DNA from: Bacillota bacterium
GTDB lineage: Bacteria > Bacillota_I > Bacilli_A > RFN20 > CAG-288
Assembly (NCBI GenBank): GCA_023398335.1
Contig: JAEWSJ010000009.1
Location: 55,567 to 119,566 of the forward strand
Length of the DNA stretch: 64,000 nt
Direction of reading: 5' to 3'
Shown here: one piece after another, positions 1-64,000 of the stretch
Numbering within the stretch: the first letter of the stretch is position 1
How the letters are laid out: each line of letters opens with the position of its first letter
Program-made: the position numbers and the translations under genes
The notes under the pieces: generated by a model
The model's database searches: none
What the model was told of the DNA's origin: nothing
The model's input: only the letters and a program-made list of their open reading frames with translations

Positions 1-78
1 AGAAAGAAATATTGAAGAAAATAATCCTTTCGCAAAACTTAAAGATCTAAAATAACAAGTAATACTTGATAATAAAAT

Positions 79-110
79 AAAGCAACATAATTAGTTGCTT
101 TATTTTTTTA
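79..110 (+). terminator. Rho-independent terminator for an upstream gene; a CDS tail appears to end at about 55
   Basis: Hairpin aagcaac/gttgctt (80-86 / 94-100) followed by a T-run at 101-109. Confidence 0.5.
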
Positions 111-128
111 TGAAAAAACATAAAAAAC

Positions 129-157
129 TTGAAACTTATGTATAATAATGGTATATT
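129..157 (+). promoter_or_regulatory. sigma-A type promoter of the mraZ operon
   Basis: TTGAAA (129-134), 17 bp spacer, TGgTATATT extended -10 (149-157). A TGTATAAT at 139-146 is an alternative extended -10. Confidence 0.5.
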
Positions 158-181
158 GTGGTTAAGAGTGGAGGAAAGTGG
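158..181 (+). promoter_or_regulatory. Putative MraZ operator: three GTGG direct repeats at exact 10 bp spacing
   Basis: GTGG at 158-161, 168-171 and 178-181, between the -10 element and the mraZ ATG. MraZ family repressors bind GTG-containing direct repeats with 10 bp periodicity. Confidence 0.5.
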
Positions 182-182
182 A

Positions 183-620
183 ATGTTTGTTGGTCAATCT
201 CAGCATACTTTAGACGATAAACTTCGTATAGTATTACCAGCAAAAATGCGTAATCAACTTTCGACTACTGTATATTTATCATTTGATTTAGACCACTGTA
301 TTGCCATATACGCGGAGAATGATTATCAAGTAAAAGCAACTGAGATGTCAAAGCTTGACGACTTTAACCCAGAAGCAAGAGCAGTTAAAAGAGTTTTCTT
401 TTCAAACTCATTTGAAACAACAGTTGATAAACAAGGCCGTATATCAATACCTAAGTTTTTATTAACGAAAGCATCAATTAACAAAGATGTTGTAATTGTT
501 GGATCATACGACCGCATACAAATTTTTTCCAGAGAAGCTTTTGAAACTGAATTAAAAGAAGATGAGACAAATTATGAAAGTCTTGCCAGTAAGGTAAATA
601 GTTTAAAGTATGGAAAGTAA
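183..620 (+). CDS. mraZ: Transcriptional regulator MraZ
   Basis: Protein starts MFVGQSQHTLDDKLRIVLPAKMR, the typical MraZ N-terminus. ATG at 183 follows RBS GGAGGAAAG. The track ORF starts from a TTG at 129 and is over-extended. Confidence 0.85.
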   Translation: MFVGQSQHTLDDKLRIVLPAKMRNQLSTTVYLSFDLDHCIAIYAENDYQVKATEMSKLDDFNPEARAVKRVFFSNSFETTVDKQGRISIPKFLLTKASINKDVVIVGSYDRIQIFSREAFETELKEDETNYESLASKVNSLKYGK

Positions 621-1551
621 TTACCACAATCCTGTACTATTGAATGAAGTTCTAGCAGGACTAGATATTAAAGAGAATTCAATATGCGTCGATATGACAT
701 TAGGAAGAGGAGGTCACTCTTCTGAAATGCTAAAAATATGTAAAAAAGGTCATTTATACGCTGTTGATAAAGATTTAACCGCACTTGATTATTCAAAAAA
801 CAGATTATCAGCCATTGGAAATAACTTCAGTTTATTTCAAGGTGACTACTCATCCTTCCCAGATGTACTAAAAGAGAACGGTGTTGTTAGAGCAGATGCA
901 ATTCTTTATGACATTGGTGTTTCCTCACCACAGTTTGATAATCCAGAACGTGGGTTCTCATATAGATTTGATGCTCCTCTAGATATGAGAATGAATATGG
1001 AGCAAAAAAAAGATGCTTACTTTGTCGTAAATACCTATACATTTGAAGAGTTAAGAAGAATTATCTCAGAGTATGGGGAAGACAAAAATGCTAGTAGGAT
1101 AGCTAAATCAATTGTTGAAAGAAGAGTAAAAAGACCTATTAGTTCAACGTTTGATTTAGTTGATGTAATCAAATCCTGTTTACCAAGTTTTGTACTAAAT
1201 AAACAAGGACATCCTGCAAAGCAAACCTTCCAAGCTATAAGATACGAAGTTAACAACGAGAAAGAAGAGTTGGTCAACGGTCTTAGAAAAGGCATTGAGA
1301 TGCTAAGCGTGAATGGAAGACTTGCTATTATAACCTTTAACTCAGCCGAAGATAAAGCAGTTAAAGATATGTTTAAGGAATATACATCTATTCCTTCTCA
1401 AAACAGGCACTTACCTCCTGTCTTAGGCCAAAACAAACCTAAGTATATACTTGTAAATAGGAAACCAATTTCTCCATCAGATGAAGAAATTGAAGATAAT
1501 CCACGTTGCAAGCCAAGTAAGTTAAGAATTATAGAAAGGATCAGTGAGTAA
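610..1551 (+). CDS. rsmH: 16S rRNA (cytosine1402-N4)-methyltransferase RsmH (MraW)
   Basis: SAM-MTase motifs (DMTLGRGGHS, DIGVSSPQFD). Overlaps mraZ as in dcw clusters. Confidence 0.9.
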   Translation: MESNYHNPVLLNEVLAGLDIKENSICVDMTLGRGGHSSEMLKICKKGHLYAVDKDLTALDYSKNRLSAIGNNFSLFQGDYSSFPDVLKENGVVRADAILYDIGVSSPQFDNPERGFSYRFDAPLDMRMNMEQKKDAYFVVNTYTFEELRRIISEYGEDKNASRIAKSIVERRVKRPISSTFDLVDVIKSCLPSFVLNKQGHPAKQTFQAIRYEVNNEKEELVNGLRKGIEMLSVNGRLAIITFNSAEDKAVKDMFKEYTSIPSQNRHLPPVLGQNKPKYILVNRKPISPSDEEIEDNPRCKPSKLRIIERISE

Positions 1552-1553
1552 TT

Positions 1554-1775
1554 ATGAAACAAATGAAAGAAAAATTAGTAAAAAATCATTACAAGGGCTT
1601 TGATAGAAAAGTTAAAGTTTTAAGTATTTCATCTGCAATTGTTATGTGCGCTGCAATCTGTACATTCTTGCCATTGTCAGTAAGTTTGGAAAGAAGTGTA
1701 GAACAAGCAAAAACACAAGAAGTCCAAAATGATTTCAATAAAAATAACGAACAAATTATTATTCCAAAAGAATAA
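1554..1775 (+). CDS. Small bitopic membrane protein, FtsL-like by position
   Basis: 73 aa with a short cytoplasmic N-terminus and one TM helix, directly after rsmH. No pbp/mur genes follow. Confidence 0.45.
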   Translation: MKQMKEKLVKNHYKGFDRKVKVLSISSAIVMCAAICTFLPLSVSLERSVEQAKTQEVQNDFNKNNEQIIIPKE

Positions 1776-1796
1776 GTAATAGAATTTCCTTCATAC

Positions 1797-1828
1797 AAAA
1801 AACAACTGATTAATTCAGTTGTTTTTTT
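1797..1828 (+). terminator. Rho-independent terminator of the mraZ-rsmH-ftsL unit
   Basis: caactga/tcagttg hairpin flanked by an A-run and followed by T7. Confidence 0.6.
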
Positions 1829-1831
1829 AAT

Positions 1832-1865
1832 AAAGAAAAAGATGGAGCTAGTTTCTAGCTCCATC
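1832..1865 (-). terminator. Rho-independent terminator of thrS (convergent)
   Basis: gatggagctag/ctagctccatc 11 bp stem. On the minus strand it is followed by a U-run (plus-strand A-run 1836-1840). Confidence 0.6.
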
Positions 1866-1875
1866 AATAAATATA

Positions 1876-3786
1876 TTATTTTTGTACTCTGTAGAATTGT
1901 TTTGTATCAATATCATGACGTATTAATTTAATAAAATCGTCTAATGATACGGTAACTTGTTCTTGAGTACCAAGAATACGATAAGTAACTGTGTTGTTAT
2001 CTTTTTCTTTATCTCCTATAACAAGAGTGTAAGGAACTTTTTTAACTTGACAGTCACGAATCTTATAACCAACTTTTTCTCCTCTATCATCAACTTCAGA
2101 TCTGATTCTAGCGTTGAGAAGAGCTTCATTAACTTTATTTGCATAATCGAGGTGGAAGTTGTTATTTACTGGAAGAATAACGACTTGTTTAGGACTTAAC
2201 CATGTTGGAAATGCACCTTTAAAGTGTTCTGTAATAATACCGGTAAATCTTTCAATAGAGCCGAATATTGCTCTGTGAATCATTAATGGGGTGACTTTGT
2301 CGCCATTTTGATCAATATATGTGCAATCAAAGCGGCTAGGAAGTTGCATATCTAATTGAATTGTTCCACATTGCCAAATTCTATTTAATGAATCTCTTAA
2401 TTTAAAGTCAAGTTTTGGCCCATAAAAAGCACCATCACCTGGATTAATCTTATAATCAATATTGAAATCTTTTAAGCATTTTTCCAATATCTCTTCAGCT
2501 TTATTCCATGTTTCAATTTTTCCGATAAAACTATCAGGTCTAGTTGATAAAACAATGTAATATGGTAAATTAAATGTTTTATAGATACGATCATATAAAC
2601 TTAATAAGTGTCTAATTTCAGATTCGATTTGATCTTCTCTTAATAATGTATGAGCATCATCTTGAGTAAAGCATCTAACTCTAAACAATCCGTTTAACGC
2701 TCCAGAAGCTTCGTGACGATGGACAAGACCTAATTCGCCTATACGAATAGGTAATTCTTTATATGAGTGAATATCATTCTTATAGACTAATATTGCGCCT
2801 GGGCAATTCATTGGTTTAATTGCAAATGTGTTTTCATCAACTTGAGTTGTGTACATATTTTCTTTGTAATGATCCCAGTGACCTGAGGTTTCCCATAATT
2901 CCTTAGATAGCATTATTGGAGTTCTAACAAAAATATAGTTTTCTTTTGCGTGAATATCGTACCAGAAGTTCTCTAATTCTCTTCTAAGAATCATGCCATT
3001 TGGTAACCAAAATGGAAATCCAGGACCATAATCAGAAATCATGAATAAACCTAATTCTTTACCAAGCTTACGGTGATCACTTTCTTTTCTTTCTTCAAGA
3101 AGCTTTAAGTATGCATCAAGATCTTCCTTAGAGAAGAAACAAGTGCCATAAACTCTTGTTAATTGTTCGTTGTTTTTATCGCCTTTAAAATATGCTCCAG
3201 CAATGGACATAAGCTTAAATGCTTTACAAAGAGCGGTAGAAGCGACATGAGGTCCTCGACAAAGATCAGTGAAATCTCCTTGTGAATAAACTGTTATAGT
3301 TCCTTTTAATTCTTCTAAGTGAATAAGTTTGAATTTTTGATCCTTAAAAATCTTTTTTCCTTCTTCTACAGATATTTCTTTTCTTTCGATTGGAAGTCCG
3401 GATTTTACAATTTTATCCATTTCCTTTTCGATTGCTTTAAAATCATTTTCGGAAATAGGAGTGTTTGTTTTAACATCATAGTAATATCCTTCTTCAACGG
3501 ATGGACCATATGCAAATTGAGCTTCAGGGAAAATATGCTTAATTGCTTGGGCCATGATATGTGCACAAGAATGATTTAATATATCAAGAGCTTCTTTTGA
3601 TTCTTTTGTAACAATTTCAAATTTACAATCTTCCGAAATAGGTAATCTGAAATCTTGAATCTCGTCATTGATTTTAACAGCGATTACTTTCTTCGGAAGT
3701 GAAACAGAGATTCTTGCTGCAATCTCTAAACCCGTCAGTCCATCTTCAACTTCTAAAACTTTACCATCTAATAGTGTTAGTTTCAT
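1876..3786 (-). CDS. thrS: Threonyl-tRNA synthetase
   Basis: 636 aa with TGS, editing and class II core domains. Sequence is diagnostic of ThrRS. Confidence 0.95.
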   Translation of the reverse strand: MKLTLLDGKVLEVEDGLTGLEIAARISVSLPKKVIAVKINDEIQDFRLPISEDCKFEIVTKESKEALDILNHSCAHIMAQAIKHIFPEAQFAYGPSVEEGYYYDVKTNTPISENDFKAIEKEMDKIVKSGLPIERKEISVEEGKKIFKDQKFKLIHLEELKGTITVYSQGDFTDLCRGPHVASTALCKAFKLMSIAGAYFKGDKNNEQLTRVYGTCFFSKEDLDAYLKLLEERKESDHRKLGKELGLFMISDYGPGFPFWLPNGMILRRELENFWYDIHAKENYIFVRTPIMLSKELWETSGHWDHYKENMYTTQVDENTFAIKPMNCPGAILVYKNDIHSYKELPIRIGELGLVHRHEASGALNGLFRVRCFTQDDAHTLLREDQIESEIRHLLSLYDRIYKTFNLPYYIVLSTRPDSFIGKIETWNKAEEILEKCLKDFNIDYKINPGDGAFYGPKLDFKLRDSLNRIWQCGTIQLDMQLPSRFDCTYIDQNGDKVTPLMIHRAIFGSIERFTGIITEHFKGAFPTWLSPKQVVILPVNNNFHLDYANKVNEALLNARIRSEVDDRGEKVGYKIRDCQVKKVPYTLVIGDKEKDNNTVTYRILGTQEQVTVSLDDFIKLIRHDIDTKQFYRVQK

Positions 3787-4035
3787 TTTATATATCCTCC
3801 TTAAAATAAAAAAAGCACCTCAGGGCGAATTTTAATCCGCGGTGCCACCTGAATTCATCTAACCGATTGTTAGATATCTTTAATTTTCTTTTTCGTGTAG
3901 AAATAACGTCTAATTGCTTAGATAGCTCAGAAGTGGTATTTGTTTTTATATGTTTCCATTCCAGCGAGACATAAGGAAACTCTCTTTTAGTCTTAAAACA
4001 AACGTGTCTTCGTCTTAGCTATCTAAAGTATATAT
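3787..4035 (-). promoter_or_regulatory. T-box riboswitch leader of thrS
   Basis: Reverse complement of 3837-3855 reads AATTCAGGTGGCACCGCGG, matching the T-box consensus AATTAGGGTGGTACCGCGG. A terminator hairpin plus U7 sits just upstream of the RBS. A stem I AGAGA motif is present, and an ACC (Thr) candidate specifier is followed by A. Confidence 0.8.
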
Positions 4036-4119
4036 CAAAAATCATTAAAAATGCAATATAATGACGATTAAACCATGAAAAAAGTTTATCAGTTTTACCC
4101 GATAAACTAAGAGGTTCTT

Positions 4120-4995
4120 TTATTCTTTTTCAAGAAGACCTAGCGCAAGAGAAGTAGCTCCCATTAAGCCAGCGTCTTGGTCAAATAACGCATATTTAAT
4201 TTGGATTTTTTTAACTGGATAAGGAGCGATAAATGCATTTGCTACTGACTCGATATCTTCATCAAATAAATCGCGTGATTTCATTACTCCACCAGATAAG
4301 ATGATGCAATCAGGATTGTAATTAAGTTGAACGTTTGCAATAAATGAAGATACAATTTGAATCCATGTATCATAGATAGCTAACGCTTTAATGTCTTTGT
4401 TTCTTACTAATTGGAAGAAATCAACGCCACCAGATACTTCTAATCCATTAATTTTAGATAAGAATACAAGTCCGTTACCAGAAGCGATTTGTTCAAATTC
4501 ATAATATCTATTGTTATATCCAATATAATTATGTCCACATTCAAATGGAAGATCTATTAATTCATGATTAACAACTAGACCACATCCTATTCCTGAAGAA
4601 ATTGTAATGAAGAAAGATGTTTTATCATCTTTTGCACAACCACGTAATGATTCCATGTAGCCTGAACAAGTTGCGTCATTTGCAATCTTAACCTTGTAGT
4701 TAGGGAAATCTGTTTCTATCAATTTTGCTAAATCAAAGTCGGATATTTTTAGATTTGGTAGAAAATCTATTTTGTTATAACTTGTTAAACCACAGGCGGA
4801 AACTCCAACATATTTTAAATTTGTTTTTCCTTTTGTGACTTCTTTTAACATTCGTTTAATTTGATCATAAAGTAAATCCGAATCATATTTAGTTGTCTTT
4901 TCTCTTAAAACTTTGATAATATTAAGATTTTCGTCAACTATTCCAACTCTTAAATTTGTAGCTCCTAAGTCTATTGCAATTACTTCTCGTGTCAT
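4120..4995 (-). CDS. ROK family sugar kinase (glucokinase-like)
   Basis: N-terminal DLGATNLRVG ATPase motif and ROK signature. Overlaps the pyk stop by 4 nt. Confidence 0.75.
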   Translation of the reverse strand: MTREVIAIDLGATNLRVGIVDENLNIIKVLREKTTKYDSDLLYDQIKRMLKEVTKGKTNLKYVGVSACGLTSYNKIDFLPNLKISDFDLAKLIETDFPNYKVKIANDATCSGYMESLRGCAKDDKTSFFITISSGIGCGLVVNHELIDLPFECGHNYIGYNNRYYEFEQIASGNGLVFLSKINGLEVSGGVDFFQLVRNKDIKALAIYDTWIQIVSSFIANVQLNYNPDCIILSGGVMKSRDLFDEDIESVANAFIAPYPVKKIQIKYALFDQDAGLMGATSLALGLLEKE

Positions 4996-6443
4996 AAATC
5001 TATATTTGTCTCCTTTTCAGCGATTGATATAACTTTCATGAAATTAGTTTTACCTGCACCAACTGGTGTACCTCCAGTAATAATTACCTTACTACCTTTA
5101 GGAATATTATATTGTTTTGCAATGTGAATTGCGAGTACTTCCATTTCTTCAATAAATTGAGGAACGTGTTTTACTAATTTTGGATAAACACCCCAACCCA
5201 TCATTCCTGATATACAAGCCGAGCGTTTATTTGATACTTCTATAATTGGACAAACTGGACGACATTTTGAAAGACGCTTAGCAGTTGAACCAGTTTCGGA
5301 AAAGCAAACAATAAGTTGAGCGTTTAAAAGAAGAGCTGTATTACTAACAGCATTCGCTAAAGCATCATTTAATGTCTTATTTGATGTTTCATAAGCTTCA
5401 TGGCCTAAGGTTTCATAATCCAAACATGTTTCCATTTTACGAGCAATTCGCGCTTGCATGGCACATGCTTCAACAGGGTATTCACCAGAAGCGGATTCAG
5501 CTGATAACATTACACTATCAGTTGATTCCATAACAGCTGTAGCTACATCACTGACTTCAGCTCTAGTTGGATTTGGATTTTCCTTCATTGAATCAAGCAT
5601 TTGTGTTGCGGTAATTACCGGTTTTCCAAGGACACGACATTTGTGAATCATCTCTCTTTGAATTACAGGAACATCCTCTGGCAATACTTCAACACCTAAA
5701 TCACCTCTAGCAACCATAAGACCGTCACTAGCTTCAATTATAGAATTTAAGTTAGCAACAGCTTCGGTATTTTCAACTTTAGAAATAATTTTTATATCAC
5801 TGCCACCATGAGAATCTAAGACAGCTCTAATATCTTGAATATCTTTTACATCTCTAACAAAAGATGCTGCAATATAATCAACATGATTTTCACAACCCCA
5901 TACAAGATCATTAAAATCTTTTTCGGATATATATGGTAATGTTAAATGTGTTTCTGGACAATTAACTCCACGTCTATTCTTTATAATATGGTGATTAAGT
6001 GCTTTTGTAATAATACATTTTTCTTTATCGTCTTTACCTGTAATTTCGAGTCCGAGATTACCATCATCTAATCTGATAGAATCACCAACTTTTACATCAT
6101 TAAATAATCCTGGATATGTAACAGAGAATTTAGTATTATCACCGATTATTTCATTCATGTAAATCTTAATTTCATCACCGGTTTCAATCATTGCTTGATC
6201 ACCTACGAAGACTCCAGTTCTAATTTCTGGTCCTTTAGTATCGAGCATGACAGGAATAATAATACCTTTTTCTTTTTCTATTTCACGTATTGTTTGTAAT
6301 TTTGCACCATGTTCTTCATAAGAACCATGAGAAAAATTTAAACGAGCAACATTCATTCCAGCGTCAATAAGTTTTAAAAGGACTTCTTTTGTTTGACTGG
6401 CTGGACCAATTGTGCATACTATTTTTGTTTTTTTATTAATCAT
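4992..6443 (-). CDS. pyk: Pyruvate kinase (short form, no C-terminal PEP-utiliser domain)
   Basis: 483 aa with canonical PK motifs. The pfkA-pyk operon order matches B. subtilis. Confidence 0.95.
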   Translation of the reverse strand: MINKKTKIVCTIGPASQTKEVLLKLIDAGMNVARLNFSHGSYEEHGAKLQTIREIEKEKGIIIPVMLDTKGPEIRTGVFVGDQAMIETGDEIKIYMNEIIGDNTKFSVTYPGLFNDVKVGDSIRLDDGNLGLEITGKDDKEKCIITKALNHHIIKNRRGVNCPETHLTLPYISEKDFNDLVWGCENHVDYIAASFVRDVKDIQDIRAVLDSHGGSDIKIISKVENTEAVANLNSIIEASDGLMVARGDLGVEVLPEDVPVIQREMIHKCRVLGKPVITATQMLDSMKENPNPTRAEVSDVATAVMESTDSVMLSAESASGEYPVEACAMQARIARKMETCLDYETLGHEAYETSNKTLNDALANAVSNTALLLNAQLIVCFSETGSTAKRLSKCRPVCPIIEVSNKRSACISGMMGWGVYPKLVKHVPQFIEEMEVLAIHIAKQYNIPKGSKVIITGGTPVGAGKTNFMKVISIAEKETNIDL

Positions 6444-6502
6444 TTTAAAAATCCTTTACTATAAAAATATTTTAACATAAACGTAATAATAAGATATATT
6501 CT

Positions 6503-7480
6503 TTATTCCAATATTCTTCCGATTTTAACGAATTCTTCAGAACTCTTTCTTGGAAATTTTAAGGCGTCTTGGATATTAAAATAAGATAATTTATTATTCA
6601 CAATACCAACGCATGAAGAAGAAATACCTCGCTTAAGCAATTCAACGGCATATTCTCCTAAACGTGAAGCAAGGATTCTGTCTGCAGCGGTAGGTGTTCC
6701 ACCTCTTTGCATATGGCCAAGAACTTCAGCTTTAGTTTCAAAGCCACACTTATTTTCAATTTCGCGTGCAAATTCATGAACATCACATACTTTTTCAGAA
6801 ATGATAATCATCGCGTGTTTCTTTCCATGATCTCTTTGTTCTTTTAATATATTAATAACTTCATCTTTTGTCATAGGTAAATCATTTGTAATTGTTAATT
6901 CAGCACCGCATGCTAAACCAGCATAAGCGGCCAAATCACCACATCTATTTCCCATTACTTCAATAATTGAGCAACGTTGATGAGAAGAGGAGGTATCTCT
7001 AAGTCTATCGACACATTCAACAATTGTATTAAGTGCAGTATCAAAGCCGATAGTAACATCGGTTGAGGCAATATCGTTATCGATTGTGCCTGGAACACCA
7101 ATGCAATTAATACCGAGTTTGGAGAGAGCTTGTGCTCCCATATATGTACCATCGCCACCGATGCACACTAAAGCATCAATTCCAATTTCTTTGAGAATAT
7201 CAGCGGCCTTTTTTTGAACTTCAGGATCTTTAAATTCTGGTAAACGTGCAGTACCCAAAATGGTACCACCTCTATTGATAATATCCGAAACTGAATGTCT
7301 ATTCATTTTGACTATGTTCTTTTCCAATATACCTTTATATCCATCGTAAATAGCATATGCTTCTAGTCCATATACTAAGCATGTTCTAACAATTGCTCTA
7401 ACACATGCATTCATTCCTGGTGCATCTCCACCACTAGTTAATATTCCAACTTTTTTAACCATAATAAAATCTCCTATCAA
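6503..7480 (-). CDS. pfkA: ATP-dependent 6-phosphofructokinase
   Basis: GGDGS-like motifs (TSGGDAPGMN, GGDGTY). Confidence 0.95.
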   Translation of the reverse strand: MIGDFIMVKKVGILTSGGDAPGMNACVRAIVRTCLVYGLEAYAIYDGYKGILEKNIVKMNRHSVSDIINRGGTILGTARLPEFKDPEVQKKAADILKEIGIDALVCIGGDGTYMGAQALSKLGINCIGVPGTIDNDIASTDVTIGFDTALNTIVECVDRLRDTSSSHQRCSIIEVMGNRCGDLAAYAGLACGAELTITNDLPMTKDEVINILKEQRDHGKKHAMIIISEKVCDVHEFAREIENKCGFETKAEVLGHMQRGGTPTAADRILASRLGEYAVELLKRGISSSCVGIVNNKLSYFNIQDALKFPRKSSEEFVKIGRILE

Positions 7481-7631
7481 TATAATTTTAACAACAAGAA
7501 AAGTATTTACAAGAAAAACAATCTTGGTAAGCGATTACATTAATTTTACTTTTAATGATTTATTAAATAATTATACAAAACATCATGATTTATTAGATTT
7601 TAAATATATATTTGTTTTCTATTGTTAATGA

Positions 7632-8309
7632 TTAATCTTTTTTTGATTTATGATTAAAGAAATAATTTTCCATTTCTTTTAATATTGAATTTTTGTTTGA
7701 CTTAAGTTTATTCTTTCTATCAAGCTTAAACTGTTCAAAAGAAATGATAATCTTGCTGTTCTTTGCAATTTTTGAAACTTTAGTCGCAAGAGAAGTAGAA
7801 TCGATGAAGTCGTATAACATCAAGCCATAAAAAACACCTAAAAAGAATTCGAGATAGACTTCATATTTAATAAAAAATGTTACCATAATTTCGTTATAGT
7901 GGTGAATGAAGAGATAATAGATAGCTCCACAGATTGCCCAAATTAAAGAAAACAAAGGACAAATTATCCCTTTGTAATTTCCTTTTCTATTGGAATAATC
8001 CCATAGCTTAATATTCATTCCTTTAATAAAAATCAATCCAGCAATTAACTCTATCAAAGTAACTCCTATACCAATTATACATATTACTAAAATGGATTTG
8101 ATATAGTAGTTATCAATTCCGTAATTCAATGAGGAAAACAAATATAAAACACATACTCCAAAACCGTATAACGGGATATATGGACCGTGTAAAAATCCTG
8201 GGTTAATCCATTTTTTGGCTGATACGAATCTTCTAAAAAGTACTTCAATTAGATAGCCAATTGATGAGCCAAAGAAGAATAGAAAGGCATATGTTAAGAA
8301 TGTGTCCAT
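7632..8309 (-). CDS. Polytopic integral membrane protein of unknown function
   Basis: 225 aa with about 5 TM helices and a Lys-rich C-terminal tail. Divergent from dnaB-like. Confidence 0.5.
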   Translation of the reverse strand: MDTFLTYAFLFFFGSSIGYLIEVLFRRFVSAKKWINPGFLHGPYIPLYGFGVCVLYLFSSLNYGIDNYYIKSILVICIIGIGVTLIELIAGLIFIKGMNIKLWDYSNRKGNYKGIICPLFSLIWAICGAIYYLFIHHYNEIMVTFFIKYEVYLEFFLGVFYGLMLYDFIDSTSLATKVSKIAKNSKIIISFEQFKLDRKNKLKSNKNSILKEMENYFFNHKSKKD

Positions 8310-8418
8310 AGTTTTAACTCCTATATATCTATTTAAAACCTAAATATGTTATTTTTCAATATTTCATTGCTATGAATATTTTGTTAATCTATAATTTATA
8401 GGTAGGGAGATTTAAAGA

Positions 8419-9678
8419 ATGCTAATGTTTGAAGAAGACAGTATTTATGAAGTAAGAGCGGATTTTGATTTATCTTGCTATGATAGAGAATTTTTAGCCA
8501 GATGTTACTTACCTTTTTTAGGTGGGAATGCTTTTGCTTTATATGAATATATGCTTTCATGTGATAAAGGGCAATACTACTTTGTTGATGATCTATGTAA
8601 GAGAATCGGAATACTTTCTTCTTCATTGATTTCTGAGCGACAAAAATTAGAAGCTTGTGGTTTGTTATCAACTTATCGTAATGAGACAAAAGATAAAATA
8701 TCTTATATTTTTATCTTGTTTGCTCCTTTATACCCAAATAAATTCTTCAATAATATTCTTTTATCTAGTTTACTTATTTCAAAAATAGGAAAAAGAGAAT
8801 TTGATAAATTAATTAATAAGTATACATCTAATTCAAAAATGGATAGTGCATTTAAAAATGTAACTATGAGATTTAATGATGTTTATGATGTTGAACCGGA
8901 TATGAACTACTATGAGACAATGAATGGAGAATCACGTGTTTTATTTGACAAACATGAAAATGAAATAAAGAGTGATTTTTCTGAAAAGAAACTTGTAGAT
9001 GAATTATCTAATATTGATGTTGATGTTAATTCTATTTCCACATATTTACCTGATATTAAACAGGTTTCTGTACTTTATAATGTTAAAGAAAAAACTTGTG
9101 CTAATCTTATTAAGTCAAGTTTAAACACAAATAATGTTTTTAATTTTGAGGCGTTTAAAGAAAACGCGTCTTTAGCTACAAAATATGGAGTTAAAGATAT
9201 TGACAATTCATTCGTTGATATTGATGAAACTTTCAATATTGGAAATTCTATGCTTGCTAAAAAAATTAAATTGTTGGAAAGTATATCTCCGAAAGAATTA
9301 TTATCTCATTCTTTAAACGACGTAGTATTACCAAAATCATATCTAGATTTAATATATAATCTTCAGAATGACTATAAGATTAATAATGGTGTATTAAATG
9401 TTGCCATTGATTACACTTTACAAAAATGCAATTTTCAATTACCTGAGATGTATATACGTAAAGTCATAATTTCGTTAGTTAAAAACAACATTAATACTTC
9501 ATCTGATGCAATGACTTATTTGGTACAGCAATCAAATAAGGTGATTAATAAGAAGAAGAGAAGCAAGTTGAATAAAGTTGAAGCAATAGTAGAGAATAAA
9601 AACGAAGTAAAGAATGATAATAATGACGATGATTTTGATTTAGAATCAGTTTTAGGAGGAGTATTTAGTGGAAAATAA
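8419..9678 (+). CDS. dnaB: Replication initiation and membrane attachment protein, B. subtilis DnaB-type (DnaD-like domains)
   Basis: N-terminus aligns to Bsu DnaB: YLPFLGGNAFALYEYML versus YQPLIGPVAHSLYMTL; ERQKLEACGLLSTY...YIFILFAPLYPNKFF versus ERLKLEGIGLLRTY...LFIYELLPPLRPDEFF. Followed by dnaI as in Bsu. Confidence 0.7.
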   Translation: MLMFEEDSIYEVRADFDLSCYDREFLARCYLPFLGGNAFALYEYMLSCDKGQYYFVDDLCKRIGILSSSLISERQKLEACGLLSTYRNETKDKISYIFILFAPLYPNKFFNNILLSSLLISKIGKREFDKLINKYTSNSKMDSAFKNVTMRFNDVYDVEPDMNYYETMNGESRVLFDKHENEIKSDFSEKKLVDELSNIDVDVNSISTYLPDIKQVSVLYNVKEKTCANLIKSSLNTNNVFNFEAFKENASLATKYGVKDIDNSFVDIDETFNIGNSMLAKKIKLLESISPKELLSHSLNDVVLPKSYLDLIYNLQNDYKINNGVLNVAIDYTLQKCNFQLPEMYIRKVIISLVKNNINTSSDAMTYLVQQSNKVINKKKRSKLNKVEAIVENKNEVKNDNNDDDFDLESVLGGVFSGK

Positions 9679-10600
9679 TATATTGAAAAATGTTCTTACT
9701 AAAGAAGAAGTAGAGAATAAAGATGTTGAAATTGAATCTAGAATTAAGAACAACGAACGTCTACAAGAAATTCTTCTGAAATTTGATGTTAGTGATGATA
9801 TAGTTAAAAAATCTTACGCACCTATATTGCGTTATTTAGACGATCAAAAGCAGTGTAATAATTGTCTTGGCTATGATAAATGTACAAAATGTAATAAAAA
9901 GGGATATCGAATCGCATTAAAATACGATCCTTTTATTGGCTATATTGATGATGCATATATAAAATGCGATTATTATAAACAAATTTGCAAATTATATGAC
10001 CGATTTATCATTTCTGATATTGACGTTGTAAAATGCAAAGATACTTTTTCTAAAACTTACGAGTATTTATTTAAGACTAAATCTTCAGTTAGGAATAGTT
10101 TTATTTCTGTAGCAAAAAGCGTGATGAAAAAATCTGTAACAAAATACTCTCCGAAAGAAATGAACTGCGGAGCGTATATTTATTCTGATAATGATAATGG
10201 TAATTTCCTTCTTTCATTAATTGCTTTTACACACGCTAAAGCTCAAAGAGATATTGTTTATTTAGAAGCAAGTAGAACCTTGACTGATGCATCTTCTTTT
10301 AATAAGGAAATTAAAGAAGAAGCGGATTCCAAAATAGAAAGAGCGAAAAACGCACCTGTTCTTGTTATTTCAAATCTTGGATTTGAATATAAATCATCTT
10401 CCGCTCGAGATATTATTTTGACACCTTTATTATCTTCAAGAGCAAAAAAAGGATTGGTTACTTATATTTCATCTCGTGTATGCTTAAATGATTTAATTTA
10501 TTCCTATGCTAAAGATGCTGTTAGTAAAAAATTCTTAGAATCATCCTTCAATAAAATTGTTGAAGAATATCACATTGAAGATATCGAATTATTTAATTAA
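9668..10600 (+). CDS. dnaI: DnaI-like helicase loader with degenerate Walker A/B (predicted ATPase-dead)
   Basis: GTG start with a GGAGG RBS. N-terminal Cys cluster (CNNCLGYDKC..C) resembles the DnaI zinc domain. The P-loop position reads YIYSDNDNGNFLL versus Bsu YLYGKFGVGKTFLL. There is no GKT/GKS anywhere in the protein. Walker B DD is replaced by SN. Confidence 0.6.
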   Translation: MENNILKNVLTKEEVENKDVEIESRIKNNERLQEILLKFDVSDDIVKKSYAPILRYLDDQKQCNNCLGYDKCTKCNKKGYRIALKYDPFIGYIDDAYIKCDYYKQICKLYDRFIISDIDVVKCKDTFSKTYEYLFKTKSSVRNSFISVAKSVMKKSVTKYSPKEMNCGAYIYSDNDNGNFLLSLIAFTHAKAQRDIVYLEASRTLTDASSFNKEIKEEADSKIERAKNAPVLVISNLGFEYKSSSARDIILTPLLSSRAKKGLVTYISSRVCLNDLIYSYAKDAVSKKFLESSFNKIVEEYHIEDIELFN

Positions 10601-10659
10601 TTATTATTTCATATAAAAATTTTCCTTATATTTACTAAATGATGTGAGGAGATTTTTTT

Positions 10660-11823
10660 ATGTTAAAACAAAAAGAACAAAGCAATTGTGGCGAGGTAGC
10701 AGTAAGAAATATAATTCATTATTTTTATAAGACAAGAGATTCCTATTTTTATAGTCTCAAAAATGATTGCAGCAATTTTTATTTGATGAAGGATTCTTTA
10801 TATGAATATGGAATTATATCAAATGGATATTCATTTACATCTTTAAAATCTCTTTGTAAAGTAAAAACTCCGTTTATTTGTTTAATAAACAGAGATGGAG
10901 AGAAACACTTTATTATTGTGAGAAAGAAAGTTTCGAATTATTTCTTAGTAAACGATTTGAACTATGGTTGGCGATTAATTAGTCTTCATAAATTTAAAGA
11001 AATATCCGAGAACAAAATACTAGTATTTGAAAATTATGAGAAAAAAAAGATTAAGAAAATAAGTCTCATTAGTAATAAATATTTACTCGCGTTAAACTTT
11101 GTTATTTTAATGGAATCGCTTTGTTTATTTTATTCTTTTGCTATTATGAACGATTCAAAATATAGTTTAATTAATTCATTAAGTTTAATAGCTGTTTTTT
11201 TATTAGCGTTTATGCATAAATCACTGTTAATTAGCGTTTCAAAACAATTTGATAAAAGTGTATCCCTAAAGTATTTTCAAGCAGTAAATAGTACAAAAGA
11301 TTATGTATTACTAAATAATTTCAAAACAAAATTTATCACTGAAATAAACGGGAAAATAAGTTCAGTATACACTTTAATATTAGCTTTGTTGGTAGCCTTT
11401 TTTTCCAGTATAGAAATGCTAGCTTTTTTACTTGTATCGTTTATTATATTTATCATATATGAATATTTATTTAGTAAATATTTGAATAAGATGGAATATA
11501 AAATTTATGAAAAAGAACAGATGTTTTTAAACAGCAATCAAATAGATGAAAATTCCTTTAATTCTTCATCGCAAATTGCTTCGAAATATGGGTTGTTAAT
11601 TGAATTAAAGAAAATACTCGTATTAATTTCTATCTTTGTATGTAGCATTTTCTATTCATATCAATCATTGAATATTTCTTATTGTATATTTTTAACTTTG
11701 TTCATTAATTATGTTGTTTCAACTTGCTATTCAAATTTTGCTTATTTCAGTGTTAATAGCAGCTATTTTAACGAAATTCTTAAGTTGGATGGTATAATTT
11801 ATGATATTATTCAAAAAGGGTGA
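10660..11823 (+). CDS. Peptidase C39-like domain fused to a 6-TM domain (ABC-exporter-like, but no NBD)
   Basis: N-terminus has Q-x5-C (QKEQSNCGEVAV), HFIIV and a downstream D/N, all typical of C39. About 6 TM helices follow. The protein ends at 387 aa with no ATPase domain, and no ABC NBD gene is adjacent. Confidence 0.5.
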   Translation: MLKQKEQSNCGEVAVRNIIHYFYKTRDSYFYSLKNDCSNFYLMKDSLYEYGIISNGYSFTSLKSLCKVKTPFICLINRDGEKHFIIVRKKVSNYFLVNDLNYGWRLISLHKFKEISENKILVFENYEKKKIKKISLISNKYLLALNFVILMESLCLFYSFAIMNDSKYSLINSLSLIAVFLLAFMHKSLLISVSKQFDKSVSLKYFQAVNSTKDYVLLNNFKTKFITEINGKISSVYTLILALLVAFFSSIEMLAFLLVSFIIFIIYEYLFSKYLNKMEYKIYEKEQMFLNSNQIDENSFNSSSQIASKYGLLIELKKILVLISIFVCSIFYSYQSLNISYCIFLTLFINYVVSTCYSNFAYFSVNSSYFNEILKLDGIIYDIIQKG

Positions 11824-11887
11824 AAAAAACGCAACAAAAATGATAGTTTACTAATGTATTATGCTATAATTAAGTGAGGTTTTAGCG

Positions 11888-12361
11888 ATGAATAATTGTG
11901 AATTTTATTTTTCTAATCAAACGACAGATGAAAATGAAGACATCGAATTATTATTTAATTCAGTTTTGCTTCATTGTTTAGATTTTATGGGACTTAAAGA
12001 CAAAATGTTAGCACTTAGTACTACGTTGGTTAATACTGAGCAAATACATAAGATTAATAAGGAATATAGAAATATAGATCGCCCAACCGATGTAATATCG
12101 TTTGCTTATGATGATGATAAAACTGAACTTAATGATGAAATAGATGATTTAGGGGAAATTGTCATTTGTTTAGATGTCGCTAGAATTCAAGCAAAAGAGT
12201 TTAATCATAAAGTCGAAAGAGAACTAGCTTTTTTATTTATTCATGGTTTTCTTCATTTGCTTGGTTACGATCATATGAAAGGTAAAAAAGAAGAGGAAGA
12301 AATGTTTTCTCTTCAAAACGATATATTAAATTCGTTTAAGTACGACTATAAGGAGATTTAA
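11888..12361 (+). CDS. ybeY: rRNA maturation endoribonuclease YbeY
   Basis: HGFLHLLGYDH zinc-binding motif. Confidence 0.9.
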   Translation: MNNCEFYFSNQTTDENEDIELLFNSVLLHCLDFMGLKDKMLALSTTLVNTEQIHKINKEYRNIDRPTDVISFAYDDDKTELNDEIDDLGEIVICLDVARIQAKEFNHKVERELAFLFIHGFLHLLGYDHMKGKKEEEEMFSLQNDILNSFKYDYKEI

Positions 12362-12363
12362 TA

Positions 12364-12786
12364 ATGATTGATATTAATGATAAGAAGGTAATTGATGAAT
12401 TGTTTGAGGATGTAAAACACGCCCAAACATTATCGTATTCGCCATATTCTAAATTTAGAGTAGGAGCTGTTATATATACAAAAGATGGAAAGAAAATTTT
12501 TGGTGCTAATATAGAAAATTCGTCTTATGGACTCTCAATGTGTGCTGAAAGAACTGCAATGTTTAAAGCTCATCTGGAAGGATATAGCAAAGAAGATATT
12601 GAAGTTTTGGCTTTGGTTGGTGATTCTTCTACATATGCTTATCCATGTGGAGCGTGTCGTCAAGTCATGTCCGAGCTATTAAGTCTAAATTGTCCAGTTA
12701 TTGTTTTTAGTAAAACTGGAGCACATATTAATTCTTCAGTCGAAGAATTATTGCCATATACATTTTCAAAGGAGAGTTTAAATTAA
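12364..12786 (+). CDS. cdd: Cytidine deaminase
   Basis: CAERTA and PCGACRQ zinc-binding motifs. Confidence 0.9.
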   Translation: MIDINDKKVIDELFEDVKHAQTLSYSPYSKFRVGAVIYTKDGKKIFGANIENSSYGLSMCAERTAMFKAHLEGYSKEDIEVLALVGDSSTYAYPCGACRQVMSELLSLNCPVIVFSKTGAHINSSVEELLPYTFSKESLN

Positions 12787-13664
12787 TGAAAGTAGGATTT
12801 TGTTGCCTTTATGGGCTTGCTAACGCTGGCAAATCAACGTTGCTCAATTCGATACTAGGAATGAAGATTGAAGCAACTTCATCAAAACCGCAGACTACGC
12901 GTGAAAATTTTCAAGGAATATACAATGATGACGATTCTCAAATCGTATTTATCGATACTCCTGGACTTCATAAGCCACATAAGAAATTGGGAAGTTTACT
13001 GATTAAAGATGCTGAAAGTGCTATTCAAAGCGTTGATGTAATCATTTATGTTGTAGATTCTTCTGAAGGTGTTAATTATAAGATACCAGAAAATCTTGCC
13101 CAATCGACAATACCTGTAATTGTAGCTTTCAATAAGATTGATTTAATCAATCTTGATGATGGTCAAAAAAGGCTTGAAGAATATAAATCTATTTTACCTA
13201 ATGCTGAGTTTATTGAAATTTCCGCAATAAAAAAATTCGGAATAGATGAGTTAATTGCCATGGTCAAAAACCATATGAATGAAGGAACACCATATTTCCC
13301 AAAAGATATGATCACTGATCATCCAACCGAATTTATTTATGCTGAAATGATTCGTGAAAAATGTATGAGACTCCTAGATGAAGAAGTTCCACACGCAATT
13401 CATGTTGAAATTACTAACGTTGAAAGTGGTGAAAATGAACAAGGAATTGTAATTTCCGCTAATATAATTGTTGAAAAAGAGTCTGAAAAAGCTATTGTAA
13501 TCGGAAAAAGCGGCAAAATGATTTCGAAAATTCGTCATTTAGCTGAACACTCAATTTCATTATTTGTTATGGATGATGTTGCTCTTGAATTATATGTTAA
13601 GGTCGTAAACGATTGGCGTAATGATGTTAGATATTTACGCAAATATGGATACGAAGGAAATTAA
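12786..13664 (+). CDS. era: GTPase Era
   Basis: G1 motif GLANAGKST, DTPG, NKID and a KH domain. Start overlaps the cdd stop (taATG). Confidence 0.9.
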   Translation: MKVGFCCLYGLANAGKSTLLNSILGMKIEATSSKPQTTRENFQGIYNDDDSQIVFIDTPGLHKPHKKLGSLLIKDAESAIQSVDVIIYVVDSSEGVNYKIPENLAQSTIPVIVAFNKIDLINLDDGQKRLEEYKSILPNAEFIEISAIKKFGIDELIAMVKNHMNEGTPYFPKDMITDHPTEFIYAEMIREKCMRLLDEEVPHAIHVEITNVESGENEQGIVISANIIVEKESEKAIVIGKSGKMISKIRHLAEHSISLFVMDDVALELYVKVVNDWRNDVRYLRKYGYEGN

Positions 13665-14404
13665 TGCCTAGTAAGATTATAACTCTAGAAGGATATATTC
13701 TTTCTAGTTCAAAATATCGTGAAAATGATTCAATAATTGTCTTACTTACTTCTTATGGAAAAAAGAATGTATTAGTAAGAGGTGGAGAGAAGCCAGACTC
13801 AAAGAATCATCAAGCAATCATTGTTTTTAATAAAGTTAAGCTTGATGTAAATTCAACTAATGAAGATTATTTATCAGCTACTTCAGTTGAAACGGAAGAA
13901 AACAATTCTGTTTTATATGAAAACTTGATCTACTCATCAATGTTGCAATTCGCTTCTGAAATTTTGTTACGAAACTTTCAGGATGATGATAGTATGCCTT
14001 ATTCATATTTTGAGCAGATGATTCATTTATCTTTGGATAATTTCGATTCGCTAACTTTGATGTTTATTTTTTTATGTCAAGCAACTAGCAGAATGGGCTT
14101 TGAACCAAATATTAATGAATGTGTTAATTGTGGTTCAAAGAAAAATTTAGTTTCGTTTGACTTAAATGAAGGTGGATTTATTTGTTCATCTTGTGCTGAA
14201 GAGATAGGATTAGAGAAATCCAATGTAAATTATATGAAAGTATTTAGATATGGCTTTATGGTTCCGGCTAATTTAATGGGCAAAAGTGTTTTGCCAAAAG
14301 ATGATACAAGAAAAGCTTTAACAGAATTAGCTATGTTCATCGAAGATCAATTCGGTGGTAGCAAGATAAAAACTCTAAAATTGTATTTAGAAATGATTAA
14401 TTAA
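13664..14404 (+). CDS. recO: DNA repair protein RecO
   Basis: Position after era as in Bsu. C-terminal zinc finger CxxC...CxxC. Confidence 0.8.
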   Translation: MPSKIITLEGYILSSSKYRENDSIIVLLTSYGKKNVLVRGGEKPDSKNHQAIIVFNKVKLDVNSTNEDYLSATSVETEENNSVLYENLIYSSMLQFASEILLRNFQDDDSMPYSYFEQMIHLSLDNFDSLTLMFIFLCQATSRMGFEPNINECVNCGSKKNLVSFDLNEGGFICSSCAEEIGLEKSNVNYMKVFRYGFMVPANLMGKSVLPKDDTRKALTELAMFIEDQFGGSKIKTLKLYLEMIN

Positions 14405-14476
14405 TTGAATAAAATATTTTTTAGTAATAAACTAAATAAATGTTGTTATACTTATTATATAAAAGAGGAAAAAATT

Positions 14477-15868
14477 ATGGAAGAAAAAAAAGAAAGAAAG
14501 CAATTTACTTTTGACAAAATTACAACTCATTTGATGACATCTGGTTTTATTTATCAAGGTAGTGAAATCTATGGTGGCTTAGCTAATTCATGGGACTATG
14601 GTCCATTAGGTTCAGCTTGCAAAAATAATTTGAAAGAATTATGGCGCCATCATTTTGTAAAAACTAATAAATACACATTTGAAATAGACCCTGCGATTAT
14701 TATGAATCCAAAAACATGGGAAGCTACAGGCCATGTGCAAAACTTTCATGATCCATTAGTCGATTGTAAATATTGTCATTCTCGTTTTAGAGCAGATAAA
14801 ATTATTAAGGATCAAAAGCCTGATTTAGATACTGATGCAATGACAACAGAAGAATTAGATTCGATGATTCAATCAGGTGAAATTGTTTGCCCAACATGTG
14901 GAAAGAGTACATTTACCCCTATTAGACAATTCCAAATGATGTTTAAAACTTTTATTGGTGTTAATGAAGAAAAAGCCTCAACAGTATATTTAAGACCCGA
15001 AACAGCACAAGGGTTATTTGTTAATTTTAAGAATGTAATGCGTACTACTAGAAGCAAATTACCTGTTGGAATTTGTGATATAGGCAAAGTATTTAGAAAT
15101 GAAATTACTCCAGGAAACTTCACATTTAGAACTAGAGAATTTGAACAAATGGAAATCGAATTCTTCTGTAAACCAGATGAAGATTTAAAATGGTTTGATT
15201 ACTGGAAATCAGAGTGCTTATCATTCGTTGAAAAATTAGGTTTAAGAGCAGATCATCTTCGCTTTAGAGATCATGAGCCAGCTGAATTAGCTTTCTATTC
15301 CAAAGCAACAACTGATATTGAATATCTTTTCCCATTTGGTTGGGGAGAGCTTATGGGAATTGCGTCCCGTACTGATTATGATTTAAAGAGACATATGGAA
15401 TACTCCGGACAAGATTTAACATATCTAGATCCTGATACAAATACAAGATACATTCCACATGTTATCGAGCCTTCATTTGGATGCGATCGTTTATTACTTG
15501 CTCTTTTATGTGATGCTTATGATGAGGAAGAACTTGAGAAAGATACGAGAATTGTTATGCATCTTGAAAAAGGATTATCTCCATATGATGTAGCAATTTT
15601 ACCTTTATCTAATAAGTTATCAGAAACTTGTGAAAATAAACTGTTCAAATTATTAGCTGAAAAATATAATGTTACTTTTGATACAACAGGTAGTATTGGG
15701 AAACGTTATCGTCGTCAAGATGCGATTGGTACACCATACTGTATTACTTACGATTTTGATTCGGAAAATGATAACATGGTTACAATTCGTGATCGTGATT
15801 CAATGAATCAAGAAAGAGTTTCAATTGACTCATTAATTAGTTACTTAAATAAACAATTTAACCGTTAA
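14477..15868 (+). CDS. glyQS: Glycyl-tRNA synthetase, alpha2 dimeric type
   Basis: N-terminus MEEKKERKQFTFDKI...GFIYQGSEIYGGLANSWDYGPLG matches GlyRS. ATG at 14477 follows an AAGAGGA RBS. The track ORF starts from a TTG at 14405 and is over-extended. Confidence 0.9.
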   Translation: MEEKKERKQFTFDKITTHLMTSGFIYQGSEIYGGLANSWDYGPLGSACKNNLKELWRHHFVKTNKYTFEIDPAIIMNPKTWEATGHVQNFHDPLVDCKYCHSRFRADKIIKDQKPDLDTDAMTTEELDSMIQSGEIVCPTCGKSTFTPIRQFQMMFKTFIGVNEEKASTVYLRPETAQGLFVNFKNVMRTTRSKLPVGICDIGKVFRNEITPGNFTFRTREFEQMEIEFFCKPDEDLKWFDYWKSECLSFVEKLGLRADHLRFRDHEPAELAFYSKATTDIEYLFPFGWGELMGIASRTDYDLKRHMEYSGQDLTYLDPDTNTRYIPHVIEPSFGCDRLLLALLCDAYDEEELEKDTRIVMHLEKGLSPYDVAILPLSNKLSETCENKLFKLLAEKYNVTFDTTGSIGKRYRRQDAIGTPYCITYDFDSENDNMVTIRDRDSMNQERVSIDSLISYLNKQFNR

Positions 15869-15892
15869 TCATAATAATAGGAGGTGTGAACT

Positions 15893-17818
15893 ATGATGCT
15901 AGATCAAAGTTTGATTGACAGTATTAGATCAAAAGCTGATATTGTTCAAGTTATTTCCTCCTATTTAGATGTTGAAAAAAAAGGCAGTAATTACCTAGCT
16001 ATTTGTCCTTTTCATCATGACACATCTCCATCGTTAACTATATCACCTACTAAACAGATTTTTACGTGCTTTGTTTGTCATACAACAGGTAATGCTTTTT
16101 CTTTTGTCATGAAATATGAACATATTGGCTTTATTGATGCGGTTAAAAAAGTTTGTTCAATTTGTGGAATAGATGTCCCTGAACTTAATAACTATAAAGT
16201 CATTAAGAGAATAAGAGAAAATGAAGAAGAACATAAAGCTTTAGAACAATTGTCAGATTACTATGCTTACATGCTTGATACTCAAGATGGAATTGAAGCT
16301 AAAAATTATTTAATTTCCCGTCAATTGCAAAATGATGTTATTAAACACTTTAAAATAGGCTATGCACCTCTAAATAATGAAGAATCCGTTAATATGTTGA
16401 GGAATAAATTGAATATTCCGCTTGAAGTATTGGATAGAGCAGGAATTACTTCCTCTTCAACCTCAACATTTAAGGATCGCTATAGAGATCGTATTATTTT
16501 TACTTTGGAAGATTTGCATGGTGATGTGGTTGGTTTCTCTGGTAGAAAATATAAAGACAATGAAGCTAACGAAGCAAAATATATTAATTCACCTGAAACC
16601 GTTCTATTTAAGAAGAGTCAATTATTGTATAATCTAAAAAACTCGATGGAATCATGTAAAAAAGATGGCTATATATATTTACTTGAAGGTTTCATGGATG
16701 TCATTGCTTTGTATCGAGCTGAAATTACATCCGCTGTAGGTCTAATGGGCACTTCTTTATCAAAGGAACATGTTGCTCTATTCAAGAAATTAAATGTTGA
16801 AATTAGATTATGTCTTGATTCTGATGGTCCAGGTCAAGCAGCTACAGAAAAATGTATTGCTGCATTATATGAAGAAAGAGTTAATTTTAAAGTAATAAAA
16901 CCTTTATATAATGGAAAAGATCCGGATGAATTGCTAGATTCAGAGGGTAAAGAAGCTCTTGTTGCTGCTATGAATGAGATTGAAGAACCGATTATTCATT
17001 CATTAAACTATAATATAAAAGCTAAATTACTAAATACATATGAAGATAAGGAAAAGTTTTTAGTTGCTAATAAAAATTATTTCTACAATATCAATACTTT
17101 AGCATTAAATGAGGTACTTGATACATTATCATTAGCTTTGAATGTTTCAGTTGACTCCATAAAAAATGTATATCGTTCTTTACGAAATAAATCTGACATT
17201 AAATCCGTACAATATGGAGACAATAAACCAGATAGAAGATATGAGTATACTTATATTGATTCATCCGTTGATATATATAAAGCACTTACAGATTACATTT
17301 TAAACATTACTGATAATGTTAGATTAAAATCAATTAATTCAAAACCAATTGTAATAAATGAATCGAGAATTATAGCTCGTATGGTCATGTCGAGAAAAAT
17401 GTGCAATGACTTTTTAAAGACTGAATCATTTGTTATTAGTCAATATAATTTGCTAGTTAGATATTTTAACGATTACTACTTGCGTAATAGTGTAGAATGT
17501 TTATGTGTGGAAAAATTGGGAGATATTGAAGACTCAGTTGAAAACACTTATGGAGAATTGATTGAGACTAATCAAAAATTTTCTAAAGACAAAGATGAGA
17601 TTTTAGGCATTATTTTACGGTTAAAGGTTTGTCATATCCCTTGTAAAACTAATATGTCTGATAGTTCTATCAGCAATCTCATTGACACTCATAAAGATTT
17701 ATGTCTAAAATTTGATATTTCAAACAAAAGTTTGGATGATAAATCTAAGGAAGAATTGATTTCTAAGTTGCAAAAAAATTACTCAAAAAAATTAGAAGGG
17801 AAGAAGAATAATGGCTAA
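15893..17818 (+). CDS. dnaG: DNA primase
   Basis: Zinc finger [10 protein letters not shown]...CFVCH, TOPRIM domain (EGFMD). Confidence 0.9.
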
Positions 17819-19013
17819 AGTAGAAAAAATTGAGATTAAAGTTGAGACAGAATGGAAAGATTTGTTATTAAAAAAAGGGACAAAAAAGGGATTTTTATCT
17901 CAAGATGATATTTACGCCATTATGGAACCTTTCGATATATCAGATGACCAATTGGACGAATTAATTAATTATGTTAAAGAATCTGGAATTGAAATTAAAA
18001 ATGATGTTGAAGAGGATGAACCTATTATTGATGATAGTTTAACACCTGAAGACTTACTTAAAAATGATGATGATATACTTGAAGATGATAATTTTGAAAT
18101 TGAAGTTGAAGAAGAGTCTATTCCTGAAATTCATGATTTAGAATTTTCAATTGATAATGTTGATATTAAGAATAATGACCCAGTTAAACAATATTTACGT
18201 GAAATTGGTAAATATCGTGTCTTAAAAGGAAAAGATGAAGAGATTGAAATTGCTCGTCGAATTGCTGAGGGTGATGAATCAGCTAAAGAAGAACTTACAA
18301 ATTGCAATTTAAAATTAGTTATTTCTATCGCTAAACACTATGTCAATAGAGGAATGCAATTCTTGGATTTAATTCAAGAAGGTAATTTAGGATTGATGAA
18401 AGCTGTCGAAAAGTTCGATTATACAAAAGGCTATAAATTTTCAACATATGCTACATGGTGGATTAGACAAGCCATCACTAGAGCTTTAGCTGATCAAGCT
18501 CGTACAATACGTATTCCTGTCCATATGGTTGAAACAATAAATAAAATTACTCGTGCTTCACGTAAATTAACACAAAAGTTAAATCGTGATCCTACACCTG
18601 AAGAAATTTCTAAAGAACTTGATGGCGCATACTCTGCTGAGAGAATTAGAGAAATTCAACTGATTGCCATGGATCCTTTATCATTAGAGAAACCTGTTGG
18701 TGAAGAAGAAGATTCACATGTTGGTGATTTCATCGAAGATAAAGATAATGAATCACCATTAAAATATGCTAATTCTTCTTTATTAAAAGATAAATTAAAT
18801 GATGTTTTAGGTGAATTAACAGATCGTGAAGAAAGAGTCATTCGTTTACGTTATGGCCTTGATGATGGAAGAAACCACACTCTTGAAGAAGTTGGCAAAG
18901 AATTTGGTGTTACTCGTGAACGTATTCGTCAAATTGAAGCCAAAGCAATTAAGAAATTACGTCATCCAACACGTTCAAAACAATTGAGAGATTATTTAGA
19001 CGATATAAATTAA
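17811..19013 (+). CDS. sigA: RNA polymerase principal sigma factor
   Basis: Regions 1.1 to 4.2 present. [14 protein letters not shown] (2.4) and [21 protein letters not shown] (4.2). The dnaG-sigA order matches Bsu. Confidence 0.9.
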
Positions 19014-19021
19014 TATTAAGT

Positions 19022-19050
19022 AAAACTGCAGAACTGCAGTTTTATTTTTT
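19022..19050 (+). terminator. Rho-independent terminator after sigA
   Basis: aaaactgcag/ctgcagtttt hairpin followed by a T-run. Confidence 0.7.
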
Positions 19051-19065
19051 TCAAAATGCTATAAT
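19034..19065 (+). promoter_or_regulatory. Candidate promoter of the second sigma gene
   Basis: TGcTATAAT extended -10 at 19057-19065. The -35 is weak. Confidence 0.35.
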
Positions 19066-19092
19066 TAATAAGAGATTATATAGGAGAACACC

Positions 19093-20121
19093 ATGAGTAA
19101 AGACATTAACAAATCCTTAATTAATGATTATGTTAGTAGTATTGATTCTTCAAAAATTGCCAAGTCTAAAATGATAAGCGATTTCATTGATGAGCAAAAT
19201 TTGAATGAAGATGAGATTGATTATCTTTTTCGTGCTTTAAAAGATAAAAACATTCGACTTTCTGAGATTGATTTTAATAGCCCTAGTACTTCAAGTAAAA
19301 AAATATATTCTACGTCTGACTCGTTAAATATGTATTTGCAAGAGATTGGTCGCTATCCTTTATTAACATTTGAAGATGAAAAAAAATTATCGAAACTAAT
19401 CCATGAAGGCGATACCGAAGCTTATGATGAATTGGTCAATAGCAACCTAAGACTTGTTGCATCAATAGCTAAAGAATACAAAGGCAAGAGCACTTTATCA
19501 TATCAAGATTTAATTCAAGAGGGTAATTTAGGGCTTTTACGTGCTGCTCAAAAATACGATTATACAAGAGGCTTTAAGTTTTCAACTTACGCCGTATGCT
19601 GGATAAGACAATCTATTTCACGTGCAATAGCCTCAAAAGGGCACGCTATTGCCTTGCCAGTATATATTCAAGAATCATTAAATAAAATTAAAGGTATATC
19701 TAGTAAATTAGTTTTAAGATACGATAGAGATCCTACCCCAAAAGAAATAGCTGATGAGTCAAGAGATGAATTTACTGAAGACAAAGTTAGAAAACTTTTA
19801 TCATATGATAATTCGGTTGTTTCTTTGGACAAACCAGTTAATGAAAATGATTCAGGAGTTTCATTAGCTAATTTTTTATCAAATGATGATAATAGCCTAT
19901 TAATTGATAATCAAATAGAAGATATTAGATATGCCATTAATAAACTATCCGAACGAGAACGCAGCTTAATTATTAAACGTTATGGTTTATATGATAATAG
20001 TCCTCACACTTTGGAAACTTTAGGAGAAGAAGAAGGCGTAACACGTGAACGTGCACGTCAGCTTGTAAATCGCGCTCTAAAAAAGATGGCAGAATATTTA
20101 AAAGATGGCAGTAATAAGTAA
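19093..20121 (+). CDS. Sigma-70 family sigma factor, SigA paralog (group 2-like)
   Basis: 342 aa with regions 1.2 to 4.2: YLQEIGRYPLLTFEDE, TYAVCWIRQSISRA, GVTRERARQLVNRALKKM. Has its own terminator/promoter context after sigA. Confidence 0.8.
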   Translation: MSKDINKSLINDYVSSIDSSKIAKSKMISDFIDEQNLNEDEIDYLFRALKDKNIRLSEIDFNSPSTSSKKIYSTSDSLNMYLQEIGRYPLLTFEDEKKLSKLIHEGDTEAYDELVNSNLRLVASIAKEYKGKSTLSYQDLIQEGNLGLLRAAQKYDYTRGFKFSTYAVCWIRQSISRAIASKGHAIALPVYIQESLNKIKGISSKLVLRYDRDPTPKEIADESRDEFTEDKVRKLLSYDNSVVSLDKPVNENDSGVSLANFLSNDDNSLLIDNQIEDIRYAINKLSERERSLIIKRYGLYDNSPHTLETLGEEEGVTRERARQLVNRALKKMAEYLKDGSNK

Positions 20122-20785
20122 AAAAATACCAATATCAAATAGATTAAAAGAAGTTGCTTCTTTTATCGATTTTTCGCTTGCAACATTAGATATTGGCTCG
20201 GACCATTGTTATTTACCAATCTATCTTATTTCCAAAGGGTTTTTAAGTAAAATGTTTGCTTCTGAAAATAAATCTGGGCCATATAATAAAATGCTTGAAT
20301 CAGTAAAAGAATATGGGGTTGAGTCTAAAATAAACATTTTATATGGCAATGGACTTGATGTGTATAAAGACGAGATAAAACAGGTTTCAATATGTGGTAT
20401 GGGTGGAGATACAATTGCATCTATTATTGAATCAATGCCTGATGTTTATCGTATTGACAGATTTATTTTAGAACCGCAATCTAATTATGAATTAGTTCGC
20501 TTAACTATGGCTAGACTAGGCTATAAAGAAATAAATGAAAAGTACATAAAAGAGAAAAATAAATATTATCCAATTATTTCTTATGAAAAAGGAATTGAAC
20601 AAATTAATAGTATTGAAGCTAAATATGGCAAAATTGCTTTAAAAAATAAGGACGCAAATTTAAAGAAATTTTTGCAAAAAAAACTTTCTGAATTAATACT
20701 TATTAAAGATAAAAACAGCATTAGAAACAATGATGAAATTTTTGCTAAAATAGAAGAATTATCCACTATTTTAAATTTATTCTAG
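20105..20785 (+). CDS. trmK: tRNA (adenine22-N1)-methyltransferase TrmK
   Basis: LDIGSDHCYLPIYL motif. Sits after sigA as in Bsu (yqfN). Confidence 0.75.
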   Translation: MAVISKKIPISNRLKEVASFIDFSLATLDIGSDHCYLPIYLISKGFLSKMFASENKSGPYNKMLESVKEYGVESKINILYGNGLDVYKDEIKQVSICGMGGDTIASIIESMPDVYRIDRFILEPQSNYELVRLTMARLGYKEINEKYIKEKNKYYPIISYEKGIEQINSIEAKYGKIALKNKDANLKKFLQKKLSELILIKDKNSIRNNDEIFAKIEELSTILNLF

Positions 20786-21634
20786 TATTTTAATTATTTT
20801 ATTAACTAACTCTTCTGAAGATGATGTTGAAGAAGCAATGAAAATATCATTGCTTTTTTTTATTGAGCTTTTCTCATTTTCAGCCTGCTCAACATTTGAA
20901 ATGAAGAAAACCGGATTTGAAAATTTTTCTTTAACTAAATTGTAAAATTCAACGGAATTAGAGGATGATTTATCACCAATAATTACGAAAACATCGTTGA
21001 CTGTAGGGCAGATTGCAAGAGCTTGTTTCCATCTTTTTAAACATTCAGAACATATGTTGTTTATCTTATAACTCGCGGTTATTTTTGTCTGAACTTGATT
21101 AACTAAATCGTTATATGAGTTTAAGGAAATTGTAGATTGTGGATAAAAAGATAATTTTCCAAATTGCTCCAAATAAATGTAATAATACGTTTTTATTTTG
21201 TTCGTATCAATAAATACAATATCCGGAGAAATATCCATAATAAATTTTGATTCAGGATGGTTTTTTTTCCCAACGTAAACTACGTTAAACCCGTTGTTTA
21301 AATCATCGATAATATTCTTTTTAGCTTTAATTAAGAAGGGACATGTTGTATCTAAATAATCCAGGTTATATTGACTTGCGAAGTTAACGTCTTCTGATGT
21401 CAATCCATGAGCGGAAAATATTATTGTTGAACCAGCAGGATAATTAGCCTTTAATGACTCGATATTTTTAATACTATATGTATCTTGTAAAAACTTATTT
21501 GTATCATCATTATGTACTAAAGGTCGAGATAAAAAAATAAGCTTAGATGGATTTTTTTGCCTAAGTTCAATAACTTTGTTGATTGCATTTTTTACACCAA
21601 AACAATATCCGATTGGTCTAATTATTTTAATCAT
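20777..21634 (-). CDS. ispH: 4-hydroxy-3-methylbut-2-enyl diphosphate reductase IspH (LytB)
   Basis: GYCFGV, FSAHGL, TTCPFL, IIGDKSSSNS. These align to E. coli IspH motifs. Confidence 0.85.
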   Translation of the reverse strand: MIKIIRPIGYCFGVKNAINKVIELRQKNPSKLIFLSRPLVHNDDTNKFLQDTYSIKNIESLKANYPAGSTIIFSAHGLTSEDVNFASQYNLDYLDTTCPFLIKAKKNIIDDLNNGFNVVYVGKKNHPESKFIMDISPDIVFIDTNKIKTYYYIYLEQFGKLSFYPQSTISLNSYNDLVNQVQTKITASYKINNICSECLKRWKQALAICPTVNDVFVIIGDKSSSNSVEFYNLVKEKFSNPVFFISNVEQAENEKSSIKKSNDIFIASSTSSSEELVNKIIKILE

Positions 21635-21755
21635 TTATGAACAATTCCTCCTTTGGTTGAATTCTCTTAATATTATATATTAAATATTCATATTTATATA
21701 CATTATTATTTTGATAAATGGTATAATCAAAAAGTAATACGGAGGATAAATTTAT

Positions 21756-22268
21756 ATGAATTTTGAAGATTATATTGCAGTTGTTGAAGGCTTTCCAAAA
21801 CCTGGTATATCCTTTAAAGATATTTCACCTTTATTAAGAGATGGAAATGCGTTTCATGAATGTATTGATGATATGTCCGCTATCGTTAAAGAATGGAATC
21901 CAACATTAATTATTGGTCCTGAATCTCGTGGATTTGTTTTTGGATTACCGATTTCTTATTCGTTAAAAGTTGGTTTTGCCATGGCAAGAAAAAAAGGTAA
22001 ATTACCTGGTAAAGTAATCTCAAAATCATACGCTTTAGAATATAATACTGCTACAATTGAAGTTCCTGAAGATTCAATTAAACCTGGAGATAGAGTTGTT
22101 TTAGTTGATGACTTATTAGCTACAGGTGGAACCTTAAAAGCAATTCAATTAATTGTTGAATCACGTGGGGCAAAAGTTGTTGGTATAATTACTCTTATTG
22201 AACTTAAGGATTTAGAGGGATATCGTGTATTAGAAAATGTTCCTTATAAAGCATTATTAAGTTTATAA
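21756..22268 (+). CDS. apt: Adenine phosphoribosyltransferase
   Basis: PRPP-binding motif VVLVDDLLATGGT. Confidence 0.9.
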   Translation: MNFEDYIAVVEGFPKPGISFKDISPLLRDGNAFHECIDDMSAIVKEWNPTLIIGPESRGFVFGLPISYSLKVGFAMARKKGKLPGKVISKSYALEYNTATIEVPEDSIKPGDRVVLVDDLLATGGTLKAIQLIVESRGAKVVGIITLIELKDLEGYRVLENVPYKALLSL

Positions 22269-22285
22269 TAACAAAATTAGAAGGT

Positions 22286-24496
22286 TTGTTGATGGAATTA
22301 AATAATAAGATTTACACTTTTGAAGACGTAAAAAAAATATATTCAAAGTATATCATGAACGAAAAAAGTCTTGCTGATATTGAAAAGGCTTATCTTTTTG
22401 CTGATGAAAAACATAAAGGTCAAATGAGAAAATCAGGTGATCCATATGTCACTCATGTAATTGGAGTAGCTCAGATTTTAGCAAGTCTGCAAGCGGGACC
22501 ATCAACGATTATTGCTGGTTTATTACATGATACTATTGAAGATACATCGACAACCAAAGAAGAAATTGCCTCGTTATTTGGCGATGATATTGCTTATTTA
22601 GTAGAATCTTTAACTAAAATTACTCGTTTGTCGGATTTCCATAATACGGATTTCCAAGCGGAAGATCATCGTAAAATTTTTGTTGCGATGGCAAATGATA
22701 TTCGTGTAATAATTATTAAATTAGCTGATAGATTACATAATATGCGTACTTTGCAATTTCAACCTGCTGAAAAGCAAAAAAGAATTGCCACAGAAACACT
22801 TGAAGTTTATACACCTATTGCTCACCGTTTAGGTATTTCTTCCATCAAAACTGAAATGGAAGAGTTATCATTGTATTACTTAAATAGAGAAGCATATACA
22901 ACTATTGAAAAAAAACTCGAGTCTGAGTTTGAAGATTTAAATACTTCAATACTAAAAATTAAAAAGAAAATTACAGAAATTCTTTCTACTTCTGGAATTG
23001 AATATGATATATCTTACCGTGTTAAATCCATATATTCTATTTATAAGAAAATGTATTTAAAGAACAAGAAATTCGAAGATATTTACGATATTATGGCTCT
23101 TCGAATTATAACTAAAACCGAAACAAATTGTTATGAGATTCTCGGACATATTCATTCGGCTTTTAGACCTGTTCCTGGAAGATTCAAAGATTATATAGCA
23201 ATGCCTAAACCAAATATGTATCAATCATTACATACAACCATTTTATCTGGTGATGGTCACGTTTTTGAAATTCAAATACGTACTAAAGAGATGGATGAAA
23301 CTGCTGAAGATGGTGTTGCAGCTCACTGGAGATATAAAGAAAATATTGGCTATGATCCAAAAATAGAGCAAAAGGAAATCGAATCCAAACTTCACTGGTT
23401 TAAGGATTTCATCACTATGACTAATGATGAAGATACTGGTTCTGAAAGTGCTAAGGAATATGTCGATCTATTACAACACGATATCTTCGATGCTAACGTT
23501 TATGTTTTTACTCCAAAAGGTAAAGTTATTTCGTTGCCAAAAGGTTCAACTCCAATTGATTTTGCCTACAGAATACATACTAAAGTAGGAGATACCTTAG
23601 TTGGTGCTAAAGTGAATAATAAGTTAGTGCCTTTATCAACAGAGTTAAAAACAGGGGATATGATTGAAATTAAAACTCAAGAAAATTCCACCCCTAACTC
23701 TCAATGGTTAAATATTGCTAAAACATCTTTTGCAAAATCACACATTCGAAAATTTATTTCTAAACAGAATAATGATTATATAAAGCAAGATCAAATTGAA
23801 AAAGGAAAGAATTCGTTACGAGATTCACTAAAAGAGAGAAAACTAAGTTTACAAACTGATAAAATATCTGATAAGAAGTTCTTACAAACCTTAAAGTGTG
23901 AATCAACTGATGATTTGTATTTAGGCTTATGCAATAAGAATATAATTCCGCAACAAATCATCGATTATTTTAATCTTGAAGGTAAGAGTGAAGAAGATTT
24001 AAAGCGTGATATGTCTAAAAATGCTGAAAAAGCTAATATCGCACGTAACGCAACAGATTCTGTTGTTTTATCAAATGGTGATTCGGCAATGATTTCGTTA
24101 GCAAACTGCTGTACTCCTATTCCAGGTGATAAGATTGTTGGCTATATTACTAAAGGAAATGGTATTAAAGTTCACCTAACAGATTGTCCTAATGTAGCAA
24201 ATGAACAAGCTCGAATTATTGAAGTTAAATGGAATAAGGATGCTGATCCTAAAAAATATCCAGTTGATTTTTCACTTGAATGTCTAGATAGACCTGATTT
24301 ACTTGTTGACGTAATGAATACGGTAAATTCAGCTGGAGCCTCAGTTATTAAATTCAACGCTAAATATCATGTTAATACTGGTACATCTTCTATAACGGTT
24401 ACTATAATGATTGATTGTGTTGACTCGTTAGAAAAACTTTTCCAAAATTTGCGTCAAGTTAAAAATGTCTACGATATAAAACGTGTACTACATTAG
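22286..24496 (+). CDS. relA: Bifunctional (p)ppGpp synthetase/hydrolase RelA/SpoT
   Basis: HD domain, synthetase domain, TGS and ACT. 736 aa. Confidence 0.9.
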   Translation: MLMELNNKIYTFEDVKKIYSKYIMNEKSLADIEKAYLFADEKHKGQMRKSGDPYVTHVIGVAQILASLQAGPSTIIAGLLHDTIEDTSTTKEEIASLFGDDIAYLVESLTKITRLSDFHNTDFQAEDHRKIFVAMANDIRVIIIKLADRLHNMRTLQFQPAEKQKRIATETLEVYTPIAHRLGISSIKTEMEELSLYYLNREAYTTIEKKLESEFEDLNTSILKIKKKITEILSTSGIEYDISYRVKSIYSIYKKMYLKNKKFEDIYDIMALRIITKTETNCYEILGHIHSAFRPVPGRFKDYIAMPKPNMYQSLHTTILSGDGHVFEIQIRTKEMDETAEDGVAAHWRYKENIGYDPKIEQKEIESKLHWFKDFITMTNDEDTGSESAKEYVDLLQHDIFDANVYVFTPKGKVISLPKGSTPIDFAYRIHTKVGDTLVGAKVNNKLVPLSTELKTGDMIEIKTQENSTPNSQWLNIAKTSFAKSHIRKFISKQNNDYIKQDQIEKGKNSLRDSLKERKLSLQTDKISDKKFLQTLKCESTDDLYLGLCNKNIIPQQIIDYFNLEGKSEEDLKRDMSKNAEKANIARNATDSVVLSNGDSAMISLANCCTPIPGDKIVGYITKGNGIKVHLTDCPNVANEQARIIEVKWNKDADPKKYPVDFSLECLDRPDLLVDVMNTVNSAGASVIKFNAKYHVNTGTSSITVTIMIDCVDSLEKLFQNLRQVKNVYDIKRVLH

Positions 24497-24515
24497 AAAG
24501 AGAGAATAAAATTAT

Positions 24516-25808
24516 ATGTCTGAAATTATTTATAAACCACGTGGAACTATAGATTATTTAGGTACAAACAAAATTCTATTAGATTCTGTTTGCAATTTTT
24601 TAGATAATTATAGTTTTAAATACGGAGCAAAGAAAATTGATACTCCTATGTTCGAAGATGGTAAATTATTTGTAAGGGGAGTTGGTGAATCCACTGATAT
24701 TGTTACGAAAGAAATGTTTAGATTAGACGTTAAAGGTGAACATGATTACATATTGCGACCAGAGTTTACCGCTTCTATAAACCGTGCAATCGTTGAAAAT
24801 AAATTATATGCTTCACCAGATCTTCCATTGAAATTCTGTTACCATGGTCCAGTATTTCGTTTTGAACGTCCGCAAAGTGGTAGATATCGTCAATTTAATC
24901 AATTTGGCGTTGAATTTATCGATGCTAAAATTGACTTACAAACACAATTAGATGCTATCTTATTGTTCTATAATGCTGCTAGTGATTTACTCGGTCATAA
25001 ACTTCTTCTTAAAATCAATTATTTAGGTGATTTTAAGACAAGAGAAGCATATAAAACTGCTCTTAAAGAATATTATGCCGATAAAATTGATACCATGTGT
25101 GATGATTGTAAAAATAGATTTGTAACAAATCCATTACGTATCTTAGATTGTAAAGTTGAACAAGATATTGAAATAAATAAAGGTGCCCCATCATTAGGTT
25201 CATTTATTGTCGGCGAAGAAAAAGAAAAATTTGATAATATTTGTTCTGTACTCACCGCGTTAAATATTCCTTTCGAAATAGATAATAAACTTGTTCGTGG
25301 ACTTGATTATTATACTGGTGTTGTCTTTGAATTATATGATCCATCAGCTATTTCATTAGGTGCTATTGGCGGGGGAGGTCAATACGATAAATTAATGAAA
25401 GAGATTAGTGGAATTGAAGATGAAGGATTAGGTTTTTCATACGGCGTTGAAAGATTGCTTTTATCCTTAACAGACGAACGTAAGAATGATTTAATCAAAG
25501 ATGCTTTACCTCAGTTAGATTTTTTTACTATAGATTTACGTCAACAAAAAGATATTTTTCCAATTGTTGTAGGAGATTTATTACGTAAGAATGGATACAA
25601 AGTATCTAGTTCATCATATTCAAAAGCTTTAAATGGCTCATTAAAGATGTCCAATAGAGAAAATGCAAAGTACAGTTTAATATATGATGATTACAACCCG
25701 TCAAAAGTTATCGTAAAAAACATGATGGAGCGTTCTCAAGAAATTATTGAATATACATCAGAAGCAGAATTAGTAAAAACTATAATTAATTTAGTTAAAG
25801 GAGAATAG
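24516..25808 (+). CDS. hisS: Histidyl-tRNA synthetase
   Basis: Class II motifs. Position before aspS. Confidence 0.85.
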   Translation: MSEIIYKPRGTIDYLGTNKILLDSVCNFLDNYSFKYGAKKIDTPMFEDGKLFVRGVGESTDIVTKEMFRLDVKGEHDYILRPEFTASINRAIVENKLYASPDLPLKFCYHGPVFRFERPQSGRYRQFNQFGVEFIDAKIDLQTQLDAILLFYNAASDLLGHKLLLKINYLGDFKTREAYKTALKEYYADKIDTMCDDCKNRFVTNPLRILDCKVEQDIEINKGAPSLGSFIVGEEKEKFDNICSVLTALNIPFEIDNKLVRGLDYYTGVVFELYDPSAISLGAIGGGGQYDKLMKEISGIEDEGLGFSYGVERLLLSLTDERKNDLIKDALPQLDFFTIDLRQQKDIFPIVVGDLLRKNGYKVSSSSYSKALNGSLKMSNRENAKYSLIYDDYNPSKVIVKNMMERSQEIIEYTSEAELVKTIINLVKGE

Positions 25809-25811
25809 CAT

Positions 25812-27539
25812 ATGTTACGTACAAAAAATAATGGGGAATTAAGACTAAGTAATGTTGGTGAGAATGTTATCCTTACTGGCTGGGTTTCTAAAGTAAGAAA
25901 TCTTGGAGCTTTGGTATTCGTTGACTTACGAGATCGATATGGAATAACTCAAATAAATATAGATCCAAAGTTATATGATTTAACACCTTTAAAAAATGAA
26001 TATTGTGTTCAAATAGAGGGCGTAGTTCAAGCTAAAGCTGAGCAAAATAAGAATTTGCCTACTGGTGAAATTGAAGTCTTAGCTTCTAAAATAAAGATTT
26101 TTTCTGAATCGGAATTAACCCCGTTCATTATTGCTGATAAGACTGATGCCCTTGAAGATACAAGATTAAAAACAAGGTATCTTGATTTAAGAAGACCTGT
26201 TCTTCAACATAATCTTGAACTAAGACACGCTTTATTAAAATCTACAAGAGAGTATCTAGAAGGATTAAATTTTTTGGAGGTTGAAACTCCAACTTTAATT
26301 AAATCTACTCCTGAAGGTGCTCGTGATTATTTAGTTCCTTCTCGTACTAGACCAGGTACTTTCTACGCCTTACCTCAATCTCCACAAATTTACAAGCAAC
26401 TATTAATGATTTCCGGTATGGATAGATATTATCAAATTGCACGTTGTTACCGAGATGAAGATCAAAGAGCAGATAGACAACCAGAATTTACTCAAATTGA
26501 TGTTGAAATGTCATTTATTGAAAGAGAAGATGTTTTAGGTGTAATTGAGAATTTATTACGCAAAGTATTTAAAGACACTATCAATTATGATTTGCCAAAA
26601 TTTAAACGTATTTCATATAAAGATGCTATAGAAAAATATGGCAGCGATAAACCGGATATGCGTTTTGATATGGTACTACAAGATGTTTCTTCATTATTAA
26701 GTAATGCTGGATTCGAAGCTTATAACAATAAGATTGTAAAGTGCTTTGTTGCGCATTCATCTGCTGCGGCGACCACAAGAAAAATTATTGATAAAGATAA
26801 TGAAGAAGCTAAAAAGTTTAAAGTTCATGGTGTAAGCCATCTAAAATATATTAATGGCGAATTATCAGGTTCTATCATTAAATTCTTTTCACAAGAAACC
26901 ATCGCTTCTTTAGTCTCATCTTTGAAATTAGAAGAAGATGATTTAGTTATTGTTTGTGCAGATGAAGACATGGAAAAATGTTCTATAGCCTTAGGTGCAT
27001 TAAGATGTGCTTATGCTGAAAAGTTAGGCCTTAGAGATAATAATGTATTTGCCCCTTTGTTTGTTCTAGATTGGCCGTTATTTGGGCGTGAAGATGGCAA
27101 TATTGTTTCATTATCAAACCCATTTACTAGACCACGTGATGAAGATTTAAAGTACTTAGATAGCGACCCAACAAAAGTTCTATCTTATGCTTATGATACG
27201 GTTATGAATGGACTTGAATTATCATCTGGTTCGTTGAGAATATTTGATGGTAAACTTCAGGAAAAAGTATTTGAATTATTAGGTTTATCTGATGAAGATA
27301 TTAAGAACAGATTTGGTTTCTTTGTTGACGCATTTAATTATGGAACTCCCCCACACGGCGGATTTGCCCTTGGTGTTGAAAGAATTTCTATGTTATTATG
27401 TAAAACTGATAACGTCCGTGATGTTGTCGCATTCCCAAAAAATTTGAAAGCTATTTGCCCAATGGCAGATTGTCCTTCTTCAGTTCCAACAGAAAATTTG
27501 GATATCTTGGGAATAGAAGTTAAAAAGGAGATAAAATAA
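25812..27539 (+). CDS. aspS: Aspartyl-tRNA synthetase
   Basis: OB-fold N-terminus, class II motifs (FRDE-like QIARCYRDEDQRADRQPEFTQ, GGFALGVERI). Confidence 0.95.
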   Translation: MLRTKNNGELRLSNVGENVILTGWVSKVRNLGALVFVDLRDRYGITQINIDPKLYDLTPLKNEYCVQIEGVVQAKAEQNKNLPTGEIEVLASKIKIFSESELTPFIIADKTDALEDTRLKTRYLDLRRPVLQHNLELRHALLKSTREYLEGLNFLEVETPTLIKSTPEGARDYLVPSRTRPGTFYALPQSPQIYKQLLMISGMDRYYQIARCYRDEDQRADRQPEFTQIDVEMSFIEREDVLGVIENLLRKVFKDTINYDLPKFKRISYKDAIEKYGSDKPDMRFDMVLQDVSSLLSNAGFEAYNNKIVKCFVAHSSAAATTRKIIDKDNEEAKKFKVHGVSHLKYINGELSGSIIKFFSQETIASLVSSLKLEEDDLVIVCADEDMEKCSIALGALRCAYAEKLGLRDNNVFAPLFVLDWPLFGREDGNIVSLSNPFTRPRDEDLKYLDSDPTKVLSYAYDTVMNGLELSSGSLRIFDGKLQEKVFELLGLSDEDIKNRFGFFVDAFNYGTPPHGGFALGVERISMLLCKTDNVRDVVAFPKNLKAICPMADCPSSVPTENLDILGIEVKKEIK

Positions 27540-27540
27540 C

Positions 27541-28887
27541 ATGTCATTACCACTTGGTAGTATAAACATTAACCAAAGATTATTAAACGCTTTAAAACAA
27601 ATGGAGATTAAGTATCTTTCACCTATACAAGAAAAGGCAATTCCAGAATTATTGCGTAATGAATCATTGGTATGTAAAGCTCCAACTGGTTCAGGAAAGA
27701 CATTAACTTATCTCATTCCAATTATGAACGATATGGTTGATGACAATAGAACAGAAGCGGTTATTATTGTTCCAACTAAAGTTCTTTGTAGTCAAATTGA
27801 ATCTATCTTAAAAGTATTTAAAAAGAATTATCATCCTTTTTCATATAACTCATTAAGTGACGGAACTAGTGATTCTCGAAATAAAATAAATGCAAAAATT
27901 ATCGTATCCACTCCTTCTCAGTTTATTTTTAATTTTGAAAAAATGAATTTAAAATTTTTAAAAAGATTGATTATTGACGAAGGCGATATGATCTTGTTTG
28001 GTGGATTCGAAGAGGAACTTAATACCATTTTATCCCTTGATGTTAAGTGTTCAAAATGCTTATTTACTGCATCGATTGATGAGCACCTTAATACTTTAGT
28101 TAAAAAGTATATGAATGCTAGTAAAGTAATTGATGTTACTGAATCAAAGATTAACGCTGATACAGTAAAACATGTATTAGTAGATATTCGACACGTCGAT
28201 AAAAATGAATCATTATTGAATATTTTAAAGTATATAAATCCATATAAAACAATGGTATTTGTCTCGACAAAGAGAGACTTACTTATTACTGATAAATTTT
28301 TATCTGACCATGATGTTAAGCATGCGTTAATCTATGGAGATATGCCGCATCGTGATCAAAAAAAGAACTATAAAGCTTTTCAAGATAACGAAGTAAACTT
28401 GTTATTATGTTCCGACATTGCCGCTCGTGGGGTGGATATTGAAGATGTTACTGAAGTAATATCCTTGGATTTACCTTTAGACTTAACATATTATTTCCAT
28501 CGTGCTGGACGTACTGGTAGATTTGATAAAACAGGTATATCATATGTGTTTTATAACAATGATGACACCTCCAAAGCTAAGCAATTAATTCAAAAAGGCG
28601 TACATTTTACCTTTGCATCTTTGAAAAAGGATTGCTTAAAAGAGGAACGTGATTTATCTCAACTTAATAAAGCTCCAAAATTAAATAATGTGTTCTTAGA
28701 AAAAGAAATTAAGAAAAACATTTCTCGCTTAAGAACAAAGAAAGTAAAACCTTGCTATAAGAAAAAAGTTAAAGTAATGATTGAACGTACCAAGCAAAAA
28801 CATAAAGAAGATATTATTAAAACAAACGTACGTAAAAGAAAGGAGAAAGAAGAACAAGAACTTCTTGCTCAAGGCGAAAATAATTAA
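27541..28887 (+). CDS. DEAD-box family RNA helicase (motif II variant DEGD) with Lys-rich C-terminal tail
   Basis: PTGSGKT, DEGD, TAS, HRAGRTGR. Confidence 0.8.
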   Translation: MSLPLGSININQRLLNALKQMEIKYLSPIQEKAIPELLRNESLVCKAPTGSGKTLTYLIPIMNDMVDDNRTEAVIIVPTKVLCSQIESILKVFKKNYHPFSYNSLSDGTSDSRNKINAKIIVSTPSQFIFNFEKMNLKFLKRLIIDEGDMILFGGFEEELNTILSLDVKCSKCLFTASIDEHLNTLVKKYMNASKVIDVTESKINADTVKHVLVDIRHVDKNESLLNILKYINPYKTMVFVSTKRDLLITDKFLSDHDVKHALIYGDMPHRDQKKNYKAFQDNEVNLLLCSDIAARGVDIEDVTEVISLDLPLDLTYYFHRAGRTGRFDKTGISYVFYNNDDTSKAKQLIQKGVHFTFASLKKDCLKEERDLSQLNKAPKLNNVFLEKEIKKNISRLRTKKVKPCYKKKVKVMIERTKQKHKEDIIKTNVRKRKEKEEQELLAQGENN

Positions 28888-29924
28888 AATTTATCTATTT
28901 CATCAAAAAGAAGCTCAAGGGCTTCTTTTTCTTTTAATGTACAAACAGGAACACCTTTTTTAAAGAATGTAAAAGCATTTTTACCACCTGCTAAACCAAG
29001 ATCGGCATCCTTAGCTTCCCCTGGACCATTTACAGGACAACCCATAACCGCAACTTTGATATCTTTATTAACGTAATCTAGTTTGTTTTTTACTTTATTA
29101 TATATGGAGAAAAGATCAACTTGAGTTCTTCCACAAGTTGGACAACTGATAAGTTCAGGAATATTTTTTCTCAAATTCATAGCTTTCAATAGAGCTTTAC
29201 ACGCAAATACTTCTTCAATTGGATCTTCAGTTAACGAAATTCTAATTGTATTTCCAATTCCTTCTTTCAATAAAGGAACTAAAGCAACGCAAGTACGAAT
29301 AGCCCCAATTGCTCCTGCTCCAGTTTCAGTAACTCCGATATGAAGAGGATAAGGATAGATAGCAGAAGCTCTCTTATAGGCTTCATATGTGATTTCTGGA
29401 GAAGAGGATTTTAAAGATAAAACAAGATTAGTAAAATCGTATTTTTCCATTAATTTTACGACTTCATCTAGAGATTTTAAATATGAATCAACTTCATCAT
29501 GTTTATTAACAAATTTTGAATTTAAAGACCCTGAATTGACTCCAATTCTAATTGGAACATTGTATTGCTTGGCAACATCTATAACCTTTTTTAAGTTATC
29601 TTCGCCACCAATATTCCCTGGATTAATTCTAATTTTGCTGGCACCATTTTGAATTGCTAAGATTGCTAGTCTGTAATCAAAATGAATATCCGCAATAAGT
29701 GGAGTTTTAATCTTTTTCGATAAAATTTTAAAAGCTATGGCATCTTCTTTATCAAGGACTGAAAGACGAAGCAAATCATTACCAGCCGCTTCAAGTTTAT
29801 CGTTAAGTTTGATAATATCTTCAATATAACTTGTTTTTATATTGGCCATTGTTTGAATAAGAATTGGATTGTTACCTCCGATTTTTTTATTTCCTATAAT
29901 AATTTCTTTTGTATTTTCTCGCAT
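28884..29924 (-). CDS. ispG: 4-hydroxy-3-methylbut-2-en-1-yl diphosphate synthase IspG (GcpE)
   Basis: TIM-barrel region RINPGNIG and C-terminal Cys cluster CPTCGR...GCPVNG. Confidence 0.85.
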   Translation of the reverse strand: MRENTKEIIIGNKKIGGNNPILIQTMANIKTSYIEDIIKLNDKLEAAGNDLLRLSVLDKEDAIAFKILSKKIKTPLIADIHFDYRLAILAIQNGASKIRINPGNIGGEDNLKKVIDVAKQYNVPIRIGVNSGSLNSKFVNKHDEVDSYLKSLDEVVKLMEKYDFTNLVLSLKSSSPEITYEAYKRASAIYPYPLHIGVTETGAGAIGAIRTCVALVPLLKEGIGNTIRISLTEDPIEEVFACKALLKAMNLRKNIPELISCPTCGRTQVDLFSIYNKVKNKLDYVNKDIKVAVMGCPVNGPGEAKDADLGLAGGKNAFTFFKKGVPVCTLKEKEALELLFDEIDKF

Positions 29925-30166
29925 AATTAACTCCTATAACTACAATTAATTCTATATCATGTCTTCTTATTGTTCTACTTAAAGTGTAAAAATAACCTTA
30001 TTAGTATTAAAATAGTAGATATTTAGTAAATATTTTGAACTATAATTCCTAAATGAATAATACATCGTTATCAATTAGTAAAAATATTAGAATTATGGCA
30101 AAAAATATAGAAATCGGTTATTTATTATGTTAAACTATTTAACGTGTCTAATGGAGGAGTAAAATT

Positions 30167-30325
30167 ATGGCAGAACCAAGAGCAGAAATCACATTACGTT
30201 GCAGCGTTTGTAAGAACGAAAACTATATTACAACTAAAAACAAAAGAGCACATTCTGAACGTTTTGAAGTTAAGAAGTATTGTCCACATTGCAACAAAAC
30301 AACATTACATACAGAGAAGAAGTAA
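30167..30325 (+). CDS. rpmG: 50S ribosomal protein L33
   Basis: Translation [52 protein letters not shown] has the L33 CxxC...CxxC signature. The GGAGG RBS sits 8 nt upstream. The track ORF 30144-30335 is in a different frame and is spurious. Confidence 0.9.
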
Positions 30326-30349
30326 AGCTTGCTAACGCAAGTTTTTTTG
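30326..30349 (+). terminator. Weak terminator or attenuator after rpmG
   Basis: cttgc/gcaag 5 bp stem followed by T7. Confidence 0.4.
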
Positions 30350-30368
30350 CGAAAAAAAGGAGATAATT

Positions 30369-30935
30369 ATGGGTGATATTAAAATCGTTAATGAATTGGG
30401 ACCAGGTAAGTGTTTCACAGATGGTGGAGACTTATTTACTGTTCTCGATATTCAACACAACAAGACAGCTATGCGTCAAATGATCGTTAAGATCAAAGTT
30501 AAAAATTTGAAGAGTGGCGTTGTTAAAGATGTTTCATACACTGGTGGAGACAAAGTTACTATGGTCTATTTAGACAAGAGAAAGATGAATTATCTTTATG
30601 ATGACGGAACTTTCTGTGTTTTCATGGATAATGAAACATACGAACAAATTTCAATTCCACAAGAAAGACTTAAATGGGAATTAAATTTCCTCAAAGATGG
30701 TGTTGAAGCTACAGTTACTAGTTATGAAGGTGAAGTCATGGGTGTTGAATTACCTGTAAAGATTGCCTTACAAGTTGTTGAAACTGAAGAAGCTGTTAAA
30801 GGTGATACCATTAACAAAGCTATGAAAGATGCAAAACTTGAAACTGGTTATTCCTGTAAAGTTCCATTATTTGTTAAAAACGGAACAGTAATCTATGTTC
30901 GTACTGATACAGGCGAATACGATTCTAGAGCTTAA
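30369..30935 (+). CDS. efp: Elongation factor P
   Basis: 188 aa with the EF-P three-domain pattern. Confidence 0.8.
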   Translation: MGDIKIVNELGPGKCFTDGGDLFTVLDIQHNKTAMRQMIVKIKVKNLKSGVVKDVSYTGGDKVTMVYLDKRKMNYLYDDGTFCVFMDNETYEQISIPQERLKWELNFLKDGVEATVTSYEGEVMGVELPVKIALQVVETEEAVKGDTINKAMKDAKLETGYSCKVPLFVKNGTVIYVRTDTGEYDSRA

Positions 30936-30940
30936 CTAAT

Positions 30941-30970
30941 AAAAAAAGAGCCCGTTGGCTCTTTTATTTT
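30941..30970 (+). terminator. Rho-independent terminator after efp
   Basis: aagagcc cgtt ggctctt followed by a T-run. Confidence 0.7.
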
Positions 30971-31018
30971 GGTTGAATATATGGTATAAATATTCATGTT
31001 TATAAGGAGAGAAATATT

Positions 31019-31231
31019 ATGTGGTATTATTATTTATTAGTAGCTATTCTATGTTTAATCTTAGGCCTTGTAGGTGGCTATTTTGGAGCTAGATATATCT
31101 TCAAGAAGGAATTAAAAAAGAACCCACCAGTCAATGAAAAAATGATTCGTGCTATGTTTACTTCTATGGGAAGAAAACCATCTGAAGCTCAAATTCGCCA
31201 AGTCATGAAATCAATGGATGCAAATCGATAA
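31019..31231 (+). CDS. yneF: UPF0154 small membrane protein (YneF family)
   Basis: 70 aa with an N-terminal TM and ...MGRKPSEAQIRQVM... Neighbours plsY as in Bsu. Confidence 0.75.
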   Translation: MWYYYLLVAILCLILGLVGGYFGARYIFKKELKKNPPVNEKMIRAMFTSMGRKPSEAQIRQVMKSMDANR

Positions 31232-31267
31232 AAAAATTGTTTCACTTATTAGGTGAAACATTTTTTT
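31231..31267. terminator. Bidirectional terminator between yneF and plsY
   Basis: tgtttcac/gtgaaaca 8 bp stem with an A-run upstream and a T-run downstream. Overlaps the plsY stop. Confidence 0.65.
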
Positions 31268-32042
31268 ATTTCTTAATTTTTACTGAATCAGGAAGAGCAT
31301 CATCGCCTTTATGACGATAATGAGTTTCTGGTTCTTCTTTTTTTATAATTCTTTTGATATTAGATTTATGGAATAATATTACGAAGAAACCAAACACCAA
31401 TAGATATATTGAATATATATACGAATTTACAATTTGTAAACCATCACTGAAGAACCAAGAGCCTAAGATCCACGATGAAGAGAAACCTGTAGGAATAGGG
31501 AAGAAAACAACTATAAGCGAGACAGTAAACATCATTATTACAGATAGAATTGAAGCAATGGAAACTCTTTTCTTTATTGCAAATACTAGAAGGAAAAACG
31601 ATAAGCCAATAACTGCAAAGAGCCAGTTTGTAGCAACGATAAATCCACCGAAGCAAGAAACAGCTTTACCACCTTTAAATTTATAATAAATCGGCCATTT
31701 ATGACCAATTCCTGCACATAAACCAGCTGTGTAATAAAGGATTTCTACAGGGAAATTTTTCACTAATGAATCTACATATAATCCACATGAAGTATAGTTA
31801 AATATAAAGAAGATTGACCACATTGGAATTAAAGTTTTTAAGACATCAAGGAATATTGTTAAAAAAGCATATTTTTTTCCTAAAGCACGACCAACATTGG
31901 TCCCACCAGCATTACCAGAACCTACTTTATAAATATCGATTCCTTTCATTTTGCAAATGATTAAGGCGAAGTTTATTGAGCCAAACAAATATCCAACAAT
32001 TCCGCAAGCTAATATAATAAGTGTTAAGTAAAATATATTCAT
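31266..32042 (-). CDS. plsY: Glycerol-3-phosphate acyltransferase PlsY
   Basis: GSGNAGGTN motif and multiple TM helices. Confidence 0.85.
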   Translation of the reverse strand: MNIFYLTLIILACGIVGYLFGSINFALIICKMKGIDIYKVGSGNAGGTNVGRALGKKYAFLTIFLDVLKTLIPMWSIFFIFNYTSCGLYVDSLVKNFPVEILYYTAGLCAGIGHKWPIYYKFKGGKAVSCFGGFIVATNWLFAVIGLSFFLLVFAIKKRVSIASILSVIMMFTVSLIVVFFPIPTGFSSSWILGSWFFSDGLQIVNSYIYSIYLLVFGFFVILFHKSNIKRIIKKEEPETHYRHKGDDALPDSVKIKK

Positions 32043-32140
32043 TAATTATCCTCCTAAAGCATTACATATAATATTATATATTATGTAGAAATGAAATGTG
32101 TTTTTTTGTTATAATTTATAATGGAAAGTGAGAAATAAAT

Positions 32141-34090
32141 ATGTCAGAAAATAAATATAATGCTGATAACCTCACAGTGCTTAAAGGACTACAACCAGTT
32201 CGTGAAAGACCTGGTATGTATATAGGTTCAACCGATATCAATGGATTACATCATCTAGTGTGGGAAATTGTTGATAATGCTGTTGATGAAGCAAATGCAG
32301 GTTATGGAAAAAATATCACTGTTACGATTAATTTAGATGGGTCTATATCAATTTTAGATGAGGGTCGTGGTGTTCCTTGTGATTATAATCATAAGGAAAA
32401 ACTTTCTGGATTTGATATGGTTTATCGTATGTTACATGCAGGTGGTAAATTTGATGAATCAAACTATAAAACAGCTGGAGGACTACACGGGGTTGGTGGT
32501 GCAGTTGTAAATGCCTTATCATCTTGGATGGAAATTCACTCCTATCGTGATGGAAACGACAATTTTATTCGCTTTGAGAATGGTGGAAGCAAAGAATCCG
32601 ATATCGTAATAACTCCTTTAAAATCTTTTAAAAGAGGTACATTAGTTACTTTTTTACCAGATGCAAAAATATTTGAAGATACAACATTCGATTATCAAAG
32701 AATAGCCAATTCTCTAGATGATCGTGCTTGTTTAACAAAAGGTGTAACTTTTCATCTTGTTGACAAGAGAAATGATCGTAAGCAAGACTTTGTTTATACT
32801 GATGGAATTAAAGAATATTTTCAAGTTAAGAATTTTGGCAAAAGTCCTTTATGTGAACCAATCTATATTGAAGGTTCAGATGATGGAATAAAAGTTGAAT
32901 TAATTTGCCAATATTTCGATGGTGATTACAGTGAAAAAATCAATTCATTTGCTAATGGTGTTCGAACCGTCGATGGTGGACATCATGTCAGTGGATTAAG
33001 AAAAGCCTGGACAATATGTTTTAATAATTACGCTTTAAGCCATAAATTAATTAAACCTTCGATGCATCTTGAAGGAGAAGATATCAGAGAAGGATTCAAC
33101 GGAATTTTATCTTGTTGGATACCGGAAACTATTCTTCAATTTGAAGGACAAACAAAAGGAAAATTGGGAACAAAAGAAGCTAATGCTGCTGTTGATAATA
33201 TCGTCGAAAAAAAATTAACCTATTATTTAGAAGAACACGCTGATCAAGCGGATGCGATTGTAAAGAAAACTTTGGATTCGCTTAATGCAAGATTAAAGGC
33301 GAAAGAAGCGAAAGATCTTGCTCGAAAAGGAACAAAATCAAATTCTAAGGAATCTAATCTTTCTGGTAAGCTTACTCCAGCAAGTTCAAAAGAATATAAA
33401 AATAATGAATTGTTTATTGTTGAAGGTGATTCCGCAGGCGGTTCGGCTAAGAAGTGTCGTGATCGTATGCACCAAGCAATTCTACCTCTTAGAGGCAAAC
33501 CTAAAAATGTCGTTGGAGCGACTTCTGACTCAGATATTTTTGAAAATAAGGAACTTAATACAATAATTTATACCATCGGAGCAGGTTGTGATGATGATTT
33601 TAAATTAAAAGATATTCATTATGACAAGATAATTATTATGACCGATGCTGATGATGATGGCTGCCATATATCTAATTTACTTATCGCGTTCTTTTATGAA
33701 CATATGCGTCCTTTGATTGAAGCAGGCCACATATATTTAGCGTGCCCTCCTTTATATCGACTTGCAAAAAAAGATAAAGAAATATATTGTTGGTCTGAAG
33801 AGGAACTTATTGAAGGTCGTAAAGAAATGGGAAGTGGAAATTACACTTTATCACGATTCAAAGGATTAGGTGAAATGGATGCTGCACAACTTGGTAAAAC
33901 CACAATGAATAAAGGTACTAGAAAACTTATTCAGATCACTATTGAAGATGAAGATGAATGTGAAGATAAAGTTAATTTATTTATGGGAAAAGATGCTGAT
34001 AGAAGAAAAGTATGGATTTCAAATAACATTGATTTCTCCTATCGTACAGATGTTTATGAGGAGGTAAAACGTAATGAAGTCGAAAAGTAA
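32141..34090 (+). CDS. parE: Type IIA topoisomerase B subunit, topoisomerase IV ParE by synteny
   Basis: GHKL ATPase and TOPRIM domains. plsY-parE-parC order as in Firmicutes. Confidence 0.75.
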   Translation: MSENKYNADNLTVLKGLQPVRERPGMYIGSTDINGLHHLVWEIVDNAVDEANAGYGKNITVTINLDGSISILDEGRGVPCDYNHKEKLSGFDMVYRMLHAGGKFDESNYKTAGGLHGVGGAVVNALSSWMEIHSYRDGNDNFIRFENGGSKESDIVITPLKSFKRGTLVTFLPDAKIFEDTTFDYQRIANSLDDRACLTKGVTFHLVDKRNDRKQDFVYTDGIKEYFQVKNFGKSPLCEPIYIEGSDDGIKVELICQYFDGDYSEKINSFANGVRTVDGGHHVSGLRKAWTICFNNYALSHKLIKPSMHLEGEDIREGFNGILSCWIPETILQFEGQTKGKLGTKEANAAVDNIVEKKLTYYLEEHADQADAIVKKTLDSLNARLKAKEAKDLARKGTKSNSKESNLSGKLTPASSKEYKNNELFIVEGDSAGGSAKKCRDRMHQAILPLRGKPKNVVGATSDSDIFENKELNTIIYTIGAGCDDDFKLKDIHYDKIIIMTDADDDGCHISNLLIAFFYEHMRPLIEAGHIYLACPPLYRLAKKDKEIYCWSEEELIEGRKEMGSGNYTLSRFKGLGEMDAAQLGKTTMNKGTRKLIQITIEDEDECEDKVNLFMGKDADRRKVWISNNIDFSYRTDVYEEVKRNEVEK

Positions 34091-36665
34091 GAAAACTGAA
34101 ATTATCGAAGATACACGTATTGAACCTTCTGAAGTATCTTCTGTCATGGCCACAGGATTTAATAGATATGCTAAAGCTGTATTGCTTGAACGTGCAATTC
34201 CAGATGTAAGAGATGGATTAAAACCTGTTCAAAGAAGAATTATTTATACCATGTATGAAAGTGGTAATGTTTTTTCAAAACCAACAAGAAAATGCGCTCG
34301 TACTGTCGGTGATGTTATGGGTAAATTTCACCCACATGGCGATTCATCAATCTATGATGCTTTATGTAGATTGTCCCAAGATTGGAAGATGGAAGTTCCA
34401 TTAGTTACTTTCCAAGGTAATAATGGCTCTATTGATAATGATCCACCAGCTGCATATAGATACACTGAATCAAAATTATCAAAAATATCAGAATTATTAG
34501 TTCAAGATATTGATAAAAATACAGTCAATATGACGTTGAATTTTGATGATACTTTACTTGAACCAACAGTTTTACCTGCAAGATTTCCTAATTTGTTGGT
34601 AAATGGTGCACAAGGCATTGCTGTTGGTGCTGCTACATATATTCCTTCGCACAATTTAGAAGAAATCATCGATGCTACTATTTATCGTATTGAACATAAA
34701 AGATGTACAGTTCAAGATTTGTTGCAATTTATTAAAGGGCCTGATTTTCCAACTGGTGGCACCATTGATAATACTGAAGCCTTAAAGCAAATGTATGAAA
34801 CAGGGCAGGCAACTTTTTACATTCATTGTGATACTACAATCGATGAAATAACAAACCAAATTATTATTACCGGTTTGCCTTTTGGAATGGTTAAATCTCA
34901 ATTTGTTGCTGATTTAGACAAACGTAAAATTAACGATAAACTAGATAATATTGAAGAAATTCGTGATGAATCTACCGAAGATATTCGTGTTGTTATTGAT
35001 GTTAAACAAGGACAAGATCCTGCTTCAATCCTTTCATACTTACGTCAAAAAGGTGCTTTAAGAAGTACTTATGCTGCTAATATGCTAGCGATTGATAAAG
35101 GCCATCCAAAAACGATGAATGTTCTCGAAATATTAAATTCATATATTTCTCATCAGGAAGAGGTCATTACTCGTCGTTCTAAATTTGATTTAGATAAAAA
35201 AACCATCCGACTTGAAGTTGTTGATGGTTTGATTAAAGCAGTATCTATTATTGATCAAGTAATTCATACTATACGTTCTTCTAAAGGAAGAGAAGATTCA
35301 AAACTTAATATTATAAATGCTTTTAATTTCACTGATAGACAAGCGGAAGCGATTGTAACGATGCAACTCTATCGTTTATCTAATACTGATGTCACGCTTT
35401 TGATGCAAGAAAAAGAGCAATTAACTAAAGATATAACTGAACTTAAGGAAATTCTTGCAAATGAAACTAAACTGGACAGAGTTATTATTAAAGATCTTAA
35501 GGAAATTAGAGATACATATAAGACACCACGTAAGACTACGATTCTCGATGAAAAAATTAAATTCGAAGCTGTTGATGTTACAAAATTAATCGCTAAAGAA
35601 GATGTTTATGTTGTTTTATCAAAAGATGGATATATAAAGAAATCATCCGTTCGTTCATATCAAGCAGCTACAAATGGTAGTGATGTTTTATCTTCCTTAC
35701 CAAAGATTAAACAGGGGGATAGAATTGTCCTTAATCAACCATGTACAACACATGATTCTGTTATTGCTTTCTTCGCTTCCGGCACTTATGCTTACATACC
35801 TGTATTTAAAATTGAGGATTGTAAATGGAGAGAAGATGGAAAACATTTAAATACTATTTTAAGTGTTAACTCCAATGATAAAGTAGTTTCTGCATTTATA
35901 GTTAAAACATTTGATTTACCAACTTATCTTGTATTTTTAACTAAAGAAGGGAAGATTAAACGTACTTTACTAAAAGAATACGAACAACAGAAGCTAACTC
36001 TACGTCCGTTAAAAGCTATAGGTCTTGGCAAAGGTGATTCCTTGATTGATGTCAAATTAACAAGTGGAAACAGTGACATTATCGTTTGCCAAGATAATGG
36101 ATATAGCTCTCGTTTTAATGAAAATGAGGTCCCAATTGTTGGAATTAAGGCTGCGGGTGTAAAAGCTGTTAATTTTGGAAAAGAAAAATCCAAATTGATT
36201 CAACTTATTGTTTTAAATTCGAACGAACATACGAAGATTTTAGTACTTTCTAATAAACTTTGCGCTCGTATTATTTCATCGAATAGTATCGATGTTACTT
36301 CTCGTTTAGGTATGAAACAAGCTGTGGTTAGAATCTTTAAAGCTAACCCAATGAAAATTGTCTCGATGGATAAGGTAAATCTTAAACGTGGCAAAGAAAT
36401 AGAAAATAATGTATTTATCTACACTGATGACACAAATGAAATAGTCGATATAAATTTACTCGATGTTGTTTCAGTTGGCACTGGTATGAAAGCTAATGTT
36501 CCATTAGAAGGAAAAACAATTAGTGGAAGACATACGGATGGCGATATTATTGATGAAAATTGCGAAATTGAAAAGCCTACTTTAATTGTTGAACAAGTTA
36601 AAGCTAAAGAGGACGATGGAGAAAAACAACTATCTTTGTTTGATCTTTTCGATGAAGAAAAATGA
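34074..36665 (+). CDS. parC: Type IIA topoisomerase A subunit, ParC by synteny (no GyrA-box seen)
   Basis: Catalytic Tyr region and acidic C-terminal tail. No QRRGGKG motif. Confidence 0.7.
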
Positions 36666-37186
36666 TAAAAAAAATAATTGCTGATTTTCATGCGACCAGC
36701 GTTTATTCTTTGGATATTGAAGAGTTAAAACTACTTAATATTAAGCTTGCTTTTATCGACCTCGATAATACTTTAGCTCAATATGATTTGCTAAGTCCCG
36801 AGAAAAGGACCTATGAACTAATAAAAAAATATAAAGACAATGGCATTGAGGTAGTTATTCTTTCGAATAATCGTGAGAAAAGAGTTAGCCCTTTTGTCAG
36901 CAAATTAAAAGTAAAATATATATCTTCATGTCATAAGCCATTTAAGAGCAAAATCAAAAAGTATATTATCTCTAATTGTATTGAGACATCTAATGCTATA
37001 ATAATAGGAGATCAACTTCTTACTGATGTTATGTTGGCTCACGCTTTAAATATGAAATGTGTTCTTACTGAACCTATTTCCAAAATTGATCAATTTACAA
37101 CAAGATTTAATCGTCTTATTGATAGACCTTTACGTAAGAAATACTTAAAAGAAAATCGACTTGGAATAAATATTAATGTAAAATAA
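36662..37186 (+). CDS. yqeG: HAD-family phosphatase YqeG
   Basis: FIDLDNTL DxD motif. First gene of the yqeG-yqeH-nadD-yqeK-rsfS cluster. Confidence 0.75.
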   Translation: MIKKIIADFHATSVYSLDIEELKLLNIKLAFIDLDNTLAQYDLLSPEKRTYELIKKYKDNGIEVVILSNNREKRVSPFVSKLKVKYISSCHKPFKSKIKKYIISNCIETSNAIIIGDQLLTDVMLAHALNMKCVLTEPISKIDQFTTRFNRLIDRPLRKKYLKENRLGININVK

Positions 37187-37206
37187 ATTAAACGGAGGAT
37201 ATTTAT

Positions 37207-38352
37207 ATGTTACTAAAAAACAAGAATTCTGGAATCACTGATGAAATTAGAATTAAAAGATGTTATGGTTGTGGAACTATCTTACAATCAAAAGATCCTT
37301 CATTACCTGGGTTCATCAAAGAATCAAAACTAAATGAAGAAGAGAATTGCTTGTGTGAAAGATGTTATCGTTTACGTCATTACAACATTCAAGACGTTCC
37401 CCATTTCTCTGAAGATTATGAGAAAATATTAAAACGTGCTAATAGTGAAAATGCTTTGATAGTTTATGTCATTGATTTGTTTGCTTTTGAAGCAAGCATG
37501 ATTGATGGTATTAGTGAACATTTAGGTAAGAAAGTATTAGTTATATTAAATAAACGTGATATTCTTCCTAAGTCTCTTCAAGATGATAAAATCATTGCTA
37601 ATGCCAAACGTCAATTATTAATCGAACATATTTCTCCTCTTGATATTGTTGTTACTTCTTCATCTAAAAACTATAATTTAGATGAATTATTCATGAAAAT
37701 GAACAAGCTTAGAGAAGGGAAGAATGTATACTTTATAGGTGCATCACAAGTTGGTAAATCTTCTATTATCAATGCGATATTAAAGAATTACAAGAACGAA
37801 ACAGATAAATGCATTACTACTTCAATGTTTCCAGGTACAACGCTAGATATCATAGATATACCTTTAGATAATTTGTCATCAATGTATGATACTCCCGGAA
37901 TTTTTAAAGTTGAATCGATTTATAATCACGTCGAAAGAACTATCTTAAGATACATTATTCCTCGTGATGAAATTAAACCACGTGTATTCCAATCTGGCGA
38001 TAAACAAAGTTATATTCTTGGTGCGCTTGTTCGTTTGGATTTTGTCTCCGGAAATAAAACAAATATCATATTTAATTTTTCCAATGATATTGCAATTACA
38101 AGAACAAAATTAGATAAGGGTGAAAAGACCTTTAATTCTCTTGCACAAACAGGACAAGTTAAACCTACATCGATGAATATTAAAATTATGTCAGACTTAG
38201 AAAAGCATTCCTTTACTTTACCTTCTTCTGGACTAATCAATATAAAGATATTTGGTATGGGCTACATAACACTTGAAGCAAATTGCCAAGTCTTTGATTT
38301 ATATACGCCAAAAAATGTTGGTATCAAGGTCGTTGCAACAGATATAAAGTAA
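37207..38352 (+). CDS. yqeH: Ribosome biogenesis GTPase YqeH
   Basis: N-terminal zinc ribbon CYGCG...CERC and a circularly permuted GTPase domain (GASQVGKSS). Confidence 0.8.
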   Translation: MLLKNKNSGITDEIRIKRCYGCGTILQSKDPSLPGFIKESKLNEEENCLCERCYRLRHYNIQDVPHFSEDYEKILKRANSENALIVYVIDLFAFEASMIDGISEHLGKKVLVILNKRDILPKSLQDDKIIANAKRQLLIEHISPLDIVVTSSSKNYNLDELFMKMNKLREGKNVYFIGASQVGKSSIINAILKNYKNETDKCITTSMFPGTTLDIIDIPLDNLSSMYDTPGIFKVESIYNHVERTILRYIIPRDEIKPRVFQSGDKQSYILGALVRLDFVSGNKTNIIFNFSNDIAITRTKLDKGEKTFNSLAQTGQVKPTSMNIKIMSDLEKHSFTLPSSGLINIKIFGMGYITLEANCQVFDLYTPKNVGIKVVATDIK

Positions 38353-38355
38353 TTT

Positions 38356-39462
38356 ATGGATAGAATCATTTTATTTGGTGGTTCTTTTGACCCAATTCAT
38401 AATGGACATTTAGAAATAGCTTCCTTCGCTCTTAAGACTTTAGGGGCGAAGAAGGTTATTTTTATTCCCGCAAAAAACCCACGCTGGAAAAAACCAACAC
38501 CAATCGAAGATCGCTTAAATTTAGTTCAACTCGCATTAAAAGGTAAGGATAATTTCGAATTATCAACTTATGAAATTGAATCAAAAGAAGAAACAAATTA
38601 TACCTATGATACGGTAAAGCATTTTAAATTAGTTTATCCTAATGATGAATTATATTTTTTAATTGGCTTTGATCAAGTTAATCAGTTGGATAGATGGAAA
38701 AACATTGATGAATTATCTTCATTAATACACTTTTTGGCCGTTTATAGACCAATTGATGATTTAAACAAAGAAAATATCAACAAGTATCATTTAACCGTTT
38801 TAGAAGGCTTAAATTTATCTGTCTCATCAACGCTGATTAGGGAACTTAAGTCTCTTGATTTGCCATTACCTTGTATAAAATATATCTTGGATAAAGAATT
38901 GTATTTTGTACCTAAAGTTAAGTCATATCTAAAGACCTCACGCTATTTACATTCAGTAAGTGTCGCTTATACCGCCTATGATATTGCAGAAGCAAATAAG
39001 TTAAACAAGTATGATGCATTTTTAGCGGGATATCTCCACGATGTCGGAAAATATGCTAAAATAGAAAAGTATGAAGATATAGTTAAAAAATTATATTCAA
39101 AATATTTTCCATTTGGTATTCCAAATTGGGTCTATCATCAGTTCATCGGCAAAATTATCGTTCAAAATGACTTTAAGATTCTCGATGAAGATATTCTTGA
39201 GTCAATTGAATTTCACACGACAGGGAAGAGAAATATGTCAGCGTTAGATAAGATTATCTTTGCTGCTGATAAAATTGAACCTACACGTGGATTTGATTCT
39301 AGTGATCTTATTAATTCGATGAAAAAAGATTATGAAAAAGGATTTATTGAGGTATTAAAAGCTAACAGAGAATATTTAGTATCGCATAATTCATATGTAC
39401 AAAATGAAGATTTATTGACGAAAGAATGTTATGATTATTATTTAAAAGGAGAAGAGAAATAA
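38356..39462 (+). CDS. nadD: Fusion protein: nicotinate-nucleotide adenylyltransferase NadD (N-terminus) plus HD-domain YqeK (C-terminus)
   Basis: Residues 1-190 carry ILFGGSFDPIHNGHL (nucleotidyltransferase HxGH). Residues 200-368 carry HSVSVAYTAYDIA...GYLHDVGK (HD motif). In Bsu these are two adjacent genes. Confidence 0.8.
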   Translation: MDRIILFGGSFDPIHNGHLEIASFALKTLGAKKVIFIPAKNPRWKKPTPIEDRLNLVQLALKGKDNFELSTYEIESKEETNYTYDTVKHFKLVYPNDELYFLIGFDQVNQLDRWKNIDELSSLIHFLAVYRPIDDLNKENINKYHLTVLEGLNLSVSSTLIRELKSLDLPLPCIKYILDKELYFVPKVKSYLKTSRYLHSVSVAYTAYDIAEANKLNKYDAFLAGYLHDVGKYAKIEKYEDIVKKLYSKYFPFGIPNWVYHQFIGKIIVQNDFKILDEDILESIEFHTTGKRNMSALDKIIFAADKIEPTRGFDSSDLINSMKKDYEKGFIEVLKANREYLVSHNSYVQNEDLLTKECYDYYLKGEEK

Positions 39463-39807
39463 ATGTATCAAGCAAAAAGCCTAGCAAAAAAAATTGCAAA
39501 TAAATTAGACTTCAGTAAAGCTGAAGGTGTAATTATATACGATGTCAGCAATAGAACACCATTAGCTCATTATTATATTGTTTGTAGCGCAGATAACGCT
39601 CGTAAATTAAACGGCTTAAAAGAAGTTGCATGCGAAGTAATTGAGAGCGCTGTAGGTGGCGATGTTGGTCATATCGAAGGTAGACAAGGCTCCTCATGGT
39701 TTGTTATTGATGCCCATGATATAGTCGTTCATATTTTTGATGAAAATGAAAGGCAAAGAGTTAATTTTGATAAAATTTACGCCTCTTGTCCAACTGTTGA
39801 ATATTAA
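39463..39807 (+). CDS. rsfS: Ribosomal silencing factor RsfS (Iojap)
   Basis: 114 aa with the Iojap family pattern. Confidence 0.8.
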   Translation: MYQAKSLAKKIANKLDFSKAEGVIIYDVSNRTPLAHYYIVCSADNARKLNGLKEVACEVIESAVGGDVGHIEGRQGSSWFVIDAHDIVVHIFDENERQRVNFDKIYASCPTVEY

Positions 39808-39835
39808 TTAATCTATATAAAGGAGATTATTATAT

Positions 39836-40543
39836 ATGAAAAATATTTTATTAATTGCAGCGATGCCAGAAGAATTAGATGCTTTAAAAGATAAGTTAAG
39901 TAAATTTAAAGAAAAAAGTTATGGCGTAATAAAAGGTATCGAATTTAAAACTAAAAAGGGAAATGTTTTTGCTTTTGTTGGTAAAGTTGGTAAAGCTAAT
40001 ACGGCGTTTAACATCGGATATTTAGCTGCGCAAATGGATATTAAACGTATCATTAATTTTGGAGTGGCAGGCTCATTATCAAAAAATATCGTACCTCTTG
40101 ACGTTGTAGTAGCCGAAAAGGTTTGTTATTTTGATTGTGATTTAACATCAGACCCAAAATACAAATTAGGTCAAATGGCAGGTGAGGAATTGTATTATTT
40201 AGCTGATCCAACAATCAACAGAATATTAAATAAAATTAATACAACTTTAAATATTAAGACAGGAACAATAATCTCTTCTGATTCATTCGCTACTAAAGCT
40301 AATATGACAGAAGATTTATTGAAGCATTTTGATAATCCATTATGTGTTGATATGGAGTCAGGTGCTGTAGGACAAATATCACATCGTTTAAATATTCCAT
40401 TTACAATTATTCGCGCGATATCAGATATGGTCCTTGCTGAATCTAATACAGATATGTTTAATGAATTCTTGGAAATGTCTTCTCGTCGAGCTGCATCAAC
40501 AGTCTTACATATTCTAAATAATGAATACGTTGATGAACAATAA
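39836..40543 (+). CDS. mtnN: 5'-methylthioadenosine/S-adenosylhomocysteine nucleosidase
   Basis: MKNILLIAAMPEEL... PNP/UDP phosphorylase fold. Confidence 0.8.
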   Translation: MKNILLIAAMPEELDALKDKLSKFKEKSYGVIKGIEFKTKKGNVFAFVGKVGKANTAFNIGYLAAQMDIKRIINFGVAGSLSKNIVPLDVVVAEKVCYFDCDLTSDPKYKLGQMAGEELYYLADPTINRILNKINTTLNIKTGTIISSDSFATKANMTEDLLKHFDNPLCVDMESGAVGQISHRLNIPFTIIRAISDMVLAESNTDMFNEFLEMSSRRAASTVLHILNNEYVDEQ

Positions 40544-40557
40544 TATATAAAGTCTAT

Positions 40558-40588
40558 AACCTGATAAATAATATTTGTCAGGTTTTTT
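40558..40588 (+). terminator. Rho-independent terminator after mtnN
   Basis: aacctgataaa...tttgtcagg long stem followed by T6. Confidence 0.75.
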
Positions 40589-40776
40589 AATTGGCTAAAA
40601 CGACATAAGACGTATAAGTAATAAGATAAATGTCTCTTGTGGACGAATAGAAGCACAATGATATTAAAGGAAAAAATATATTCTCATACACGTATCATCT
40701 ATTTATATAATTATTAATAAATTACTAAATTGATAGGGAAAGCCCATAATAGGGCATATTACTACATATTATAATA

Positions 40777-40804
40777 ACTTCGTATAATCTCTATTATGTA
40801 AACT
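40777..40804. other. dif: Chromosome dimer resolution site dif (XerC/XerD target)
   Basis: ACTTCGTATAA-TCTCTA-TTATGTAAACT, compared with the B. subtilis/Firmicutes dif ACTTCCTAGAA-TATATA-TTATGTAAACT. The right arm is an 11/11 match and the left arm is 9/11. It lies in a 450 bp non-coding gap at the strand-bias switch. Confidence 0.8.
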
Positions 40805-40992
40805 AACAAATAAAAAAGTGCCTATTTAAGGAATTTTTATAATTTATTACATAAATTATTAACCGTGATTTCACAGAAAAAAGATAGTTATCCACCGCTT
40901 TATATTACTATATATTTACTAATTATCTACTAATATAAAACTAAATTATTAATTTTGAATTTTTTGTTACTAATATCTCACTACAGTCTTAT

Positions 40993-41829
40993 CTATTTCG
41001 TATTAGTCTGATTCTTCTTAATTAAATTAAAAGTAATCGATTTGCTAGTAGTGATTCCATACTTCAATTCTAATTCTCTTTTAATGAAATGAATTACTAT
41101 TTCTATTATTATCATGAATAGCACTGAAATAAACGTATAACCAAATAAATCAGTCATTTCTAAATTTAAGAACGAAATATTGATCAACGTACCAATTCCC
41201 TTTAGATTCGTATTAGAAATAAATACTTCACTCATAAGCTCTACTTTCAATCCTAGAGCGGATGCTTGTGAAAGACCGATGAAGAGATAAGGAAGAGATA
41301 AAGGACACAAGACCTTTGTAAAATTATTAATTGAATGTCTGCCTTCAATTGTAATTATATCGCGATAGTCTTTTAATATAATTTTACTTCCCTCAAGAGT
41401 AGATTTATATATAAGTGGAAAAGTAATTAAGAAGACAATTACATATGTTGTGACTTTAGTATAGATAAGAAGGACTAGAATTAACGATACTGTAGGTATA
41501 GATGTCAAAAAATAGATCATCGGTTTTAAGATTACTTCGATTTGAGAAAAGAAACCAGCGAGTAATCCAAGAAAGTATCCTATAAAGGTCGATATAAATA
41601 AAACGATAATCACTCGCATAATCGAATAGCCAAGATTTATCCATGTATCATTATCAGCCATCAAAATAAACATTTTATATATAGTTAAGAATAACTCTGG
41701 AACAACTTTATAAGAAGTAAGATATGCAATTAGTTCGTATATTCCACATAACAAAATAATACCTATAAGCATATAGATAGAATTTAGAAATTTTTTGTTC
41801 TTAAAAATGTTAATGTTCAATTCCTTCAT
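40993..41829 (-). CDS. ABC-importer type permease (6 TM)
   Basis: 278 aa with 6 TM helices and an EAA-like loop (LSQASALGLKVELMSEVF). Sits downstream of two lipoprotein genes. Confidence 0.5.
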   Translation of the reverse strand: MKELNINIFKNKKFLNSIYMLIGIILLCGIYELIAYLTSYKVVPELFLTIYKMFILMADNDTWINLGYSIMRVIIVLFISTFIGYFLGLLAGFFSQIEVILKPMIYFLTSIPTVSLILVLLIYTKVTTYVIVFLITFPLIYKSTLEGSKIILKDYRDIITIEGRHSINNFTKVLCPLSLPYLFIGLSQASALGLKVELMSEVFISNTNLKGIGTLINISFLNLEMTDLFGYTFISVLFMIIIEIVIHFIKRELELKYGITTSKSITFNLIKKNQTNTK

Positions 41830-41924
41830 ACTTATTTATTATACTTTATCTACACCGTTTATAGTTAAAAAAACACAAGTAATCAAAGATAATTTCCTGC
41901 GCCTTATTAAAAATAATAATAGTT

Positions 41925-42977
41925 TTATTTATACAATTTAGAGAATGTAGTATCTTTTAGAGCTGAGAATCCAGTTAATGCTGCTTCAGCAAAGAATTCA
42001 TTGATTGAAAATTGCTTAGAATTAAATGCAAGTCCATTAACGTCTAATACAGTAGTTAAGGTCTCTTTATCTACTCCATAGGTTGTACTGGCTTTATAGG
42101 TATTATTTTCTTCTGCTTTATTTATTAAGCTTAAGATACCCTGCCCTTTATTATTTTCTAAATCATTTAAACTTTCATCAAAATTAGCTAAGAAATTATC
42201 TCGACTTGATATTAAATCCTTTTCTGTAGCATTTTCGAGACGATTGGAAATAAATAATCCAGCTTGTGGAAATCCATCAAAGCCATTCCCAGAATTCATA
42301 TTGTTTGTTTTCGAATATTTTTGCCACTCTTTTGTTATATTATATTTAATTGATAATGAATTATTAGCCGCTAACGCCTTGGTAACGTATGGTTCGGAAA
42401 GAATAACATAATTTACTGTTTTCCCTTCTAATACCTTAGTTTCAGCAACGCTTTCAGCTAAAGCAACACCAGCTAAAGACGAATCTATTTTCACATTGTA
42501 CATTTTTTCAAATAGCGAATTAAATATAGATGGGGACCCAAATGAAACAATATTATCTTCTTCATCCAACGTTGAATTTGTGTCATTTCCTAAGTCAATG
42601 AGATAAGCATTACCTTTTGTAACAACCCGAGCTAATTTATATGAGGAGTTTTTCTTTTCGATAAATGTTTGCCCTTTTGTTATATCAAATATAATGGCAT
42701 CATATTCTGTGCCTGAAACAAAAGCCGCTGGAATAATCGTTGCAGGATTCGAAGCAATTGTGCAATTATCGTGATCTTCAACAAAAGGAGCTAATGCAAC
42801 AGAAGGGGCACCAATCGGTGACAAAACCTTAAAATCTAGTTTCTTAGTACTTAATGCACTATTACAACTAGTAAGTAAAAGTGGCACCATTAATAAAGTA
42901 ATATATTTTTTTTGCATAATTATTTCTCCTATGTTTATTATATAGCTATAACATTTATTTTCTAATGATATGCTCAT
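41925..42977 (-). CDS. Lipoprotein, putative solute-binding protein (paralog A)
   Basis: Signal peptide plus lipobox LLLTSC. Paralogous to the next gene (shared GLFISNRLENA, KLARVT/V.GNAY). Confidence 0.5.
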   Translation of the reverse strand: MSISLENKCYSYIINIGEIIMQKKYITLLMVPLLLTSCNSALSTKKLDFKVLSPIGAPSVALAPFVEDHDNCTIASNPATIIPAAFVSGTEYDAIIFDITKGQTFIEKKNSSYKLARVVTKGNAYLIDLGNDTNSTLDEEDNIVSFGSPSIFNSLFEKMYNVKIDSSLAGVALAESVAETKVLEGKTVNYVILSEPYVTKALAANNSLSIKYNITKEWQKYSKTNNMNSGNGFDGFPQAGLFISNRLENATEKDLISSRDNFLANFDESLNDLENNKGQGILSLINKAEENNTYKASTTYGVDKETLTTVLDVNGLAFNSKQFSINEFFAEAALTGFSALKDTTFSKLYK

Positions 42978-44009
42978 CTATTTATAGAATGAAGAATAAA
43001 CAGATGGAGCGATTGAATCAACAAAAACATTTAATCTACGTAAATTATTTACTCTTGCAAAACTATCAAGATCAAGCGTATAAGAGCAAAATCCTAAAGC
43101 ATTCACGCCGTTCGGATTTTTATTTCCGTTTAAACAATCACAAATATCGCCATATTCCGCTCCGAAATAATCAATTAAGTCAATTTTCTTATCATCATAA
43201 TAATTCTTAATAATTGATGAAGTAGCATTACCGTTGCTTTGTGATAAATCTGATAGATTCTTATCAATCGAGATTAAAAAATTCTCTCTAGCGTCCTTTA
43301 AAGGGCCTTCTTTAGCATTTTCTAATCTATTAGAAATAAATAAACCGATTGAAGGAACACGAGCATAATCAGTTTCAACGCTACAAAATGTTGAGACAAG
43401 ATTTTGAAATAGATGATAATTTCCATTTTTATCATTTAATAAACGCGAAACATATGGTTCATTTAATATGGCATAATCACCTTCTCCGGAAATGAAATGA
43501 TTATAAGTATCTTTAACATCATCATAAAAAGTGTCTATCGCATTATTATTTATAGCATTATTCTTTATAAATAAAGAGTTTTGAATACCCATAGATGTAT
43601 ATGTATGAGTGTCATAGCGACTATAAGCATAATCATATGAAATGACATTATCAAATGATGAGATAGCTTCTCCATCTGCTACCTCACCTCTCTTTATGAC
43701 ATAAGCATTTCCACATCCTGTGACACGAGCTAGTTTAAATGGGACATTTTTATTTTGTATTAACTCAATTCCTTTAGCTAAATCATATAATATGAAATCA
43801 TATTCTGAAGTGAAAAAAGCATCGTATACTAGAGAAGAAGTAACAAAAGCACAATTATCCGTATCATCTGCATATGAAAGAAAAGGATAGGAATCCCCTC
43901 CTTTAAATGTAATTATTTTAAAAGTCAAACCTTTTTGTATCCAAGAACATGAGGATATAAGTAATGAACTAGATAAAACTAAGGTTAATAATGCTTTTGT
44001 TTTTTTCAT
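42978..44009 (-). CDS. Lipoprotein, putative solute-binding protein (paralog B)
   Basis: Lipobox LLISSCSW. Tandem duplicate of 41925-42977. Confidence 0.5.
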   Translation of the reverse strand: MKKTKALLTLVLSSSLLISSCSWIQKGLTFKIITFKGGDSYPFLSYADDTDNCAFVTSSLVYDAFFTSEYDFILYDLAKGIELIQNKNVPFKLARVTGCGNAYVIKRGEVADGEAISSFDNVISYDYAYSRYDTHTYTSMGIQNSLFIKNNAINNNAIDTFYDDVKDTYNHFISGEGDYAILNEPYVSRLLNDKNGNYHLFQNLVSTFCSVETDYARVPSIGLFISNRLENAKEGPLKDARENFLISIDKNLSDLSQSNGNATSSIIKNYYDDKKIDLIDYFGAEYGDICDCLNGNKNPNGVNALGFCSYTLDLDSFARVNNLRRLNVFVDSIAPSVYSSFYK

Positions 44010-44011
44010 AA

Positions 44012-45202
44012 TTATTTTAATAATTCGTATATTGGAGTACCAATTTCATTTTTGGATTTCTCTACTCCAAAGTTAGCTAAGACAGTTGCTCCAATATCGG
44101 CAAATGTTGCACGTTCTTCGATTTTTACACCGGTATTAAATGATTTAGAATAAGCTAAGAATGGGACTCTTTCACGTGTATGATCAGTTCCACAATGTGT
44201 TGGATCATTACCATGATCGGCTGTGATGATAACTAAGTCATCTTCTCTCATATTATCCATTAATGTTTTTAATTCACCGTCGAATGTTTCAATGGCTTTA
44301 CCATATCCAATTGGATTTCTTCTATGACCATATTCCGAATCAAATTCAACTAGATTAACAAAACATAAGCCGGTAAAATCATCATTTTTAACATAGTCAA
44401 TAGTTTTGGTCATTCCATCTGAATTAGAAACTGTATGTACTGTTTTAGTTACACCACAATTATTAAATATATCTGCTATTTTTCCGACACAAGAAACTTC
44501 AAAGCCATTATCTTTTAAGTCATCCATTGCTGTTCTACCAGTTGGTGATAAGGCGTAATCATGACGATTAGGAGTACGTTTATAGTTTGTCTTATCTGTT
44601 CCTAAATATGGACGAGCAATAATTCGACCTAAGCGATATTCAGGTCTATTACAAATCTCTCTTGCTATTTCACAATCACGATAAAGTTCATTAAGAGGAA
44701 CAATCTCTTCATGCGCAGCAATTTGGAGAACTGAATCCGCTGATGTATAAACAATTAATGAACCATCTTTACATTGTTGCTCACCTAAATCTACTAAAAT
44801 TTGAGTACCAGAAGCGGCACAATTTCCAATGATTTTACGTCCAAATTTCTCTTCTAATTCATCGATTAATTCCTTAGGAAAGCCTGTATCTGTAAAAGTC
44901 TTAAATGGTTTTGTTGTTAATATTCCCATCATTTCCCAGTGACCAGTCATAGTGTCTTTACCGTTAGACTCTTCTCTAAGTGTGGTTACAAATGAATGAG
45001 GATGAAGAACTTTTGTAGTTCCCTTAATATCGGCTAAATCATGTAATCCTAAACTATTTAATGTAGGAATATTTAATCCTCCACATTTTTCAGCAATATG
45101 AACATATGTGTTTGTCCCAACATCACCAAATTTTTTTGCGTCATCTAATGCTCCGATTCCTAATGAATCACATACGATAACAAATATTCTTCTAAATTTC
45201 AT
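44012..45202 (-). CDS. deoB: Phosphopentomutase
   Basis: N-terminus IVCDSLGIG and metalloenzyme-superfamily motifs. Confidence 0.9.
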   Translation of the reverse strand: MKFRRIFVIVCDSLGIGALDDAKKFGDVGTNTYVHIAEKCGGLNIPTLNSLGLHDLADIKGTTKVLHPHSFVTTLREESNGKDTMTGHWEMMGILTTKPFKTFTDTGFPKELIDELEEKFGRKIIGNCAASGTQILVDLGEQQCKDGSLIVYTSADSVLQIAAHEEIVPLNELYRDCEIAREICNRPEYRLGRIIARPYLGTDKTNYKRTPNRHDYALSPTGRTAMDDLKDNGFEVSCVGKIADIFNNCGVTKTVHTVSNSDGMTKTIDYVKNDDFTGLCFVNLVEFDSEYGHRRNPIGYGKAIETFDGELKTLMDNMREDDLVIITADHGNDPTHCGTDHTRERVPFLAYSKSFNTGVKIEERATFADIGATVLANFGVEKSKNEIGTPIYELLK

Positions 45203-45276
45203 ATAAATGCCCTTTCTTTAAAGCAAAATTATTATAAAACAATAGTAGATTTTTATCAAAGAAAACGATATATAAA

Positions 45277-46179
45277 TTACTTCTTGTTCATGAACTCGTC
45301 ATAAGCCGATAAAATTCTTTTGGTAGACACGTGAGTATATATTTGGGTAGTTTCAATTTTAGAATGCCCTAGCATTTCTTGAACATGTTTTAAATTTGCT
45401 CCATTTTCTAACAAATGGGTGGCGAATGAATGCCGCAAAGTATGAGGTGAAATATCTATTTCAATTCCAGCTCTATGAGCGTAGATTTTAATTCGTTTCC
45501 AAAAAAATTGTCTTGAAAGTGGTTGACCACTATTATTTAAGAAAACGTATTTTGAGCGATAATATGGACTTATATTTCTCACTTTTGAAAAATAAAGAGA
45601 CAAATATTGAAGAGCAAATTCTCCAATAGGAATAATTCTTTCTTTATTTCCTTTACCTTTGGTTTTTATATAACCTTGTTGGAAATTGATATTGCCTAAT
45701 TCGAGTGACAATAACTCCGACACTCTTAAACCTGAAGCATACATTGTTTCCAACATAGCTTTATCTCTTATCTCACTTTTATTTGATAAATCAAAAACAT
45801 TTAATAAATCATCTACTTCTTCAAGTGATAATACTGAAGGAAGATGACTTTCGTGTTTTGGTAAATACAATCCAATTAATGGAACGTTAATTAAATTTTC
45901 TTTATTCAAATATATATATAAATAACGTATTGTTCCTGCTCTTCTAATGATGGTTGAAGTATTTTTTCCTGAATTAGATAAATAATTAATAAAAGATGAA
46001 ATATCATCTCTTTTTAATTCTGTTAGTTCTTTATCTTTAATAAAGGCGATAAATTGCTCGATATCAATAGAATATGTAGTAATCGTTGAACTAGAGTCAC
46101 CTTTTTCAACAGTTAGATAAGTTAAAAACTCATCTTTTATATCACTAATTTTCATTTTTCTTATCCTTCTTAATATCAC
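45277..46179 (-). CDS. xerD: Tyrosine recombinase XerD-like (RipX-type). The true start is probably the MKISDIK Met about 8 codons in.
   Basis: Catalytic R...K...HxxR...H...Y all present (GLRVSEL, KGKGNKER, HTLRHSFAT, LGHS, QIYTHV). Adjacent to deoB as ripX is to drm in Bsu. Confidence 0.85.
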   Translation of the reverse strand: MILRRIRKMKISDIKDEFLTYLTVEKGDSSSTITTYSIDIEQFIAFIKDKELTELKRDDISSFINYLSNSGKNTSTIIRRAGTIRYLYIYLNKENLINVPLIGLYLPKHESHLPSVLSLEEVDDLLNVFDLSNKSEIRDKAMLETMYASGLRVSELLSLELGNINFQQGYIKTKGKGNKERIIPIGEFALQYLSLYFSKVRNISPYYRSKYVFLNNSGQPLSRQFFWKRIKIYAHRAGIEIDISPHTLRHSFATHLLENGANLKHVQEMLGHSKIETTQIYTHVSTKRILSAYDEFMNKK

Positions 46180-47332
46180 CTAATGTTTTGAACAATCCAG
46201 CGTTTTTACCACTATTAAGTGTGTTTAATAACACTTTATTTTTACTTTTATTAGTTTTAGGTGTTGAATTTGTTGCTTTAAATAAAGACAATTGTTCTAT
46301 ATTATCATCATTCTCAACTAAATTTTCTAAGGCTACACCAAGAAGACGAACTGGTTCACCTTCATAAAATTTTTCAAATATAGAAATAACTGTTTCACTA
46401 ATAACTTCTAAAGAACATGTATGGAAAGATAAAGATTGACGTTTCGATTTTGTTATAAATTCGTCAGTTCGATATGTTACGCATATTGTTTTGGTTATTT
46501 TATGTGATCTAACCATATTATTTTGGACTTCTTGGCACAAATATATAAGTTCATCCTTCAGTAAATCATAATCCGTTTCGTTCTCTGACAACGTGCGGGA
46601 GACAGAAATACTCTTTGGATCAAACATAGAAGTAACTACCACATCATTTCCCTTACCATTTGCCCATGCAACAAACATGTCATACGCAGAACCTAATGCA
46701 CTTTTAACTTTCGGATTGCTATTATTCGCCAAATCACCAATTGTTAATACATTAAGTTCAATTAACTTTGGATATGTTTTTTTACCTATTCCCCACATAT
46801 CTTTAATTGGAAGTGGCCATATTAGTTTTTTATAATCATCTTTAATTATGATTGTTAGTCCTAATGGCTTAACTAAATCAGAAGCCATTTTAGCTAAAAA
46901 CTTTGTGTGTGCATATCCTATTGAACATTTTAATGTTAATTCTTTATATATATCAATTTGTAAATCTCGTAGATAATCATACGCATTATCATCTGAAACA
47001 AAATTAGTAACATCGATGTAACATTCATCAATCGAAGCAACCTCAATTTCACCAAATCTTCTTCTTAAAAAAGACATAAATTTGTGTGACATTTTTGAAT
47101 ATAATCTGTAATTGCCATCAACTAATATTAAGTCTTTACATAAAGATTTTGCCTCATAGATTGATTGAGCAGAATGAACGCCAAATTTTCTAGCAACATA
47201 ATTAGCTGTCGAGATAACTCCACGCTTCATAGAGCCACCTACAGCGACAGGTTTGCCTTTTAAAGACGGGTTAATATTTTCTTCACATTGAACAAAAAAG
47301 GCATTTAAATCTATATGTACTATATTCTTCAT
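46145..47332 (-). CDS. dinB: DNA polymerase IV (Y-family)
   Basis: N-terminus HIDLNAFFVQCE and GSMKRGVISTANY. Confidence 0.85.
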   Translation of the reverse strand: MKNIVHIDLNAFFVQCEENINPSLKGKPVAVGGSMKRGVISTANYVARKFGVHSAQSIYEAKSLCKDLILVDGNYRLYSKMSHKFMSFLRRRFGEIEVASIDECYIDVTNFVSDDNAYDYLRDLQIDIYKELTLKCSIGYAHTKFLAKMASDLVKPLGLTIIIKDDYKKLIWPLPIKDMWGIGKKTYPKLIELNVLTIGDLANNSNPKVKSALGSAYDMFVAWANGKGNDVVVTSMFDPKSISVSRTLSENETDYDLLKDELIYLCQEVQNNMVRSHKITKTICVTYRTDEFITKSKRQSLSFHTCSLEVISETVISIFEKFYEGEPVRLLGVALENLVENDDNIEQLSLFKATNSTPKTNKSKNKVLLNTLNSGKNAGLFKTLGDIKKDKKNEN

Positions 47333-47410
47333 AATAGTCTAAATACTCCTTTCTAGCTCTTTTAGTAATAAATTAGTATTTATTTAGTTGTTTCACATTA
47401 TATTATTAGT

Positions 47411-49078
47411 TTATTTACTATTTTTTACTTCGTTAATCATTTCTTTAGCAGCTTCTAGCGCGGTTGAAGATAGTTTATCACCAGACAGCATCTTCCCTAC
47501 TTCCTTGATTACCTGCCCTTCATCAATTTCTTTAATATGAGATTTAGTTACATTATCTTCAACAGACTTATATACAAGGTAATGATTGTCTCCATTAGTA
47601 ACAACTTGAGGTAAATGAGAAATAACTATTACCATACTCTTCTTTGAAATTTTCTTTATCTTTTTAGACACCATCGTAGCAATCGGTCCAGATATCCCTG
47701 TATCTATTTCATCAAAGACGATGGTGTCATATGGATCTAAAGAATTAAAAACTGTTTTTAGTGCTAACATCAAACGCGAATTCTCTCCTCCAGAGGCGGC
47801 CTCTTTAAGTGGAACAAACTTCATACCTTTATTTAAAGCAATCTCAAATCTAACTTTGTCGCATCCGTTTTTATTCTCATCGCAAGATGCAATATTTACT
47901 TTAAATCCACCTTGCAATATACCTAGATCGCTAAGTTCACTGTTAACAGCGTTTTCAAGGCGCTCAGCAGCTTTTCTACGCATGGATGATATTTTAATCG
48001 CAAGTTCCTTTGTTTGGTTTATAAACGAAACTAATTCATCATTTAATTCTTTTAACTTATCATCGTAACTATCTAAAGCTAATAACTTCGTTTTATATTC
48101 ACTATACACGTCAAGTATTTGATTAGTTGTCCGTCCAAATTTATGTTTTAATGTAGATAAATCAAACAATCTAGCATTAATCTCTTCTATTCTTTCTAGT
48201 GAAAAATTCAGTTTAGAGTAAGCGGTAAAAATCCCATCTAGTTTTTCTTCAAAATCATTTAATGATTCATATGCAGCATTTGCCTCTTCTTTAAGTAAAC
48301 CATCTTTAAGGCCGTTTATTTTGCTTTCTAGATTAGATAAATAGCTCATAACGCTTAAAGAATCATTACCATAGTAAAATGTCTTAAACTCATTAAACGC
48401 GTCCGAGAGCGAAGAAAATGAGTTTAAAGACAGTAATTCTTCGTTTAAATCTTCAATTTCATTCGGTTGAAGGTTATATTTCTCAATTTCATCTATTTGA
48501 TACTTTAAGTAATCTTTTTGAGATAAATCAGTTGCGGATATGAAATTACTTATTTCATTCTTTTTTTCGATGATTTTCGCGTATGACTTTCGATATTGAT
48601 TCAAAAGATTTAGATAAGAAGGTTCCTTTTCAAAATTATCTACTAAAAAAATATGATTGCTTTCATCAAATAAGATATTGTTATCACCTTGAGAGTGTAT
48701 ATCAATAATATCTTTCATCAATGAAGATAGGACTTGAAGGGATGAAGTTTCGCCATTTATTCGAACAATAGATGATTTACTAGCTAATAAAGAACGAGTA
48801 ATTATTAAAGTGTTATTTTCATCGATGTATTCTTTCAAGGATTCATGATTGTTAATAAAATCTGTGTCAAAGATGAAAGTTCCTTCTATTATCGCTTTTT
48901 TCTCTTCGTTTCTTACCTTATCAAAAGAAGATCTTTTCCCTGTTAAAAGATTTAAAGCATCTATAATAATCGACTTACCTGCACCAGTTTCACCGACTAA
49001 AACATTCATCCCTTTATTTAATGAAATATCAATATCCTCTATGATGGCAAAGTTTTCAATTCTCAGATTAGCTAACAT
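47411..49078 (-). CDS. recN: DNA repair protein RecN
   Basis: Walker A GETGAGKS, coiled-coil and C-terminal signature. Confidence 0.9.
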   Translation of the reverse strand: MLANLRIENFAIIEDIDISLNKGMNVLVGETGAGKSIIIDALNLLTGKRSSFDKVRNEEKKAIIEGTFIFDTDFINNHESLKEYIDENNTLIITRSLLASKSSIVRINGETSSLQVLSSLMKDIIDIHSQGDNNILFDESNHIFLVDNFEKEPSYLNLLNQYRKSYAKIIEKKNEISNFISATDLSQKDYLKYQIDEIEKYNLQPNEIEDLNEELLSLNSFSSLSDAFNEFKTFYYGNDSLSVMSYLSNLESKINGLKDGLLKEEANAAYESLNDFEEKLDGIFTAYSKLNFSLERIEEINARLFDLSTLKHKFGRTTNQILDVYSEYKTKLLALDSYDDKLKELNDELVSFINQTKELAIKISSMRRKAAERLENAVNSELSDLGILQGGFKVNIASCDENKNGCDKVRFEIALNKGMKFVPLKEAASGGENSRLMLALKTVFNSLDPYDTIVFDEIDTGISGPIATMVSKKIKKISKKSMVIVISHLPQVVTNGDNHYLVYKSVEDNVTKSHIKEIDEGQVIKEVGKMLSGDKLSSTALEAAKEMINEVKNSK

Positions 49079-49209
49079 ATTATCACCTCATCAATTCGTA
49101 CTATTATTATATAATATTTATCGCTGATTTTGCCTATTATGTAAATTAAAAAGACTTTAATAAGATTATTTATTAAAAAAAATCTTCCCCAAAAAGGAGA
49201 AGATAAGTG

Positions 49210-51054
49210 TTATTTTGATAATAATTTTTTTACGACTGATTGTGGATCAAGAGAATATCGTTGAAGTTGATTAAGTTTATTACCTTTATCGATAAATTCA
49301 TTTGGTAAACAATATGTATTAAGTGTGCCTTTATAACCGTTTTCAGTTAATATTAGGGACAAATAGCTAGCAAACCCAATTTTTGTTGATGTAGCGTCAT
49401 AAATGTTAATTTCAACCTGATTAAGTAAGATTTCTATTAAATCTTTTGGAAAATCTTTGATTTTATTCAATACGATATAATTATATTCACCTTTTATCTT
49501 ACCTATAATGGAACTCATTTCTTTTCCTAAACCAATCACAATTTTGTTTTTGTAGGAATTATAAGAACAAATATAGTCCTTCATATCTTTATTATTAGTT
49601 AAAGATATATTATTTTTTTTCTCCAATTCTCTTTCCACACGAATTATGGTTGGTCCTTTTGTTGCAAAACTATAGTTATTTATCGTAGAAATTAGCGACT
49701 CACCATCAAAAGGACAATAGATTGATGTATTTGGAATTCCTAAGGTATAGTCAATATCGAATATTCCTTGATGTGACGAACCATCCGGCCCAATAAGACC
49801 AACTCTATCTAAGATAATTAAACTAGGAATTTCCATACGAGACAAGTCATGAAGCAATTCATCATAAGCTCTTTGCAAGAACGTGGAATAAATTGAGATA
49901 ATTGGATGTAGACCTTTTAGACCTAAACCAGCAGCAAATGTTATTGCATGCTCTTCAGCAATACCAACATCAAAACATCTAGAAGGATATTTGACAAAAA
50001 CTTCTTCTAAATGTGAACCTTTTATCATGGCAGGAACAATTAATACAGCTTTACCATCTTTATCCATCATGTATAAAATTTCATTGCCTGCTATATGCGA
50101 AAAAGAAATGTAGTCTTCATGCATATTGCTAGGTTGACCAGTTTCAATATTAAATGGTGAAGCCCCATGCCAATATCCATTTTCATCAATTTCAGCTAAT
50201 GGAAAACCTTTGCCCTTAGTGGTCTTAATGTGAATAATAACTGAATTATCAATCTGTTGAGCCCTCTTAAAGAACTTATCCATTTTCTTAATATCATGTC
50301 CATCGATTGGACCTAAATAATTAGCGTCAAAATTAGAAAAGAAATCCTGTTTGATAAATATACGTTTAATTAAGTCTTTACACGCTTTTCCACTTATATA
50401 TAGCCATCTTAAATATTTATTGTCGAAGATTTTTTTATATACATTTGCGCCAGATTGATAAAACATCGATGTACGAAGTGAATTTAGTAAAATGGAAACC
50501 GCCCCTTTCGGTTTTGAAATTGACATATTATTATCATTGATAACAATGATAAGTTTTCCATTCTTTTTGTAATCTAAATTATTTAGGGCCTCAAAGGCTA
50601 AACCATTAGCAATTGCACCATCTCCGATCACAATCACTGTTTGAGATGGATTGTTATTCATTTTTTTTGCAGCGGCCATTCCTAGGCCAACTGAAATTGA
50701 TGTAGATGAATGCCCTGCTTCATATTTATCATATTTAGACTCTTTCAAAGATTGAAAAGAGGCTAAACCGTCATTAAGTCGAATCGAAGAGATATCTCGT
50801 CCAGTTAGAATTTTATATGTGTATGTCTGGTGACCAACATCAAAAAGAATATCGTCCTTTTCGGCATCGAACGAATTCAATAAGGAGATAGTTAAATCTA
50901 CGACCCCTAGATTGGAAGAAAGGTGTCCGCCATTTAAAGAAACAACCGAAATAATTTTATTTCGAATTTCTTCAGCTAACTCTTTTTCTTCATCATATGA
51001 CATCTTTTTTAACAAATTGATATCAAAATGATTTAAATCATATTTTTCAGACAT
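49210..51054 (-). CDS. dxs: 1-deoxy-D-xylulose-5-phosphate synthase
   Basis: GHQTYTYKILTGR and IGDGA TPP motifs. 614 aa. Confidence 0.9.
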   Translation of the reverse strand: MSEKYDLNHFDINLLKKMSYDEEKELAEEIRNKIISVVSLNGGHLSSNLGVVDLTISLLNSFDAEKDDILFDVGHQTYTYKILTGRDISSIRLNDGLASFQSLKESKYDKYEAGHSSTSISVGLGMAAAKKMNNNPSQTVIVIGDGAIANGLAFEALNNLDYKKNGKLIIVINDNNMSISKPKGAVSILLNSLRTSMFYQSGANVYKKIFDNKYLRWLYISGKACKDLIKRIFIKQDFFSNFDANYLGPIDGHDIKKMDKFFKRAQQIDNSVIIHIKTTKGKGFPLAEIDENGYWHGASPFNIETGQPSNMHEDYISFSHIAGNEILYMMDKDGKAVLIVPAMIKGSHLEEVFVKYPSRCFDVGIAEEHAITFAAGLGLKGLHPIISIYSTFLQRAYDELLHDLSRMEIPSLIILDRVGLIGPDGSSHQGIFDIDYTLGIPNTSIYCPFDGESLISTINNYSFATKGPTIIRVERELEKKNNISLTNNKDMKDYICSYNSYKNKIVIGLGKEMSSIIGKIKGEYNYIVLNKIKDFPKDLIEILLNQVEINIYDATSTKIGFASYLSLILTENGYKGTLNTYCLPNEFIDKGNKLNQLQRYSLDPQSVVKKLLSK

Positions 51055-51080
51055 TTTACTAATTTATTCCTAAATATCTA

Positions 51081-51278
51081 CTATTTAGATACTATTTCGT
51101 TTGAAACCATGCTTTTTAAAGCATTAAGTTCATCTGATAAATCTTTTACTAAATCTTTTCCTTCTTTGTAAAGTGAAGCAATTTGATCAAGAGAAAGATC
51201 TTTATCATTTTCTAATTTTTCAACAATTTTGTTCAGTTTTATTGATTTTTCTTCAAATGTTTCTTTATTCTTTGTCAT
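51081..51278 (-). CDS. xseB: Exodeoxyribonuclease VII small subunit
   Basis: 65 aa, overlaps the xseA stop. Confidence 0.8.
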   Translation of the reverse strand: MTKNKETFEEKSIKLNKIVEKLENDKDLSLDQIASLYKEGKDLVKDLSDELNALKSMVSNEIVSK

Positions 51279-52492
51279 TGTTTTTGCTCCTTTATTACTG
51301 CACTGACCTTACCATCATTAAATTCAATTTCAATTATATCATTATTTTTTAGTTCTGTACTTGATGAAACAATTTTATCATCTTTTTTAATGATAGCATA
51401 ACCTTTAGACATAATATTAAACGGATTCATCCCATCTAATTTAATTTTATTATTACCTAAGAGATATTCTTCATTTAAAATAAAATGAGATAAAGCATTG
51501 TCTAAGCGTGAAGAACAATTTTTAAGAGATTCTATTCTTAAATCAAAAGTATGACTTGGTGAATGAGTTTCAATTATTTGCATTAATGAAGCAAGTTCAA
51601 TTTGACACATATTTAGTTTTGAATTAATAATATTATCTAAATCTTTATCTAAAGCATTTATATTTTGTATTATATCTGCTAAATCAGGAAGAACTTTATT
51701 AGCTGCATCCGTAGGTGTTATAGCATAGACAGAAGAAACGTAATCACATAAAGAAACATCTATTTCATGACCGATAGCGCTAATGACAGGTTTATTCATC
51801 ATTGAAAGACGGCGAACTAATTTTTCGTCATTAAAACAAGATAAATCAGTTTTAGAACCACCACCACGACCAAAAATAATTACATCAACATCAGATTTAT
51901 CTGCTCTATCTAACGCCTCAATTAATGATAAAGGAGCTTGCTCTCCTTGAACTAACGCATCAAATAAAACAGTTGAGACTGGAAATTTTTTTGATAGTGT
52001 TTCGATGATATCGTGATATGCAGCACCGGAAGCGGAAGTAATTATACCTATTTTTTTAGGAAAAGAAGGCAATGGCTTTTTTCTAGATTCATCAAACAAT
52101 CCTTCTTTTTGTAATTTTTCTTTCAATCTTTTTAATTTGATTAATTCTAGTCCTTCGCCATACAGATACAAATCTTTGGCAATTAAAGATAAGGTGCCAA
52201 AACCACCATAGTAATTAAAATCGCCTTTAACTACAACTTGGTCACCTTCGTTATATTCATCTTTAATATAGTTATTTGTCCAATTAAAAATAATAACCTT
52301 TAAAGTGCTTTTCTTCGAGGATGAAGAGGCATCTATTAAAGTAAGATAAGTATTTCCGTTTTTTACCGACTTAGAGACTATCTCGCCTAAAACGCCGATA
52401 TTCATAAATAATTCAGACTTAAAAACTTCAGAAATTATCTCGGATATCTCATTTACAGAATAAAACTCTTTCTTTTTAAATCCTTCAATCAT
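51275..52492 (-). CDS. xseA: Exodeoxyribonuclease VII large subunit
   Basis: OB-fold N-terminus and catalytic core. Order nusB-xseA-xseB-dxs as in Bsu. Confidence 0.85.
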   Translation of the reverse strand: MIEGFKKKEFYSVNEISEIISEVFKSELFMNIGVLGEIVSKSVKNGNTYLTLIDASSSSKKSTLKVIIFNWTNNYIKDEYNEGDQVVVKGDFNYYGGFGTLSLIAKDLYLYGEGLELIKLKRLKEKLQKEGLFDESRKKPLPSFPKKIGIITSASGAAYHDIIETLSKKFPVSTVLFDALVQGEQAPLSLIEALDRADKSDVDVIIFGRGGGSKTDLSCFNDEKLVRRLSMMNKPVISAIGHEIDVSLCDYVSSVYAITPTDAANKVLPDLADIIQNINALDKDLDNIINSKLNMCQIELASLMQIIETHSPSHTFDLRIESLKNCSSRLDNALSHFILNEEYLLGNNKIKLDGMNPFNIMSKGYAIIKKDDKIVSSSTELKNNDIIEIEFNDGKVSAVIKEQKQ

Positions 52493-52905
52493 TTACTTAA
52501 TAGGACCTTATCTAAAACAGCGTTGATATATTTATAGTCAGTGGAGTCTAGATATTTCTTTGCTAAATCTATTGCGCAATTTATCGCAACAGGTTTTGAA
52601 GTTAATTTACAGTATTTACATTCACTAATAGCCAATAAAAATATAGCTTGAGCGATATAATTAAGTCTATCGAAAGTCCATTTATTCAAAAATGGAGATA
52701 CTTCACTAACAATTTGATCTTTATTTACAAGAGCCTTAACAAAAACTTCTTGAGCAAATAAATCTATATCGGTAAATTCCGAACTATCAAAACAATCCAT
52801 CAATTCATCTTTTGGATCAAAGTCATTTCCCGCTTTTTCTTTTATCAAACATGAGTAAAGAGCATTCATAATTTTTTCTCTAATAGCAAATCTTGTTAAT
52901 TCCAT
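52489..52905 (-). CDS. nusB: Transcription antitermination factor NusB
   Basis: 138 aa with the NusB fold pattern. Confidence 0.8.
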   Translation of the reverse strand: MELTRFAIREKIMNALYSCLIKEKAGNDFDPKDELMDCFDSSEFTDIDLFAQEVFVKALVNKDQIVSEVSPFLNKWTFDRLNYIAQAIFLLAISECKYCKLTSKPVAINCAIDLAKKYLDSTDYKYINAVLDKVLLSK

Positions 52906-52974
52906 AATTAATCTCCCTATTCATGTTTTCAAAGAACGTTATTTTTTAAACCTTTGTAATTATATACTATCGGC

Positions 52975-53319
52975 TTAATAAATTCCACAAATTTTTATAT
53001 CGACATTTATATTTGAATATTCAGTCATGCTTATGACGTTATCAAATATTTCTTTTTGCAATTCTTGACATATTTTAGTCGCGTTACTATCTTTCTTAAA
53101 AGATAAGCAAACTTTTATGGATATCAAATTATTTTTAATTAAAGTAGAAACTGGTTCAGTTAACTTAGCAATTTTATTTTTATCTTCGTTATCTTTATCA
53201 TCCAAAACGATATAACCTACATCTTCTAATACATAATTGACCATTTGACAAATGGCTAAATAAGATACGGATGTAACTCCTCTGCTATTTGAACTAGATA
53301 TATTTATATACTCTGCCAT
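52975..53319 (-). CDS. Asp23/Gls24 family protein (YqhY-like)
   Basis: Upstream of nusB as yqhY is in Bsu. Confidence 0.65.
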   Translation of the reverse strand: MAEYINISSSNSRGVTSVSYLAICQMVNYVLEDVGYIVLDDKDNEDKNKIAKLTEPVSTLIKNNLISIKVCLSFKKDSNATKICQELQKEIFDNVISMTEYSNINVDIKICGIY

Positions 53320-53321
53320 AA

Positions 53322-55472
53322 TTAATCTCCTTTTTTATCAGTAACACGTTTCATGGATAAACCAATTCTATTACGCTTTTCATCAATACTGATAACTTCT
53401 ACTTTTACTATATCACTAATCTTGACAATATCGGAAACGTTTTTAACATAAGATGAAGATAACTCTGAAATATGAACTAATCCATCTTCATGGATTCCAA
53501 TATCCACAAAACATCCAAAGTCCATAATATTTCTTACTGTTCCTTCAAGAACCATACCAATTTTCAAATCCTTAATTGATTTAACATCGTTATTAAGTTG
53601 AGCTTTGATAACTGAATCACGTGGATCTCTATTAGGTTTGCTAAGTTCAAGAATAATATCATTTAATGTTAAAATACCACAATTCAATTTTTCGGCATTT
53701 TTTTCTTTTGAAGACTCGTCAAGGACACTTAATTGCTCAGCGCATTTTGATATATCAGTTATATTAAGTTCTTTTATCAATTCTTTAGCAATTTTATATG
53801 ACTCTGGGTGAATACCAGTGTTATCTAATGGTTCTTCTCCGTTTTTAATACGTAAAAATCCAGCTGCATTTTCAAAGGCTTTAGGGCCAAATTTCTTAAC
53901 TTTGGAAAAATCTTTTCTATTCTTAAACATACCGTTCGTAGAACGATATAAAACTATTTCGTTGGCTAAAGCAGCATTAATTCCGGATACATAACTCAGT
54001 AAAGAAGGTGAAGCTACATTGATATCAACCCCAACAGCATTAACACAATCTTCGACAATACCACCTAAAGCATCTTTTAACTTCGTCTGATTCATATCGT
54101 GTTGATATTGACCAACCCCGATGCTACGTGGATCGATTTTAACCAATTCGGATAATGGATCTAATAAACGACGAGCAATACTTACAGCACTACGTAAGGA
54201 AACATCAAATTTCGGAAATTCTTTTATCGCTAGTTCTGACGCACTATAAATAGAAGCACCTGCTTCAGAAACAATGACTAATTCACATGATGGATAATTC
54301 TTCAATATTCTATGTAAAAATTCTTCAGATTCACGTGAAGCTGTTCCATTACCTAGTGCTATATATGTAACATTGAATTTTTTTATTAAGTCAGATATCA
54401 CTTGTTCGTCTTTACTAATGGTACTCTTTCCTTTAATAGTAGGATAAACAATAGAAGTAGCTAAAACATCACCTTTTGAATCTATAACGGCGATTTTACA
54501 TCCGTTAATATATCCAGGATCAAAGCCCATTATTACTTGACCTTTTAAAGGAGCAACCATCAGTAATTCTCTTAGATTAATTTTAAAAGTTTCAATTGAT
54601 GAATCCTCTGCTTTAGTGAATAAATCACTTAGAACATCATTATCAACACTAGGTTTTATTAATCTAATATATGAATCCTTGATAATATCATCAAATATTG
54701 TTTGATATGGAGTATTAACTGTTTTAGCGAATATCTTTAGATGAGCATAAACTTCATCTTCGGATACTAATACTTCTCGAGTTAAGCATTTTTCTTTTTC
54801 TCCTCTAGATGTAGCTAAGATTCGATGCGGACGGATTTTAGAAATTAACTCTTTATAATTGTCATAATCATTGTAGACATCACTTGTAGGATTTTTTACT
54901 AGATTAGAAGATAAAAAACCTTTTTTATTAATTAAATTTTTCAAAAAAGTACGATAATTTGGATTATCAGATATTTCCTCAGCAATGATATCTTTAGCAC
55001 CGTTTATGGCATCATCAATTGTTTTTACGCCTTTTTCTTCAGAAATATATTTCTTCGCTTCATCTTTAAGTGTATTGGTCTTATCTGTTTTTAGAAACTC
55101 CGCTAGAGGTTTTAGACCTTTTTTAACCGCTATTGAACCACGTGTTTGACGTTTTGGCTTAAAAGGGCGATAAATATCTTCAAGATTAGAGTTAATTTCA
55201 CATTTTTCAATTTCACTTCGTAACTCATCAGTTAATTTTCCTTGTGATTCAATCGACTCTAAAATGGTTTTCTTTCGAGCTTCAATATTTCTTATATATG
55301 TAAGTCTTTCTAATAATTTACGAACATTGACGTCTTCCATTCCATTAGTTACTTCTTTTCTATAACGAGAAATGAATGGAATAGTCGCACCATTGTCAAG
55401 GAGTTCGACAGTGGCAGCGATATATTTCTCTTCTATATTTAACTCATACGATAACTTCTTAATTAAATCCAT
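53322..55472 (-). CDS. tex: Transcription accessory protein Tex (YqgF/HhH/S1 domains)
   Basis: 716 aa with a C-terminal S1 domain. Confidence 0.9.
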   Translation of the reverse strand: MDLIKKLSYELNIEEKYIAATVELLDNGATIPFISRYRKEVTNGMEDVNVRKLLERLTYIRNIEARKKTILESIESQGKLTDELRSEIEKCEINSNLEDIYRPFKPKRQTRGSIAVKKGLKPLAEFLKTDKTNTLKDEAKKYISEEKGVKTIDDAINGAKDIIAEEISDNPNYRTFLKNLINKKGFLSSNLVKNPTSDVYNDYDNYKELISKIRPHRILATSRGEKEKCLTREVLVSEDEVYAHLKIFAKTVNTPYQTIFDDIIKDSYIRLIKPSVDNDVLSDLFTKAEDSSIETFKINLRELLMVAPLKGQVIMGFDPGYINGCKIAVIDSKGDVLATSIVYPTIKGKSTISKDEQVISDLIKKFNVTYIALGNGTASRESEEFLHRILKNYPSCELVIVSEAGASIYSASELAIKEFPKFDVSLRSAVSIARRLLDPLSELVKIDPRSIGVGQYQHDMNQTKLKDALGGIVEDCVNAVGVDINVASPSLLSYVSGINAALANEIVLYRSTNGMFKNRKDFSKVKKFGPKAFENAAGFLRIKNGEEPLDNTGIHPESYKIAKELIKELNITDISKCAEQLSVLDESSKEKNAEKLNCGILTLNDIILELSKPNRDPRDSVIKAQLNNDVKSIKDLKIGMVLEGTVRNIMDFGCFVDIGIHEDGLVHISELSSSYVKNVSDIVKISDIVKVEVISIDEKRNRIGLSMKRVTDKKGD

Positions 55473-55492
55473 AATATATTCCTTATCCTTTT

Positions 55493-55516
55493 AAAAAAGT
55501 CCAAGAAGGACTTTTT
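55493..55516. terminator. Terminator of leuS (usable in both directions), overlapping the leuS stop
   Basis: aagtcc aagaa ggactt hairpin flanked by A6 and T5. Confidence 0.6.
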
Positions 55517-57920
55517 ATCTAACAACAATATTCAATATTTTGTTTTTTACAAATATAACCTTAACTATTGTTTTGCCGTCTAAATTACGTTTTACCGCAT
55601 CTATTTCACTAGCTAAAGCTAATACCTTATTCTGATCATTTTCATCTCTAGTTACTTCAAGAGTACCTCTTGTTTTGCCATTAACGGATACGGCTATAAC
55701 AACAGTATTTTGAACTGTCTTATTATCATCGTAAGTTGGCCAAGATTCAAAATCTATAAAGCCATTCCCACCCATCATATTAAACAATTCTTCGCCAACA
55801 TGTGGAACAACTGGGAATAACATTTTTACTAAGCCTAACATATATGTTCTATTTAGTTTTGGTGAATTATATAGTTCATTAACAAAAATCATCAATTGAG
55901 ATATTGCAGTGTTAAAACTTAAGCTTTCATAATCAGCAGTAACTTTCTTAACTGTATAGTTATATATGTAATCAAGAGACTTAACTTCTTCATCAGTCCA
56001 TTTTACTAGATATTCTTCATCTGAAAATAATCTATATACTCTTTGAATAAATCTCTTTGCGCCAGCTAAGCCATTATTAGACCATGGTAAACTTTGATTT
56101 AATGGTCCCTTAAACAATTCATATAATCTAAGCGAATCAGCACCAAATTCATTTATAACATCATCAGGATTAACAACATTACCTCTAGATTTAGACATTT
56201 TTTGTCCATCAGAGCCTAAAATCATTCCTTGATGATATAATTTCTTAAATGGTTCTTTGCAGGAGAATACACCTTTGTCATATAAGTATTTATGCCAAAA
56301 TCTAGCATAAAGAAGATGTAAAACCGCGTGCTCAGATCCGCCGATATATTGATCAACTGGTAGCCAATGATCAAGCAATGTTTTATCGCCAATTTCATTT
56401 TCATTTTTAGGATCAATATAACGAGCATAATACCATGATGAACCAGCCCATTGAGGCATAATGTTAGTTTCTCTTTCACCTTTTTTACCATCAATTACAA
56501 CATTGATAAATGATGTAGCTTTTGAAAGAGGTGGCTTACCATTTGTAGTAGGTTTATAATCATCAAGTTCAGGTAAGACTAATGGAAGTTCACTGTAATT
56601 AACAGGTTTTAACGAACCATCTTCCATATGAATTACTGGAATTGGTTCACCCCAATAACGTTGACGTGAAAACAACCAGTCACGTAATTTGAAATTAACC
56701 TTACGTTGACCTTTTCCACTTTCTTCTAGATGCTTTGTAATTATTTCTTTAGCATCTTTTATATTTAATCCATCGGCATATGAAGAATTCATATGTTTTG
56801 AATCACCTTCAAACGCACATGAAGATATATCACCTTCAAGAACTTGAATCATTTCAATATTATGTTTTTTAGCGAATTCGTAATCTCTTTGATCATGAGA
56901 AGGAACAGCCATTACCGCTCCCGAACCATAAGAAGCTAAAACATAATCACCTATATATATAGGAACGATGGTGTTATTAATTGGATTTATAGCGTAAGCG
57001 CCAATAAACACTCCTGTTTTATCTTTATTTAATTCTGTTCTTTCAAGATCAGATTTAGATTTAATCGAGTCTAAATATGCATCGACATATTTTTGACATT
57101 CTTTTGATGTCAATTTCTTTACTAATGGATGTTCTGGGGCTAAAACAACGTATGTACAGCCAAATAAAGTATCTACTCTAGTTGTATAGACATTAAAGTA
57201 GTCTGAAGTATTTTTAACATCAAAGCGAACTTCAACACCTTCAGAGCGACCTATCCAGTTACGTTGCATTTCTACAGTTGAACTTGGCCATTCAAGCAAT
57301 GGTAAATCATCTAATAATTTTTGAGCATAAGCAGTAATTTTTAATATCCATTGTTTCATTTGAACTTTAATTACTGGGAATCCACCACGTTCTGACTTGC
57401 CGTCAATAATTTCTTCGTTAGCCAAAACAGTTCCGAGTTCCGGACAATAGTTAACCGGTCTTTCATCCATATATGCTAATTTATCATCAAATAATTTTAA
57501 GAATATCCATTGTGTCCATTTATAAAAAGATGGATCTGATGTATGAATTTCCTTGCTCCAATCATAAGACAAACCACATGAATTCATTTGCTTTTTAAAA
57601 TTTTGAATATTTGCTTCGGTAAATGGGCCAGGATTATTGTTAGTTTTTATCGCATATTGTTCCGCTGGTAAGCCGAAAGAATCAAAACCCATTGGATAAA
57701 GAACGTTAAAGCCTTGCATTCTTTTCATTCTAGCGGTAGCGTCACTGGCGGTATATCCTTCAATATGTCCAACATGTAAACCTTGGGCTGATGGATATGG
57801 GAACATATCCATTAAAAAATACTTAGGTTTAGAAAAATCACGAACATCACATTCATAAATATTACTTTCCAACCATTTCTTTTGCCATTTTTTCTCTATT
57901 TCATTTGCATCATAAGTCAT
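55515..57920 (-). CDS. leuS: Leucyl-tRNA synthetase
   Basis: HVGH and KMSKS motifs. 801 aa. Confidence 0.95.
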
Positions 57921-58223
57921 ATATTTTTCTCGTCTTTCTTTTCCTATTTAGTATAATATTATCCCTGCTTATTTTCAATCAACTATTTTTCTTTTCATAC
58001 TCTAGATATCATCATTTATCTAGCTGAAGAATTATACGCGCCTTAATAAAAAGTTCTTTACTTTTTTTCCGTAATATTGTAATATTAATAAGCATGCGTA
58101 GCATATGAGTATTTGTTTGCCTGATGAATAACATTTAAGTAACCCAGCTATTAATGGCGAAGTTATTCACCCGAAATAAAAGGACTCACACCTATTCAGC
58201 AGTTATGAAAGGAGACATTAAAC

Positions 58224-58835
58224 ATGTCAAGATACACAGGACCATCCTGGAAAGTTTCAAGAAGATTAGGCTATTCAACTCTTGAGACAGGTCGTGAATT
58301 AGCTAAAAGAGCATATGCTCCAGGTCAACACGGAAATGACCGTCGTAGAAAATTATCAGAATATGGTAAACAATTAAACGAAAAACAAAAGTTAAGACAA
58401 ACTTATGGAGTTTCCGAAAGACAATTTAGACGTTTATTCATCATGGCTAAAGCTGACAAAAACACAGTTACAGGCTTAGCATTCATGAGAATTCTTGAAA
58501 CTAGATTGGACAACGTTGTCTATCGTTTAGGTTTCGCCCGTACAAGAAGAGCTGCTAGACAACTCGTTTGCCACGGTCACGTTACAGTAAATGGTAACAA
58601 ACTTGATATTCCATCATACTTAGTTGCAATCAATGATATCGTTTCATTAGATGAAAAAGCTAAGAACTTTGGAATTGTCAAAGATGCATTAGAAACACAA
58701 GTCAGTGTTGTTGCTTATGTCGAATGTGATAAAGAAAAGAAGGAAGGAAAGCTCGTTAGATTACCAGAACGTAATGAACTTACTCCTGAAATTGTTGAAT
58801 CACAAATCGTCGAATTCTACAACAGAAAGCTCTAA
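58224..58835 (+). CDS. rpsD: 30S ribosomal protein S4
   Basis: [17 protein letters not shown]-terminus. Confidence 0.95.
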
Positions 58836-58844
58836 TATATTACT

Positions 58845-58870
58845 AAAACGGCTTCGGCCGTTTTTTTTAT
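58845..58870 (+). terminator. Rho-independent terminator after rpsD
   Basis: aaaacggc ttcg gccgtttt followed by T8. Confidence 0.75.
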
Positions 58871-58912
58871 AAAAAAACTTGCAAGTACACAATCTTGCAA
58901 GTTATTTTTTAG
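58871..58912. terminator. Second hairpin, serving as terminator of the minus-strand membrane-protein gene
   Basis: acttgcaag/cttgcaagt 9 bp stem with a flanking A-run and T-run. Confidence 0.55.
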
Positions 58913-59651
58913 TTTTTAAATCTTTTATCAATAATTCGTATTGTTCCGCAGATATTTTGTGTTCTTGAAATAGTCTTTCATATTCTGTTAATTTATCTAC
59001 ATTGCCAGTGCTTTCTGTTTGAGCATTGACGACTTCCCTTGTTGGAGAATAAATCCCCATATCAGTAATATTTAAGTTTTTCTTCTTTTTATTATTCATA
59101 GCCTTTTTAACAAGTTCTGTCTTAGATATCATTGTTGTATAATCCAAATTTTTTTCTTGCCACATTTGCTCAGCCATAACATTACTTGAAACTAATTGAG
59201 CAACATTTTGAGAAGTTCTAACTCCTGGTTTTGCAATTCGATAATACGTAAGTTTTTGCGCATCTAGTTCACTTACTGGATAGAGTTTATGTTTTTTGAT
59301 TTTTTTCTTCAATAAATAATTATCAATTGTGACCGATAAAAACACATGAATTAAAAATATCGCAAAAATACCAATATATATCGGATATTCGTTAAAGCCA
59401 CTTCTGAAATAGAATAAAATATTATGCACTATTGTTTGAGCATTTGTATCCATTGGTATTTTATATAGCAGTTCTTGAATAGCTTCCATTCCTGGAATTG
59501 GTAAACAATAATAGTAAATAACAAGTAGAAACAAACTGTAATACTGAAGTCTAACTAATAGATAAAGTGGACCAAAAAAGAAATACAAAAAAGAAAAACC
59601 AACTCTTTTACTTTTCTTGTTTAATGCAATATCCTGTAGATCAACTTTCAT
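58902..59651 (-). CDS. Membrane protein with C-terminal SHOCT-like domain
   Basis: Start at the MKVDLQD Met, preceded by an AAAGGA RBS. The track ORF is over-extended into an upstream terminator. Two or three TM helices. C-terminus KLTEYERLFQEHKISAEQYELLIKDLK is SHOCT-like. Confidence 0.5.
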   Translation of the reverse strand: MKVDLQDIALNKKSKRVGFSFLYFFFGPLYLLVRLQYYSLFLLVIYYYCLPIPGMEAIQELLYKIPMDTNAQTIVHNILFYFRSGFNEYPIYIGIFAIFLIHVFLSVTIDNYLLKKKIKKHKLYPVSELDAQKLTYYRIAKPGVRTSQNVAQLVSSNVMAEQMWQEKNLDYTTMISKTELVKKAMNNKKKKNLNITDMGIYSPTREVVNAQTESTGNVDKLTEYERLFQEHKISAEQYELLIKDLKTKK

Positions 59652-59720
59652 TTGTATGTCCTTTTTTCTTGTTAATAATGTTATATCATATTTCTTTATA
59701 TAATTTAACATATAAAGATA

Positions 59721-59760
59721 CAAAAAGCATACTTTTGTATTATCTAACAAAAGTATGCTA
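59721..59760 (-). terminator. Terminator after the LRR-lipoprotein gene
   Basis: Perfect 13 bp inverted repeat agcatacttttgt/acaaaagtatgct, followed by a U-run on the minus strand. Confidence 0.65.
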
Positions 59761-59774
59761 ATAAATTAACCAAA

Positions 59775-61877
59775 TTAACGTGTCTTTACAATAATAATTT
59801 CGTATGGAATTGTAAATGGATTACCGAATTCATCTTCCTGTAGGTAATCAACATTCCAGTCTTTGGATAACTCAATCCATTTTTGATCATCTCTAATGTT
59901 AGTAACATCAAAGACACCGTCGAGGTAATAATCTAAAACTTCAATATCAATTTTCTTTACGCCTGAGTTAGAAAATACACATCCCTTAACTGAACGAATA
60001 GATTTAGGTAAAACAAATTTTTCATTTAAACTTGTGCATCCTTCGAAACAGAATGAGCCAATATTATTTACACCTAGGTATGATACCTTTGTAGTATCTT
60101 TAGTATCAATAATAGTATCGAATATTACTGATTCTAATCCGGTACATCCTTGGAATGCACGAGAACCGATAGATTTGATATTAATTGTGAAATCAACATC
60201 TTTAATTCCCTTACAACCATAAAACGCTTGAATTCCGATTTCAGTAATTGATAAAGAAAAAGTTACTTCAACTAAACTAGTCATGTTGTAAAACATCTTG
60301 CTAGTTACGACAGTCGGACCATTCTTAAAATTATAAGATTTTATTTCTGGAACATTATCCCCAAATATATCAGTTAAATCATCACCATAAGGCAAAGCTA
60401 ATTTAACCGCATTTGAACATAATTTAAAGGCATTTTTAGATATTTCAGTATTATCACCTAATTCAATCTCAGTAATATGTGAGCATCCACTAAAAGCGTT
60501 TTCACCAATAAAGACTGAAGTAGGAAGGTTAACGTAAGAAATGTTACATCCAGCAAAGGCTTCAGAACCAACATACTTAACAGTATTCGGTATACTTATG
60601 GTATAACTATAACCACTAAAGCATTTATCTCCAACCCCATATACAGAATATGGAATTTGATAATCAGCAGGTATTTTACCTTTAAACCCAGCTAGGAATT
60701 TACCTAGAATTACTTTGCCATCTGCTAAGGAAGAATACCATGGGCAAGTTAAACTTGATAAGCTTAATTTAGAGATATATTGAAGAGAGGAATAATTCTT
60801 TAACTCATTTAATTTTGTTAAATCTGCTAAATTATCACTGCCAATGTATTCAACTTCATTAATATCTAAAGAAGTAACATTAATAGCAGCGCTAATAGCT
60901 GAATCAATTACAACTTTATCTTTGTTTCCAAATACTTTAAGTTTTGTTAATTTATCTAAACCATCAGTATCACTAAATAATTCGAATAACAATTTATTAC
61001 CGTCGTAGGCAAAAGTCTCAACATTTTTGGTTTCTTTAAATACATCTACTCCATATTCAATGTTAGTGCCATTAAATACACAAGATTTAAGAGCAGAACA
61101 ATTTGCGAAAGCTCTATTGCCTATTCTATTAAGGGTAGAAGGAATATCTACATTTGTAATTGATGTATTTTCAAATGCGGAAGCACCAATTCCTTCTAAT
61201 GTTGAAGGAAAAGTAATCGATTTTAGATTAGTATCTTTAAACGCATTTGCAGCAATATACTTAATATTGGAAGGAACAACATATGAAGATACATCACCAA
61301 TATAATCATATAACGTATCTCCGAAAATTATTGCACCAGTTTTATTAGTAATGTAGGAAGAATAAAATGGTGTTGAATCAAATGCTCCATCTCCAACGTA
61401 TTTAAGATTTGTTAAACTATCAAGATTAATTTCATTTAATGAAGTGTCTCCACTAAAAGCATAGGCTCCAATAGAATTGATATATTTTCCTAAATTTACT
61501 GAAGTTATATCTTTATTATTTTTCATGAATTCATCGCCTAAAGCGACAATCTTATAGCCACCATCAGTCTCAGCAACATCAGTTCGAATAGCATCTTCAA
61601 TTGTAACTTTGTTATTTTCAACAAATCCTTTAATATCACCTAAAGAAGAAGTGTAAATAAACGAATCTAAGTTAATCGTATCATCATAAGACTTTGGATC
61701 TTCATCACCTAGACTGGCTAGTTTTTCATCTTTTCCCGCATTTTGTGAGAATTTAAATCTACTTAAAAACTTAGTTTTTTGCAACGGATTAACAAAAACT
61801 GACTCTTCTTCACATGAAGTTATCGATAATATTGATGCGGCGAGAAGAAGCAATCCGATATACTTGTATTTTTTCAT
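59775..61877 (-). CDS. Surface lipoprotein with BspA-type leucine-rich repeats
   Basis: Start at MKKYKYIGLLLLAASILSITSC with a lipobox, preceded by a GGAGGAGG RBS. Multiple repeats of the form ...IGxxAFxxCxxLxxVxxP... Confidence 0.65.
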   Translation of the reverse strand: MKKYKYIGLLLLAASILSITSCEEESVFVNPLQKTKFLSRFKFSQNAGKDEKLASLGDEDPKSYDDTINLDSFIYTSSLGDIKGFVENNKVTIEDAIRTDVAETDGGYKIVALGDEFMKNNKDITSVNLGKYINSIGAYAFSGDTSLNEINLDSLTNLKYVGDGAFDSTPFYSSYITNKTGAIIFGDTLYDYIGDVSSYVVPSNIKYIAANAFKDTNLKSITFPSTLEGIGASAFENTSITNVDIPSTLNRIGNRAFANCSALKSCVFNGTNIEYGVDVFKETKNVETFAYDGNKLLFELFSDTDGLDKLTKLKVFGNKDKVVIDSAISAAINVTSLDINEVEYIGSDNLADLTKLNELKNYSSLQYISKLSLSSLTCPWYSSLADGKVILGKFLAGFKGKIPADYQIPYSVYGVGDKCFSGYSYTISIPNTVKYVGSEAFAGCNISYVNLPTSVFIGENAFSGCSHITEIELGDNTEISKNAFKLCSNAVKLALPYGDDLTDIFGDNVPEIKSYNFKNGPTVVTSKMFYNMTSLVEVTFSLSITEIGIQAFYGCKGIKDVDFTINIKSIGSRAFQGCTGLESVIFDTIIDTKDTTKVSYLGVNNIGSFCFEGCTSLNEKFVLPKSIRSVKGCVFSNSGVKKIDIEVLDYYLDGVFDVTNIRDDQKWIELSKDWNVDYLQEDEFGNPFTIPYEIIIVKTR

Positions 61878-61894
61878 CTTAATCCTCCTCCTCA

Positions 61895-63787
61895 TTAAAT
61901 AATCTTTACATCAGTATTTAATGTATATACTTCAAGTGGTTTCTCTTCATTAAACGAAAGGTATATTTTACTGTCATCTTTAACATCTAAATTTGAAATG
62001 TCAATATCGCAAGTTTTAGAGTTAATCAAGCACTTTAAATATTTTTTATCTCCATAATTTAATATTTCAACTTTTTCGTAGTCGATATTATTAGCACTTT
62101 GCTCAAGAGAAGCTTTTGGTGTAAAGCGAATACGATATTCGCATTGTAAAACTCTTCTACCTTCGACATTTGAAAAACGACGGATAAATTCATCATTTAG
62201 TCTATATTTTGCGTTAGCAACAACTCCACAGAATCTGATTACACGTTTGCCATTTTCATCTTTTTCTCTGGCTTTTTCAAAATGACCAACAGATTCAACA
62301 ATATGGGATACTGGCTTAATATTTGAATCATCATCGATGATGATGTCTTCATAAGAGACATCAAAATTGAAACTATTCCCAACCTTTACTTCCTTATTGC
62401 TAGTAGCGAATAAATATTCGTTATTTATTTCATCAAACAAAGTAACTAAATACTTATTTTCTTCCATAAATTCACAGTTAAATACTGGTAAAGAGAATGT
62501 TTTTCCTTCGTGAATAGAAATATTTGGGATTTTTACAATTCTCTTTTTATTTGGAAGTGTTTTAAAAGCATCGAATATATTAACTTCTTTGTTAAATAAA
62601 GTAATGGTCTTTTCATCTTTTTGCATTGAAATAACCGAATATGTTGGATAATATGGCATGATTGATTGCTCATTATCATTGTCGAATAATTGTAAGAATT
62701 CATTTTTAAATAACGCGTGTAATTTATCGCCAATTTCATACTTTACATTAGCACCAACTTTAATAATAATAGGAGATTTTGAAATAGACTCATCAGTTAA
62801 AACATTATTTCCTAAATCACAATATAAGAGAGTTTCATTACCTAATTTTTCAATAGATGAAACAACAACATCTAATGTAGCTTTAGTTTTCTTCTCCGAA
62901 ATAACAATGTGATCTGGTCTAATACCTAATGTAATAGTTTTATCCCCACCAAAATAATTGACATCACATTTGACAAAATATTTATTCTCAACACTCATGG
63001 TTTGACTATCTTCAAAAGCAATATTAATTAAATCTTTTTGTCTTTTTAAATTTACATTGAAGAAATTCATTTGTGGAGTACCAATAAATCCTGCAACAAA
63101 CTTATTTATCGGGTGATTATATAAATTAATAGGAGTATCTATTTGTTGAACATAACCTAGTTTCATAACAACAATACGTGTGCCCATGGTCATAGCTTCA
63201 ACCTGATCGTGAGTAACATAAATAAATGTTGTTGCTAACTTCTTATGAAGTCTAGAAATTTCCGCTCTCATTTGAGCTCTTAATTTTGCATCTAGATTAG
63301 ATAAAGGTTCATCAAGTAAAAATACTTTAGGATTACGGACGATAGCACGTCCTAAAGAAACTCTTTGTCTTTGACCACCGGACATTTCCTTTGGCTTTTT
63401 TTGTAAATAATCTTCAATTCCAAGTATTCTTGCAGCTTCAAGAACTCGTTTATTGATTTCGTCTTTTGGCATATGTTGATTTTTCAATGAAAAAGCCATG
63501 TTTTCATAAACACTCATATGAGGATATAATGCGTAGTTTTGGAAAACCATTGCAATATCCCTTTCTTTTGGTTGAACATCATTGACAAGATTATCACCTA
63601 TGTATAAATCACCAGTAGTTATTTCTTCAAGGCCAGCAATCATACGTAAAGTGGTTGATTTACCACAACCAGATGGGCCAACAAAAACAATGAATTCTTT
63701 ATCTTTAATATTGATATTAAAATCATTGACCGCCTTTGTTCCATTTGGATAAACCTTGAATACGTGATTTAATACTACATTAGCCAT
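61895..63787 (-). CDS. Sugar-ABC-type ATPase (MalK/MsmK-like) with an extra C-terminal extension of about 260 aa
   Basis: Walker A GPSGCGKST, signature LSGGQRQRV, Walker B LLDEPLSNLD. The MalK-like regulatory domain extends to about residue 370. Residues 370-630 have no recognisable motif. Confidence 0.8.
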   Translation of the reverse strand: MANVVLNHVFKVYPNGTKAVNDFNINIKDKEFIVFVGPSGCGKSTTLRMIAGLEEITTGDLYIGDNLVNDVQPKERDIAMVFQNYALYPHMSVYENMAFSLKNQHMPKDEINKRVLEAARILGIEDYLQKKPKEMSGGQRQRVSLGRAIVRNPKVFLLDEPLSNLDAKLRAQMRAEISRLHKKLATTFIYVTHDQVEAMTMGTRIVVMKLGYVQQIDTPINLYNHPINKFVAGFIGTPQMNFFNVNLKRQKDLINIAFEDSQTMSVENKYFVKCDVNYFGGDKTITLGIRPDHIVISEKKTKATLDVVVSSIEKLGNETLLYCDLGNNVLTDESISKSPIIIKVGANVKYEIGDKLHALFKNEFLQLFDNDNEQSIMPYYPTYSVISMQKDEKTITLFNKEVNIFDAFKTLPNKKRIVKIPNISIHEGKTFSLPVFNCEFMEENKYLVTLFDEINNEYLFATSNKEVKVGNSFNFDVSYEDIIIDDDSNIKPVSHIVESVGHFEKAREKDENGKRVIRFCGVVANAKYRLNDEFIRRFSNVEGRRVLQCEYRIRFTPKASLEQSANNIDYEKVEILNYGDKKYLKCLINSKTCDIDISNLDVKDDSKIYLSFNEEKPLEVYTLNTDVKII

Positions 63788-63804
63788 TTTACTAATCCTC
63801 CATT

Positions 63805-64000
63805 TTATCTTTCATTAATAATAGTAATTGACATCGATGGAATAGATATAACTCCATCTTTTACTTCAGAATATTCACCATTTGATGATAAACAATTCTC
63901 TATTTTTCCGTTAATCTCTAATTCGTTATAACTAGAATCTTTTAAATCTATACCATAATTTATTAGCAAATATTTTGATGACTTCTCGTATGTTTTCTTA
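63805..64000 (-). CDS. C-terminal fragment of an upstream gene; the 5' part lies outside the window
   Basis: Open frame on the minus strand ending ...GVISIPSMSITIINER with the stop at 63805-63807. Not in the ORF track. Confidence 0.3.
   Translation of the reverse strand, partial: KKTYEKSSKYLLINYGIDLKDSSYNELEINGKIENCLSSNGEYSEVKDGVISIPSMSITIINER

Follow-up and report, generated by a model that had tools for sequence, protein, structure and literature searches.

A probable dif site and replication terminus region in the genome of an uncultured, low-GC member of the Bacilli

Where two long blocks of genes point at one another across a single intergenic gap, as they do at about 40.7 kb of the 64,000-nucleotide stretch analysed here (the window), the question arises whether the gap marks the terminus of chromosome replication or is an ordinary junction of convergent operons. 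The earlier note on this DNA had taken the switch for the terminus, and a dif site, a flip in third-codon-position skew and the same arrangement in 28 relatives bear this out: we consider it very probable that the gap falls within the chromosome's replication terminus region, in an uncultured gut bacterium of the Bacilli with roughly 30% GC, and that the 28-bp site within it is the chromosomal dif (Table 1). The window is part of a 93.6-kb metagenomic scaffold, 83 kb of which was analysed, and the gene set was put together from open reading frames, family hits and ENA gene calls.

Table 1. Coordinates of the features discussed, numbered from the first base of the window (GC3, third codon position)
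Feature	Position	Strand	Remarks
Five-gene island, away from dif	1876..8309	-	thrS, ROK kinase, pyk, pfkA, CmpB-like
Left block, towards dif	8419..40543	+	27/30 genes
ispH	20777..21634	-	points away from dif; GC3 skew -0.19
ispG	28884..29924	-	points away from dif; GC3 skew -0.14
plsY	31266..32042	-	points away from dif; GC3 skew -0.28
parE-parC (topoisomerase IV)	32141..36665	+	4-8.6 kb left of dif
Convergent intergenic gap	40544..40992		449 bp, 22.5% GC; gene orientation and skew switch
Terminator-like hairpin, then T-run	40558..40584	+	downstream of mtnN
Probable dif site	40777..40804	+	ACTTCGTATAA-TCTCTA-TTATGTAAACT; two 11-bp arms and 6-bp centre
Right block, towards dif	40993..57920	-	14/14 genes
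ABC permease and two tandem paralogous lipoproteins	40993..44009	-	lipoproteins 29% identical
xerD, tyrosine recombinase gene	45277..46179	-	4.5 kb from dif
xseB	51081..51278	-	in right block
rpsD	58224..58835	+	sole away-pointing gene right of dif in the window; GC3 skew -0.51

Gene orientation is close to uniform on either side of the gap. The minus-strand genes of the left block are ispH, ispG and plsY, all confirmed by NCBIfam or Pfam matches; the earlier note had named the same exceptions within the same plus-strand pattern, and only its count, 29 of 32, has to be corrected, to 27 plus-strand genes among 30. Its count for the right block stands, with 13 genes of at least 100 aa and xseB all on the minus strand, and, rpsD excepted, this block runs on for about 8.5 kb beyond the window end. 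Over the 83 kb, 37 plus-strand and 8 minus-strand genes lie left of dif, against 24 minus-strand and 2 plus-strand genes right of it; about 86% of genes are read in the direction in which their replication fork moves, which is why the two blocks converge at the gap. Strong co-orientation of this kind is usual in Bacillota. The left block opens with a dnaB-like loader, dnaI, ybeY, cdd, era, recO, glyQS, dnaG, rpoD, apt and relA, continues with hisS, aspS, a DEAD-box helicase gene, rpmG, efp, parE, parC, yqeG and yqeH, and ends next to dif with nadD-yqeK, rsfS and mtnN. The right block leads away from dif through the ABC permease, the two lipoproteins (lipoboxes LTSC and ISSC), deoB, xerD, dinB, recN, dxs, xseB, xseA and nusB, the permease/lipoprotein set and the xerD-dinB-recN cluster being as first described, and has an unknown gene, tex and leuS at its distal end. 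The divergent switch at about 8.3 kb was considered as an origin and rejected: it is without dnaA or dnaN, the genes left of the five-gene island are on the plus strand again, and with the flank included the minimum of cumulative skew moves out to the end of the scaffold.

The switch in orientation coincides, as had been claimed, with the gap that contains the dif site, bounded by the stop codons of mtnN on the plus strand and the ABC permease on the minus strand. One terminator-like hairpin with a T-run was found there, where shuffled sequences gave an expectation of 0.1, and Rfam and tRNA scans of the window returned no match. The dif site is identical at 24 of its 28 positions to the experimentally defined dif of Bacillus subtilis (reference sequence from PMC3025954), and its four mismatches explain why an exact search with the B. 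subtilis site, allowing up to three, had returned nothing. As read from the sequence, the arms are complementary at 7 of 11 positions, with a symmetrical inner ATAA/TTAT; if binding follows the pattern of Escherichia coli and B. subtilis, XerC would occupy the left arm and XerD the right. The 28-mer matches once in the 64-kb window and once in the extended 83-kb scaffold, which holds no second dif copy near the gap, and no integrase, phage or transposase genes were found beside the gap apart from xerD. The xerD product, which in the ENA gene call starts at 46155 and has 292 aa, scores 327.3 bits against the TIGR02225 XerD model, just under its cut-off of 329.6, and 297.7 bits against PRK00283, over the cut-off of 279; its score against the XerC model is lower than that against the XerD model, at 273.7 bits, and the XerS model, at 117.7 bits, falls far short of its cut-off of 267. 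The window contains no second tyrosine recombinase, and xerC and ftsK/spoIIIE are absent from it; XerC and an FtsK/SpoIIIE translocase are presumably encoded elsewhere in the genome.

The site is conserved well beyond this scaffold. At 28 related loci, with XerD identities of 42-69% and GC contents of 30-61%, a 28-mer with no more than four mismatches in the arms is found 1.5-5 kb downstream of xerD in constant orientation, and a position-weight scan added five further loci with the 28-mer at the equivalent place, bringing the total to 33. When 18 of the regions were aligned, the 28-mer was the sole conserved block in intergenic DNA that could otherwise not be aligned; 17 of its columns are invariant across the 18 genomes, all of them in the arms, and the relatives' consensus reads ACTTCGCATAA-TGTCYA-TTATGTTAACT. 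Genes converge on the 28-mer in all 28 relatives examined further, and the gene order across dif is shared, nusB-xseA-dxs-dinB-xerD-deoB-(transporter)-dif-(mtnN-rsfS)-nadD-yqeH-yqeG-parC-parE, with parC and/or parE on the same side of dif at 23 of the 28 loci. Among these relatives, the variable content near dif is confined to the permease/lipoprotein set and mtnN/rsfS, the former being all that varies on the xerD side: the permease and/or unkA has a match at 21 loci, inverted in 4 of them, and none at the other 7. The suggestion that the flanks of the gap are accessory DNA finds no support, for they consist of housekeeping genes in an order conserved in the 28 relatives and of unremarkable composition (GC 0.28-0.33 in the genes adjoining dif vs. 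0.304 in the window). The organism is most closely related to MAGs from gut and rumen, 'Clostridium sp. CAG:288' and Candidatus Enteromonas among them. All related genomes found are fragmented but one, a distant 2.09-Mb contig, which has no dif-like site near xerD. Our search found no closed genome of the lineage, the longest contig with the same gene order being 400 kb.

The raw skew adds less than one might expect. A sign change at about 40.7 kb, as foreseen in the earlier note, is present: GC skew falls from +0.137 at 39-41 kb to -0.052 at 41-43 kb, and the base-level cumulative G-C curve has its maximum at 40670, 107 bp from dif, whether computed for the window or for the 83-kb scaffold, with no interior minimum over the 83 kb. 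The sign change is, however, not decisive for a terminus, because the raw skew also flips elsewhere, at about 2, 8.1, 28.5-29.8, 38.3 and 58.8 kb, with at least six sign changes in the window, all at gene-strand changes except for the brief crossing at 38.3 kb. The five-gene island serves as an internal control: its two edges, which are neither origin nor terminus, each coincide with a flip of the raw skew. Raw skew follows gene strand because it is driven by the G-richness of first codon positions, where the skew is +0.44; the raw GC and AT skews are mostly coding bias and add little independent weight.

Coding and replication bias were therefore separated by codon position, using GC3 skew in coding orientation. 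GC3 skew is -0.004 in the left-hand genes that point towards dif and +0.005 in their right-hand counterparts, whereas away-pointing genes stand at about -0.25 (Mann-Whitney p = 1e-4; -0.28 in the five-gene island), a contrast that rests on only 10 away-pointing genes and that persists at p = 0.004 without thrS, pyk, pfkA and rpsD. Four of the 10 are probably highly expressed and may favour C-ending codons. A weighted model of GC3 skew, with a gene-strand term, a replication term and a fitted change-point, gave b = +0.12 and best change-points at 39.5 and 40.8 kb; the residual sum of squares (RSS) was 104-105 with the change-point and 141.5 without the replication term, and none of 1000 permutations matched the change-point fit. 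Replication-associated skew thus flips at the gap once gene strand is controlled for, which supports its placement at the terminus. Placing the change-point anywhere between about 36.6 and 46 kb raises the RSS by no more than 8%, which limits the resolution to several kb. In the relatives, pooled GC3 skew is nearly the same for genes facing dif (-0.247) and genes facing the other way (-0.286) and is uninformative, because the away-pointing genes are too few and the GC contents too mixed.

That resolution leaves some room for the best surviving alternative, in which the dif is genuine but the meeting of the forks usually takes place more than about 10 kb away, leaving the gap as the site of dimer resolution and a boundary between operons. 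The meeting point does not have to be dif itself, and Kono et al. place dif near but not identical to the termination site (PMC3025954); we nevertheless regard a meeting place so far off as improbable, given how close the cumulative maximum and both fitted change-points fall to dif and that orientation switches exactly in the gap, here and in the 28 relatives. Less probable still is an ordinary convergent operon junction within a single replichore, with the skew a product of coding bias and the 28-mer a chance match or the attachment site of a mobile element. The flips of raw skew at nearly every strand change, including those near 2 and 8.1 kb, and the first-position bias that accounts for the raw signal speak for it, but a single replichore fits the GC3 data much worse (RSS of 136.9 vs. 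105), dif-pointing genes of both strands are equal in GC3 skew while away-pointing ones differ, and a 28-mer kept in 33 genomes amid unalignable DNA, with neither integrase, phage genes nor a second dif nearby, hardly looks like chance or mobile DNA. That the junction is a chimera of two unrelated contigs, a concern because the source is a metagenomic scaffold, is refuted by the identical junction and dif in four independent assemblies (one ENA, three Logan runs) and by the same gene order across it in the 28 related genomes, and it has next to no probability.

With the gap as the terminus, the two forks would approach it with the plus strand leading from the left and the minus strand leading from the right; an odd number of crossovers would leave the sister chromosomes joined as a dimer, and XerC and XerD, the latter supplied from the nearby gene, would bind the two arms of each dif and recombine both copies at the division septum. 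The 11-6-11 bp architecture is that of dif in B. subtilis, served there by CodV (XerC) and RipX (XerD), with an identical right arm, TTATGTAAACT; as in that species, the site is intergenic, lies at the switch in skew and orientation and is accompanied by an encoded XerD-family recombinase, and its single occurrence within 83 kb would agree with the one copy there. It differs in its centre, TCTCTA rather than TATATA, in two left-arm changes and in the closeness of xerD, a linkage kept across the lineage; ripX is not known to lie beside dif in B. subtilis. The dif of E. coli, where XerCD act with FtsK, likewise lies at the convergence of two replichores and shares GCGCATAA...TTATGTTAA with the relatives' consensus. 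Unlike in E. coli, gene-strand bias is much stronger here (86%), as expected for Bacillota carrying PolC, and no KOPS-like polar motif can be demonstrated in 83 kb. Indeed, no polar motif that would orient FtsK or SpoIIIE was demonstrable in that stretch: the SRS of B. subtilis (GAGAAGGG), the KOPS of E. coli (GGGNAGGG) and GAAGAAG of Lactococcus lactis occur in 0-1 copies or are confounded with coding strand, and skewed k-mers sought de novo are A-rich coding words. A recombinase gene close to its site near the terminus also recalls XerS/difSL of streptococci and lactococci and XerH/difH of epsilon-proteobacteria (PMC3025954), but difSL and difH are unlike the present site in length and sequence and lie immediately beside the gene for their recombinase. 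The present site is a 28-bp dif of the classical XerCD type, the nearby recombinase is scored as XerD, and deoB, with or without the transporter set, lies between the two.

Overall, a terminus with dif at this position is an ordinary chromosome landmark, and nothing in it challenges current understanding. For low-GC Bacillota in general, the analysis shows that a sign change in raw GC skew tracks gene strand and is alone no evidence of a terminus, the informative test being one of third-codon-position skew in which gene strand enters as a covariate. The neighbourhood of the terminus may be unusually fixed in this lineage, whose shared gene order spans 30-61% GC, with xerD to one side of dif and parC/parE to the other, none more than about 9 kb from the site where they would act. 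We would tentatively, and with more doubt than confidence, entertain the idea that the linkage of xerD and topoisomerase IV is under selection, for instance because the machinery of resolution and decatenation would be made available on the spot or when it is needed; alternatively, the linkage is passive synteny in small, rarely rearranging genomes. Either way, the result gives a fixed reference point for the replichores of a genome that is represented by metagenomic scaffolds only, and the dif consensus of the lineage, ACTTCGCATAA-N6-TTATGTTAACT, can be used to orient and join the MAG contigs of the group.

The switch in gene orientation near 40.7 kb very probably marks the replication terminus region, as the earlier note had proposed, the support coming from a dif site, from the convergence of the genes and from a change point in third-codon-position composition at 39.5 or 40.8 kb. 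"Terminus region" is the safe wording, because dif lies near, and not necessarily at, the place where the forks terminate (Kono et al., PMC3025954). In our gene list, compiled from ORFs, family assignments and public gene calls, 27 of the 30 genes of the left block are on the plus strand; the note had named the three exceptions (ispH, ispG and plsY) correctly and counted two genes too many (29 of 32). All 14 genes of the right block are on the minus strand, as claimed, and the blocks do meet in the convergent gap that holds the dif 28-mer; a terminator-like hairpin lies 3' of mtnN. With 10-kb extensions on both sides of the window, there are 37 plus and 8 minus genes left of dif and 24 minus and 2 plus genes right of it, a co-orientation of 86%. 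The ORFs also point inwards to the dif-like site in all of 28 related loci, MAG regions retrieved via XerD, typically with 10–14 plus and 0–2 minus genes on its left and 0–1 plus and 5–7 minus genes on its right.

Features around the orientation switch and elsewhere in the window
Feature	Position	Strand	Remark
Island with thrS, pyk and pfkA	1876..8309		6.4 kb
Left gene block	8419..40543		
C39 peptidase-domain gene	10660..11823		387 aa
rpoD and second sigma factor gene	17811..20121		400 and 342 aa
ispH	20777..21634	-	strand exception in left block
ispG	28884..29924	-	strand exception in left block
plsY	31266..32042	-	strand exception in left block
parE-parC	32141..36665		topoisomerase IV genes, left flank of dif
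nadD-yqeK	38356..39462		single 368-aa ORF
Convergent gap	40544..40992		449 bp, 22.5% GC, between mtnN and ABC permease stop codons
dif-like 28-mer	40777..40804		inside convergent gap
Right gene block	40993..57920	-	
Tandem lipoprotein genes	41925..44009		350 and 343 aa
xerD	45277..46179		right flank of dif
Leucine-rich-repeat protein and MalK-like ATPase genes	59775..63787		706 and 630 aa

The 28-mer, ACTTCGTATAATCTCTATTATGTAAACT, agrees in 24 of 28 bases with the dif of B. subtilis, ACTTCCTAGAATATATATTATGTAAACT, as given by Kono et al. 2011 (PMC3025954); the left arm and the central hexamer carry two mismatches each, and the right arm is identical. An arm-pattern search of the window returned this one match, with 0 mismatches, and the chance expectation of 0.05 matches at ≤3 mismatches carries little weight because the pattern was composed after the site was seen, with N at both arm mismatches to the B. 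subtilis dif. A position-weight scan found no other high-scoring site in the 83-kb scaffold (the window with its extensions). The stronger argument for the putative dif identity is conservation. A set of 28 loci fetched with XerD have a 28-mer with ≤4 arm mismatches 1.5–5 kb downstream of xerD, its orientation relative to xerD being constant in 28/28, and the position-weight scan yielded five further loci with the 28-mer. In an alignment of 18 of these regions with 50-bp flanks, it is the sole aligning block; 17 columns are invariant, all within the arms (CTTCG-ATAA, TTATGT-AA), and the central hexamer is variable, the pattern that would be expected of a recombinase-binding site. In genomes further removed (Clostridia, Heliobacteria and others), no 28-mer of this kind occurs up to 10 kb from xerD. 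Judged by its sequence, the site appears to be a dif of the classical XerCD type, set in a terminus region like those of Bacillota, sharing architecture and almost identical sequence with the B. subtilis dif, and the replichore-junction position and strong leading-strand gene bias with such regions. XerS/difSL and XerH/difH modules differ: here there are a 28-bp XerCD-type site and a recombinase scoring as XerD, with other genes separating the site from the recombinase gene.

Raw GC skew changes sign where the earlier note had suggested looking, from +0.137 to negative across 40–42 kb, and the base-level cumulative G-C maximum, at 40670, is 107 bp from dif. The sign change cannot decide the terminus question, however, because smoothed skew also flips at about 2, 8.1, 28.5–29.8, 38.3 and 58.8 kb, at gene-strand changes except for the brief crossing at 38.3 kb; raw skew follows strand changes because codon position 1 is G-rich, its G-C skew being +0.44 across all gene groups. 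Relatives of 51–61% GC (loci L026-L029, L033, L036, L042-L047, L055, L056 and L064) show the same gene convergence with a raw skew around dif opposite in sign to that of low-GC genomes, and raw skew therefore reflects coding composition. The minus-to-plus flip at 8.1 kb was rejected as an origin, the genes left of 1.8 kb being again on the plus strand and the cumulative minimum shifting to the scaffold end once the left flank is added. The island at 1876..8309, on the inferred lagging strand, consists of thrS, a ROK kinase gene, pyk, pfkA and the gene of a CmpB-like membrane protein, normally highly expressed genes lying head-on to replication, and raw GC skew flips at both its edges, mimicking an origin and a terminus.

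Coding bias was separated from replication bias using third codon positions in coding orientation. Mean GC3 skew is -0.004 for the 37 genes left of dif that are directed towards it and +0.005 for the 24 such genes to its right, indistinguishable values (p = 0.98) although the two sets are on opposite strands, versus -0.25 for genes directed away (n=10; Mann-Whitney p = 1e-4); with thrS, pyk, pfkA and rpsD, probably highly expressed, left out, the difference has p = 0.004. All plus and all minus genes do not differ (p = 0.21), which is evidence against one replichore spanning the window. We also fitted a weighted regression in which one term stood for gene strand and another for replication, the latter switching sign at position t. 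The replication coefficient was b = +0.12, that is, G > C on the leading strand, and t fitted best at 39.5 kb (RSS 104) and 40.8 kb (RSS 105), whereas the RSS was 141.5 when replication was left out of the model and 136.9 when a single replichore was assumed; 0 of 1000 permutations of gene values matched the improvement. The change point is resolved to a few kb, because any t from about 36.6 to 46 kb gives an RSS within 8% of the best. Known FtsK-/SpoIIIE-orienting motifs are too rare in the 83 kb to inform, and the skewed words found there de novo are A-rich coding words.

The flanks contain what had been described, the permease/lipoprotein set and xerD-dinB-recN: to the right of dif follow an ABC permease gene, two lipoprotein genes, deoB, xerD, dinB, recN, dxs, xseB, xseA and nusB, and outward to the left mtnN, rsfS, nadD-yqeK, yqeH, yqeG, parC and parE. 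The idea of an accessory-DNA hotspot was not supported; these are housekeeping genes of conserved order, with no mobility gene besides xerD. The order nusB-xseA-dxs-dinB-xerD-deoB-(lipoprotein-permease)-dif-(mtnN-rsfS)-nadD-yqeH-yqeG-parC-parE is common to 28 relatives (tblastn; protein identities 25–79%, shorter loci partly cut off), and only elements directly beside dif vary. The permease and/or the lipoprotein unkA are matched in 21/28 loci (inverted in 4/21) and absent from 7/28, mtnN occurs in the two closest relatives only, and the GC of these variable genes, 0.28–0.33, is unremarkable. The dif neighbourhood is unusually stable. The tandem lipoproteins are paralogues with 29% identity and lipoboxes LTSC and ISSC; they matched no Pfam or NCBIfam family, no ATPase gene lies near the dif-adjacent permease, and their presence and orientation differ among relatives. 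They are probably novel substrate-binding proteins. On the other side, nadD-yqeK fuses a nicotinate-nucleotide adenylyltransferase to an HD-domain Ap4A hydrolase.

The window, about 30% GC and without tRNA or Rfam matches in whole-window scans, is placed by exact protein matches at 17166..81165 of the 93,572-bp ENA metagenomic scaffold LEMO22-1_SAMN17215542_METAG-scaffold_38, and its gene order around 40.7 kb is identical in three independent Logan assemblies. Elsewhere in it, rpoD is directly followed by the gene of a second, RpoD/RpoS-like sigma factor, both of the sigma-70 family; just downstream of a dnaB-like loader gene and dnaI lies the gene of a protein with an N-terminal C39 peptidase domain and without ABC transporter domains; and a leucine-rich-repeat adhesin-like protein gene adjoins that of an unusually long MalK-like ABC ATPase, followed just past the window end by two alpha-amylase family genes and a sugar ABC transporter.

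The closest XerD relatives, with 42–69% identity, come from MAGs of uncultured 'Bacilli', 'Erysipelotrichaceae', 'Clostridium sp. CAG:288' and 'Candidatus Enteromonas', no closed genome among them; these groups would belong to the GTDB order RFN20. The distance between xerD and dif is 1.5–5 kb in 33 related MAG loci, and in most of the 28 loci the other side of dif carries the topoisomerase IV genes, no more than about 9 kb away, the order of this 20-kb neighbourhood being kept across genomes of 30–61% GC. XerCD systems are not generally known for a linkage of dif with xerD. The lineage-wide closeness of xerD, parC and parE to dif is the one mildly unusual feature, and it may be selected or may reflect passive synteny.

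What the first reader, a model, noticed from the sequence alone, without database searches (positions are those of the whole stretch)
9668..10600. DnaI-like helicase loader with obliterated P-loop (Walker A K/T lost, Walker B DD lost)
The protein has the DnaI length and a DnaI-like N-terminal Cys cluster, and it sits downstream of a Bsu-DnaB-type gene. These features identify it as the DnaI ortholog. The P-loop position reads YIYSDNDNGNFLL instead of YLYGKFGVGKTFLL, and no GKT or GKS occurs anywhere in the protein. The Walker B position reads VISNLGFE. An ATPase-dead helicase loader implies a non-canonical loading mechanism or a pseudo-ATPase adaptor.
Basis: partly seen in the sequence, partly recalled or inferred. 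Interest (0 to 1): 0.65.

Follow-up and report, generated by a model that had tools for sequence, protein, structure and literature searches.

The report
ATPase-dead DnaI helicase-loader homolog
This gene is the positional counterpart of the helicase loader DnaI, but it and its relatives in a lineage of uncultured Bacilli have lost every residue needed to bind or split ATP, so these bacteria probably load their replicative helicase without a loader ATPase.

Summary
ORF 9668-10600 (+) encodes a 310-aa DnaI homolog: NCBIfam DnaI E=3e-16, profile-profile E=1.4e-39 over 281 columns, AlphaFold pLDDT 92.5, best solved-structure matches all DnaI.

At the aligned motif positions:
- The Walker A Lys/Thr are gone and the loop is one residue shorter.
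- The Walker B DD is replaced by S-N.
- The sensor I Asn is lost.
- There is no Arg after residue 270, so there is no arginine finger or sensor II.

This is not an error. No GK[ST] occurs in any frame, and two independent assemblies give the same motifs.

It is not a one-off. All 20 nearest representative homologs (25-37% identity) share a conserved replacement motif, N.G.Y[IV].S.N.NG and hhhh.[NG]hG.E. A second, more degenerate group does too. All of the related loci I examined keep the same gene order, dnaB-dnaI-C39-ybeY-cdd-era-recO-glyS-dnaG. A relative with intact Walker motifs (P0021) occupies the same slot, so this is a true DnaI ortholog.

The zinc-cysteine helicase-binding domain and the hydrophobic patch that binds the DnaB tail in B. 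subtilis are retained.

The best reading is an ATP-independent loader or adaptor. A second intact loader elsewhere in the genome could not be excluded. I found no published description. I rate it a new variant of a known kind.

The parts
8419..9678 (+). dnaB-type co-loader gene (B. subtilis DnaB / DnaD-like family, 419 aa). It lies immediately upstream and overlaps the dnaI-like gene by 11 nt.
   Evidence: NCBIfam NF053829/NF052657 'replicative helicase loading/DNA remodeling protein DnaB', E about 1e-31; Pfam DnaB_2. The same gene precedes the dnaI-like gene in L003-L011.
9634..9657 (+). Conserved C-terminal tail motif of the DnaB-type protein (FDLESVLG, residues 406-413), after a charged linker. 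It is a candidate DnaI-binding tail.
   Evidence: The motif [FL]x[LIVW][DE][ES][IV][LV]G is conserved at the C-terminus of six orthologs. In B. subtilis the DnaB C-terminal tail binds the DnaI C-terminal domain (PMC13326638). Equivalence of the two tails is inferred.
9654..9670 (+). Shine-Dalgarno AGGAGGAG (9654-9661) and GTG start codon (9668-9670) of the dnaI-like gene, inside the 3' end of dnaB. This arrangement suggests translational coupling.
   Evidence: Sequence read. The N-terminus ME.. is conserved in all 20 clade members.
9668..10600 (+). dnaI-like ORF, 310 aa: a DnaI homolog without ATPase motifs.
9854..9967 (+). N-terminal zinc-cluster region (C63, C66, C72, C75 ... C100) of the helicase-interaction domain.
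   Evidence: C63, C66, C72 and C100 are invariant in the clade, in the second group, and in 93-96% of canonical homologs. They align with B. subtilis C67, C70, C76 and C101. B. subtilis zinc ligands are C67, C70, H84 and C101 (PMC2673437). H84 is R81 here, so a four-cysteine site is inferred.
10058..10138 (+). Linker and first helices of the C-terminal domain. Hydrophobic positions Y131, L134, F145 and V157 correspond to the B. subtilis DnaI patch that binds the DnaB tail.
   Evidence: The alignment to 4m4w_J puts these opposite F131, V134, F145 and L152. Those residues form the DnaB-tail interface in B. subtilis (PMC13326638). F145 is nearly invariant in the clade.
10163..10210 (+). Former Walker A (residues 166-181, NCGAYIYSDNDNGNFL). 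The Gly-rich loop is replaced, the Lys/Thr are lost, and the loop is one residue shorter.
   Evidence: In the model, strand 168-173 is followed by a 3-residue loop and then a helix from 177. It is the fourth most conserved 12-residue window in the clade.
10358..10396 (+). Former Walker B (residues 231-243, VLVISNLGFEYKS). DD is replaced by S-N, while the following G238 and E240 are kept.
   Evidence: G238 and E240 are invariant in the clade.
10460..10477 (+). Former sensor I strand (TYISSR, residues 265-270). T265 and S269 are kept, and the sensor I Asn is replaced by R270 (Y/L/F in relatives).
   Evidence: The sensor I residue in S. aureus DnaI is N260 (PMC4887207).
10478..10597 (+). C-terminal helices (residues 271-310) with no arginine at all: the arginine finger and sensor II are absent.
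   Evidence: The last Arg in the protein is R270. The canonical profile has R..ER and NRR here. S. aureus DnaI uses R288 and R304.

Best explanation
The ORF is the positional ortholog of the Firmicute helicase loader DnaI. It has become a pseudo-ATPase that keeps the DnaI architecture but cannot bind or hydrolyse ATP.

**Shown**
- The protein has a zinc-cysteine N-terminal domain plus a DnaC/DnaI-type AAA+ fold.
- Every nucleotide-handling residue is lost: Walker A Lys/Thr, Walker B DD, sensor I Asn, arginine finger and sensor II.
- This state, with its own conserved replacement motifs, is fixed in a deep lineage of uncultured Bacilli at a conserved chromosomal position next to dnaB.

**Inferred mechanism**
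- The N-terminal zinc domain still binds the replicative helicase.
- The AAA+-shaped C-terminal domain serves as a rigid docking platform for the C-terminal tail of the DnaB co-loader, and possibly for ssDNA.
- DnaA, DnaD and DnaB therefore recruit a DnaI:helicase complex to the origin as in B. subtilis.
- Ring opening or assembly and release of the loader occur without an ATP switch in the loader.
- Release would be driven by the helicase's own nucleotide cycle, by DNA binding or by primase. This is how a DnaC Walker A mutant, the isolated DnaC helicase-binding domain, lambda P and DciA work.
For: **Homology and fold.** (E=1e-42 against a profile of 57 canonical homologs; pLDDT 92.5; top PDB matches are DnaI, followed by IstB, DnaC and DnaA; hhalign E=1.4e-39).

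**Motif loss at aligned positions.**

**Not an error.**

**Selection**
- All 20 nearest representatives (E 1e-50 to 1e-17, 25-37% identity) share N.G.Y[IV].S.N.NG and hhhh.[NG]hG.E.
- The four most conserved 12-residue windows are the former sensor I strand, the former Walker B strand, the Zn cluster and the former Walker A.
- The gene carries only 1 nucleotide difference in 933 between strains.

**Orthology.** The same gene order appears in L003, L007, L008, L009 and L010. The Walker-intact relative P0021 in L011 occupies the same slot.

**Retained interfaces**
- Cys cluster.
- Hydrophobic patch equivalent to B. subtilis F131, V134, F145 and L152.
- Conserved DnaB tail.

**Mechanistic plausibility from experiments on canonical loaders**
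- E. coli DnaC K112R loads DnaB at essentially wild-type efficiency in vitro.
- The isolated helicase-binding domain of DnaC loads at about half the wild-type efficiency.
- Mutants that cannot bind ATP are less harmful than mutants that bind but cannot hydrolyse it (10.1101/2020.10.21.345918).
- C. difficile loader Walker mutants still bind the helicase and release it in active form (PMC5204125).
Against: - Only 64 kb of the genome is available, so a second intact DnaI/DnaC/IstB-type or DciA-type loader elsewhere cannot be excluded.
- No experiment bears on this protein.
- The helicase gene is not in the window, so co-adaptation of the helicase could not be examined.
- High conservation of the former motif strands partly reflects that they are core beta-strands of the fold.
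- The equivalence of the DnaB-tail interface rests on one pairwise alignment and on a B. subtilis study.
- The Pfam DnaI_N hit is below the family cut-off (16.6 vs 24.1 bits).
Confidence: 0.6

Rival explanations
1. The genome carries a second, ATP-competent helicase loader elsewhere: a DnaI/DnaC paralog, or a DciA- or phage-type loader. In that case this protein is an accessory adaptor or regulator, for example a bridge between DnaB and the helicase or an inhibitor of loading, rather than the loader itself.
For: Only 64 kb was inspected. AAA+ assemblies often combine active subunits with degenerate ones; this point is from established knowledge of clamp loaders and ORC, not a test made here.
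Against: - No second DnaI/DnaC-like ORF lies in the window.
- The gene occupies exactly the slot that an intact DnaI occupies in a related genome, so it is the ortholog and not an extra copy.
- The full-length architecture, including the helicase-binding zinc domain, is retained.
- At least one relative sits on a 1.18-Mb contig. This hints at small genomes, where redundancy is less likely; that last step is inference.
Confidence: 0.2
2. The protein has left replication altogether. The DnaI scaffold has been re-used for another task, and the link with dnaB is historical.
For: All family members are annotated only as hypothetical proteins. A conserved Asn-rich replacement loop could be a new binding site.
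Against: - The overlap and translational coupling with dnaB are kept.
- The dnaB-dnaI pair is conserved across lineages whose DnaI-like proteins have diverged to 25% identity.
- The helicase-binding Cys cluster and the DnaB-tail patch are conserved.
- dnaG lies in the same conserved gene block.
Confidence: 0.1
3. The protein still binds or hydrolyses a nucleotide through non-canonical residues in the remodelled pocket.
For: G178, G238, E240, T265 and S269 around the old pocket are retained, and the replacement loop is conserved.
Against: - The Lys is deleted and the loop is shortened to three residues between strand and helix.
- The first Walker B Asp is replaced by a hydrophobic residue in most members.
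- There is no sensor I Asn and no Arg at all in the last 40 residues.
- The second group has lost even G238 and E240.
Confidence: 0.05
4. The ORF is a decaying pseudogene or an assembly or frameshift artefact.
For: None beyond the missing motifs.
Against: - The reading frame is intact and has a strong ribosome-binding site.
- The motifs are identical in three independent assemblies.
- No alternative frame restores a P-loop.
- The predicted fold has high confidence.
- The replacement motifs and synteny are conserved over deep divergence.
Confidence: 0.02

Closest known systems
DnaI, the AAA+ helicase loader of Bacillus subtilis, Staphylococcus aureus and Geobacillus (PDB 4M4W, 2W58, 5HE8, 2QGZ; NCBIfam NF006505)
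   Same: - Same length (about 310 aa) and the same two-domain plan: a Cys-rich zinc N-terminal helicase-binding domain and a DnaC/DnaI-type AAA+ fold.
- It sits directly after a dnaB-type co-loader gene.
- The conserved GxE, R258, T265 and S269 positions are shared with canonical homologs.
- It occupies the same syntenic slot as an intact DnaI.
   Different: - The Walker A Lys/Thr, Walker B DD, sensor I Asn, arginine finger and sensor II are all absent.
- It scores 59.5 bits against a 228-bit equivalog cut-off.
- The zinc ligand His84 of B. subtilis is Arg here, so a four-cysteine site is likely.
E. coli DnaC Walker A mutant (K112R) and the isolated DnaC helicase-binding domain
   Same: They are functional analogies for a loader that cannot use ATP. 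Both still load DnaB on ssDNA in vitro and stimulate unwinding (10.1101/2020.10.21.345918).
   Different: Those are laboratory constructs of a protein whose ATPase is needed in vivo. DnaC also has a different, non-zinc N-terminal domain. Here the ATP-free state is natural and fixed by evolution.
ATP-independent helicase loaders DciA and phage lambda P
   Same: They load a DnaB-family helicase without any loader ATPase (papers listed). The proposed mode of action here is of this kind.
   Different: They are unrelated in sequence and fold. This protein is an AAA+-fold DnaI descendant.
Degenerate AAA+ subunits of other loaders (clamp-loader delta and delta', some ORC subunits)
   Same: The AAA+ fold is kept as a scaffold while the nucleotide-binding residues are lost. 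This point is from my own knowledge and was not tested here.
   Different: Those subunits work inside hetero-oligomers with active ATPase partners. No active partner is evident here.
IstB transposition helper and phage DnaC-like proteins
   Same: They belong to the same AAA+ clade and appear as weaker structural matches.
   Different: The context here is a housekeeping chromosomal block, not a mobile element. Those proteins lack the DnaI zinc N-terminal domain.

Membership tests
DnaI (Firmicute AAA+ helicase loader) | Significant full-length sequence homology to DnaI | tested here: met
   - NF006505 E=3.1e-16 over residues 4-281.
- Profile of 57 canonical homologs E=1e-42.
- hhalign probability 100, E=1.4e-39, 281 columns.
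- However, 59.5 bits is far below the 228-bit equivalog cut-off.
DnaI (Firmicute AAA+ helicase loader) | N-terminal zinc-binding helicase-interaction domain | tested here: inconclusive
   - Pfam DnaI_N scores 16.6 bits, below the 24.1-bit cut-off.
- Four Cys align with B. subtilis C67, C70, C76 and C101 and are invariant.
- The full-length Foldseek match to 4m4w DnaI covers 286 columns.
- The B. subtilis ligand H84 is R81 here.
- Metal binding is not testable with these tools.
DnaI (Firmicute AAA+ helicase loader) | DnaC/DnaI-type AAA+ fold in the C-terminal domain | tested here: met
   AlphaFold2 pLDDT 92.5. Foldseek matches 2w58, 2qgz and 5he8 at E 1e-8 to 1e-6, target TM-score 0.72-0.81, followed by IstB, DnaC and DnaA.
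DnaI (Firmicute AAA+ helicase loader) | Walker A GxxGxGK[ST] | tested here: not met
   The aligned segment is SDNDNG-N. The Lys column is a deletion in all 20 clade members. No GK[ST] occurs in any frame.
DnaI (Firmicute AAA+ helicase loader) | Walker B hhhhDD | tested here: not met
   The aligned segment is VLVISN. The first Asp is invariant in the 57 canonical homologs and is I/L/F/S in the clade.
DnaI (Firmicute AAA+ helicase loader) | Sensor I Asn, arginine finger (box VII) and sensor II Arg | tested here: not met
   The sensor I position is R270 (Y/L/F in relatives). The arginine-finger column is F/L/A. There is no Arg after residue 270. Reference residues are N260, R288 and R304 in S. 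aureus DnaI.
DnaI (Firmicute AAA+ helicase loader) | Genomic pairing with the dnaB-type co-loader, and orthologous position | tested here: met
   - The 11-nt overlap with dnaB.
- The same pair in L003-L010.
- Walker-intact P0021 in the same slot.
DnaI (Firmicute AAA+ helicase loader) | Binds and loads the replicative helicase; ssDNA-stimulated ATPase | not testable with these tools
   This needs biochemistry. The helicase gene is not in the window.
DciA / lambda P type ATP-independent loaders | DUF721/KH-like fold (DciA) or lambda P fold | tested here: not met
   The fold is AAA+ of the DnaI type. The resemblance is only in the proposed ATP-independent mode of action.

The most novel reading that the evidence does not exclude
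In a deep, genome-reduced lineage of uncultured Bacilli, chromosomal helicase loading runs with no loader ATPase at all. The AAA+ loader DnaI has been converted by evolution into a pure scaffold between DnaB and the helicase. Loss appears graded among relatives:
- the arginine finger is lost in Walker-intact neighbours;
- Lys is changed to Arg in others;
- the loss is total here;
- even the GxE motif is lost in a second group.

This would be a natural demonstration that the ATP switch of DnaC/DnaI-type loaders is dispensable for life. It would also point to which surfaces of the AAA+ domain carry the indispensable function.
Probability: 0.45. Interest if true: 0.75.

Novelty: new variant of a known kind. 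Interest (0 to 1): 0.62.

Why it matters
What ATP binding and hydrolysis by DnaC/DnaI-type loaders actually contribute has been debated since the 'ATP/ADP switch' model. In-vitro work shows that loading can proceed without it, yet model organisms need it.

This lineage has kept a full-length DnaI next to its co-loader DnaB while deleting the whole nucleotide site. That gives three things:
- a natural separation-of-function variant;
- a map of what must be conserved when ATP is not used: the zinc domain, the DnaB-tail patch, GxE and R258;
- a set of sequences, now annotated only as hypothetical proteins, that annotation pipelines miss as replication genes.

It also warns against inferring 'ATP-dependent helicase loading' from the mere presence of a dnaI homolog in genome-reduced Bacilli.

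Tried and rejected
**Hypotheses rejected**
- Frameshift or sequencing error. No P-loop occurs in any of the six frames, and two independent assemblies carry the same motifs.
- Pseudogene. Rejected on conservation, synteny and model confidence.
- Prophage or mobile-element origin. The surrounding genes are housekeeping. The viral structure library gave only ordinary DnaC-like matches, no closer than the PDB DnaI structures.
- A second loader in the window. There is none. Only Era, a YqeH-type GTPase, a RecN-like protein and an ABC ATPase carry P-loops.

**Searches that led nowhere**
- The word-indexed protein search found only the protein itself and, with the clade profile, one relative.
- The exhaustive HMMER search was needed to find the family.
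- The genome-collection scan failed with the 20-sequence alignment. With five sequences it returned only 4 loci, none of them the window's own genome.
- The afdb50 fold library was unavailable.
- Rfam found nothing in the window.
- Literature searches for a described ATPase-less DnaI, or for the LAHS01 assembly, found nothing.

**Limits**
- Taxonomy could not be refined beyond the record label 'Bacilli bacterium'.
- I considered mapping the ssDNA-contacting residues of E. coli DnaC (K143, F146, Y179) onto the conserved EYKS segment. I could not establish the register, so I make no claim.
Full report
**1. The observation**

ORF 9668-10600 (+) encodes 310 aa. It starts at a GTG preceded by AGGAGGAG, six bases upstream. 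It overlaps the stop of the upstream 419-aa gene by 11 nt.

The upstream protein matches the NCBIfam models for the B. subtilis-type co-loader DnaB (E about 1e-31) and Pfam DnaB_2.

The protein has no GK[ST]. No such motif exists in any of the six frames of 9601-10660.

**2. Is it DnaI?**

Sequence evidence:
- NCBIfam NF006505 (primosomal protein DnaI) aligns to residues 4-281 with E=3e-16. The 59.5-bit score is far below the 228-bit equivalog cut-off.
- phmmer against PDB sequences finds only DnaI: 2qgz, 4m4w, 2w58 and 5he8.
- A profile I built from 57 homologs with intact Walker A motifs hits this ORF at E=1e-42, and nothing else in the window.
- hhalign of the 20-member clade alignment against 33 canonical homologs gives probability 100, E=1.4e-39 over 281 columns.

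Fold evidence:
- AlphaFold2 with the clade alignment gives mean pLDDT 92.5.
- Foldseek against the PDB ranks DnaI structures first (E 6e-9 to 5e-6), followed by IstB, DnaC and DnaA.

**3. The motifs**

In all alignments the register is the same.

| Canonical DnaI motif | Window protein | Clade (20 members) |
|---|---|---|
| Walker A, GLYLYGKFGVGKTF | GAYIYSDNDNG-NF | Lys column (invariant in 57 canonical homologs) is a deletion in all 20; first two Gly become Ser and a variable residue |
| Walker B, VLMLDDIGAE | VLVISNLGFE | invariant first Asp becomes I/L/F/S; second becomes N/G |
| Sensor I Asn (N260 in S. aureus DnaI) | R270 | Y/L/F |
| Arginine finger (R288 in S. aureus DnaI) | not Arg | L/A/F |
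| Sensor II (R304 in S. aureus DnaI) | none; no Arg after residue 270 | no conserved Arg |

In the model, strand 168-173 is joined to the helix starting at 177 by only three residues. The phosphate-binding loop therefore no longer exists as such.

Some positions conserved in canonical homologs are retained: G238 and E240 (20/20), R258 (18/20), T265 (19/20) and S269 (19/20).

**4. Not an artefact, not a relic**

Two independent assemblies (SRR13442943, ERR13111410) match the window at 99.65% DNA identity without gaps. Their proteins differ from the window's only at I115V. The gene has one nucleotide difference in 933.

An exhaustive HMMER scan of 1.84 billion representative proteins found 318 relatives. 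The 20 best (E 1e-50 to 7e-18, 25-37% identity) all lack the Walker Lys. They share a replacement consensus: N.G.Y[IV].S.N.NG, and hhhh.[NG]hG.E.

The four most conserved 12-residue windows in this clade are 258-269, 229-240, 63-74 and 167-178. These are the old sensor I strand, the old Walker B strand, the zinc cluster and the old Walker A. The old active-site elements are thus conserved in a new form. Part of that conservation reflects that they are core strands of the fold.

A second group of about 14 representatives (about 320 aa) is more degenerate still and has lost G238 and E240. It clusters with the clade in a neighbour-joining tree. That tree is rough and its branches are long.

**5. 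Orthology by position**

The gene order is pyk-pfk-cmpB on one strand, then dnaB, dnaI-like, a C39 peptidase membrane protein, ybeY, cdd, era, recO, glyS, dnaG and sigA on the other. This order occurs in:
- the window;
- a 'Bacilli bacterium' MAG, L003, 36% identity;
- two different contigs of the assembly GCA_000987605.1, L007 (about 25% identity) and L008 (about 35% identity);
- two members of the second group, L009 and L010.

P0021 is one of the nearest homologs that still has GKS and DD. It sits in the same slot: pfk | dnaB-dnaI-yqfD-C39-...-ybeY-cdd-era-recO. The window's gene is therefore the ortholog of an intact dnaI, and the ATPase site was lost within this lineage.

The Walker-intact neighbours P0021, P0024 and P0027 already lack the R..ER arginine-finger pattern of more distant canonical homologs. 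Fourteen other representatives have Lys changed to Arg with Walker B intact. Together these hint at stepwise relaxation. That is an inference from a sample biased toward sequences resembling the query.

**6. What is kept**

- C63, C66, C72 and C100 are invariant in the clade and the second group, and present in 93-96% of canonical homologs. They align with B. subtilis C67, C70, C76 and C101.
- In B. subtilis the zinc ligands are C67, C70, H84 and C101, and zinc binding is required for helicase binding (PMC2673437). H84 is R81 here, so a four-cysteine site using C72 is likely. This is inferred.
- In B. subtilis the C-terminal tail of DnaB binds DnaI residues F131, V134, F145 and L152 (PMC13326638). 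By the alignment these correspond to Y131, L134, F145 (nearly invariant in the clade) and V157.
- The DnaB-type proteins of six orthologous loci end in a conserved [FL]x[LIVW][DE][ES][IV][LV]G motif after a charged linker.

**7. Mechanism**

The best-supported reading is an ATP-independent DnaI. The zinc domain holds the helicase. The AAA+-shaped domain is a docking module for the DnaB tail and perhaps for ssDNA. Release does not need loader ATP hydrolysis because no ATP-locked oligomer forms.

Experiments on canonical loaders make this plausible:
- E. coli DnaC K112R loads DnaB at about wild-type efficiency.
- The isolated helicase-binding domain of DnaC loads at about half the wild-type efficiency and activates unwinding.
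- Mutants that bind ATP but cannot hydrolyse it are worse than mutants that cannot bind it.
- C. difficile loader Walker mutants still bind the helicase and release it in active form.

Fold, motif loss, conservation and orthology are shown here. Helicase binding, DnaB-tail binding and ATP-free loading are inferred.

**8. Rivals**

- The main rival is that another intact loader lies elsewhere in the genome. The window has none, but the rest of the genome is not available.
- Re-use of the scaffold outside replication is possible but fits the conserved dnaB coupling poorly.
- Residual non-canonical nucleotide binding is unlikely given points 3 and 6.
- The pseudogene or artefact reading is unlikely given point 4.

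**9. Comparison with what is known**

Evolutionarily this is a DnaI. It fails the defining ATPase features of the DnaI family, so I do not file it as a functional member. It is a new variant: a natural pseudo-ATPase DnaI.

Functionally it should resemble ATP-independent loaders (DciA, lambda P) and the engineered ATP-blind DnaC.

The family members whose source names I looked up are called 'hypothetical protein', for example MCI2068859.1 from a 'Bacilli bacterium' MAG. Four full-text literature searches found no description of a DnaI lacking its ATPase motifs. Absence from that library is not proof of absence.

**10. The organism**

The window has about 30% G+C and uses the standard genetic code; TGA serves as a stop in 5 of 50 ORFs. 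It carries housekeeping genes typical of Bacilli. Relatives are labelled only 'Bacilli bacterium', or are mis-binned. One relative lies on a 1.18-Mb contig.

**11. Verdict**

- Novelty: a new variant of a known kind.
- Interest: 0.62.

Noticed in passing
window 10660-11823 (+): The gene directly downstream of the dnaI-like gene encodes a C39 peptidase domain plus a membrane region (387 aa). It matches only the first 239 of 673 positions of a peptidase-ABC-transporter model. It has no nucleotide-binding domain, and no such gene lies next to it. It keeps this position in most of the related loci examined (L003, L007, L008, L010), and lies a gene or two further downstream in L009 and L011.
   Followed up: partly
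proteins P0043, P0051, P0055, P0070, P0078, P0084, P0086, P0095, P0103, P0104, P0117, P0126, P0127, P0140; loci L009, L010: A second group of DnaI-like proteins of about 310-330 aa is even more degenerate, having also lost the GxE after Walker B. The two members I looked up (P0070 and P0084, in L009 and L010) lie in the same dnaB-dnaI-C39-ybeY-era slot. In L009, yabP and yqfD (sporulation genes) lie between dnaI and the C39 gene.
   Followed up: partly
proteins P0056, P0061, P0063, P0074, P0094, P0100, P0102, P0112, P0123, P0133, P0143 and others: Among the 146 nearest full-length DnaI-like representatives, 54 lack the Walker A lysine. Fourteen have Lys changed to Arg with Walker B intact, and a few have Lys changed to Ala or Val. 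The Walker-intact neighbours P0021, P0024 and P0027 lack the R..ER arginine-finger pattern. This suggests repeated or stepwise relaxation of the loader ATPase. The sample is biased toward sequences resembling the query.
   Followed up: partly
window 17811-19013 and 19093-20121 (+): Two sigma-70 family genes lie side by side after dnaG: a full-length SigA-like protein (400 aa, regions 1.1-4) and a 342-aa paralog. The same pair is seen in L007.
   Followed up: no
window 129-1551 (+), then 1876-3786 (-): mraZ and rsmH are not followed by any fts, pbp or mur division and cell-wall genes. The next gene is thrS on the other strand. This may indicate a reduced or wall-less lineage.
   Followed up: no
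window 41925-42977, 42978-44009 and 58902-59750 (all -): Three ORFs of 350, 343 and 282 aa have no Pfam match at E<=1e-5. A 706-aa BspA-type leucine-rich-repeat protein lies next to the third, at 59775-61895.
   Followed up: no
L007 and L008 (GCA_000987605.1, contigs LAHS01000081 and LAHS01000719): One NCBI assembly holds two different members of the clade (P0018 and P0005), each in the full syntenic block. The record is therefore a mixture of at least two related organisms rather than one genome.
   Followed up: partly
L005, L006: Two contigs carrying clade members are filed under Phocaeicola dorei and an uncultured Prevotella. Their dnaB/dnaI-like genes belong to the Bacilli clade, so they are probably mis-binned.
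   Followed up: no

Follow-up and report, generated by a model that had tools for sequence, protein, structure and literature searches.

PCATs are three-domain machines that couple leader cleavage to ATP-driven export; they are found in bacteriocin or quorum-sensing clusters, and PCATs/AMS usually have linked GG cargo or accessory genes. In PCAT1 the leader is cleaved before ATP binding and hydrolysis (PMC11491471), and the C39 activity of PCAT1 and NukT is strongly raised by association with the TMD (PMC6363468). C39-like domains (CLD) are by definition devoid of the catalytic Cys and non-proteolytic (PMC6363468). A further group is formed by mycoplasma C39 ABC proteins, for which no GG peptides can be identified (PMC6609329, citing Dirix 2004), and lipoyl-peptide transamidation was speculated for one of them, JCVI-syn3A 0401 (PMC6609329). 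Another, MG_390 of M. genitalium, is part of the sigma-20 recombination regulon; when it is deleted, transformation based on homologous recombination falls tenfold (PMC4446450).

The gene studied here lies in a window of 64 kb, by which we mean the whole stretch of DNA that was analysed, and encodes a C39 peptidase followed by a membrane domain of predicted ABC exporter type, at which point the protein ends (Table 1). An earlier note, made from the letters of the window alone, had assigned a C39 signature to the N-terminal 125 aa. In fact, Pfam PF03412 (Peptidase_C39) covers residues 3–125 with an E-value of 7e-8 and 32.8 bits against a gathering score of 22 bits, the same model was matched by all 40 family members tested, and the catalytic positions proposed are real, with Q4-x5-C10 reading QKEQSNC, H83 lying in KHFIIV and D99 in VNDLNYG. 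Solved C39 peptidase domains superpose on the papain-like fold of this domain. As the catalytic cysteine is kept here and in 142 of the 143 members, the domain is not a CLD, and a non-catalytic role of that type was rejected. Peptidases of family C39 cut after a Gly-Gly, Gly-Ala or Gly-Ser leader motif, and we infer such GG-type leader proteolysis by this domain from its conserved catalytic residues alone. There are 19 K/R residues in the predicted cytoplasmic segments versus 1 in the predicted outer loops; thus the C39 domain and either end of the protein are placed in the cytoplasm. AGG-to-Met recoding was considered and dismissed as a source of altered translation, given that the gene has no AGG codons and that AGG pairs with Arg/Lys in relatives. 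A promoter and terminator scan of this AT-rich DNA returned 29 promoter-like sites versus 31.6 expected.

Table 1. Coordinates within the window of the gene, its domains and key codons, and the neighbouring genes.
Feature	Position	Strand	Basis or remark
DnaB-type replication initiation/membrane attachment protein gene, upstream in the same strand run	8419..9678	+	Pfam DnaB_2; syntenic in relatives
DnaI-like helicase loader gene, directly upstream, degenerate Walker A and B motifs	9668..10600	+	Homology
Shine-Dalgarno GAGGAG	10646..10651	+	8 nt 5' of ATG; read from sequence
Whole gene: 387-aa C39 peptidase plus 6-TM ABC-exporter-like membrane domain, without NBD	10660..11823	+	Start ATG; stop TGA, included
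C39 (double-glycine type) cysteine peptidase domain, aa 1–125, cytoplasmic	10660..11034	+	
Q4 codon CAA, oxyanion-hole Gln of the Q-x5-C motif	10669..10671	+	Q in 138/143 members
C10 codon TGT, catalytic cysteine	10687..10689	+	C in 142/143 members, gap in the other one
H83 codon CAC, catalytic histidine	10906..10908	+	H in 143/143 members
D99 codon GAT, third catalytic residue	10954..10956	+	D in 137/143 members
Lys-rich cytoplasmic linker, aa 126–138 (YEKKKIKKISLIS)	11035..11073	+	
Six-helix membrane domain, aa 139–364, predicted ABC type-IV (type I exporter) fold, shortened intracellular loops	11074..11751	+	
E286 codon GAA, only near-invariant membrane-domain residue, cytoplasmic extension of TM4	11515..11517	+	137/143 members
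Cytoplasmic C-terminal tail, aa 365–387 (…SSYFNEILKLDGIIYDIIQKG)	11752..11820	+	Stops where the PCAT NBD starts
Conserved downstream partners ybeY, cdd, era, recO	11888..14404	+	Pfam, gene tables, synteny
ybeY	11888..12361	+	Pfam E 4e-43
cdd	12364..12786	+	Pfam/synteny
era	12786..13664	+	Pfam/synteny
recO	13664..14404	+	Pfam/synteny

The membrane domain comprises six TM helices (~139–161, 166–209, 212–248, 251–291, 297–333 and 339–364) according to hydropathy and an AlphaFold2 model with a pLDDT of 89, and the protein terminates 23 residues past TM6, in line with the number of helices and the abrupt end described in the earlier note. Its TMD is too divergent from those of PCATs/AMS to match PF00664; the Pfam ABC_membrane check that had been proposed came back negative, as none of 40 family members reached the threshold, nor did any of the 40 reach that of ABC_tran. 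Nonetheless PCATs proved to be the right reference point, the family profile being collinear with PCAT1 residues 16–354, while hhalign of the TMD alone against PCATs gave an E-value of 7.6e-7 and the TM-scores of the model to PCAT1 were moderate (0.5–0.57). The C-terminal tail aligns with the TM6-NBD linker of PCATs in a global hhalign comparison. Two large gaps interrupt the TMD alignment, one of ~17 columns at the ICL1 “G-x-i-i-s-R” and the other of 18–20 at the ICL2 “t-i-K”, and in the AlphaFold2 model the TM2-TM3 connection is 2 residues long and that of TM4-TM5 5 residues. Equating these regions with the coupling helices on the strength of established ABC exporter structures, both predicted NBD-coupling loops are deleted relative to PCATs. 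PCAT1 of Clostridium thermocellum, ComA, LahT, NukT and TIGR01193, in contrast, have the NBD as well as ICL1 and ICL2.

The NBD itself could be found neither in the protein nor beside it, as the earlier note had also observed. The gene product gave no PF00005 match, no Walker A or signature motif was seen nearby, and 65 bp separate the gene from ybeY, which leaves no room for an NBD hidden by a frameshift, so that this explanation was ruled out. When the window was searched by tblastn with three PCAT NBDs, the sole match was the ATPase of a MalK-type importer, encoded on the opposite strand at a distance of 52 kb; this MalK/TOBE-type protein is the only ABC ATPase of the 64 kb. None of 17 distinct loci has an NBD gene adjoining the family gene, and neither the window nor the other NBD-less loci showed an NBD remnant. 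The GG peptide gene that had been reported missing nearby was likewise not recovered: across the window and at the other NBD-less loci a GG-leader regex found no such small ORF, although it recovers the cargo peptides beside the full-length PCATs P0159 and P0174, the positive-control loci (L026–L028) having two GG peptides each. These searches covered 64 kb of the present genome and 5–17 kb around relatives. A role as a defence system was rejected, as PADLOC gave no match.

Comparison with orthologs revealed that the NBD-less layout is kept throughout a large family. A word-indexed search with the single protein recovered just a 99% identical copy, and it was an exhaustive HMMER search that exposed at least 150 sequence clusters of like length with the C39-TMD architecture, none of whose full-length sequences has an NBD. 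Similarly, the single protein as a query matched no genome contigs, and 10 MAG loci were obtained with the subfamily alignment A3. A near-identical copy of the gene occurs in an independent sample, and the family is abundant in gut metagenomes, where one 90%-identity cluster comprises 1,957 member sequences. Conservation was counted over 143 members of 364–475 aa, whose pairwise identity averages 26% for the C39 domain and 16% for the TMD, the fastest-evolving part. Neither Pfam nor NCBIfam has a dedicated model that matches the NBD-less family, and our literature search found no paper on an NBD-less C39-TMD family. Apparently, this is a conserved, unnamed family of ~400 aa from uncultured low-GC gut Bacilli (RFN20-type lineages), in which peptidase C39 and the ABC membrane part are retained and the ATP motor is lost. 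The sole pair with adequate and unsaturated dS gave a dN/dS of 0.10, and two weaker pairs gave 0.04–0.15; from that one informative pair (dN/dS ~0.1), the family gene appears to be under purifying selection. The gene of the window and that of L001 differ by 5 nonsynonymous and 1 synonymous changes, too few to interpret, and constraint is not evident from them.

While PCATs belong to bacteriocin or quorum-sensing clusters, the present gene stands in a string of housekeeping genes and has no adjacent cargo or accessory genes. The dnaI-like and ybeY neighbours are as originally described, the former matching PDB 2qgz (E 2.6e-8) and 4m4w (E 8e-7). In 16 of the 17 distinct loci ybeY is directly 3' of the family gene. 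Subfamily P0156 (L018–L020) sits after yqfC-yqfD and does not have ybeY next to it. Moreover, in the four relatives compared with coordinates, the stop of the family gene overlaps the start of ybeY by 11–41 nt, and the genomic position is constant across lineages whose ThrS and GlyS are just 60–70% identical. From this operon context of replication loader, rRNA maturation and recombination, no peptide substrate readily suggests itself. We also considered that the protein might work together with a CmpB-family membrane protein encoded nearby, and rejected this because the CmpB-family gene is restricted to the present lineage.

The same chromosomal position links the family to the Mollicutes. 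The NBD-less P0162 and a full-length Spiroplasma PCAT, P0176 (L025), are both placed between rpsU and ybeY-cdd-era-recO-glyS-dnaG-rpoD. In Spiroplasma, an additional gene for a 126-aa single-pass membrane protein separates the PCAT from ybeY; it has no counterpart in the window. MG_390 presumably adjoins ybeY and era in M. genitalium, and MG_390 and JCVI-syn3A 0401 are, by the papers' annotations, presumably members of NF045998 (Mbov_0121 PCAT). NF045998 was the top NCBIfam match for our protein and for all four other subfamily representatives tested, it was matched by 33 of 40 family members, and it is also the model on which P0176 scores highest, with 329 bits. Our protein is not itself a member, because it reaches 40 bits where the cut-off is 500 (on TIGR03796, 17.8 against 853). 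Mollicutes proteins of the Mbov_0121 type are ~670 aa long, have a complete NBD and match both PF00664 and PF00005, unlike the present protein, which has no NBD; what the two share is the absence of a known GG cargo. By family profile and position, the nearest relatives are, as judged from sequence, these orphan Mollicutes PCATs, the position being known from one Spiroplasma locus. Yet the NF045998 preference could partly reflect a common AT-rich composition, so that a specific descent from a Mollicutes PCAT hangs mainly on that one positional match. The NBD-less profile rates some non-Mollicutes PCATs (109 and 77 bits) above the Spiroplasma PCAT (63 bits), and a metagenome scan with a genuine Mbov_0121 member, P0143, gave matches at the level of the NBD only and no second Mollicutes locus.

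Other systems that resemble the protein in one respect differ from it in another. SbmA/BacA (SLiPT) and the engineered NBD-less MsbA-MD do not have a peptidase domain, and the sequence affinity of the NBD-less family is to PCATs, not to SbmA. HlyB-type transporters with a CLD keep the NBD. FapD and FilB do have, like our protein, a C39 domain that is not fused to an ATPase, but they are without the ABC-type six-helix membrane domain and are found in amyloid or pilus operons; the FapD/FilB NCBIfam matches are weak (E 5e-5 to 1.6e-4, 21–23 bits against cut-offs of 330–475).

A large conserved family without ATPase and docking loops implies that peptidase and TMD by themselves have a function on which selection can act. 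On balance, we think it probable that the gene product is an ATPase-less PCAT descendant, a membrane-held C39 protease cleaving one or more GG-type leaders without ATP. It would sit in the inner membrane, with an N-terminal C39 domain that lies in the cytoplasm and has the full Gln/Cys/His/Asp catalytic set, and its membrane domain, probably homodimeric like that of other half-size ABC exporters, would tether the peptidase to the membrane on the cytoplasmic side and provide the docking surface or cavity required for full PCAT peptidase activity. At least one substrate, with its gene in another part of the genome, would have its N-terminal leader cut after a Gly-Gly-type motif, cleavage would proceed without ATP, and if the product crosses or enters the membrane, ATP hydrolysis in this protein would not power that step. 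The stand-alone leader-peptide protease or maturation factor raised in the earlier note is thus still the best reading, its leader cleavage being predicted from the catalytic residues only. The second proposal of that note, a decayed exporter, has to be rejected because of the recurrence of the NBD-less layout in at least 150 clusters, the invariant catalytic Cys and His, the purifying selection and the fixed position. A truncated gene heading for loss, or an assembly or frameshift artefact, would agree with a truncation lying exactly at the TMD-NBD junction of every characterised PCAT and with the 5 to 1 excess of nonsynonymous differences between two strains; it is nevertheless hardly credible in view of C10 in 142/143 and H83 in 143/143 members, the dN/dS of the informative pair, a position that holds across lineages with such divergent ThrS/GlyS, the copy in an independent sample and the lack of space for a hidden NBD.

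SbmA proton coupling depends on conserved glutamates, and a processing exporter or importer in which the proton-motive force drives alternating access, as in SbmA or MsbA-MD, would combine cleavage with translocation. Such a secondary-active transporter seems unlikely here: no acidic residue that could carry protons is conserved within the membrane, and the family has no counterpart of the proton-relay glutamates (E152 in TM1 is Glu in just 41 of 143 members, E252 and E268 are not conserved), the sole near-invariant TMD residue, E286, lies well beyond the hydrophobic core, the TMD evolves fastest, and no cargo gene is linked. Less likely still, we believe, is that the Cys/His site acts on a target that is not of the GG type, either a housekeeping protein tied to the neighbouring genes, with ribosome maturation, replication restart or recombination as its field, or a substrate of acyl or amide transfer such as the lipoyl-peptide transamidation mentioned above, even though the housekeeping setting with its overlap of stop and ybeY start in the relatives compared, the Mollicutes PCATs without GG peptides, for one of which an alternative chemistry was proposed (PMC6609329), and the link of MG_390 to the recombination regulon and to transformation (PMC4446450) all speak for it. 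A split transporter, in which a separate, unlinked gene would supply the ATPase of a conventional PCAT and the present protein would be its C39-TMD subunit, is very improbable. Other ABC classes commonly have the NBD on a polypeptide of its own and our view of the genome spans 64 kb; against this, the protein has lost, by comparison with PCATs, both loops bearing the NBD-coupling helices, with the 2- and 5-residue turns in their place in the model, no adjoining NBD gene occurs in 17 distinct loci and the only ABC ATPase of the window is of the MalK/TOBE type.

Perhaps, and with considerable doubt, the family could be viewed as a natural “motor deletion” of the orphan PCAT lineage that even minimal mycoplasma genomes retain (the MG_390/JCVI-syn3A 0401 class), devoted to the ATP-independent maturation of a non-bacteriocin membrane substrate or working as an SbmA-like processing transporter. 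If this is true, a clade of gut Bacilli would keep the peptidase and a trimmed TMD under purifying selection and in co-transcription with ybeY-era, and the substrate might be linked to ribosome maturation, replication restart or recombination; in the alternative case, the protein might be a proton-driven (SbmA-like) processing transporter, the first one known from nature. The Mollicutes PCAT class has puzzled annotators, as those genomes have no known double-glycine substrate and one member is nonetheless retained in JCVI-syn3A. Since the NBD-less family occupies the same chromosomal slot as a Mollicutes-type Spiroplasma PCAT, it offers a concrete handle on this orphan-PCAT question, and the job of the lineage may not need ATP.

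The protein encoded by the C39-TMD gene, a C39 peptidase domain joined to a membrane domain (TMD) of ABC exporter type, is by every testable feature a member of peptidase family C39. Its residues 3–125 matched Pfam Peptidase_C39 (E 7e-8; 32.8 bits, cut-off 22), and the catalytic signature claimed in the earlier note was found in full: Q4-x5-C10, H83 within KHFIIV and D99 within VNDLNYG. The six transmembrane helices predicted there were borne out as six long helices at residues 139–364, both by hydropathy and by an AlphaFold2 model built from a 40-sequence alignment (pLDDT 89, pTM 0.78). Lysine and arginine residues number 19 in predicted cytoplasmic segments versus 1 in predicted outer loops, thus placing the C39 domain and both termini in the cytoplasm, as in peptidase-containing ABC transporters (PCATs). 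Since the catalytic cysteine is present, the protein is not a C39-like domain (CLD) of the HlyB type.

Coordinates of the C39-TMD gene, its neighbours and comparable features in related loci (L handles)
Feature	Position	Strand	Remark
C39-TMD gene	10660-11823	+	1164-nt ORF, ATG start, TGA stop, 387 aa
GAGGAG 5' of ATG	10646-10651	+	sequence read
pfkA	6503-7480	-	between pyk and dnaB
CmpB-family membrane protein	7632-8309	-	PF06541, 'putative ABC-transporter type IV'; between pyk and dnaB
DnaI homologue	9668-10600	+	degenerate AAA+ motifs
DnaI, same motif loss	L002 6995-7951; L004 7008-7964; L007 6982-7947; L021 6000-6941; L024 5998-6945		five relatives
ybeY	11888-12361		separate ORF
cdd	12364-12786		separate ORF
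YbeY::cytidine deaminase fusions	L002 9217-10086; L004 9238-10098; L007 9208-10086; L023 8248-9114		
Sigma-70 family genes	17811-19013; 19093-20121	+	tandem, 3' of dnaG
Leucine-rich-repeat protein	59775-61895	-	BspA-type, 706 aa
MalK-type ABC ATPase	61895-63787	-	ABC_tran + OB_MalK + TOBE_2
Single-pass protein, Spiroplasma	L025 9030-9410		126 aa
Single-pass protein, P0159 locus	L026 9064-9477		137 aa

The protein ends 23 residues past TM6 and ybeY (Pfam E 4e-43) starts 65 bp further, which leaves no space for a hidden nucleotide-binding domain (NBD) and rules out one concealed by a frameshift. In the 64-kb window, tblastn with three PCAT NBDs found no exporter-type NBD gene, the sole match being the distant importer ATPase of MalK/TOBE type, in agreement with the earlier view that no NBD is fused or adjacent. 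A regular-expression search for double-glycine (GG) leaders likewise returned nothing credible in the 64-kb window, as had been supposed of GG peptide genes nearby, though it picked up a pair of cargo peptides next to each of the two full-length PCATs that served as positive controls. The MalK-type ATPase carries about 300 C-terminal residues with no Pfam match. The leucine-rich-repeat gene comes after it, and its called start, ATG AGG AGG AGG, resembles the ribosome-binding site of a downstream start.

The NBD-less C39-TMD proteins are a family and not the wreck of an exporter. A word-indexed search gave a single match, a 99% identical copy with the same gene order in a Logan assembly, and exhaustive HMMER over 1.84 billion cluster representatives gave at least 150 matches to the window protein with E < 1e-3, 51 of them < 1e-10; nearly all the matches listed are 370–430 aa and align with it end to end. 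Across 143 full-length members (364–475 aa, median 399), H83 is kept in all, C10 in 142 (the remaining one has a gap), Q4 in 138, and D99 and the membrane-domain residue E286 in 137 each; on average, pairs of members are only 26% identical over C39 and 16% over the membrane domain. PF03412 was matched by 40/40 members scanned, ABC_membrane and ABC_tran by none. In L012/L014, the sole pair with adequate unsaturated dS (0.9), dN/dS was 0.10, and weaker pairs gave 0.15 (98% identical, few changes) and 0.04 (saturated dS). The number of same-architecture matches, the conservation of C10 and H83 and the dN/dS of the one informative pair all speak against the decayed exporter that the earlier note had entertained. 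Between the two available strains, the window and L001 (3254–4417), the C39-TMD gene differs by 6 SNPs, five nonsynonymous (K128E, I137V, F180L, K285R and I319T, all in the linker or TMD) and one synonymous, and ybeY, cdd, era, recO and glyS together by 6, all synonymous; these counts are too few for a selection call.

One cluster at 90% identity comprises 1,957 sequences; at least one carrier is therefore frequent among sequenced samples. Named carrier genomes are MAGs only, labelled as uncultured Bacilli, Firmicutes, 'Erysipelotrichaceae' and 'Bacillales bacterium UBA7642'; UBA7642 belongs to order RFN20, family CAG-288 in GTDB (bioRxiv 10.1101/2021.06.18.448887; PMC8035907). Pfam and NCBIfam, as far as they reach, yielded no model for an NBD-less C39-TMD family, and no description of one turned up in the open-access literature covered by our searches. 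A large subfamily (proteins P0015–P0035; C-terminal columns ~400–461 of the family alignment A1) carries a conserved extension at the C terminus, N-x-LS-x-P-[LF]-x-x-F-L-L-K...L-G-Y-[TN]-[NK]...G-G...G-L-S-G-Q, often with Gly-Gly within, whose coding sequence overlaps the ybeY start; the window protein does not have it (11752–11820). The extension may be a site of self-cleavage, in cis or in trans.

The membrane domain looks like an ABC exporter domain that has been trimmed. A profile of the family is collinear with residues 16–354 of PCAT1 of Clostridium thermocellum, covering peptidase and TM1–TM4 (E 4e-13), and Foldseek ranked PCAT1 entries at the top (E 7e-14 to 1e-11, query TM-score 0.5–0.57), followed by HlyB, McjD, MsbA and TM287/288. 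When the family TMD without C39 was aligned to ten full-length PCATs by hhalign (85% probability, E 7.6e-7), two gaps appeared in the family, one of ~17 columns where PCATs have the ICL1 segment with its G-x-i-i-s-R motif and one of ~18–20 columns at the ICL2 '...t-i-K...' segment. Judged by established ABC exporter structures, these segments are the pair of coupling helices through which the NBD is engaged. The model joins TM2 to TM3 and TM4 to TM5 by mere turns, 2 and 5 residues long. Hence, motor and docking sites were both lost in this lineage, and the loss of the docking sites speaks against an NBD provided in trans. In function, the window protein would correspond to the peptidase and TMD portion of a PCAT, yet it falls outside the PCAT families, since it lacks the NBD and the coupling loops, falls short of the curated scores and has no linked cargo gene in the window; nor is it an SbmA-type transporter.

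We surveyed the context of 17 distinct members (window, L002–L017, L021–L024, P0037 locus, L018–L020). In 16 of them ybeY, often fused to cdd, lies directly 3' of the C39-TMD gene and is followed by era, recO, glyS and dnaG; the C39-TMD stop overlaps the ybeY start by 11–41 nt in the four relatives with coordinates compared. Those genomes share with the window only 60–70% identity in ThrS and GlyS and only 22–29% in the C39-TMD proteins. Upstream, the window and most relatives have dnaB-dnaI, L023 has rpsU, and L018–L020 have yqfC-yqfD, the sole case without ybeY downstream; both neighbours previously named, dnaI-like and ybeY, were correct. Given the Bacillus subtilis order, which we take to be rpsU ... 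yqfC-yqfD-phoH-yqfF-ybeY-dgkA-cdd-era-recO ... glyQS ... dnaG-sigA, the three contexts would derive from, and be versions of, a single ancestral Bacilli neighbourhood.

Separate ybeY and cdd genes are found in the window, L021/L022, L024 and Spiroplasma, and many relatives have one fused ORF of 267–292 aa. The gene immediately upstream encodes a genuine homologue of DnaI (PDB 2qgz, E 2.6e-8; B. subtilis DnaI 4m4w, E 8e-7), whose Walker A, GAYIYSDNDNGNF, is without GK[ST] and whose Walker B reads VLVISNLGFE in place of ..DD.G.E. So ATPase function has been lost in two adjacent genes of the clade, the helicase loader and the NBD-less PCAT derivative. The window and L001 have both pfkA and the CmpB gene in the pyk-dnaB interval, L021 and L024 have only pfkA there, and L002–L017 have neither; CmpB was therefore rejected as a conserved partner. 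The tandem sigma-70 genes encode a 400-aa RpoD (regions 1.1–4) and a 342-aa paralogue (regions 1.2, 2, 3 and 4), and L024 has an extra Sigma70_r3 gene 5' of rpoD. AGG is rare in the window (19 of ~19,700 codons in 50 ORFs) and absent from the C39-TMD gene; at seven sites that allowed a test (rsmH, era, dnaG, dnaI) relatives carry mostly Arg/Lys, are mixed at two poorly conserved sites and never have Met, thus AGG is read as Arg here. Reading as Met was reported for a clade within UBA7642, a related genus of RFN20.

The best curated family of the window protein was NF045998, 'Mbov_0121 family peptidase domain-containing ABC transporter' (NCBIfam; E 1.5e-10, model positions 1–239 of 673), which was also the top match for representatives of four other subfamilies tested and matched 33/40 members, all far below its 500-bit cut-off. 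Some non-Mollicutes PCATs score above the Spiroplasma PCAT with the NBD-less profile, and the preference for NF045998 may be inflated by shared AT-rich composition. That Spiroplasma endosymbiont PCAT, P0176 (678 aa, C39-ABC_membrane-ABC_tran), scores best on NF045998 (329 bits) and lies in the order hrcA-grpE-dnaK-dnaJ-...-mreB-rpsU-[PCAT]-[126-aa membrane protein]-ybeY-cdd-era-recO-glyS-dnaG-rpoD. The NBD-less P0162 occupies the same slot, between rpsU and ybeY::cdd-era-recO-glyS-dnaG-rpoD, a positional link drawn from a single Mollicutes locus. Unlike P0176, the full-length PCATs P0159 and P0174, recovered by the family profile, belong to gene clusters of the usual bacteriocin type, GG peptides included. 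The Spiroplasma single-pass protein overlaps the PCAT stop and precedes ybeY, and a similar one stands between P0159 and its GG peptides; these may be accessory proteins, of which the window has no counterpart. Presumably, Mycoplasma genitalium MG_390 and JCVI-syn3A gene 0401 belong to NF045998, and MG_390 presumably adjoins ybeY and era. JCVI-syn3A keeps a C39 ABC protein, 0401, the function of which is only speculated, and a double-glycine peptide was not found in it or in other mycoplasmas (PMC6609329). MG_390 is co-transcribed with MG_389 and is induced as part of the recombination regulon of sigma-20; when it was deleted, recombination-based transformation dropped tenfold (PMC4446450).

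With slightly better than even confidence, we infer that the window protein is an ATP-independent, membrane-tethered endopeptidase of leader type. The tethered C39 domain would cleave a leader-type substrate without ATP, the TMD, probably dimeric, would position the peptidase and help substrate binding, and the substrate would be encoded elsewhere. In PCATs, leader cleavage precedes ATP binding and hydrolysis (PMC11491471), and C39 domains excised from the TMD are poorly active (PMC6363468). A proton-driven processing transporter, conceivable by analogy with SbmA and MsbA-MD (PMC4979069), is unlikely, as the family has no conserved intramembrane acidic residue, E152 being Glu in 41/143 members and E286 lying outside the bilayer. 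Less probable still is that the protein acts on another kind of substrate or by another chemistry, either linked to the housekeeping neighbours or of the sort speculated about for syn3A 0401. Loss of the coupling loops makes a split transporter, its NBD encoded at an unlinked site, very doubtful, and a decaying remnant is extremely improbable.

The family indicates that a peptidase-TMD module is selectable without its motor, and through it the question of the orphan Mollicutes PCATs becomes experimentally approachable.

Follow-up and report, generated by a model that had tools for sequence, protein, structure and literature searches.

Judged by description, the closest analogue of the sigma factor presented here is SigA2 (CD1498) of C. 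difficile, a second full-length SigA-like sigma that accompanies the housekeeping SigA in a Firmicute and is listed as a group 1, stationary-phase factor (PMC7438776). Turicibacter sanguinis carries three sigA paralogues (PMC13492147). The gene described below, sig2, lies in a 64,000-nucleotide stretch of DNA from an uncultured gut bacterium, referred to as the window. A wider frame of comparison is provided by the group 2 sigma factors (RpoS, actinobacterial HrdA-D/SigB and cyanobacterial SigB-E), which coexist with a group 1 sigma, stay close to it over regions 1.2-4, have a reduced region 1.1 and largely keep its -35- and -10-reading residues. Group 2 sigmas also generally keep both W433 and W434 (E. 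coli sigma-70 numbering). In B. subtilis the order downstream of sigA is cccA-trmK(yqfN)-yqfO, with yqxD upstream of dnaG; a previous assignment of yqxD/yqfO to the position of sig2 needs revision accordingly.

In the window, sig2 stands in tandem with sigA and ahead of trmK. The features of the locus are listed below with the evidence for each.

15893..17818, + strand: dnaG (primase), in the dnaG-sigA operon; ORF list, Pfam domains on an identical contig
17811..19013, + strand: sigA, housekeeping group 1 sigma, 400 aa; Pfam r1_1, r1_2, r2, r3 and r4
19018..19051, + strand: predicted intrinsic terminator of the dnaG-sigA operon; hairpin folding and T-run
19057..19065, + strand: predicted extended -10 promoter box TGCTATAAT for sig2; sequence
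19082..19086, + strand: ribosome-binding site AGGAG of sig2, 6 nt 5' of the ATG; sequence
19093..20121, + strand: sig2, probable SigA-derived sigma-70 paralogue, 342 aa, ATG start; ORF, Pfam, BLASTP, HMMs, NJ tree
19108..19266, + strand: sig2 aa 6-58, degenerate non-acidic region 1.1-like three-helix domain; hhalign, AF2, charge
19318..19641, + strand: sig2 regions 1.2 and 2, aa 76-183; Pfam, residue mapping onto E. coli sigma-70
19672..19851, + strand: sig2 region 3, aa 194-253; Pfam
19933..20088, + strand: sig2 region 4, aa 281-332; Pfam, residue mapping, alignments
20105..20785, + strand: trmK, tRNA (adenine22-N1)-methyltransferase; Pfam TrmK, 3.5e-37

The sigma gene of the dnaG-sigA operon is the upstream one (17811-19013), which overlaps dnaG by 8 nt, and not sig2. 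The 3' end of sig2 overlaps trmK by 17 nt, overlaps of 4-23 nt occur in five relatives (L002, L008, L010, L092 and L093), and trmK is probably co-transcribed and translationally coupled with sig2. The arrangement differs from that of C. difficile, where sigA2 lies apart from sigA1 (CD1498 versus CD1455) and is transcribed from a SigH promoter, whereas sig2 directly follows sigA, has a SigA-type extended -10 box upstream and appears to share an operon with trmK. Scans for Rfam families and tRNAs over the full window returned no match.

The terminator is a 13-bp hairpin at 19018-19047 (stem 19018-19030/19035-19047, 4-nt loop) with a folding energy of -13.7 kcal/mol (z -3.3; 1 of 200 shuffles folds equally well), followed by a T-run ending at 19051. 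A hairpin with a T-run occupies the same place in nine related loci, and in seven of the nine a TGnTATAAT or TATAAT box is found 17-27 nt 5' of the sig2 start. The L094/L095 orthologue has no recognizable -10 box upstream, so that independent transcription of sig2 is not universal. No recognizable -35 hexamer precedes the box in the window, a 17-bp spacing giving CAGTTT. Since TGnTATAAT occurs in the whole window about as often as expected by chance (10 observed, 9.7 expected), the positions of the matches alone are informative: four of the ten are intergenic, in a class that makes up 6.7% of the sequence, and each of these lies 18-29 nt 5' of a start codon. A generic promoter/terminator scanner listed neither the + strand terminator nor the -35-less promoter, and both elements were examined by folding and by comparison across loci. 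The separation of the two genes by a terminator and an extended -10 box, as first read from the letters of this DNA, is borne out and recurs in related loci, and this layout supports the view of sig2 as its own transcription unit.

The ORF list and Pfam confirm the 342-aa protein with regions 1.2, 2, 3 and 4, and the motifs that had been quoted for it are present in the Sig2 and SigA translations. Pfam places Sigma70_r1_2 at aa 76-108 (E 9e-14), r2 at 114-183 (2e-19), r3 at 194-253 (5e-10) and r4 at 281-332 (3e-13), in the domain order of SigA/RpoD. Sig2 is 43% identical to the upstream SigA over 267 aa (BLASTP, E 7e-71), as against 56% between C. difficile SigA2 and B. subtilis SigA. AF2 folds all domains confidently (mean pLDDT 83.8). 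The best PDB fold match of the model is a full-length B. subtilis SigA model, with RpoS structures among the best, and by sequence C. difficile SigA is the top PDB entry (222 bits). Among NCBIfam models, Sig2 scores highest with RpoD (248 bits) and RpoS (239 bits), every model remaining under its cutoff: it falls below the RpoD/SigA threshold of PRK09210 (248 bits, cutoff 572), below that of TIGR02393 RpoD_Cterm (222.5 bits, cutoff 354), which the neighbouring SigA passes with 389 bits, and below both RpoS cutoffs (239 versus 378.7 bits and 230 versus 394; TIGR02394/PRK05657). Its regions 1.2, 2, 3 and 4 and its likeness to the SigA of its own genome fit the domain definition of group 2; Sig2 differs from the described members of that group in scoring below all RpoS, SigB and cyanobacterial model cutoffs and in forming a small clade of its own.

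Sig2 has no Pfam r1_1 match, and to this extent the claim of the sequence-only reading that region 1.1 is absent stands. Nevertheless, a degenerate, non-acidic three-helix remnant is present: hhalign aligns the N-termini of Sig2 and SigA with a probability of 89.9% (E 1.7e-6, 54 columns), the L010 orthologue matches Pfam r1_1 at E 6e-4, and AF2 predicts helices at residues 2-16, 25-35 and 39-51 with pLDDT values of 76-89. The net charge of Sig2 is -3 over aa 6-58 and -2 over aa 1-75, compared with -28 for the N-terminal 122 aa of SigA, which comprise its acidic region 1.1 and linker. Sig2 thus lacks the acidic region 1.1 that characterizes group 1 sigmas, as well as the linker.

The functional roles of sigma-70 residues are established: R451 and H455 contact the extended -10 element and the backbone upstream of the -10, and W433 acts as the melting 'wedge'. 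Sig2 residues were numbered by mapping onto E. coli sigma-70. The five residues that read the -35 element (R584, E585, R586, R588 and Q589) are identical to those of SigA and correspond to R318, E319, R320, R322 and Q323 in the recognition helix GVTRERARQ. The core-binding motif DLIQEGN is kept. Sig2, whose -10/melting segment is FSTYAVCWIRQSISR, keeps Q437, R441, Y430, F427, W434 and E458 and shows the changes W433C (C169), Y425F, T440S, R448H, R451A and H455Y; the last (Y191) belongs to an LPVY segment that starts within aa 76-183, its Tyr lying just past that range. The C-terminal RHPxRSxxLRxYLD tail, 15 residues long in SigA, is missing. Sig2 therefore departs from group 1 sigmas, and from C. 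difficile SigA2, in W433 and in the tail, and from group 1 in other melting and extended -10 residues as well, W434 and E458 being retained; from group 2, which it may resemble in largely keeping the -35 and -10 residues (T440S, Y425F and W433C apart), it differs by the replacement of W433 throughout its family. A WW pair occupies positions 433/434 in 436 of 478 collected sigmas, and among them W433 is lacking only in the Sig2 family, one phage clade and three singletons. Near-identical DNA-recognition helices in Sig2 and SigA had been proposed; this is accurate for the -35 residues and not for the -10/melting residues, which are altered, nor for the tail, which is gone. An overlap in promoter specificity with SigA, which had been deduced from that similarity, is therefore no more than plausible.

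A tandem sigma is no peculiarity of this genome, as had been supposed, but is conserved across the whole clade. Eight related lineages, all of uncultured Bacilli, were examined (window, L002, L008, L010, L092, L093, L094/95 and L096), and sig2 occurs in every one, always in the slot between the sigA terminator and trmK; the relatives share the order era-recO-glyS-dnaG-sigA-sig2-trmK-(NIF3)-ispH-apt-relA-hisS. L010, the sole relative with a published classification, belongs to the GTDB order RFN20 (PMC9302107), and the taxonomic placement of the window follows from this one relative. Sig2 is a small family, found only at the dnaG-sigA-[terminator/promoter]-sig2-trmK position. Its shared derived traits are the replacement of W433 and of H455, the motif TRERARQ (I587A), the motif NSNLRLVASIA and the loss of the C-terminal tail. 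Whole-database searches with family profiles separate about 8-12 clusters from the generic sigma plateau by a sharp drop in score; a scan of GTDB genomes retrieved mostly unrelated SigA/group 2 genes sharing YPLLT and NSNLR, only L010, L039 and L049 being informative. With HMMs built without the window sequence, the window Sig2 (WIN_Sig2) scores 362 bits on the Sig2-family model, 284 on that of phage sigmas and 227 on that of its own-clade SigA. NJ trees recover the Sig2 family in 187 of 200 bootstraps without the window sequence and in 134 of 200 with it; in none of the 200 is Sig2 the sister of the SigA of its own clade. Because the Sig2 branch is long, these trees leave the branching point of the family unsettled; long-branch effects are likely, origin by tandem duplication is inferred from position only, and Sig2 could equally be an old acquisition. 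The orthologues have diverged strongly in two lineages: that of L094 carries the -35 helix SRQWISQ and an altered region 2.4, and that of L096 (287 aa) lacks region 1.2 and carries the -35 helix SLQRVNQ. L094 is a very common gut organism.

On this comparative evidence, we consider it reasonably probable that sig2 encodes a functional, vertically inherited, SigA-derived group 2-like sigma factor fixed in a clade of uncultured Bacilli with small genomes, RFN20 or close to it, and the probable role of Sig2 is that of an alternative factor for transcription initiation. RNA polymerase containing SigA would transcribe the sig2-trmK operon from the TGnTATAAT promoter, and Sig2 would then compete with SigA for core enzyme through its conserved regions 2.2 and 4. 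Its docking on TTGACA-like -35 elements would be expected from the five unaltered -35-reading residues, and that on TATAAT-like -10 elements from the retention of Q437, R441, Y430, F427 and W434. Since W433, H455, R451, the acidic region 1.1 with its linker and the tail have been lost, opening of and escape from promoters would follow different kinetics, and the promoters served by Sig2 would be some of those of the SigA type or a variant of them. Paralogues active under stress or in stationary phase, such as RpoS or C. difficile SigA2, would be comparable. The gene would have drifted to new DNA-reading residues in sister lineages.

Alternative origins of the gene have to be weighed against this reading. 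As sig2 and sigA are adjacent, homologous and on the same strand, sig2 might be a recent tandem duplication of sigA, a product of gene conversion or an assembly duplication. This is almost certainly wrong. Besides the 43% protein identity, nucleotide similarity reaches its best in a single 105-nt stretch of 77% identity, in which identical residues share the same codon in 16 of 25 cases (13.4 expected from codon usage), while elsewhere they do so in 52 of 102 (55 expected); codon sharing is thus close to chance, the gene-conversion test on that stretch was negative and synonymous sites between the two genes are saturated. Moreover, three independent assemblies show the same gene order at >99.5% nucleotide identity and the arrangement is found in seven other lineages. 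Saturation and conserved synteny together refute a recent or assembly duplicate, a possibility that had been raised as an objection when the gene was first noticed; the second copy is an old one. Capture from a phage or another mobile element has more to recommend it and is still improbable. Sigma factors of large gut phages (P0006, P0012 and others) have 342 aa, 40-43% identity to Sig2 over 91% of its length, W433Y, I587A and the TRERARQ motif, their group (P0004-P0012; 342-344 aa) shares the short N-terminal domain, and the trees never join Sig2 to its own-clade SigA. However, the phage sigmas form a separate clade (200/200), are grouped with Sig2 in 1 of 200 bootstraps, score closer to SigA (314 bits on the SigA HMM, 295 on the Sig2 HMM) and keep the RTIRxPVH motif and RNPxRA tail, unlike Sig2; conversely, the score of WIN_Sig2 drops by 78 bits from the model of its own family to the phage HMM. 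A special kinship between Sig2 and the 342-aa phage sigmas is rejected by the bootstraps and HMM scores, and common AT-richness (phage loci have 32-35% GC) could inflate the similarity. The phage genes sit among gyrB, RNase H, T4 RNA ligase and HNH genes, whereas sig2 is flanked by core housekeeping genes, with flat GC over the locus, no mobile-element genes beside it and an identical slot in eight lineages.

Other readings concern what Sig2 does. With W433C, R451A and H455Y, promoter opening could be impaired or lost altogether, giving a poor or non-initiating protein, and Sig2 might then be a decaying duplicate, or a decoy or regulator that binds core enzyme and, through W433C, no longer melts DNA. 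The losses of W433, H455, R448/R451, the acidic region 1.1 and the C-terminal tail point this way, as does the further degradation of the L094 and L096 orthologues in regions 2.4 and 4.2 (and, in L096, of length and region 1.2). We regard it as unlikely, though less so than phage capture, since the ORF is intact in every lineage and evolves at an ordinary rate. Identity across lineages is 45-54% for Sig2, 47-49% for dnaG, 45% for recO, 33-40% for trmK and 75% for SigA (73-80% between the window SigA and those of related lineages), so that Sig2 changes at about the rate of dnaG and recO, more slowly than trmK and ispH and about four times faster than the adjoining SigA. Near-identical strains differ in sig2 by only 1-2 synonymous and 2 non-synonymous changes, too few for an informative dN/dS. 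From the identities across lineages Sig2 appears to be under purifying selection at the rate of an ordinary protein. The strict retention of the five -35 residues, Q437, R441, W434 and DLIQEGN, the good ribosome-binding site and promoter, and the confidently folded AF2 domains also oppose loss of initiation, and at 30% GC there may be less demand on a melting wedge. That Sig2 is instead an alternative sigma of distinct specificity, equivalent to SigH or to the group 3 sporulation and stress sigmas, is very unlikely. The missing Pfam region 1.1 match, the missing tail and the altered -35/-10 residues of the sister lineages would suit such a protein, but all RpoD and RpoS models outscore the group 3 models (SigBFG 114.6 bits, cutoff 234; SigF/G 102 bits, cutoff 311), the 25 top-ranking NCBIfam families listed include none for SigH, and Sig2 has the same residues as SigA at all -35 and most -10 reading positions. 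The NCBIfam scores agree with the initial description of Sig2 as a full-length SigA-like (group 1/2-like) protein and set it apart from SigH, SigF and ECF factors.

Within the favoured reading of a SigA-derived, group 2-like sigma, we tentatively raise a further idea, itself rather doubtful: the sig2 slot may present, across the clade, the successive natural steps by which a primary sigma, once duplicated, becomes a new alternative sigma. The copy in the window would stand at a stage where SigA-like -35/-10 reading is kept while the acidic region 1.1 has gone, together with the wedge residue W433 and the contacts to the extended -10; in L094 the -35 helix and region 2.4 would have been rewritten; and L096, without region 1.2, would have shrunk to a group 3-like size. 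If true, the origin of new sigma classes and their regulons could be followed in these small genomes, and a sigma could work without W433 where the genome is very AT-rich.

The advance made by Sig2 is modest, as SigA paralogues in Firmicutes have already been described, and current concepts are unchanged by it unless experiments confirm the above. These paralogues are poorly understood, though, and Sig2 defines a small uncharacterized family among them. Its members are publicly annotated as 'RpoD/SigA' or 'primary sigma factor', labels that, carried into genome-scale models of RFN20 and other uncultured Bacilli of the gut and of fermenters, would lead these astray. Since W433 has been replaced and the readout of the -35 and, for the most part, of the -10 has been kept, the family offers a natural test of the importance of W433 in AT-rich genomes, and its conserved slot with strongly divergent orthologues would make a tractable comparative system for sigma factor neofunctionalization.

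The gene sig2 encodes a protein, Sig2, in which Pfam models of sigma-70 regions 1.2, 2, 3 and 4 are matched with E values of 5e-10 to 2e-19, while the same search finds no region 1.1. Sig2 shares 43% identity over 267 aa (E 7e-71) with the protein encoded just ahead of it by ORF 17811..19013, which is the true housekeeping SigA, as shown by its Pfam region 1.1, a RpoD_Cterm score of 389 bits (cutoff 354), an 8-nt overlap with dnaG and the presence of a C-terminal tail. This SigA lies under the full-length Firmicutes RpoD equivalog cutoff (NCBIfam PRK09210; 513 bits versus 572), and the N-terminal extensions in its relatives are strongly charged and of very variable length (393 to 541 aa). In the same gene cluster, the mechanical ORF start of glyS (14405-15868) is a TTG at 14405, directly behind the recO stop codon; in the public annotation of the identical contig the gene begins 72 nt further on (463 aa), so the true start is uncertain. 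The sequence-only reading had reported a second full-length sigma-70 next to sigA, and its ORF, terminator and −10 box are all correctly placed.

Features of the sig2 locus, similar promoter boxes in the window, and positional orthologues in relatives
19018-19047: hairpin between sigA and sig2, 13 bp, dG −13.7 kcal/mol, z −3.3, with a T-tract after it
19057-19065: TGCTATAAT, extended −10 box after the hairpin, 5′ of sig2
19082-19086: AGGAG, 6 nt upstream of the sig2 ATG
19093..20121, + strand: sig2, intact ORF, 342 aa
11862-11870: TGnTATAAT box in the short intergenic gap before the ORF at 11888
21719-21727: TGnTATAAT box in the short intergenic gap before apt at 21756
32107-32115: TGnTATAAT box in the short intergenic gap before the gyrB/parE-type topoisomerase B gene at 32141
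L094:7261-8217, L095:7228-8217, L096:2409-3272: positional orthologues of sig2

Upstream of sig2 in the window there is no recognisable −35 hexamer. The sigA 3′ hairpin and T-run are found at all nine related loci, and seven of the nine (the window and relatives L002, L008, L010, L092, L093 and L096) carry TATAAT 17-27 nt upstream of the sig2 start, four of these boxes having a TG extension (window, L008, L010 and, as TGATACAAT, L096); no −10 box is recognisable upstream of the orthologues in L094 and L095. Across the window TGnTATAAT shows no overall excess (10 matches versus 9.7 expected); four of the ten fall in the intergenic 6.7% of the sequence, each 18-29 nt 5′ of the start codon of the ORF at 11888, sig2, apt or the topoisomerase B gene (32141-34090). 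This placement suggests that TGnTATAAT without a −35 element is the ordinary promoter type of the organism. The sig2 and trmK genes overlap (17 nt in the window, 4-23 nt in relatives) with no terminator at their junction, and ispH is convergent on trmK, so that sig2-trmK(-NIF3) is predicted to be a single operon, and the sig2 promoter may be the ancestral trmK promoter. The NIF3/YqfO gene is missing between trmK and convergent ispH in the window (20105-21634), where the 3′ ends of the two genes overlap by 9 nt (20785-20777), and in L093; it is present in L002, L008, L010, L092, L094 and L096.

A recent duplication of sigA or an assembly artefact, the refutation that the sequence-only reading had foreseen, was looked for and is excluded, both by the window gene order, which recurs at >99.5% nucleotide identity in L001, L090 and L091, three assemblies made independently in different sequencing projects, and by saturation of synonymous sites. 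The DNA of sigA and sig2 is alike in only one 105-nt stretch (77% identity), where region 2 is most conserved. Identical residues use the same codon at 16 of 25 positions within this stretch (13.4 expected from codon usage) and at 52 of 102 outside it (55 expected); with codon identity so near expectation, synonymous sites are saturated, and these positions show no sign of gene conversion between the genes. Along the locus the GC content stays level.

Region 1.1 had been read as absent from Sig2, which stands as regards a Pfam match and fails in that profile, fold and orthologue reveal a degenerate remnant. The L010 orthologue matches the Pfam region 1.1 model slightly below cutoff (E 6e-4, 20.2 bits), the full-length SigA model of NCBIfam aligns to Sig2 from residue 8, and profile-profile comparison of the Sig2 and SigA N-termini gives a probability of 89.9% (E 1.7e-6, 54 columns). 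In the AlphaFold model residues 1-58 fold with confidence into a three-helix domain (pLDDT 76-89) that leads into a disordered linker, and among Foldseek matches of the complete model the best is a full-length B. subtilis SigA model (357 columns aligned). The first 75 aa of Sig2 are nearly neutral (net charge −2, versus −28 for the first 122 aa of SigA). Region 1.1 is thus degenerate, not absent, and its role as a DNA mimic has probably been lost.

The nearest database relatives of Sig2, protein representatives P0002 and P0003, are only 51-54% identical to it, and their genes occupy the same slot in the order era-recO-glyS-dnaG-sigA-sig2-trmK-NIF3-ispH(rev)-apt-relA-hisS. A three-sequence Sig2 profile searched against 1.84 billion representatives returned about eight proteins at 319-684 bits, separated by a clear gap from the generic sigma-70 plateau (at most 300 bits); with a nine-sequence profile and 5.8 billion clusters, eight clusters scored at least 465 bits and the next 364. 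Synteny is conserved in every member with readable context, namely L010 (a GTDB representative MAG), L092 (on a 1.18-Mb contig) and L093 (NCBI assembly GCA_000987605.1). L010 is MAG UW_MP_BACIL3_1 (Bacilli; o__RFN20; f__CAG-288; g__UBA6879), with a genome of 2.09 Mb and 43% GC (PMC9302107); the window, at 30% GC, is on this basis probably placed in RFN20 or next to it. In the higher-GC branch of the family DLISYGN replaces DLIQEGN. Members are named ‘RpoD/SigA' or ‘primary sigma factor' in databases; Sig2 itself does not reach the curated cutoff of any RpoD, RpoS, SigB/F/G or cyanobacterial model and forms a small family of its own. Several high-scoring sigma hits in the representative library (P0131, P0132, P0135, P0136) contain internally duplicated sigma segments, such as region 2 or region 3-4 twice, and look like assembly or gene-call chimeras, not real proteins.

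Firmicutes with a second SigA-like sigma have been described before: C. difficile carries sigA1 alongside sigA2, the latter stationary-phase and SigH-dependent (PMC7438776), and three sigA paralogues are present in Turicibacter sanguinis (PMC13492147). Sig2 is predicted to work like group 2 sigmas. It lies outside every named group 2 family and differs from them in its tandem arrangement with sigA, its joining into the trmK operon, the loss of W433 (E. coli sigma-70 numbering) and the unusual speed with which its DNA-reading residues change from lineage to lineage.

The SigA proteins nearest that of the window, P0365 (80% identity, L096) and P0376 (75%, L094/L095), are also encoded ahead of a sigma gene followed by trmK; P0376 turns up in 383 blocks of the collection, which indicates that gut samples very commonly contain its organism. 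The slot sigmas of L094 and L095 (318-329 aa) are 41-43% identical to window Sig2, and that of L096 (287 aa), which has no region 1.2, is 29-32% identical. Scored with HMMs built without the window sequence, the sigmas of L094 (Sig2 281 bits versus SigA 187), L096 (91 versus 63) and the Erysipelotrichaceae locus L049 (247 versus 188), where the gene also lies upstream of trmK, are assigned to the Sig2 family over SigA. DNA-reading residues are rewritten to SRQWISQ (region 4.2) and TIWIKNFITR (region 2.4) in L094, and to SLQRVNQ (−35 helix) and ITSAINNSIY (region 2.4) in L096.

The usual state in Firmicutes is an rpoD that directly overlaps trmK. It is found, without an intervening sig2, in Candidatus Enterosoma sp. 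(RF39; L098:1-3340) and, taken with the relatives' loci, points to a sigma slot specific to the RFN20-like clade, of which the slot sigma in some Erysipelotrichaceae is a possible second case. After NIF3, L098 has another divergent ORF resembling sigma-70 and truncated where the contig ends; it carries FSTLATIYIRNAIFSF and scores ~91-100 bits on both the Sig2 and the SigA HMM. In L049 (MAG RGIG5726) a 422-aa ORF (4507-5775), for which no assigned family was found, lies between sigA and the 336-aa sigma preceding trmK; its N-terminus bears a zinc-ribbon-like CxxC...CxxC motif, and it contains low-complexity stretches rich in Thr, Ser and Asn. L039, another relative's locus, also carries a sigma-trmK pair.

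Amino-acid identities across four lineages place Sig2 (45-54%) alongside DnaG (47-49%), RecO (45%), TrmK (33-40%) and IspH (33-36%), consistent with ordinary purifying selection rather than decay; SigA stands at 75%, so that Sig2 changes several times faster. In neighbour-joining trees (200 bootstraps) the Sig2 family is recovered in 187/200 replicates without the window protein and 134/200 with it, the clade's SigA proteins in 198/200, and a sister pairing of Sig2 with the SigA of its own clade in 0/200. Given the fixed tandem position, the most economical reading is that sigA was duplicated in tandem long ago and the copy diverged rapidly, of which these trees are not proof; an old acquisition into the slot is possible. 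An old phage or foreign origin is improbable, with Sig2 and phage sigmas joined in a single replicate of 200. On large phage-like contigs (158 and 176 kb, 32-35% GC) lies a full-length SigA-like sigma gene (L004:6001-7029 and L006:6001-7029, also in L005 and L007), whose 342-aa product has regions 1.2-4, W433Y, TRERARQ and an RNPxRA tail; the contigs also carry gyrB, RNase H, T4-type RNA ligase, HNH and GIY-YIG genes. At least 10 clusters of such sigmas group tightly as one clade (200/200).

Mapped with the MG1655 rpoD sequence as reference, and with residue roles assigned as in established work on sigma-70, Sig2 retains the core-binding residues D403, Q406, E407 and N409; F427, Y430 and W434; Q437 and R441, the −12 and −13 readers; E458; and all five −35 readers (R584, E585, R586, R588, Q589). 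Its changes are Y425F, R448H, R451A, T440S and W433C, the last in the tryptophan that forms a wedge where the bubble begins upstream. Sig2 also carries I587A and H455Y, H455 being an extended −10 contact; the activator-contact patch is mostly altered (R599A, H600E), and the C-terminal tail is missing. WW at 433/434 occurs in 436 of 478 collected primary-like sigmas; those that depart from it are the Sig2 family (with C, F, Y or L), a single phage clade (with Y) and three singletons.

The analysis shows gene anatomy, conservation and residue pattern; everything on the expression of Sig2, its binding to core, its specificity and its role in the cell is inferred. SigA-RNAP would transcribe sig2-trmK, and Sig2 would bind core RNAP and recognise SigA-like −35 and −10 elements. 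Since the W433 wedge, extended −10 contacts, acidic region 1.1 and C-terminal tail are all lost, its open complexes should form and be left differently; Sig2 would favour a promoter subset or growth condition, as do group 2 sigmas and C. difficile SigA2. The core-binding residues are kept and the wedge is lost; a non-initiating or decoy protein is unlikely. The −35 readers of window Sig2 are intact and those of L094 and L096 rewritten; that Sig2 is a sigma of distinct specificity is very improbable. For the family as a whole it is conceivable, if on balance doubtful, that the sig2 slot presents a natural series in which a primary sigma duplicate becomes a new alternative sigma, W433 being dispensable.
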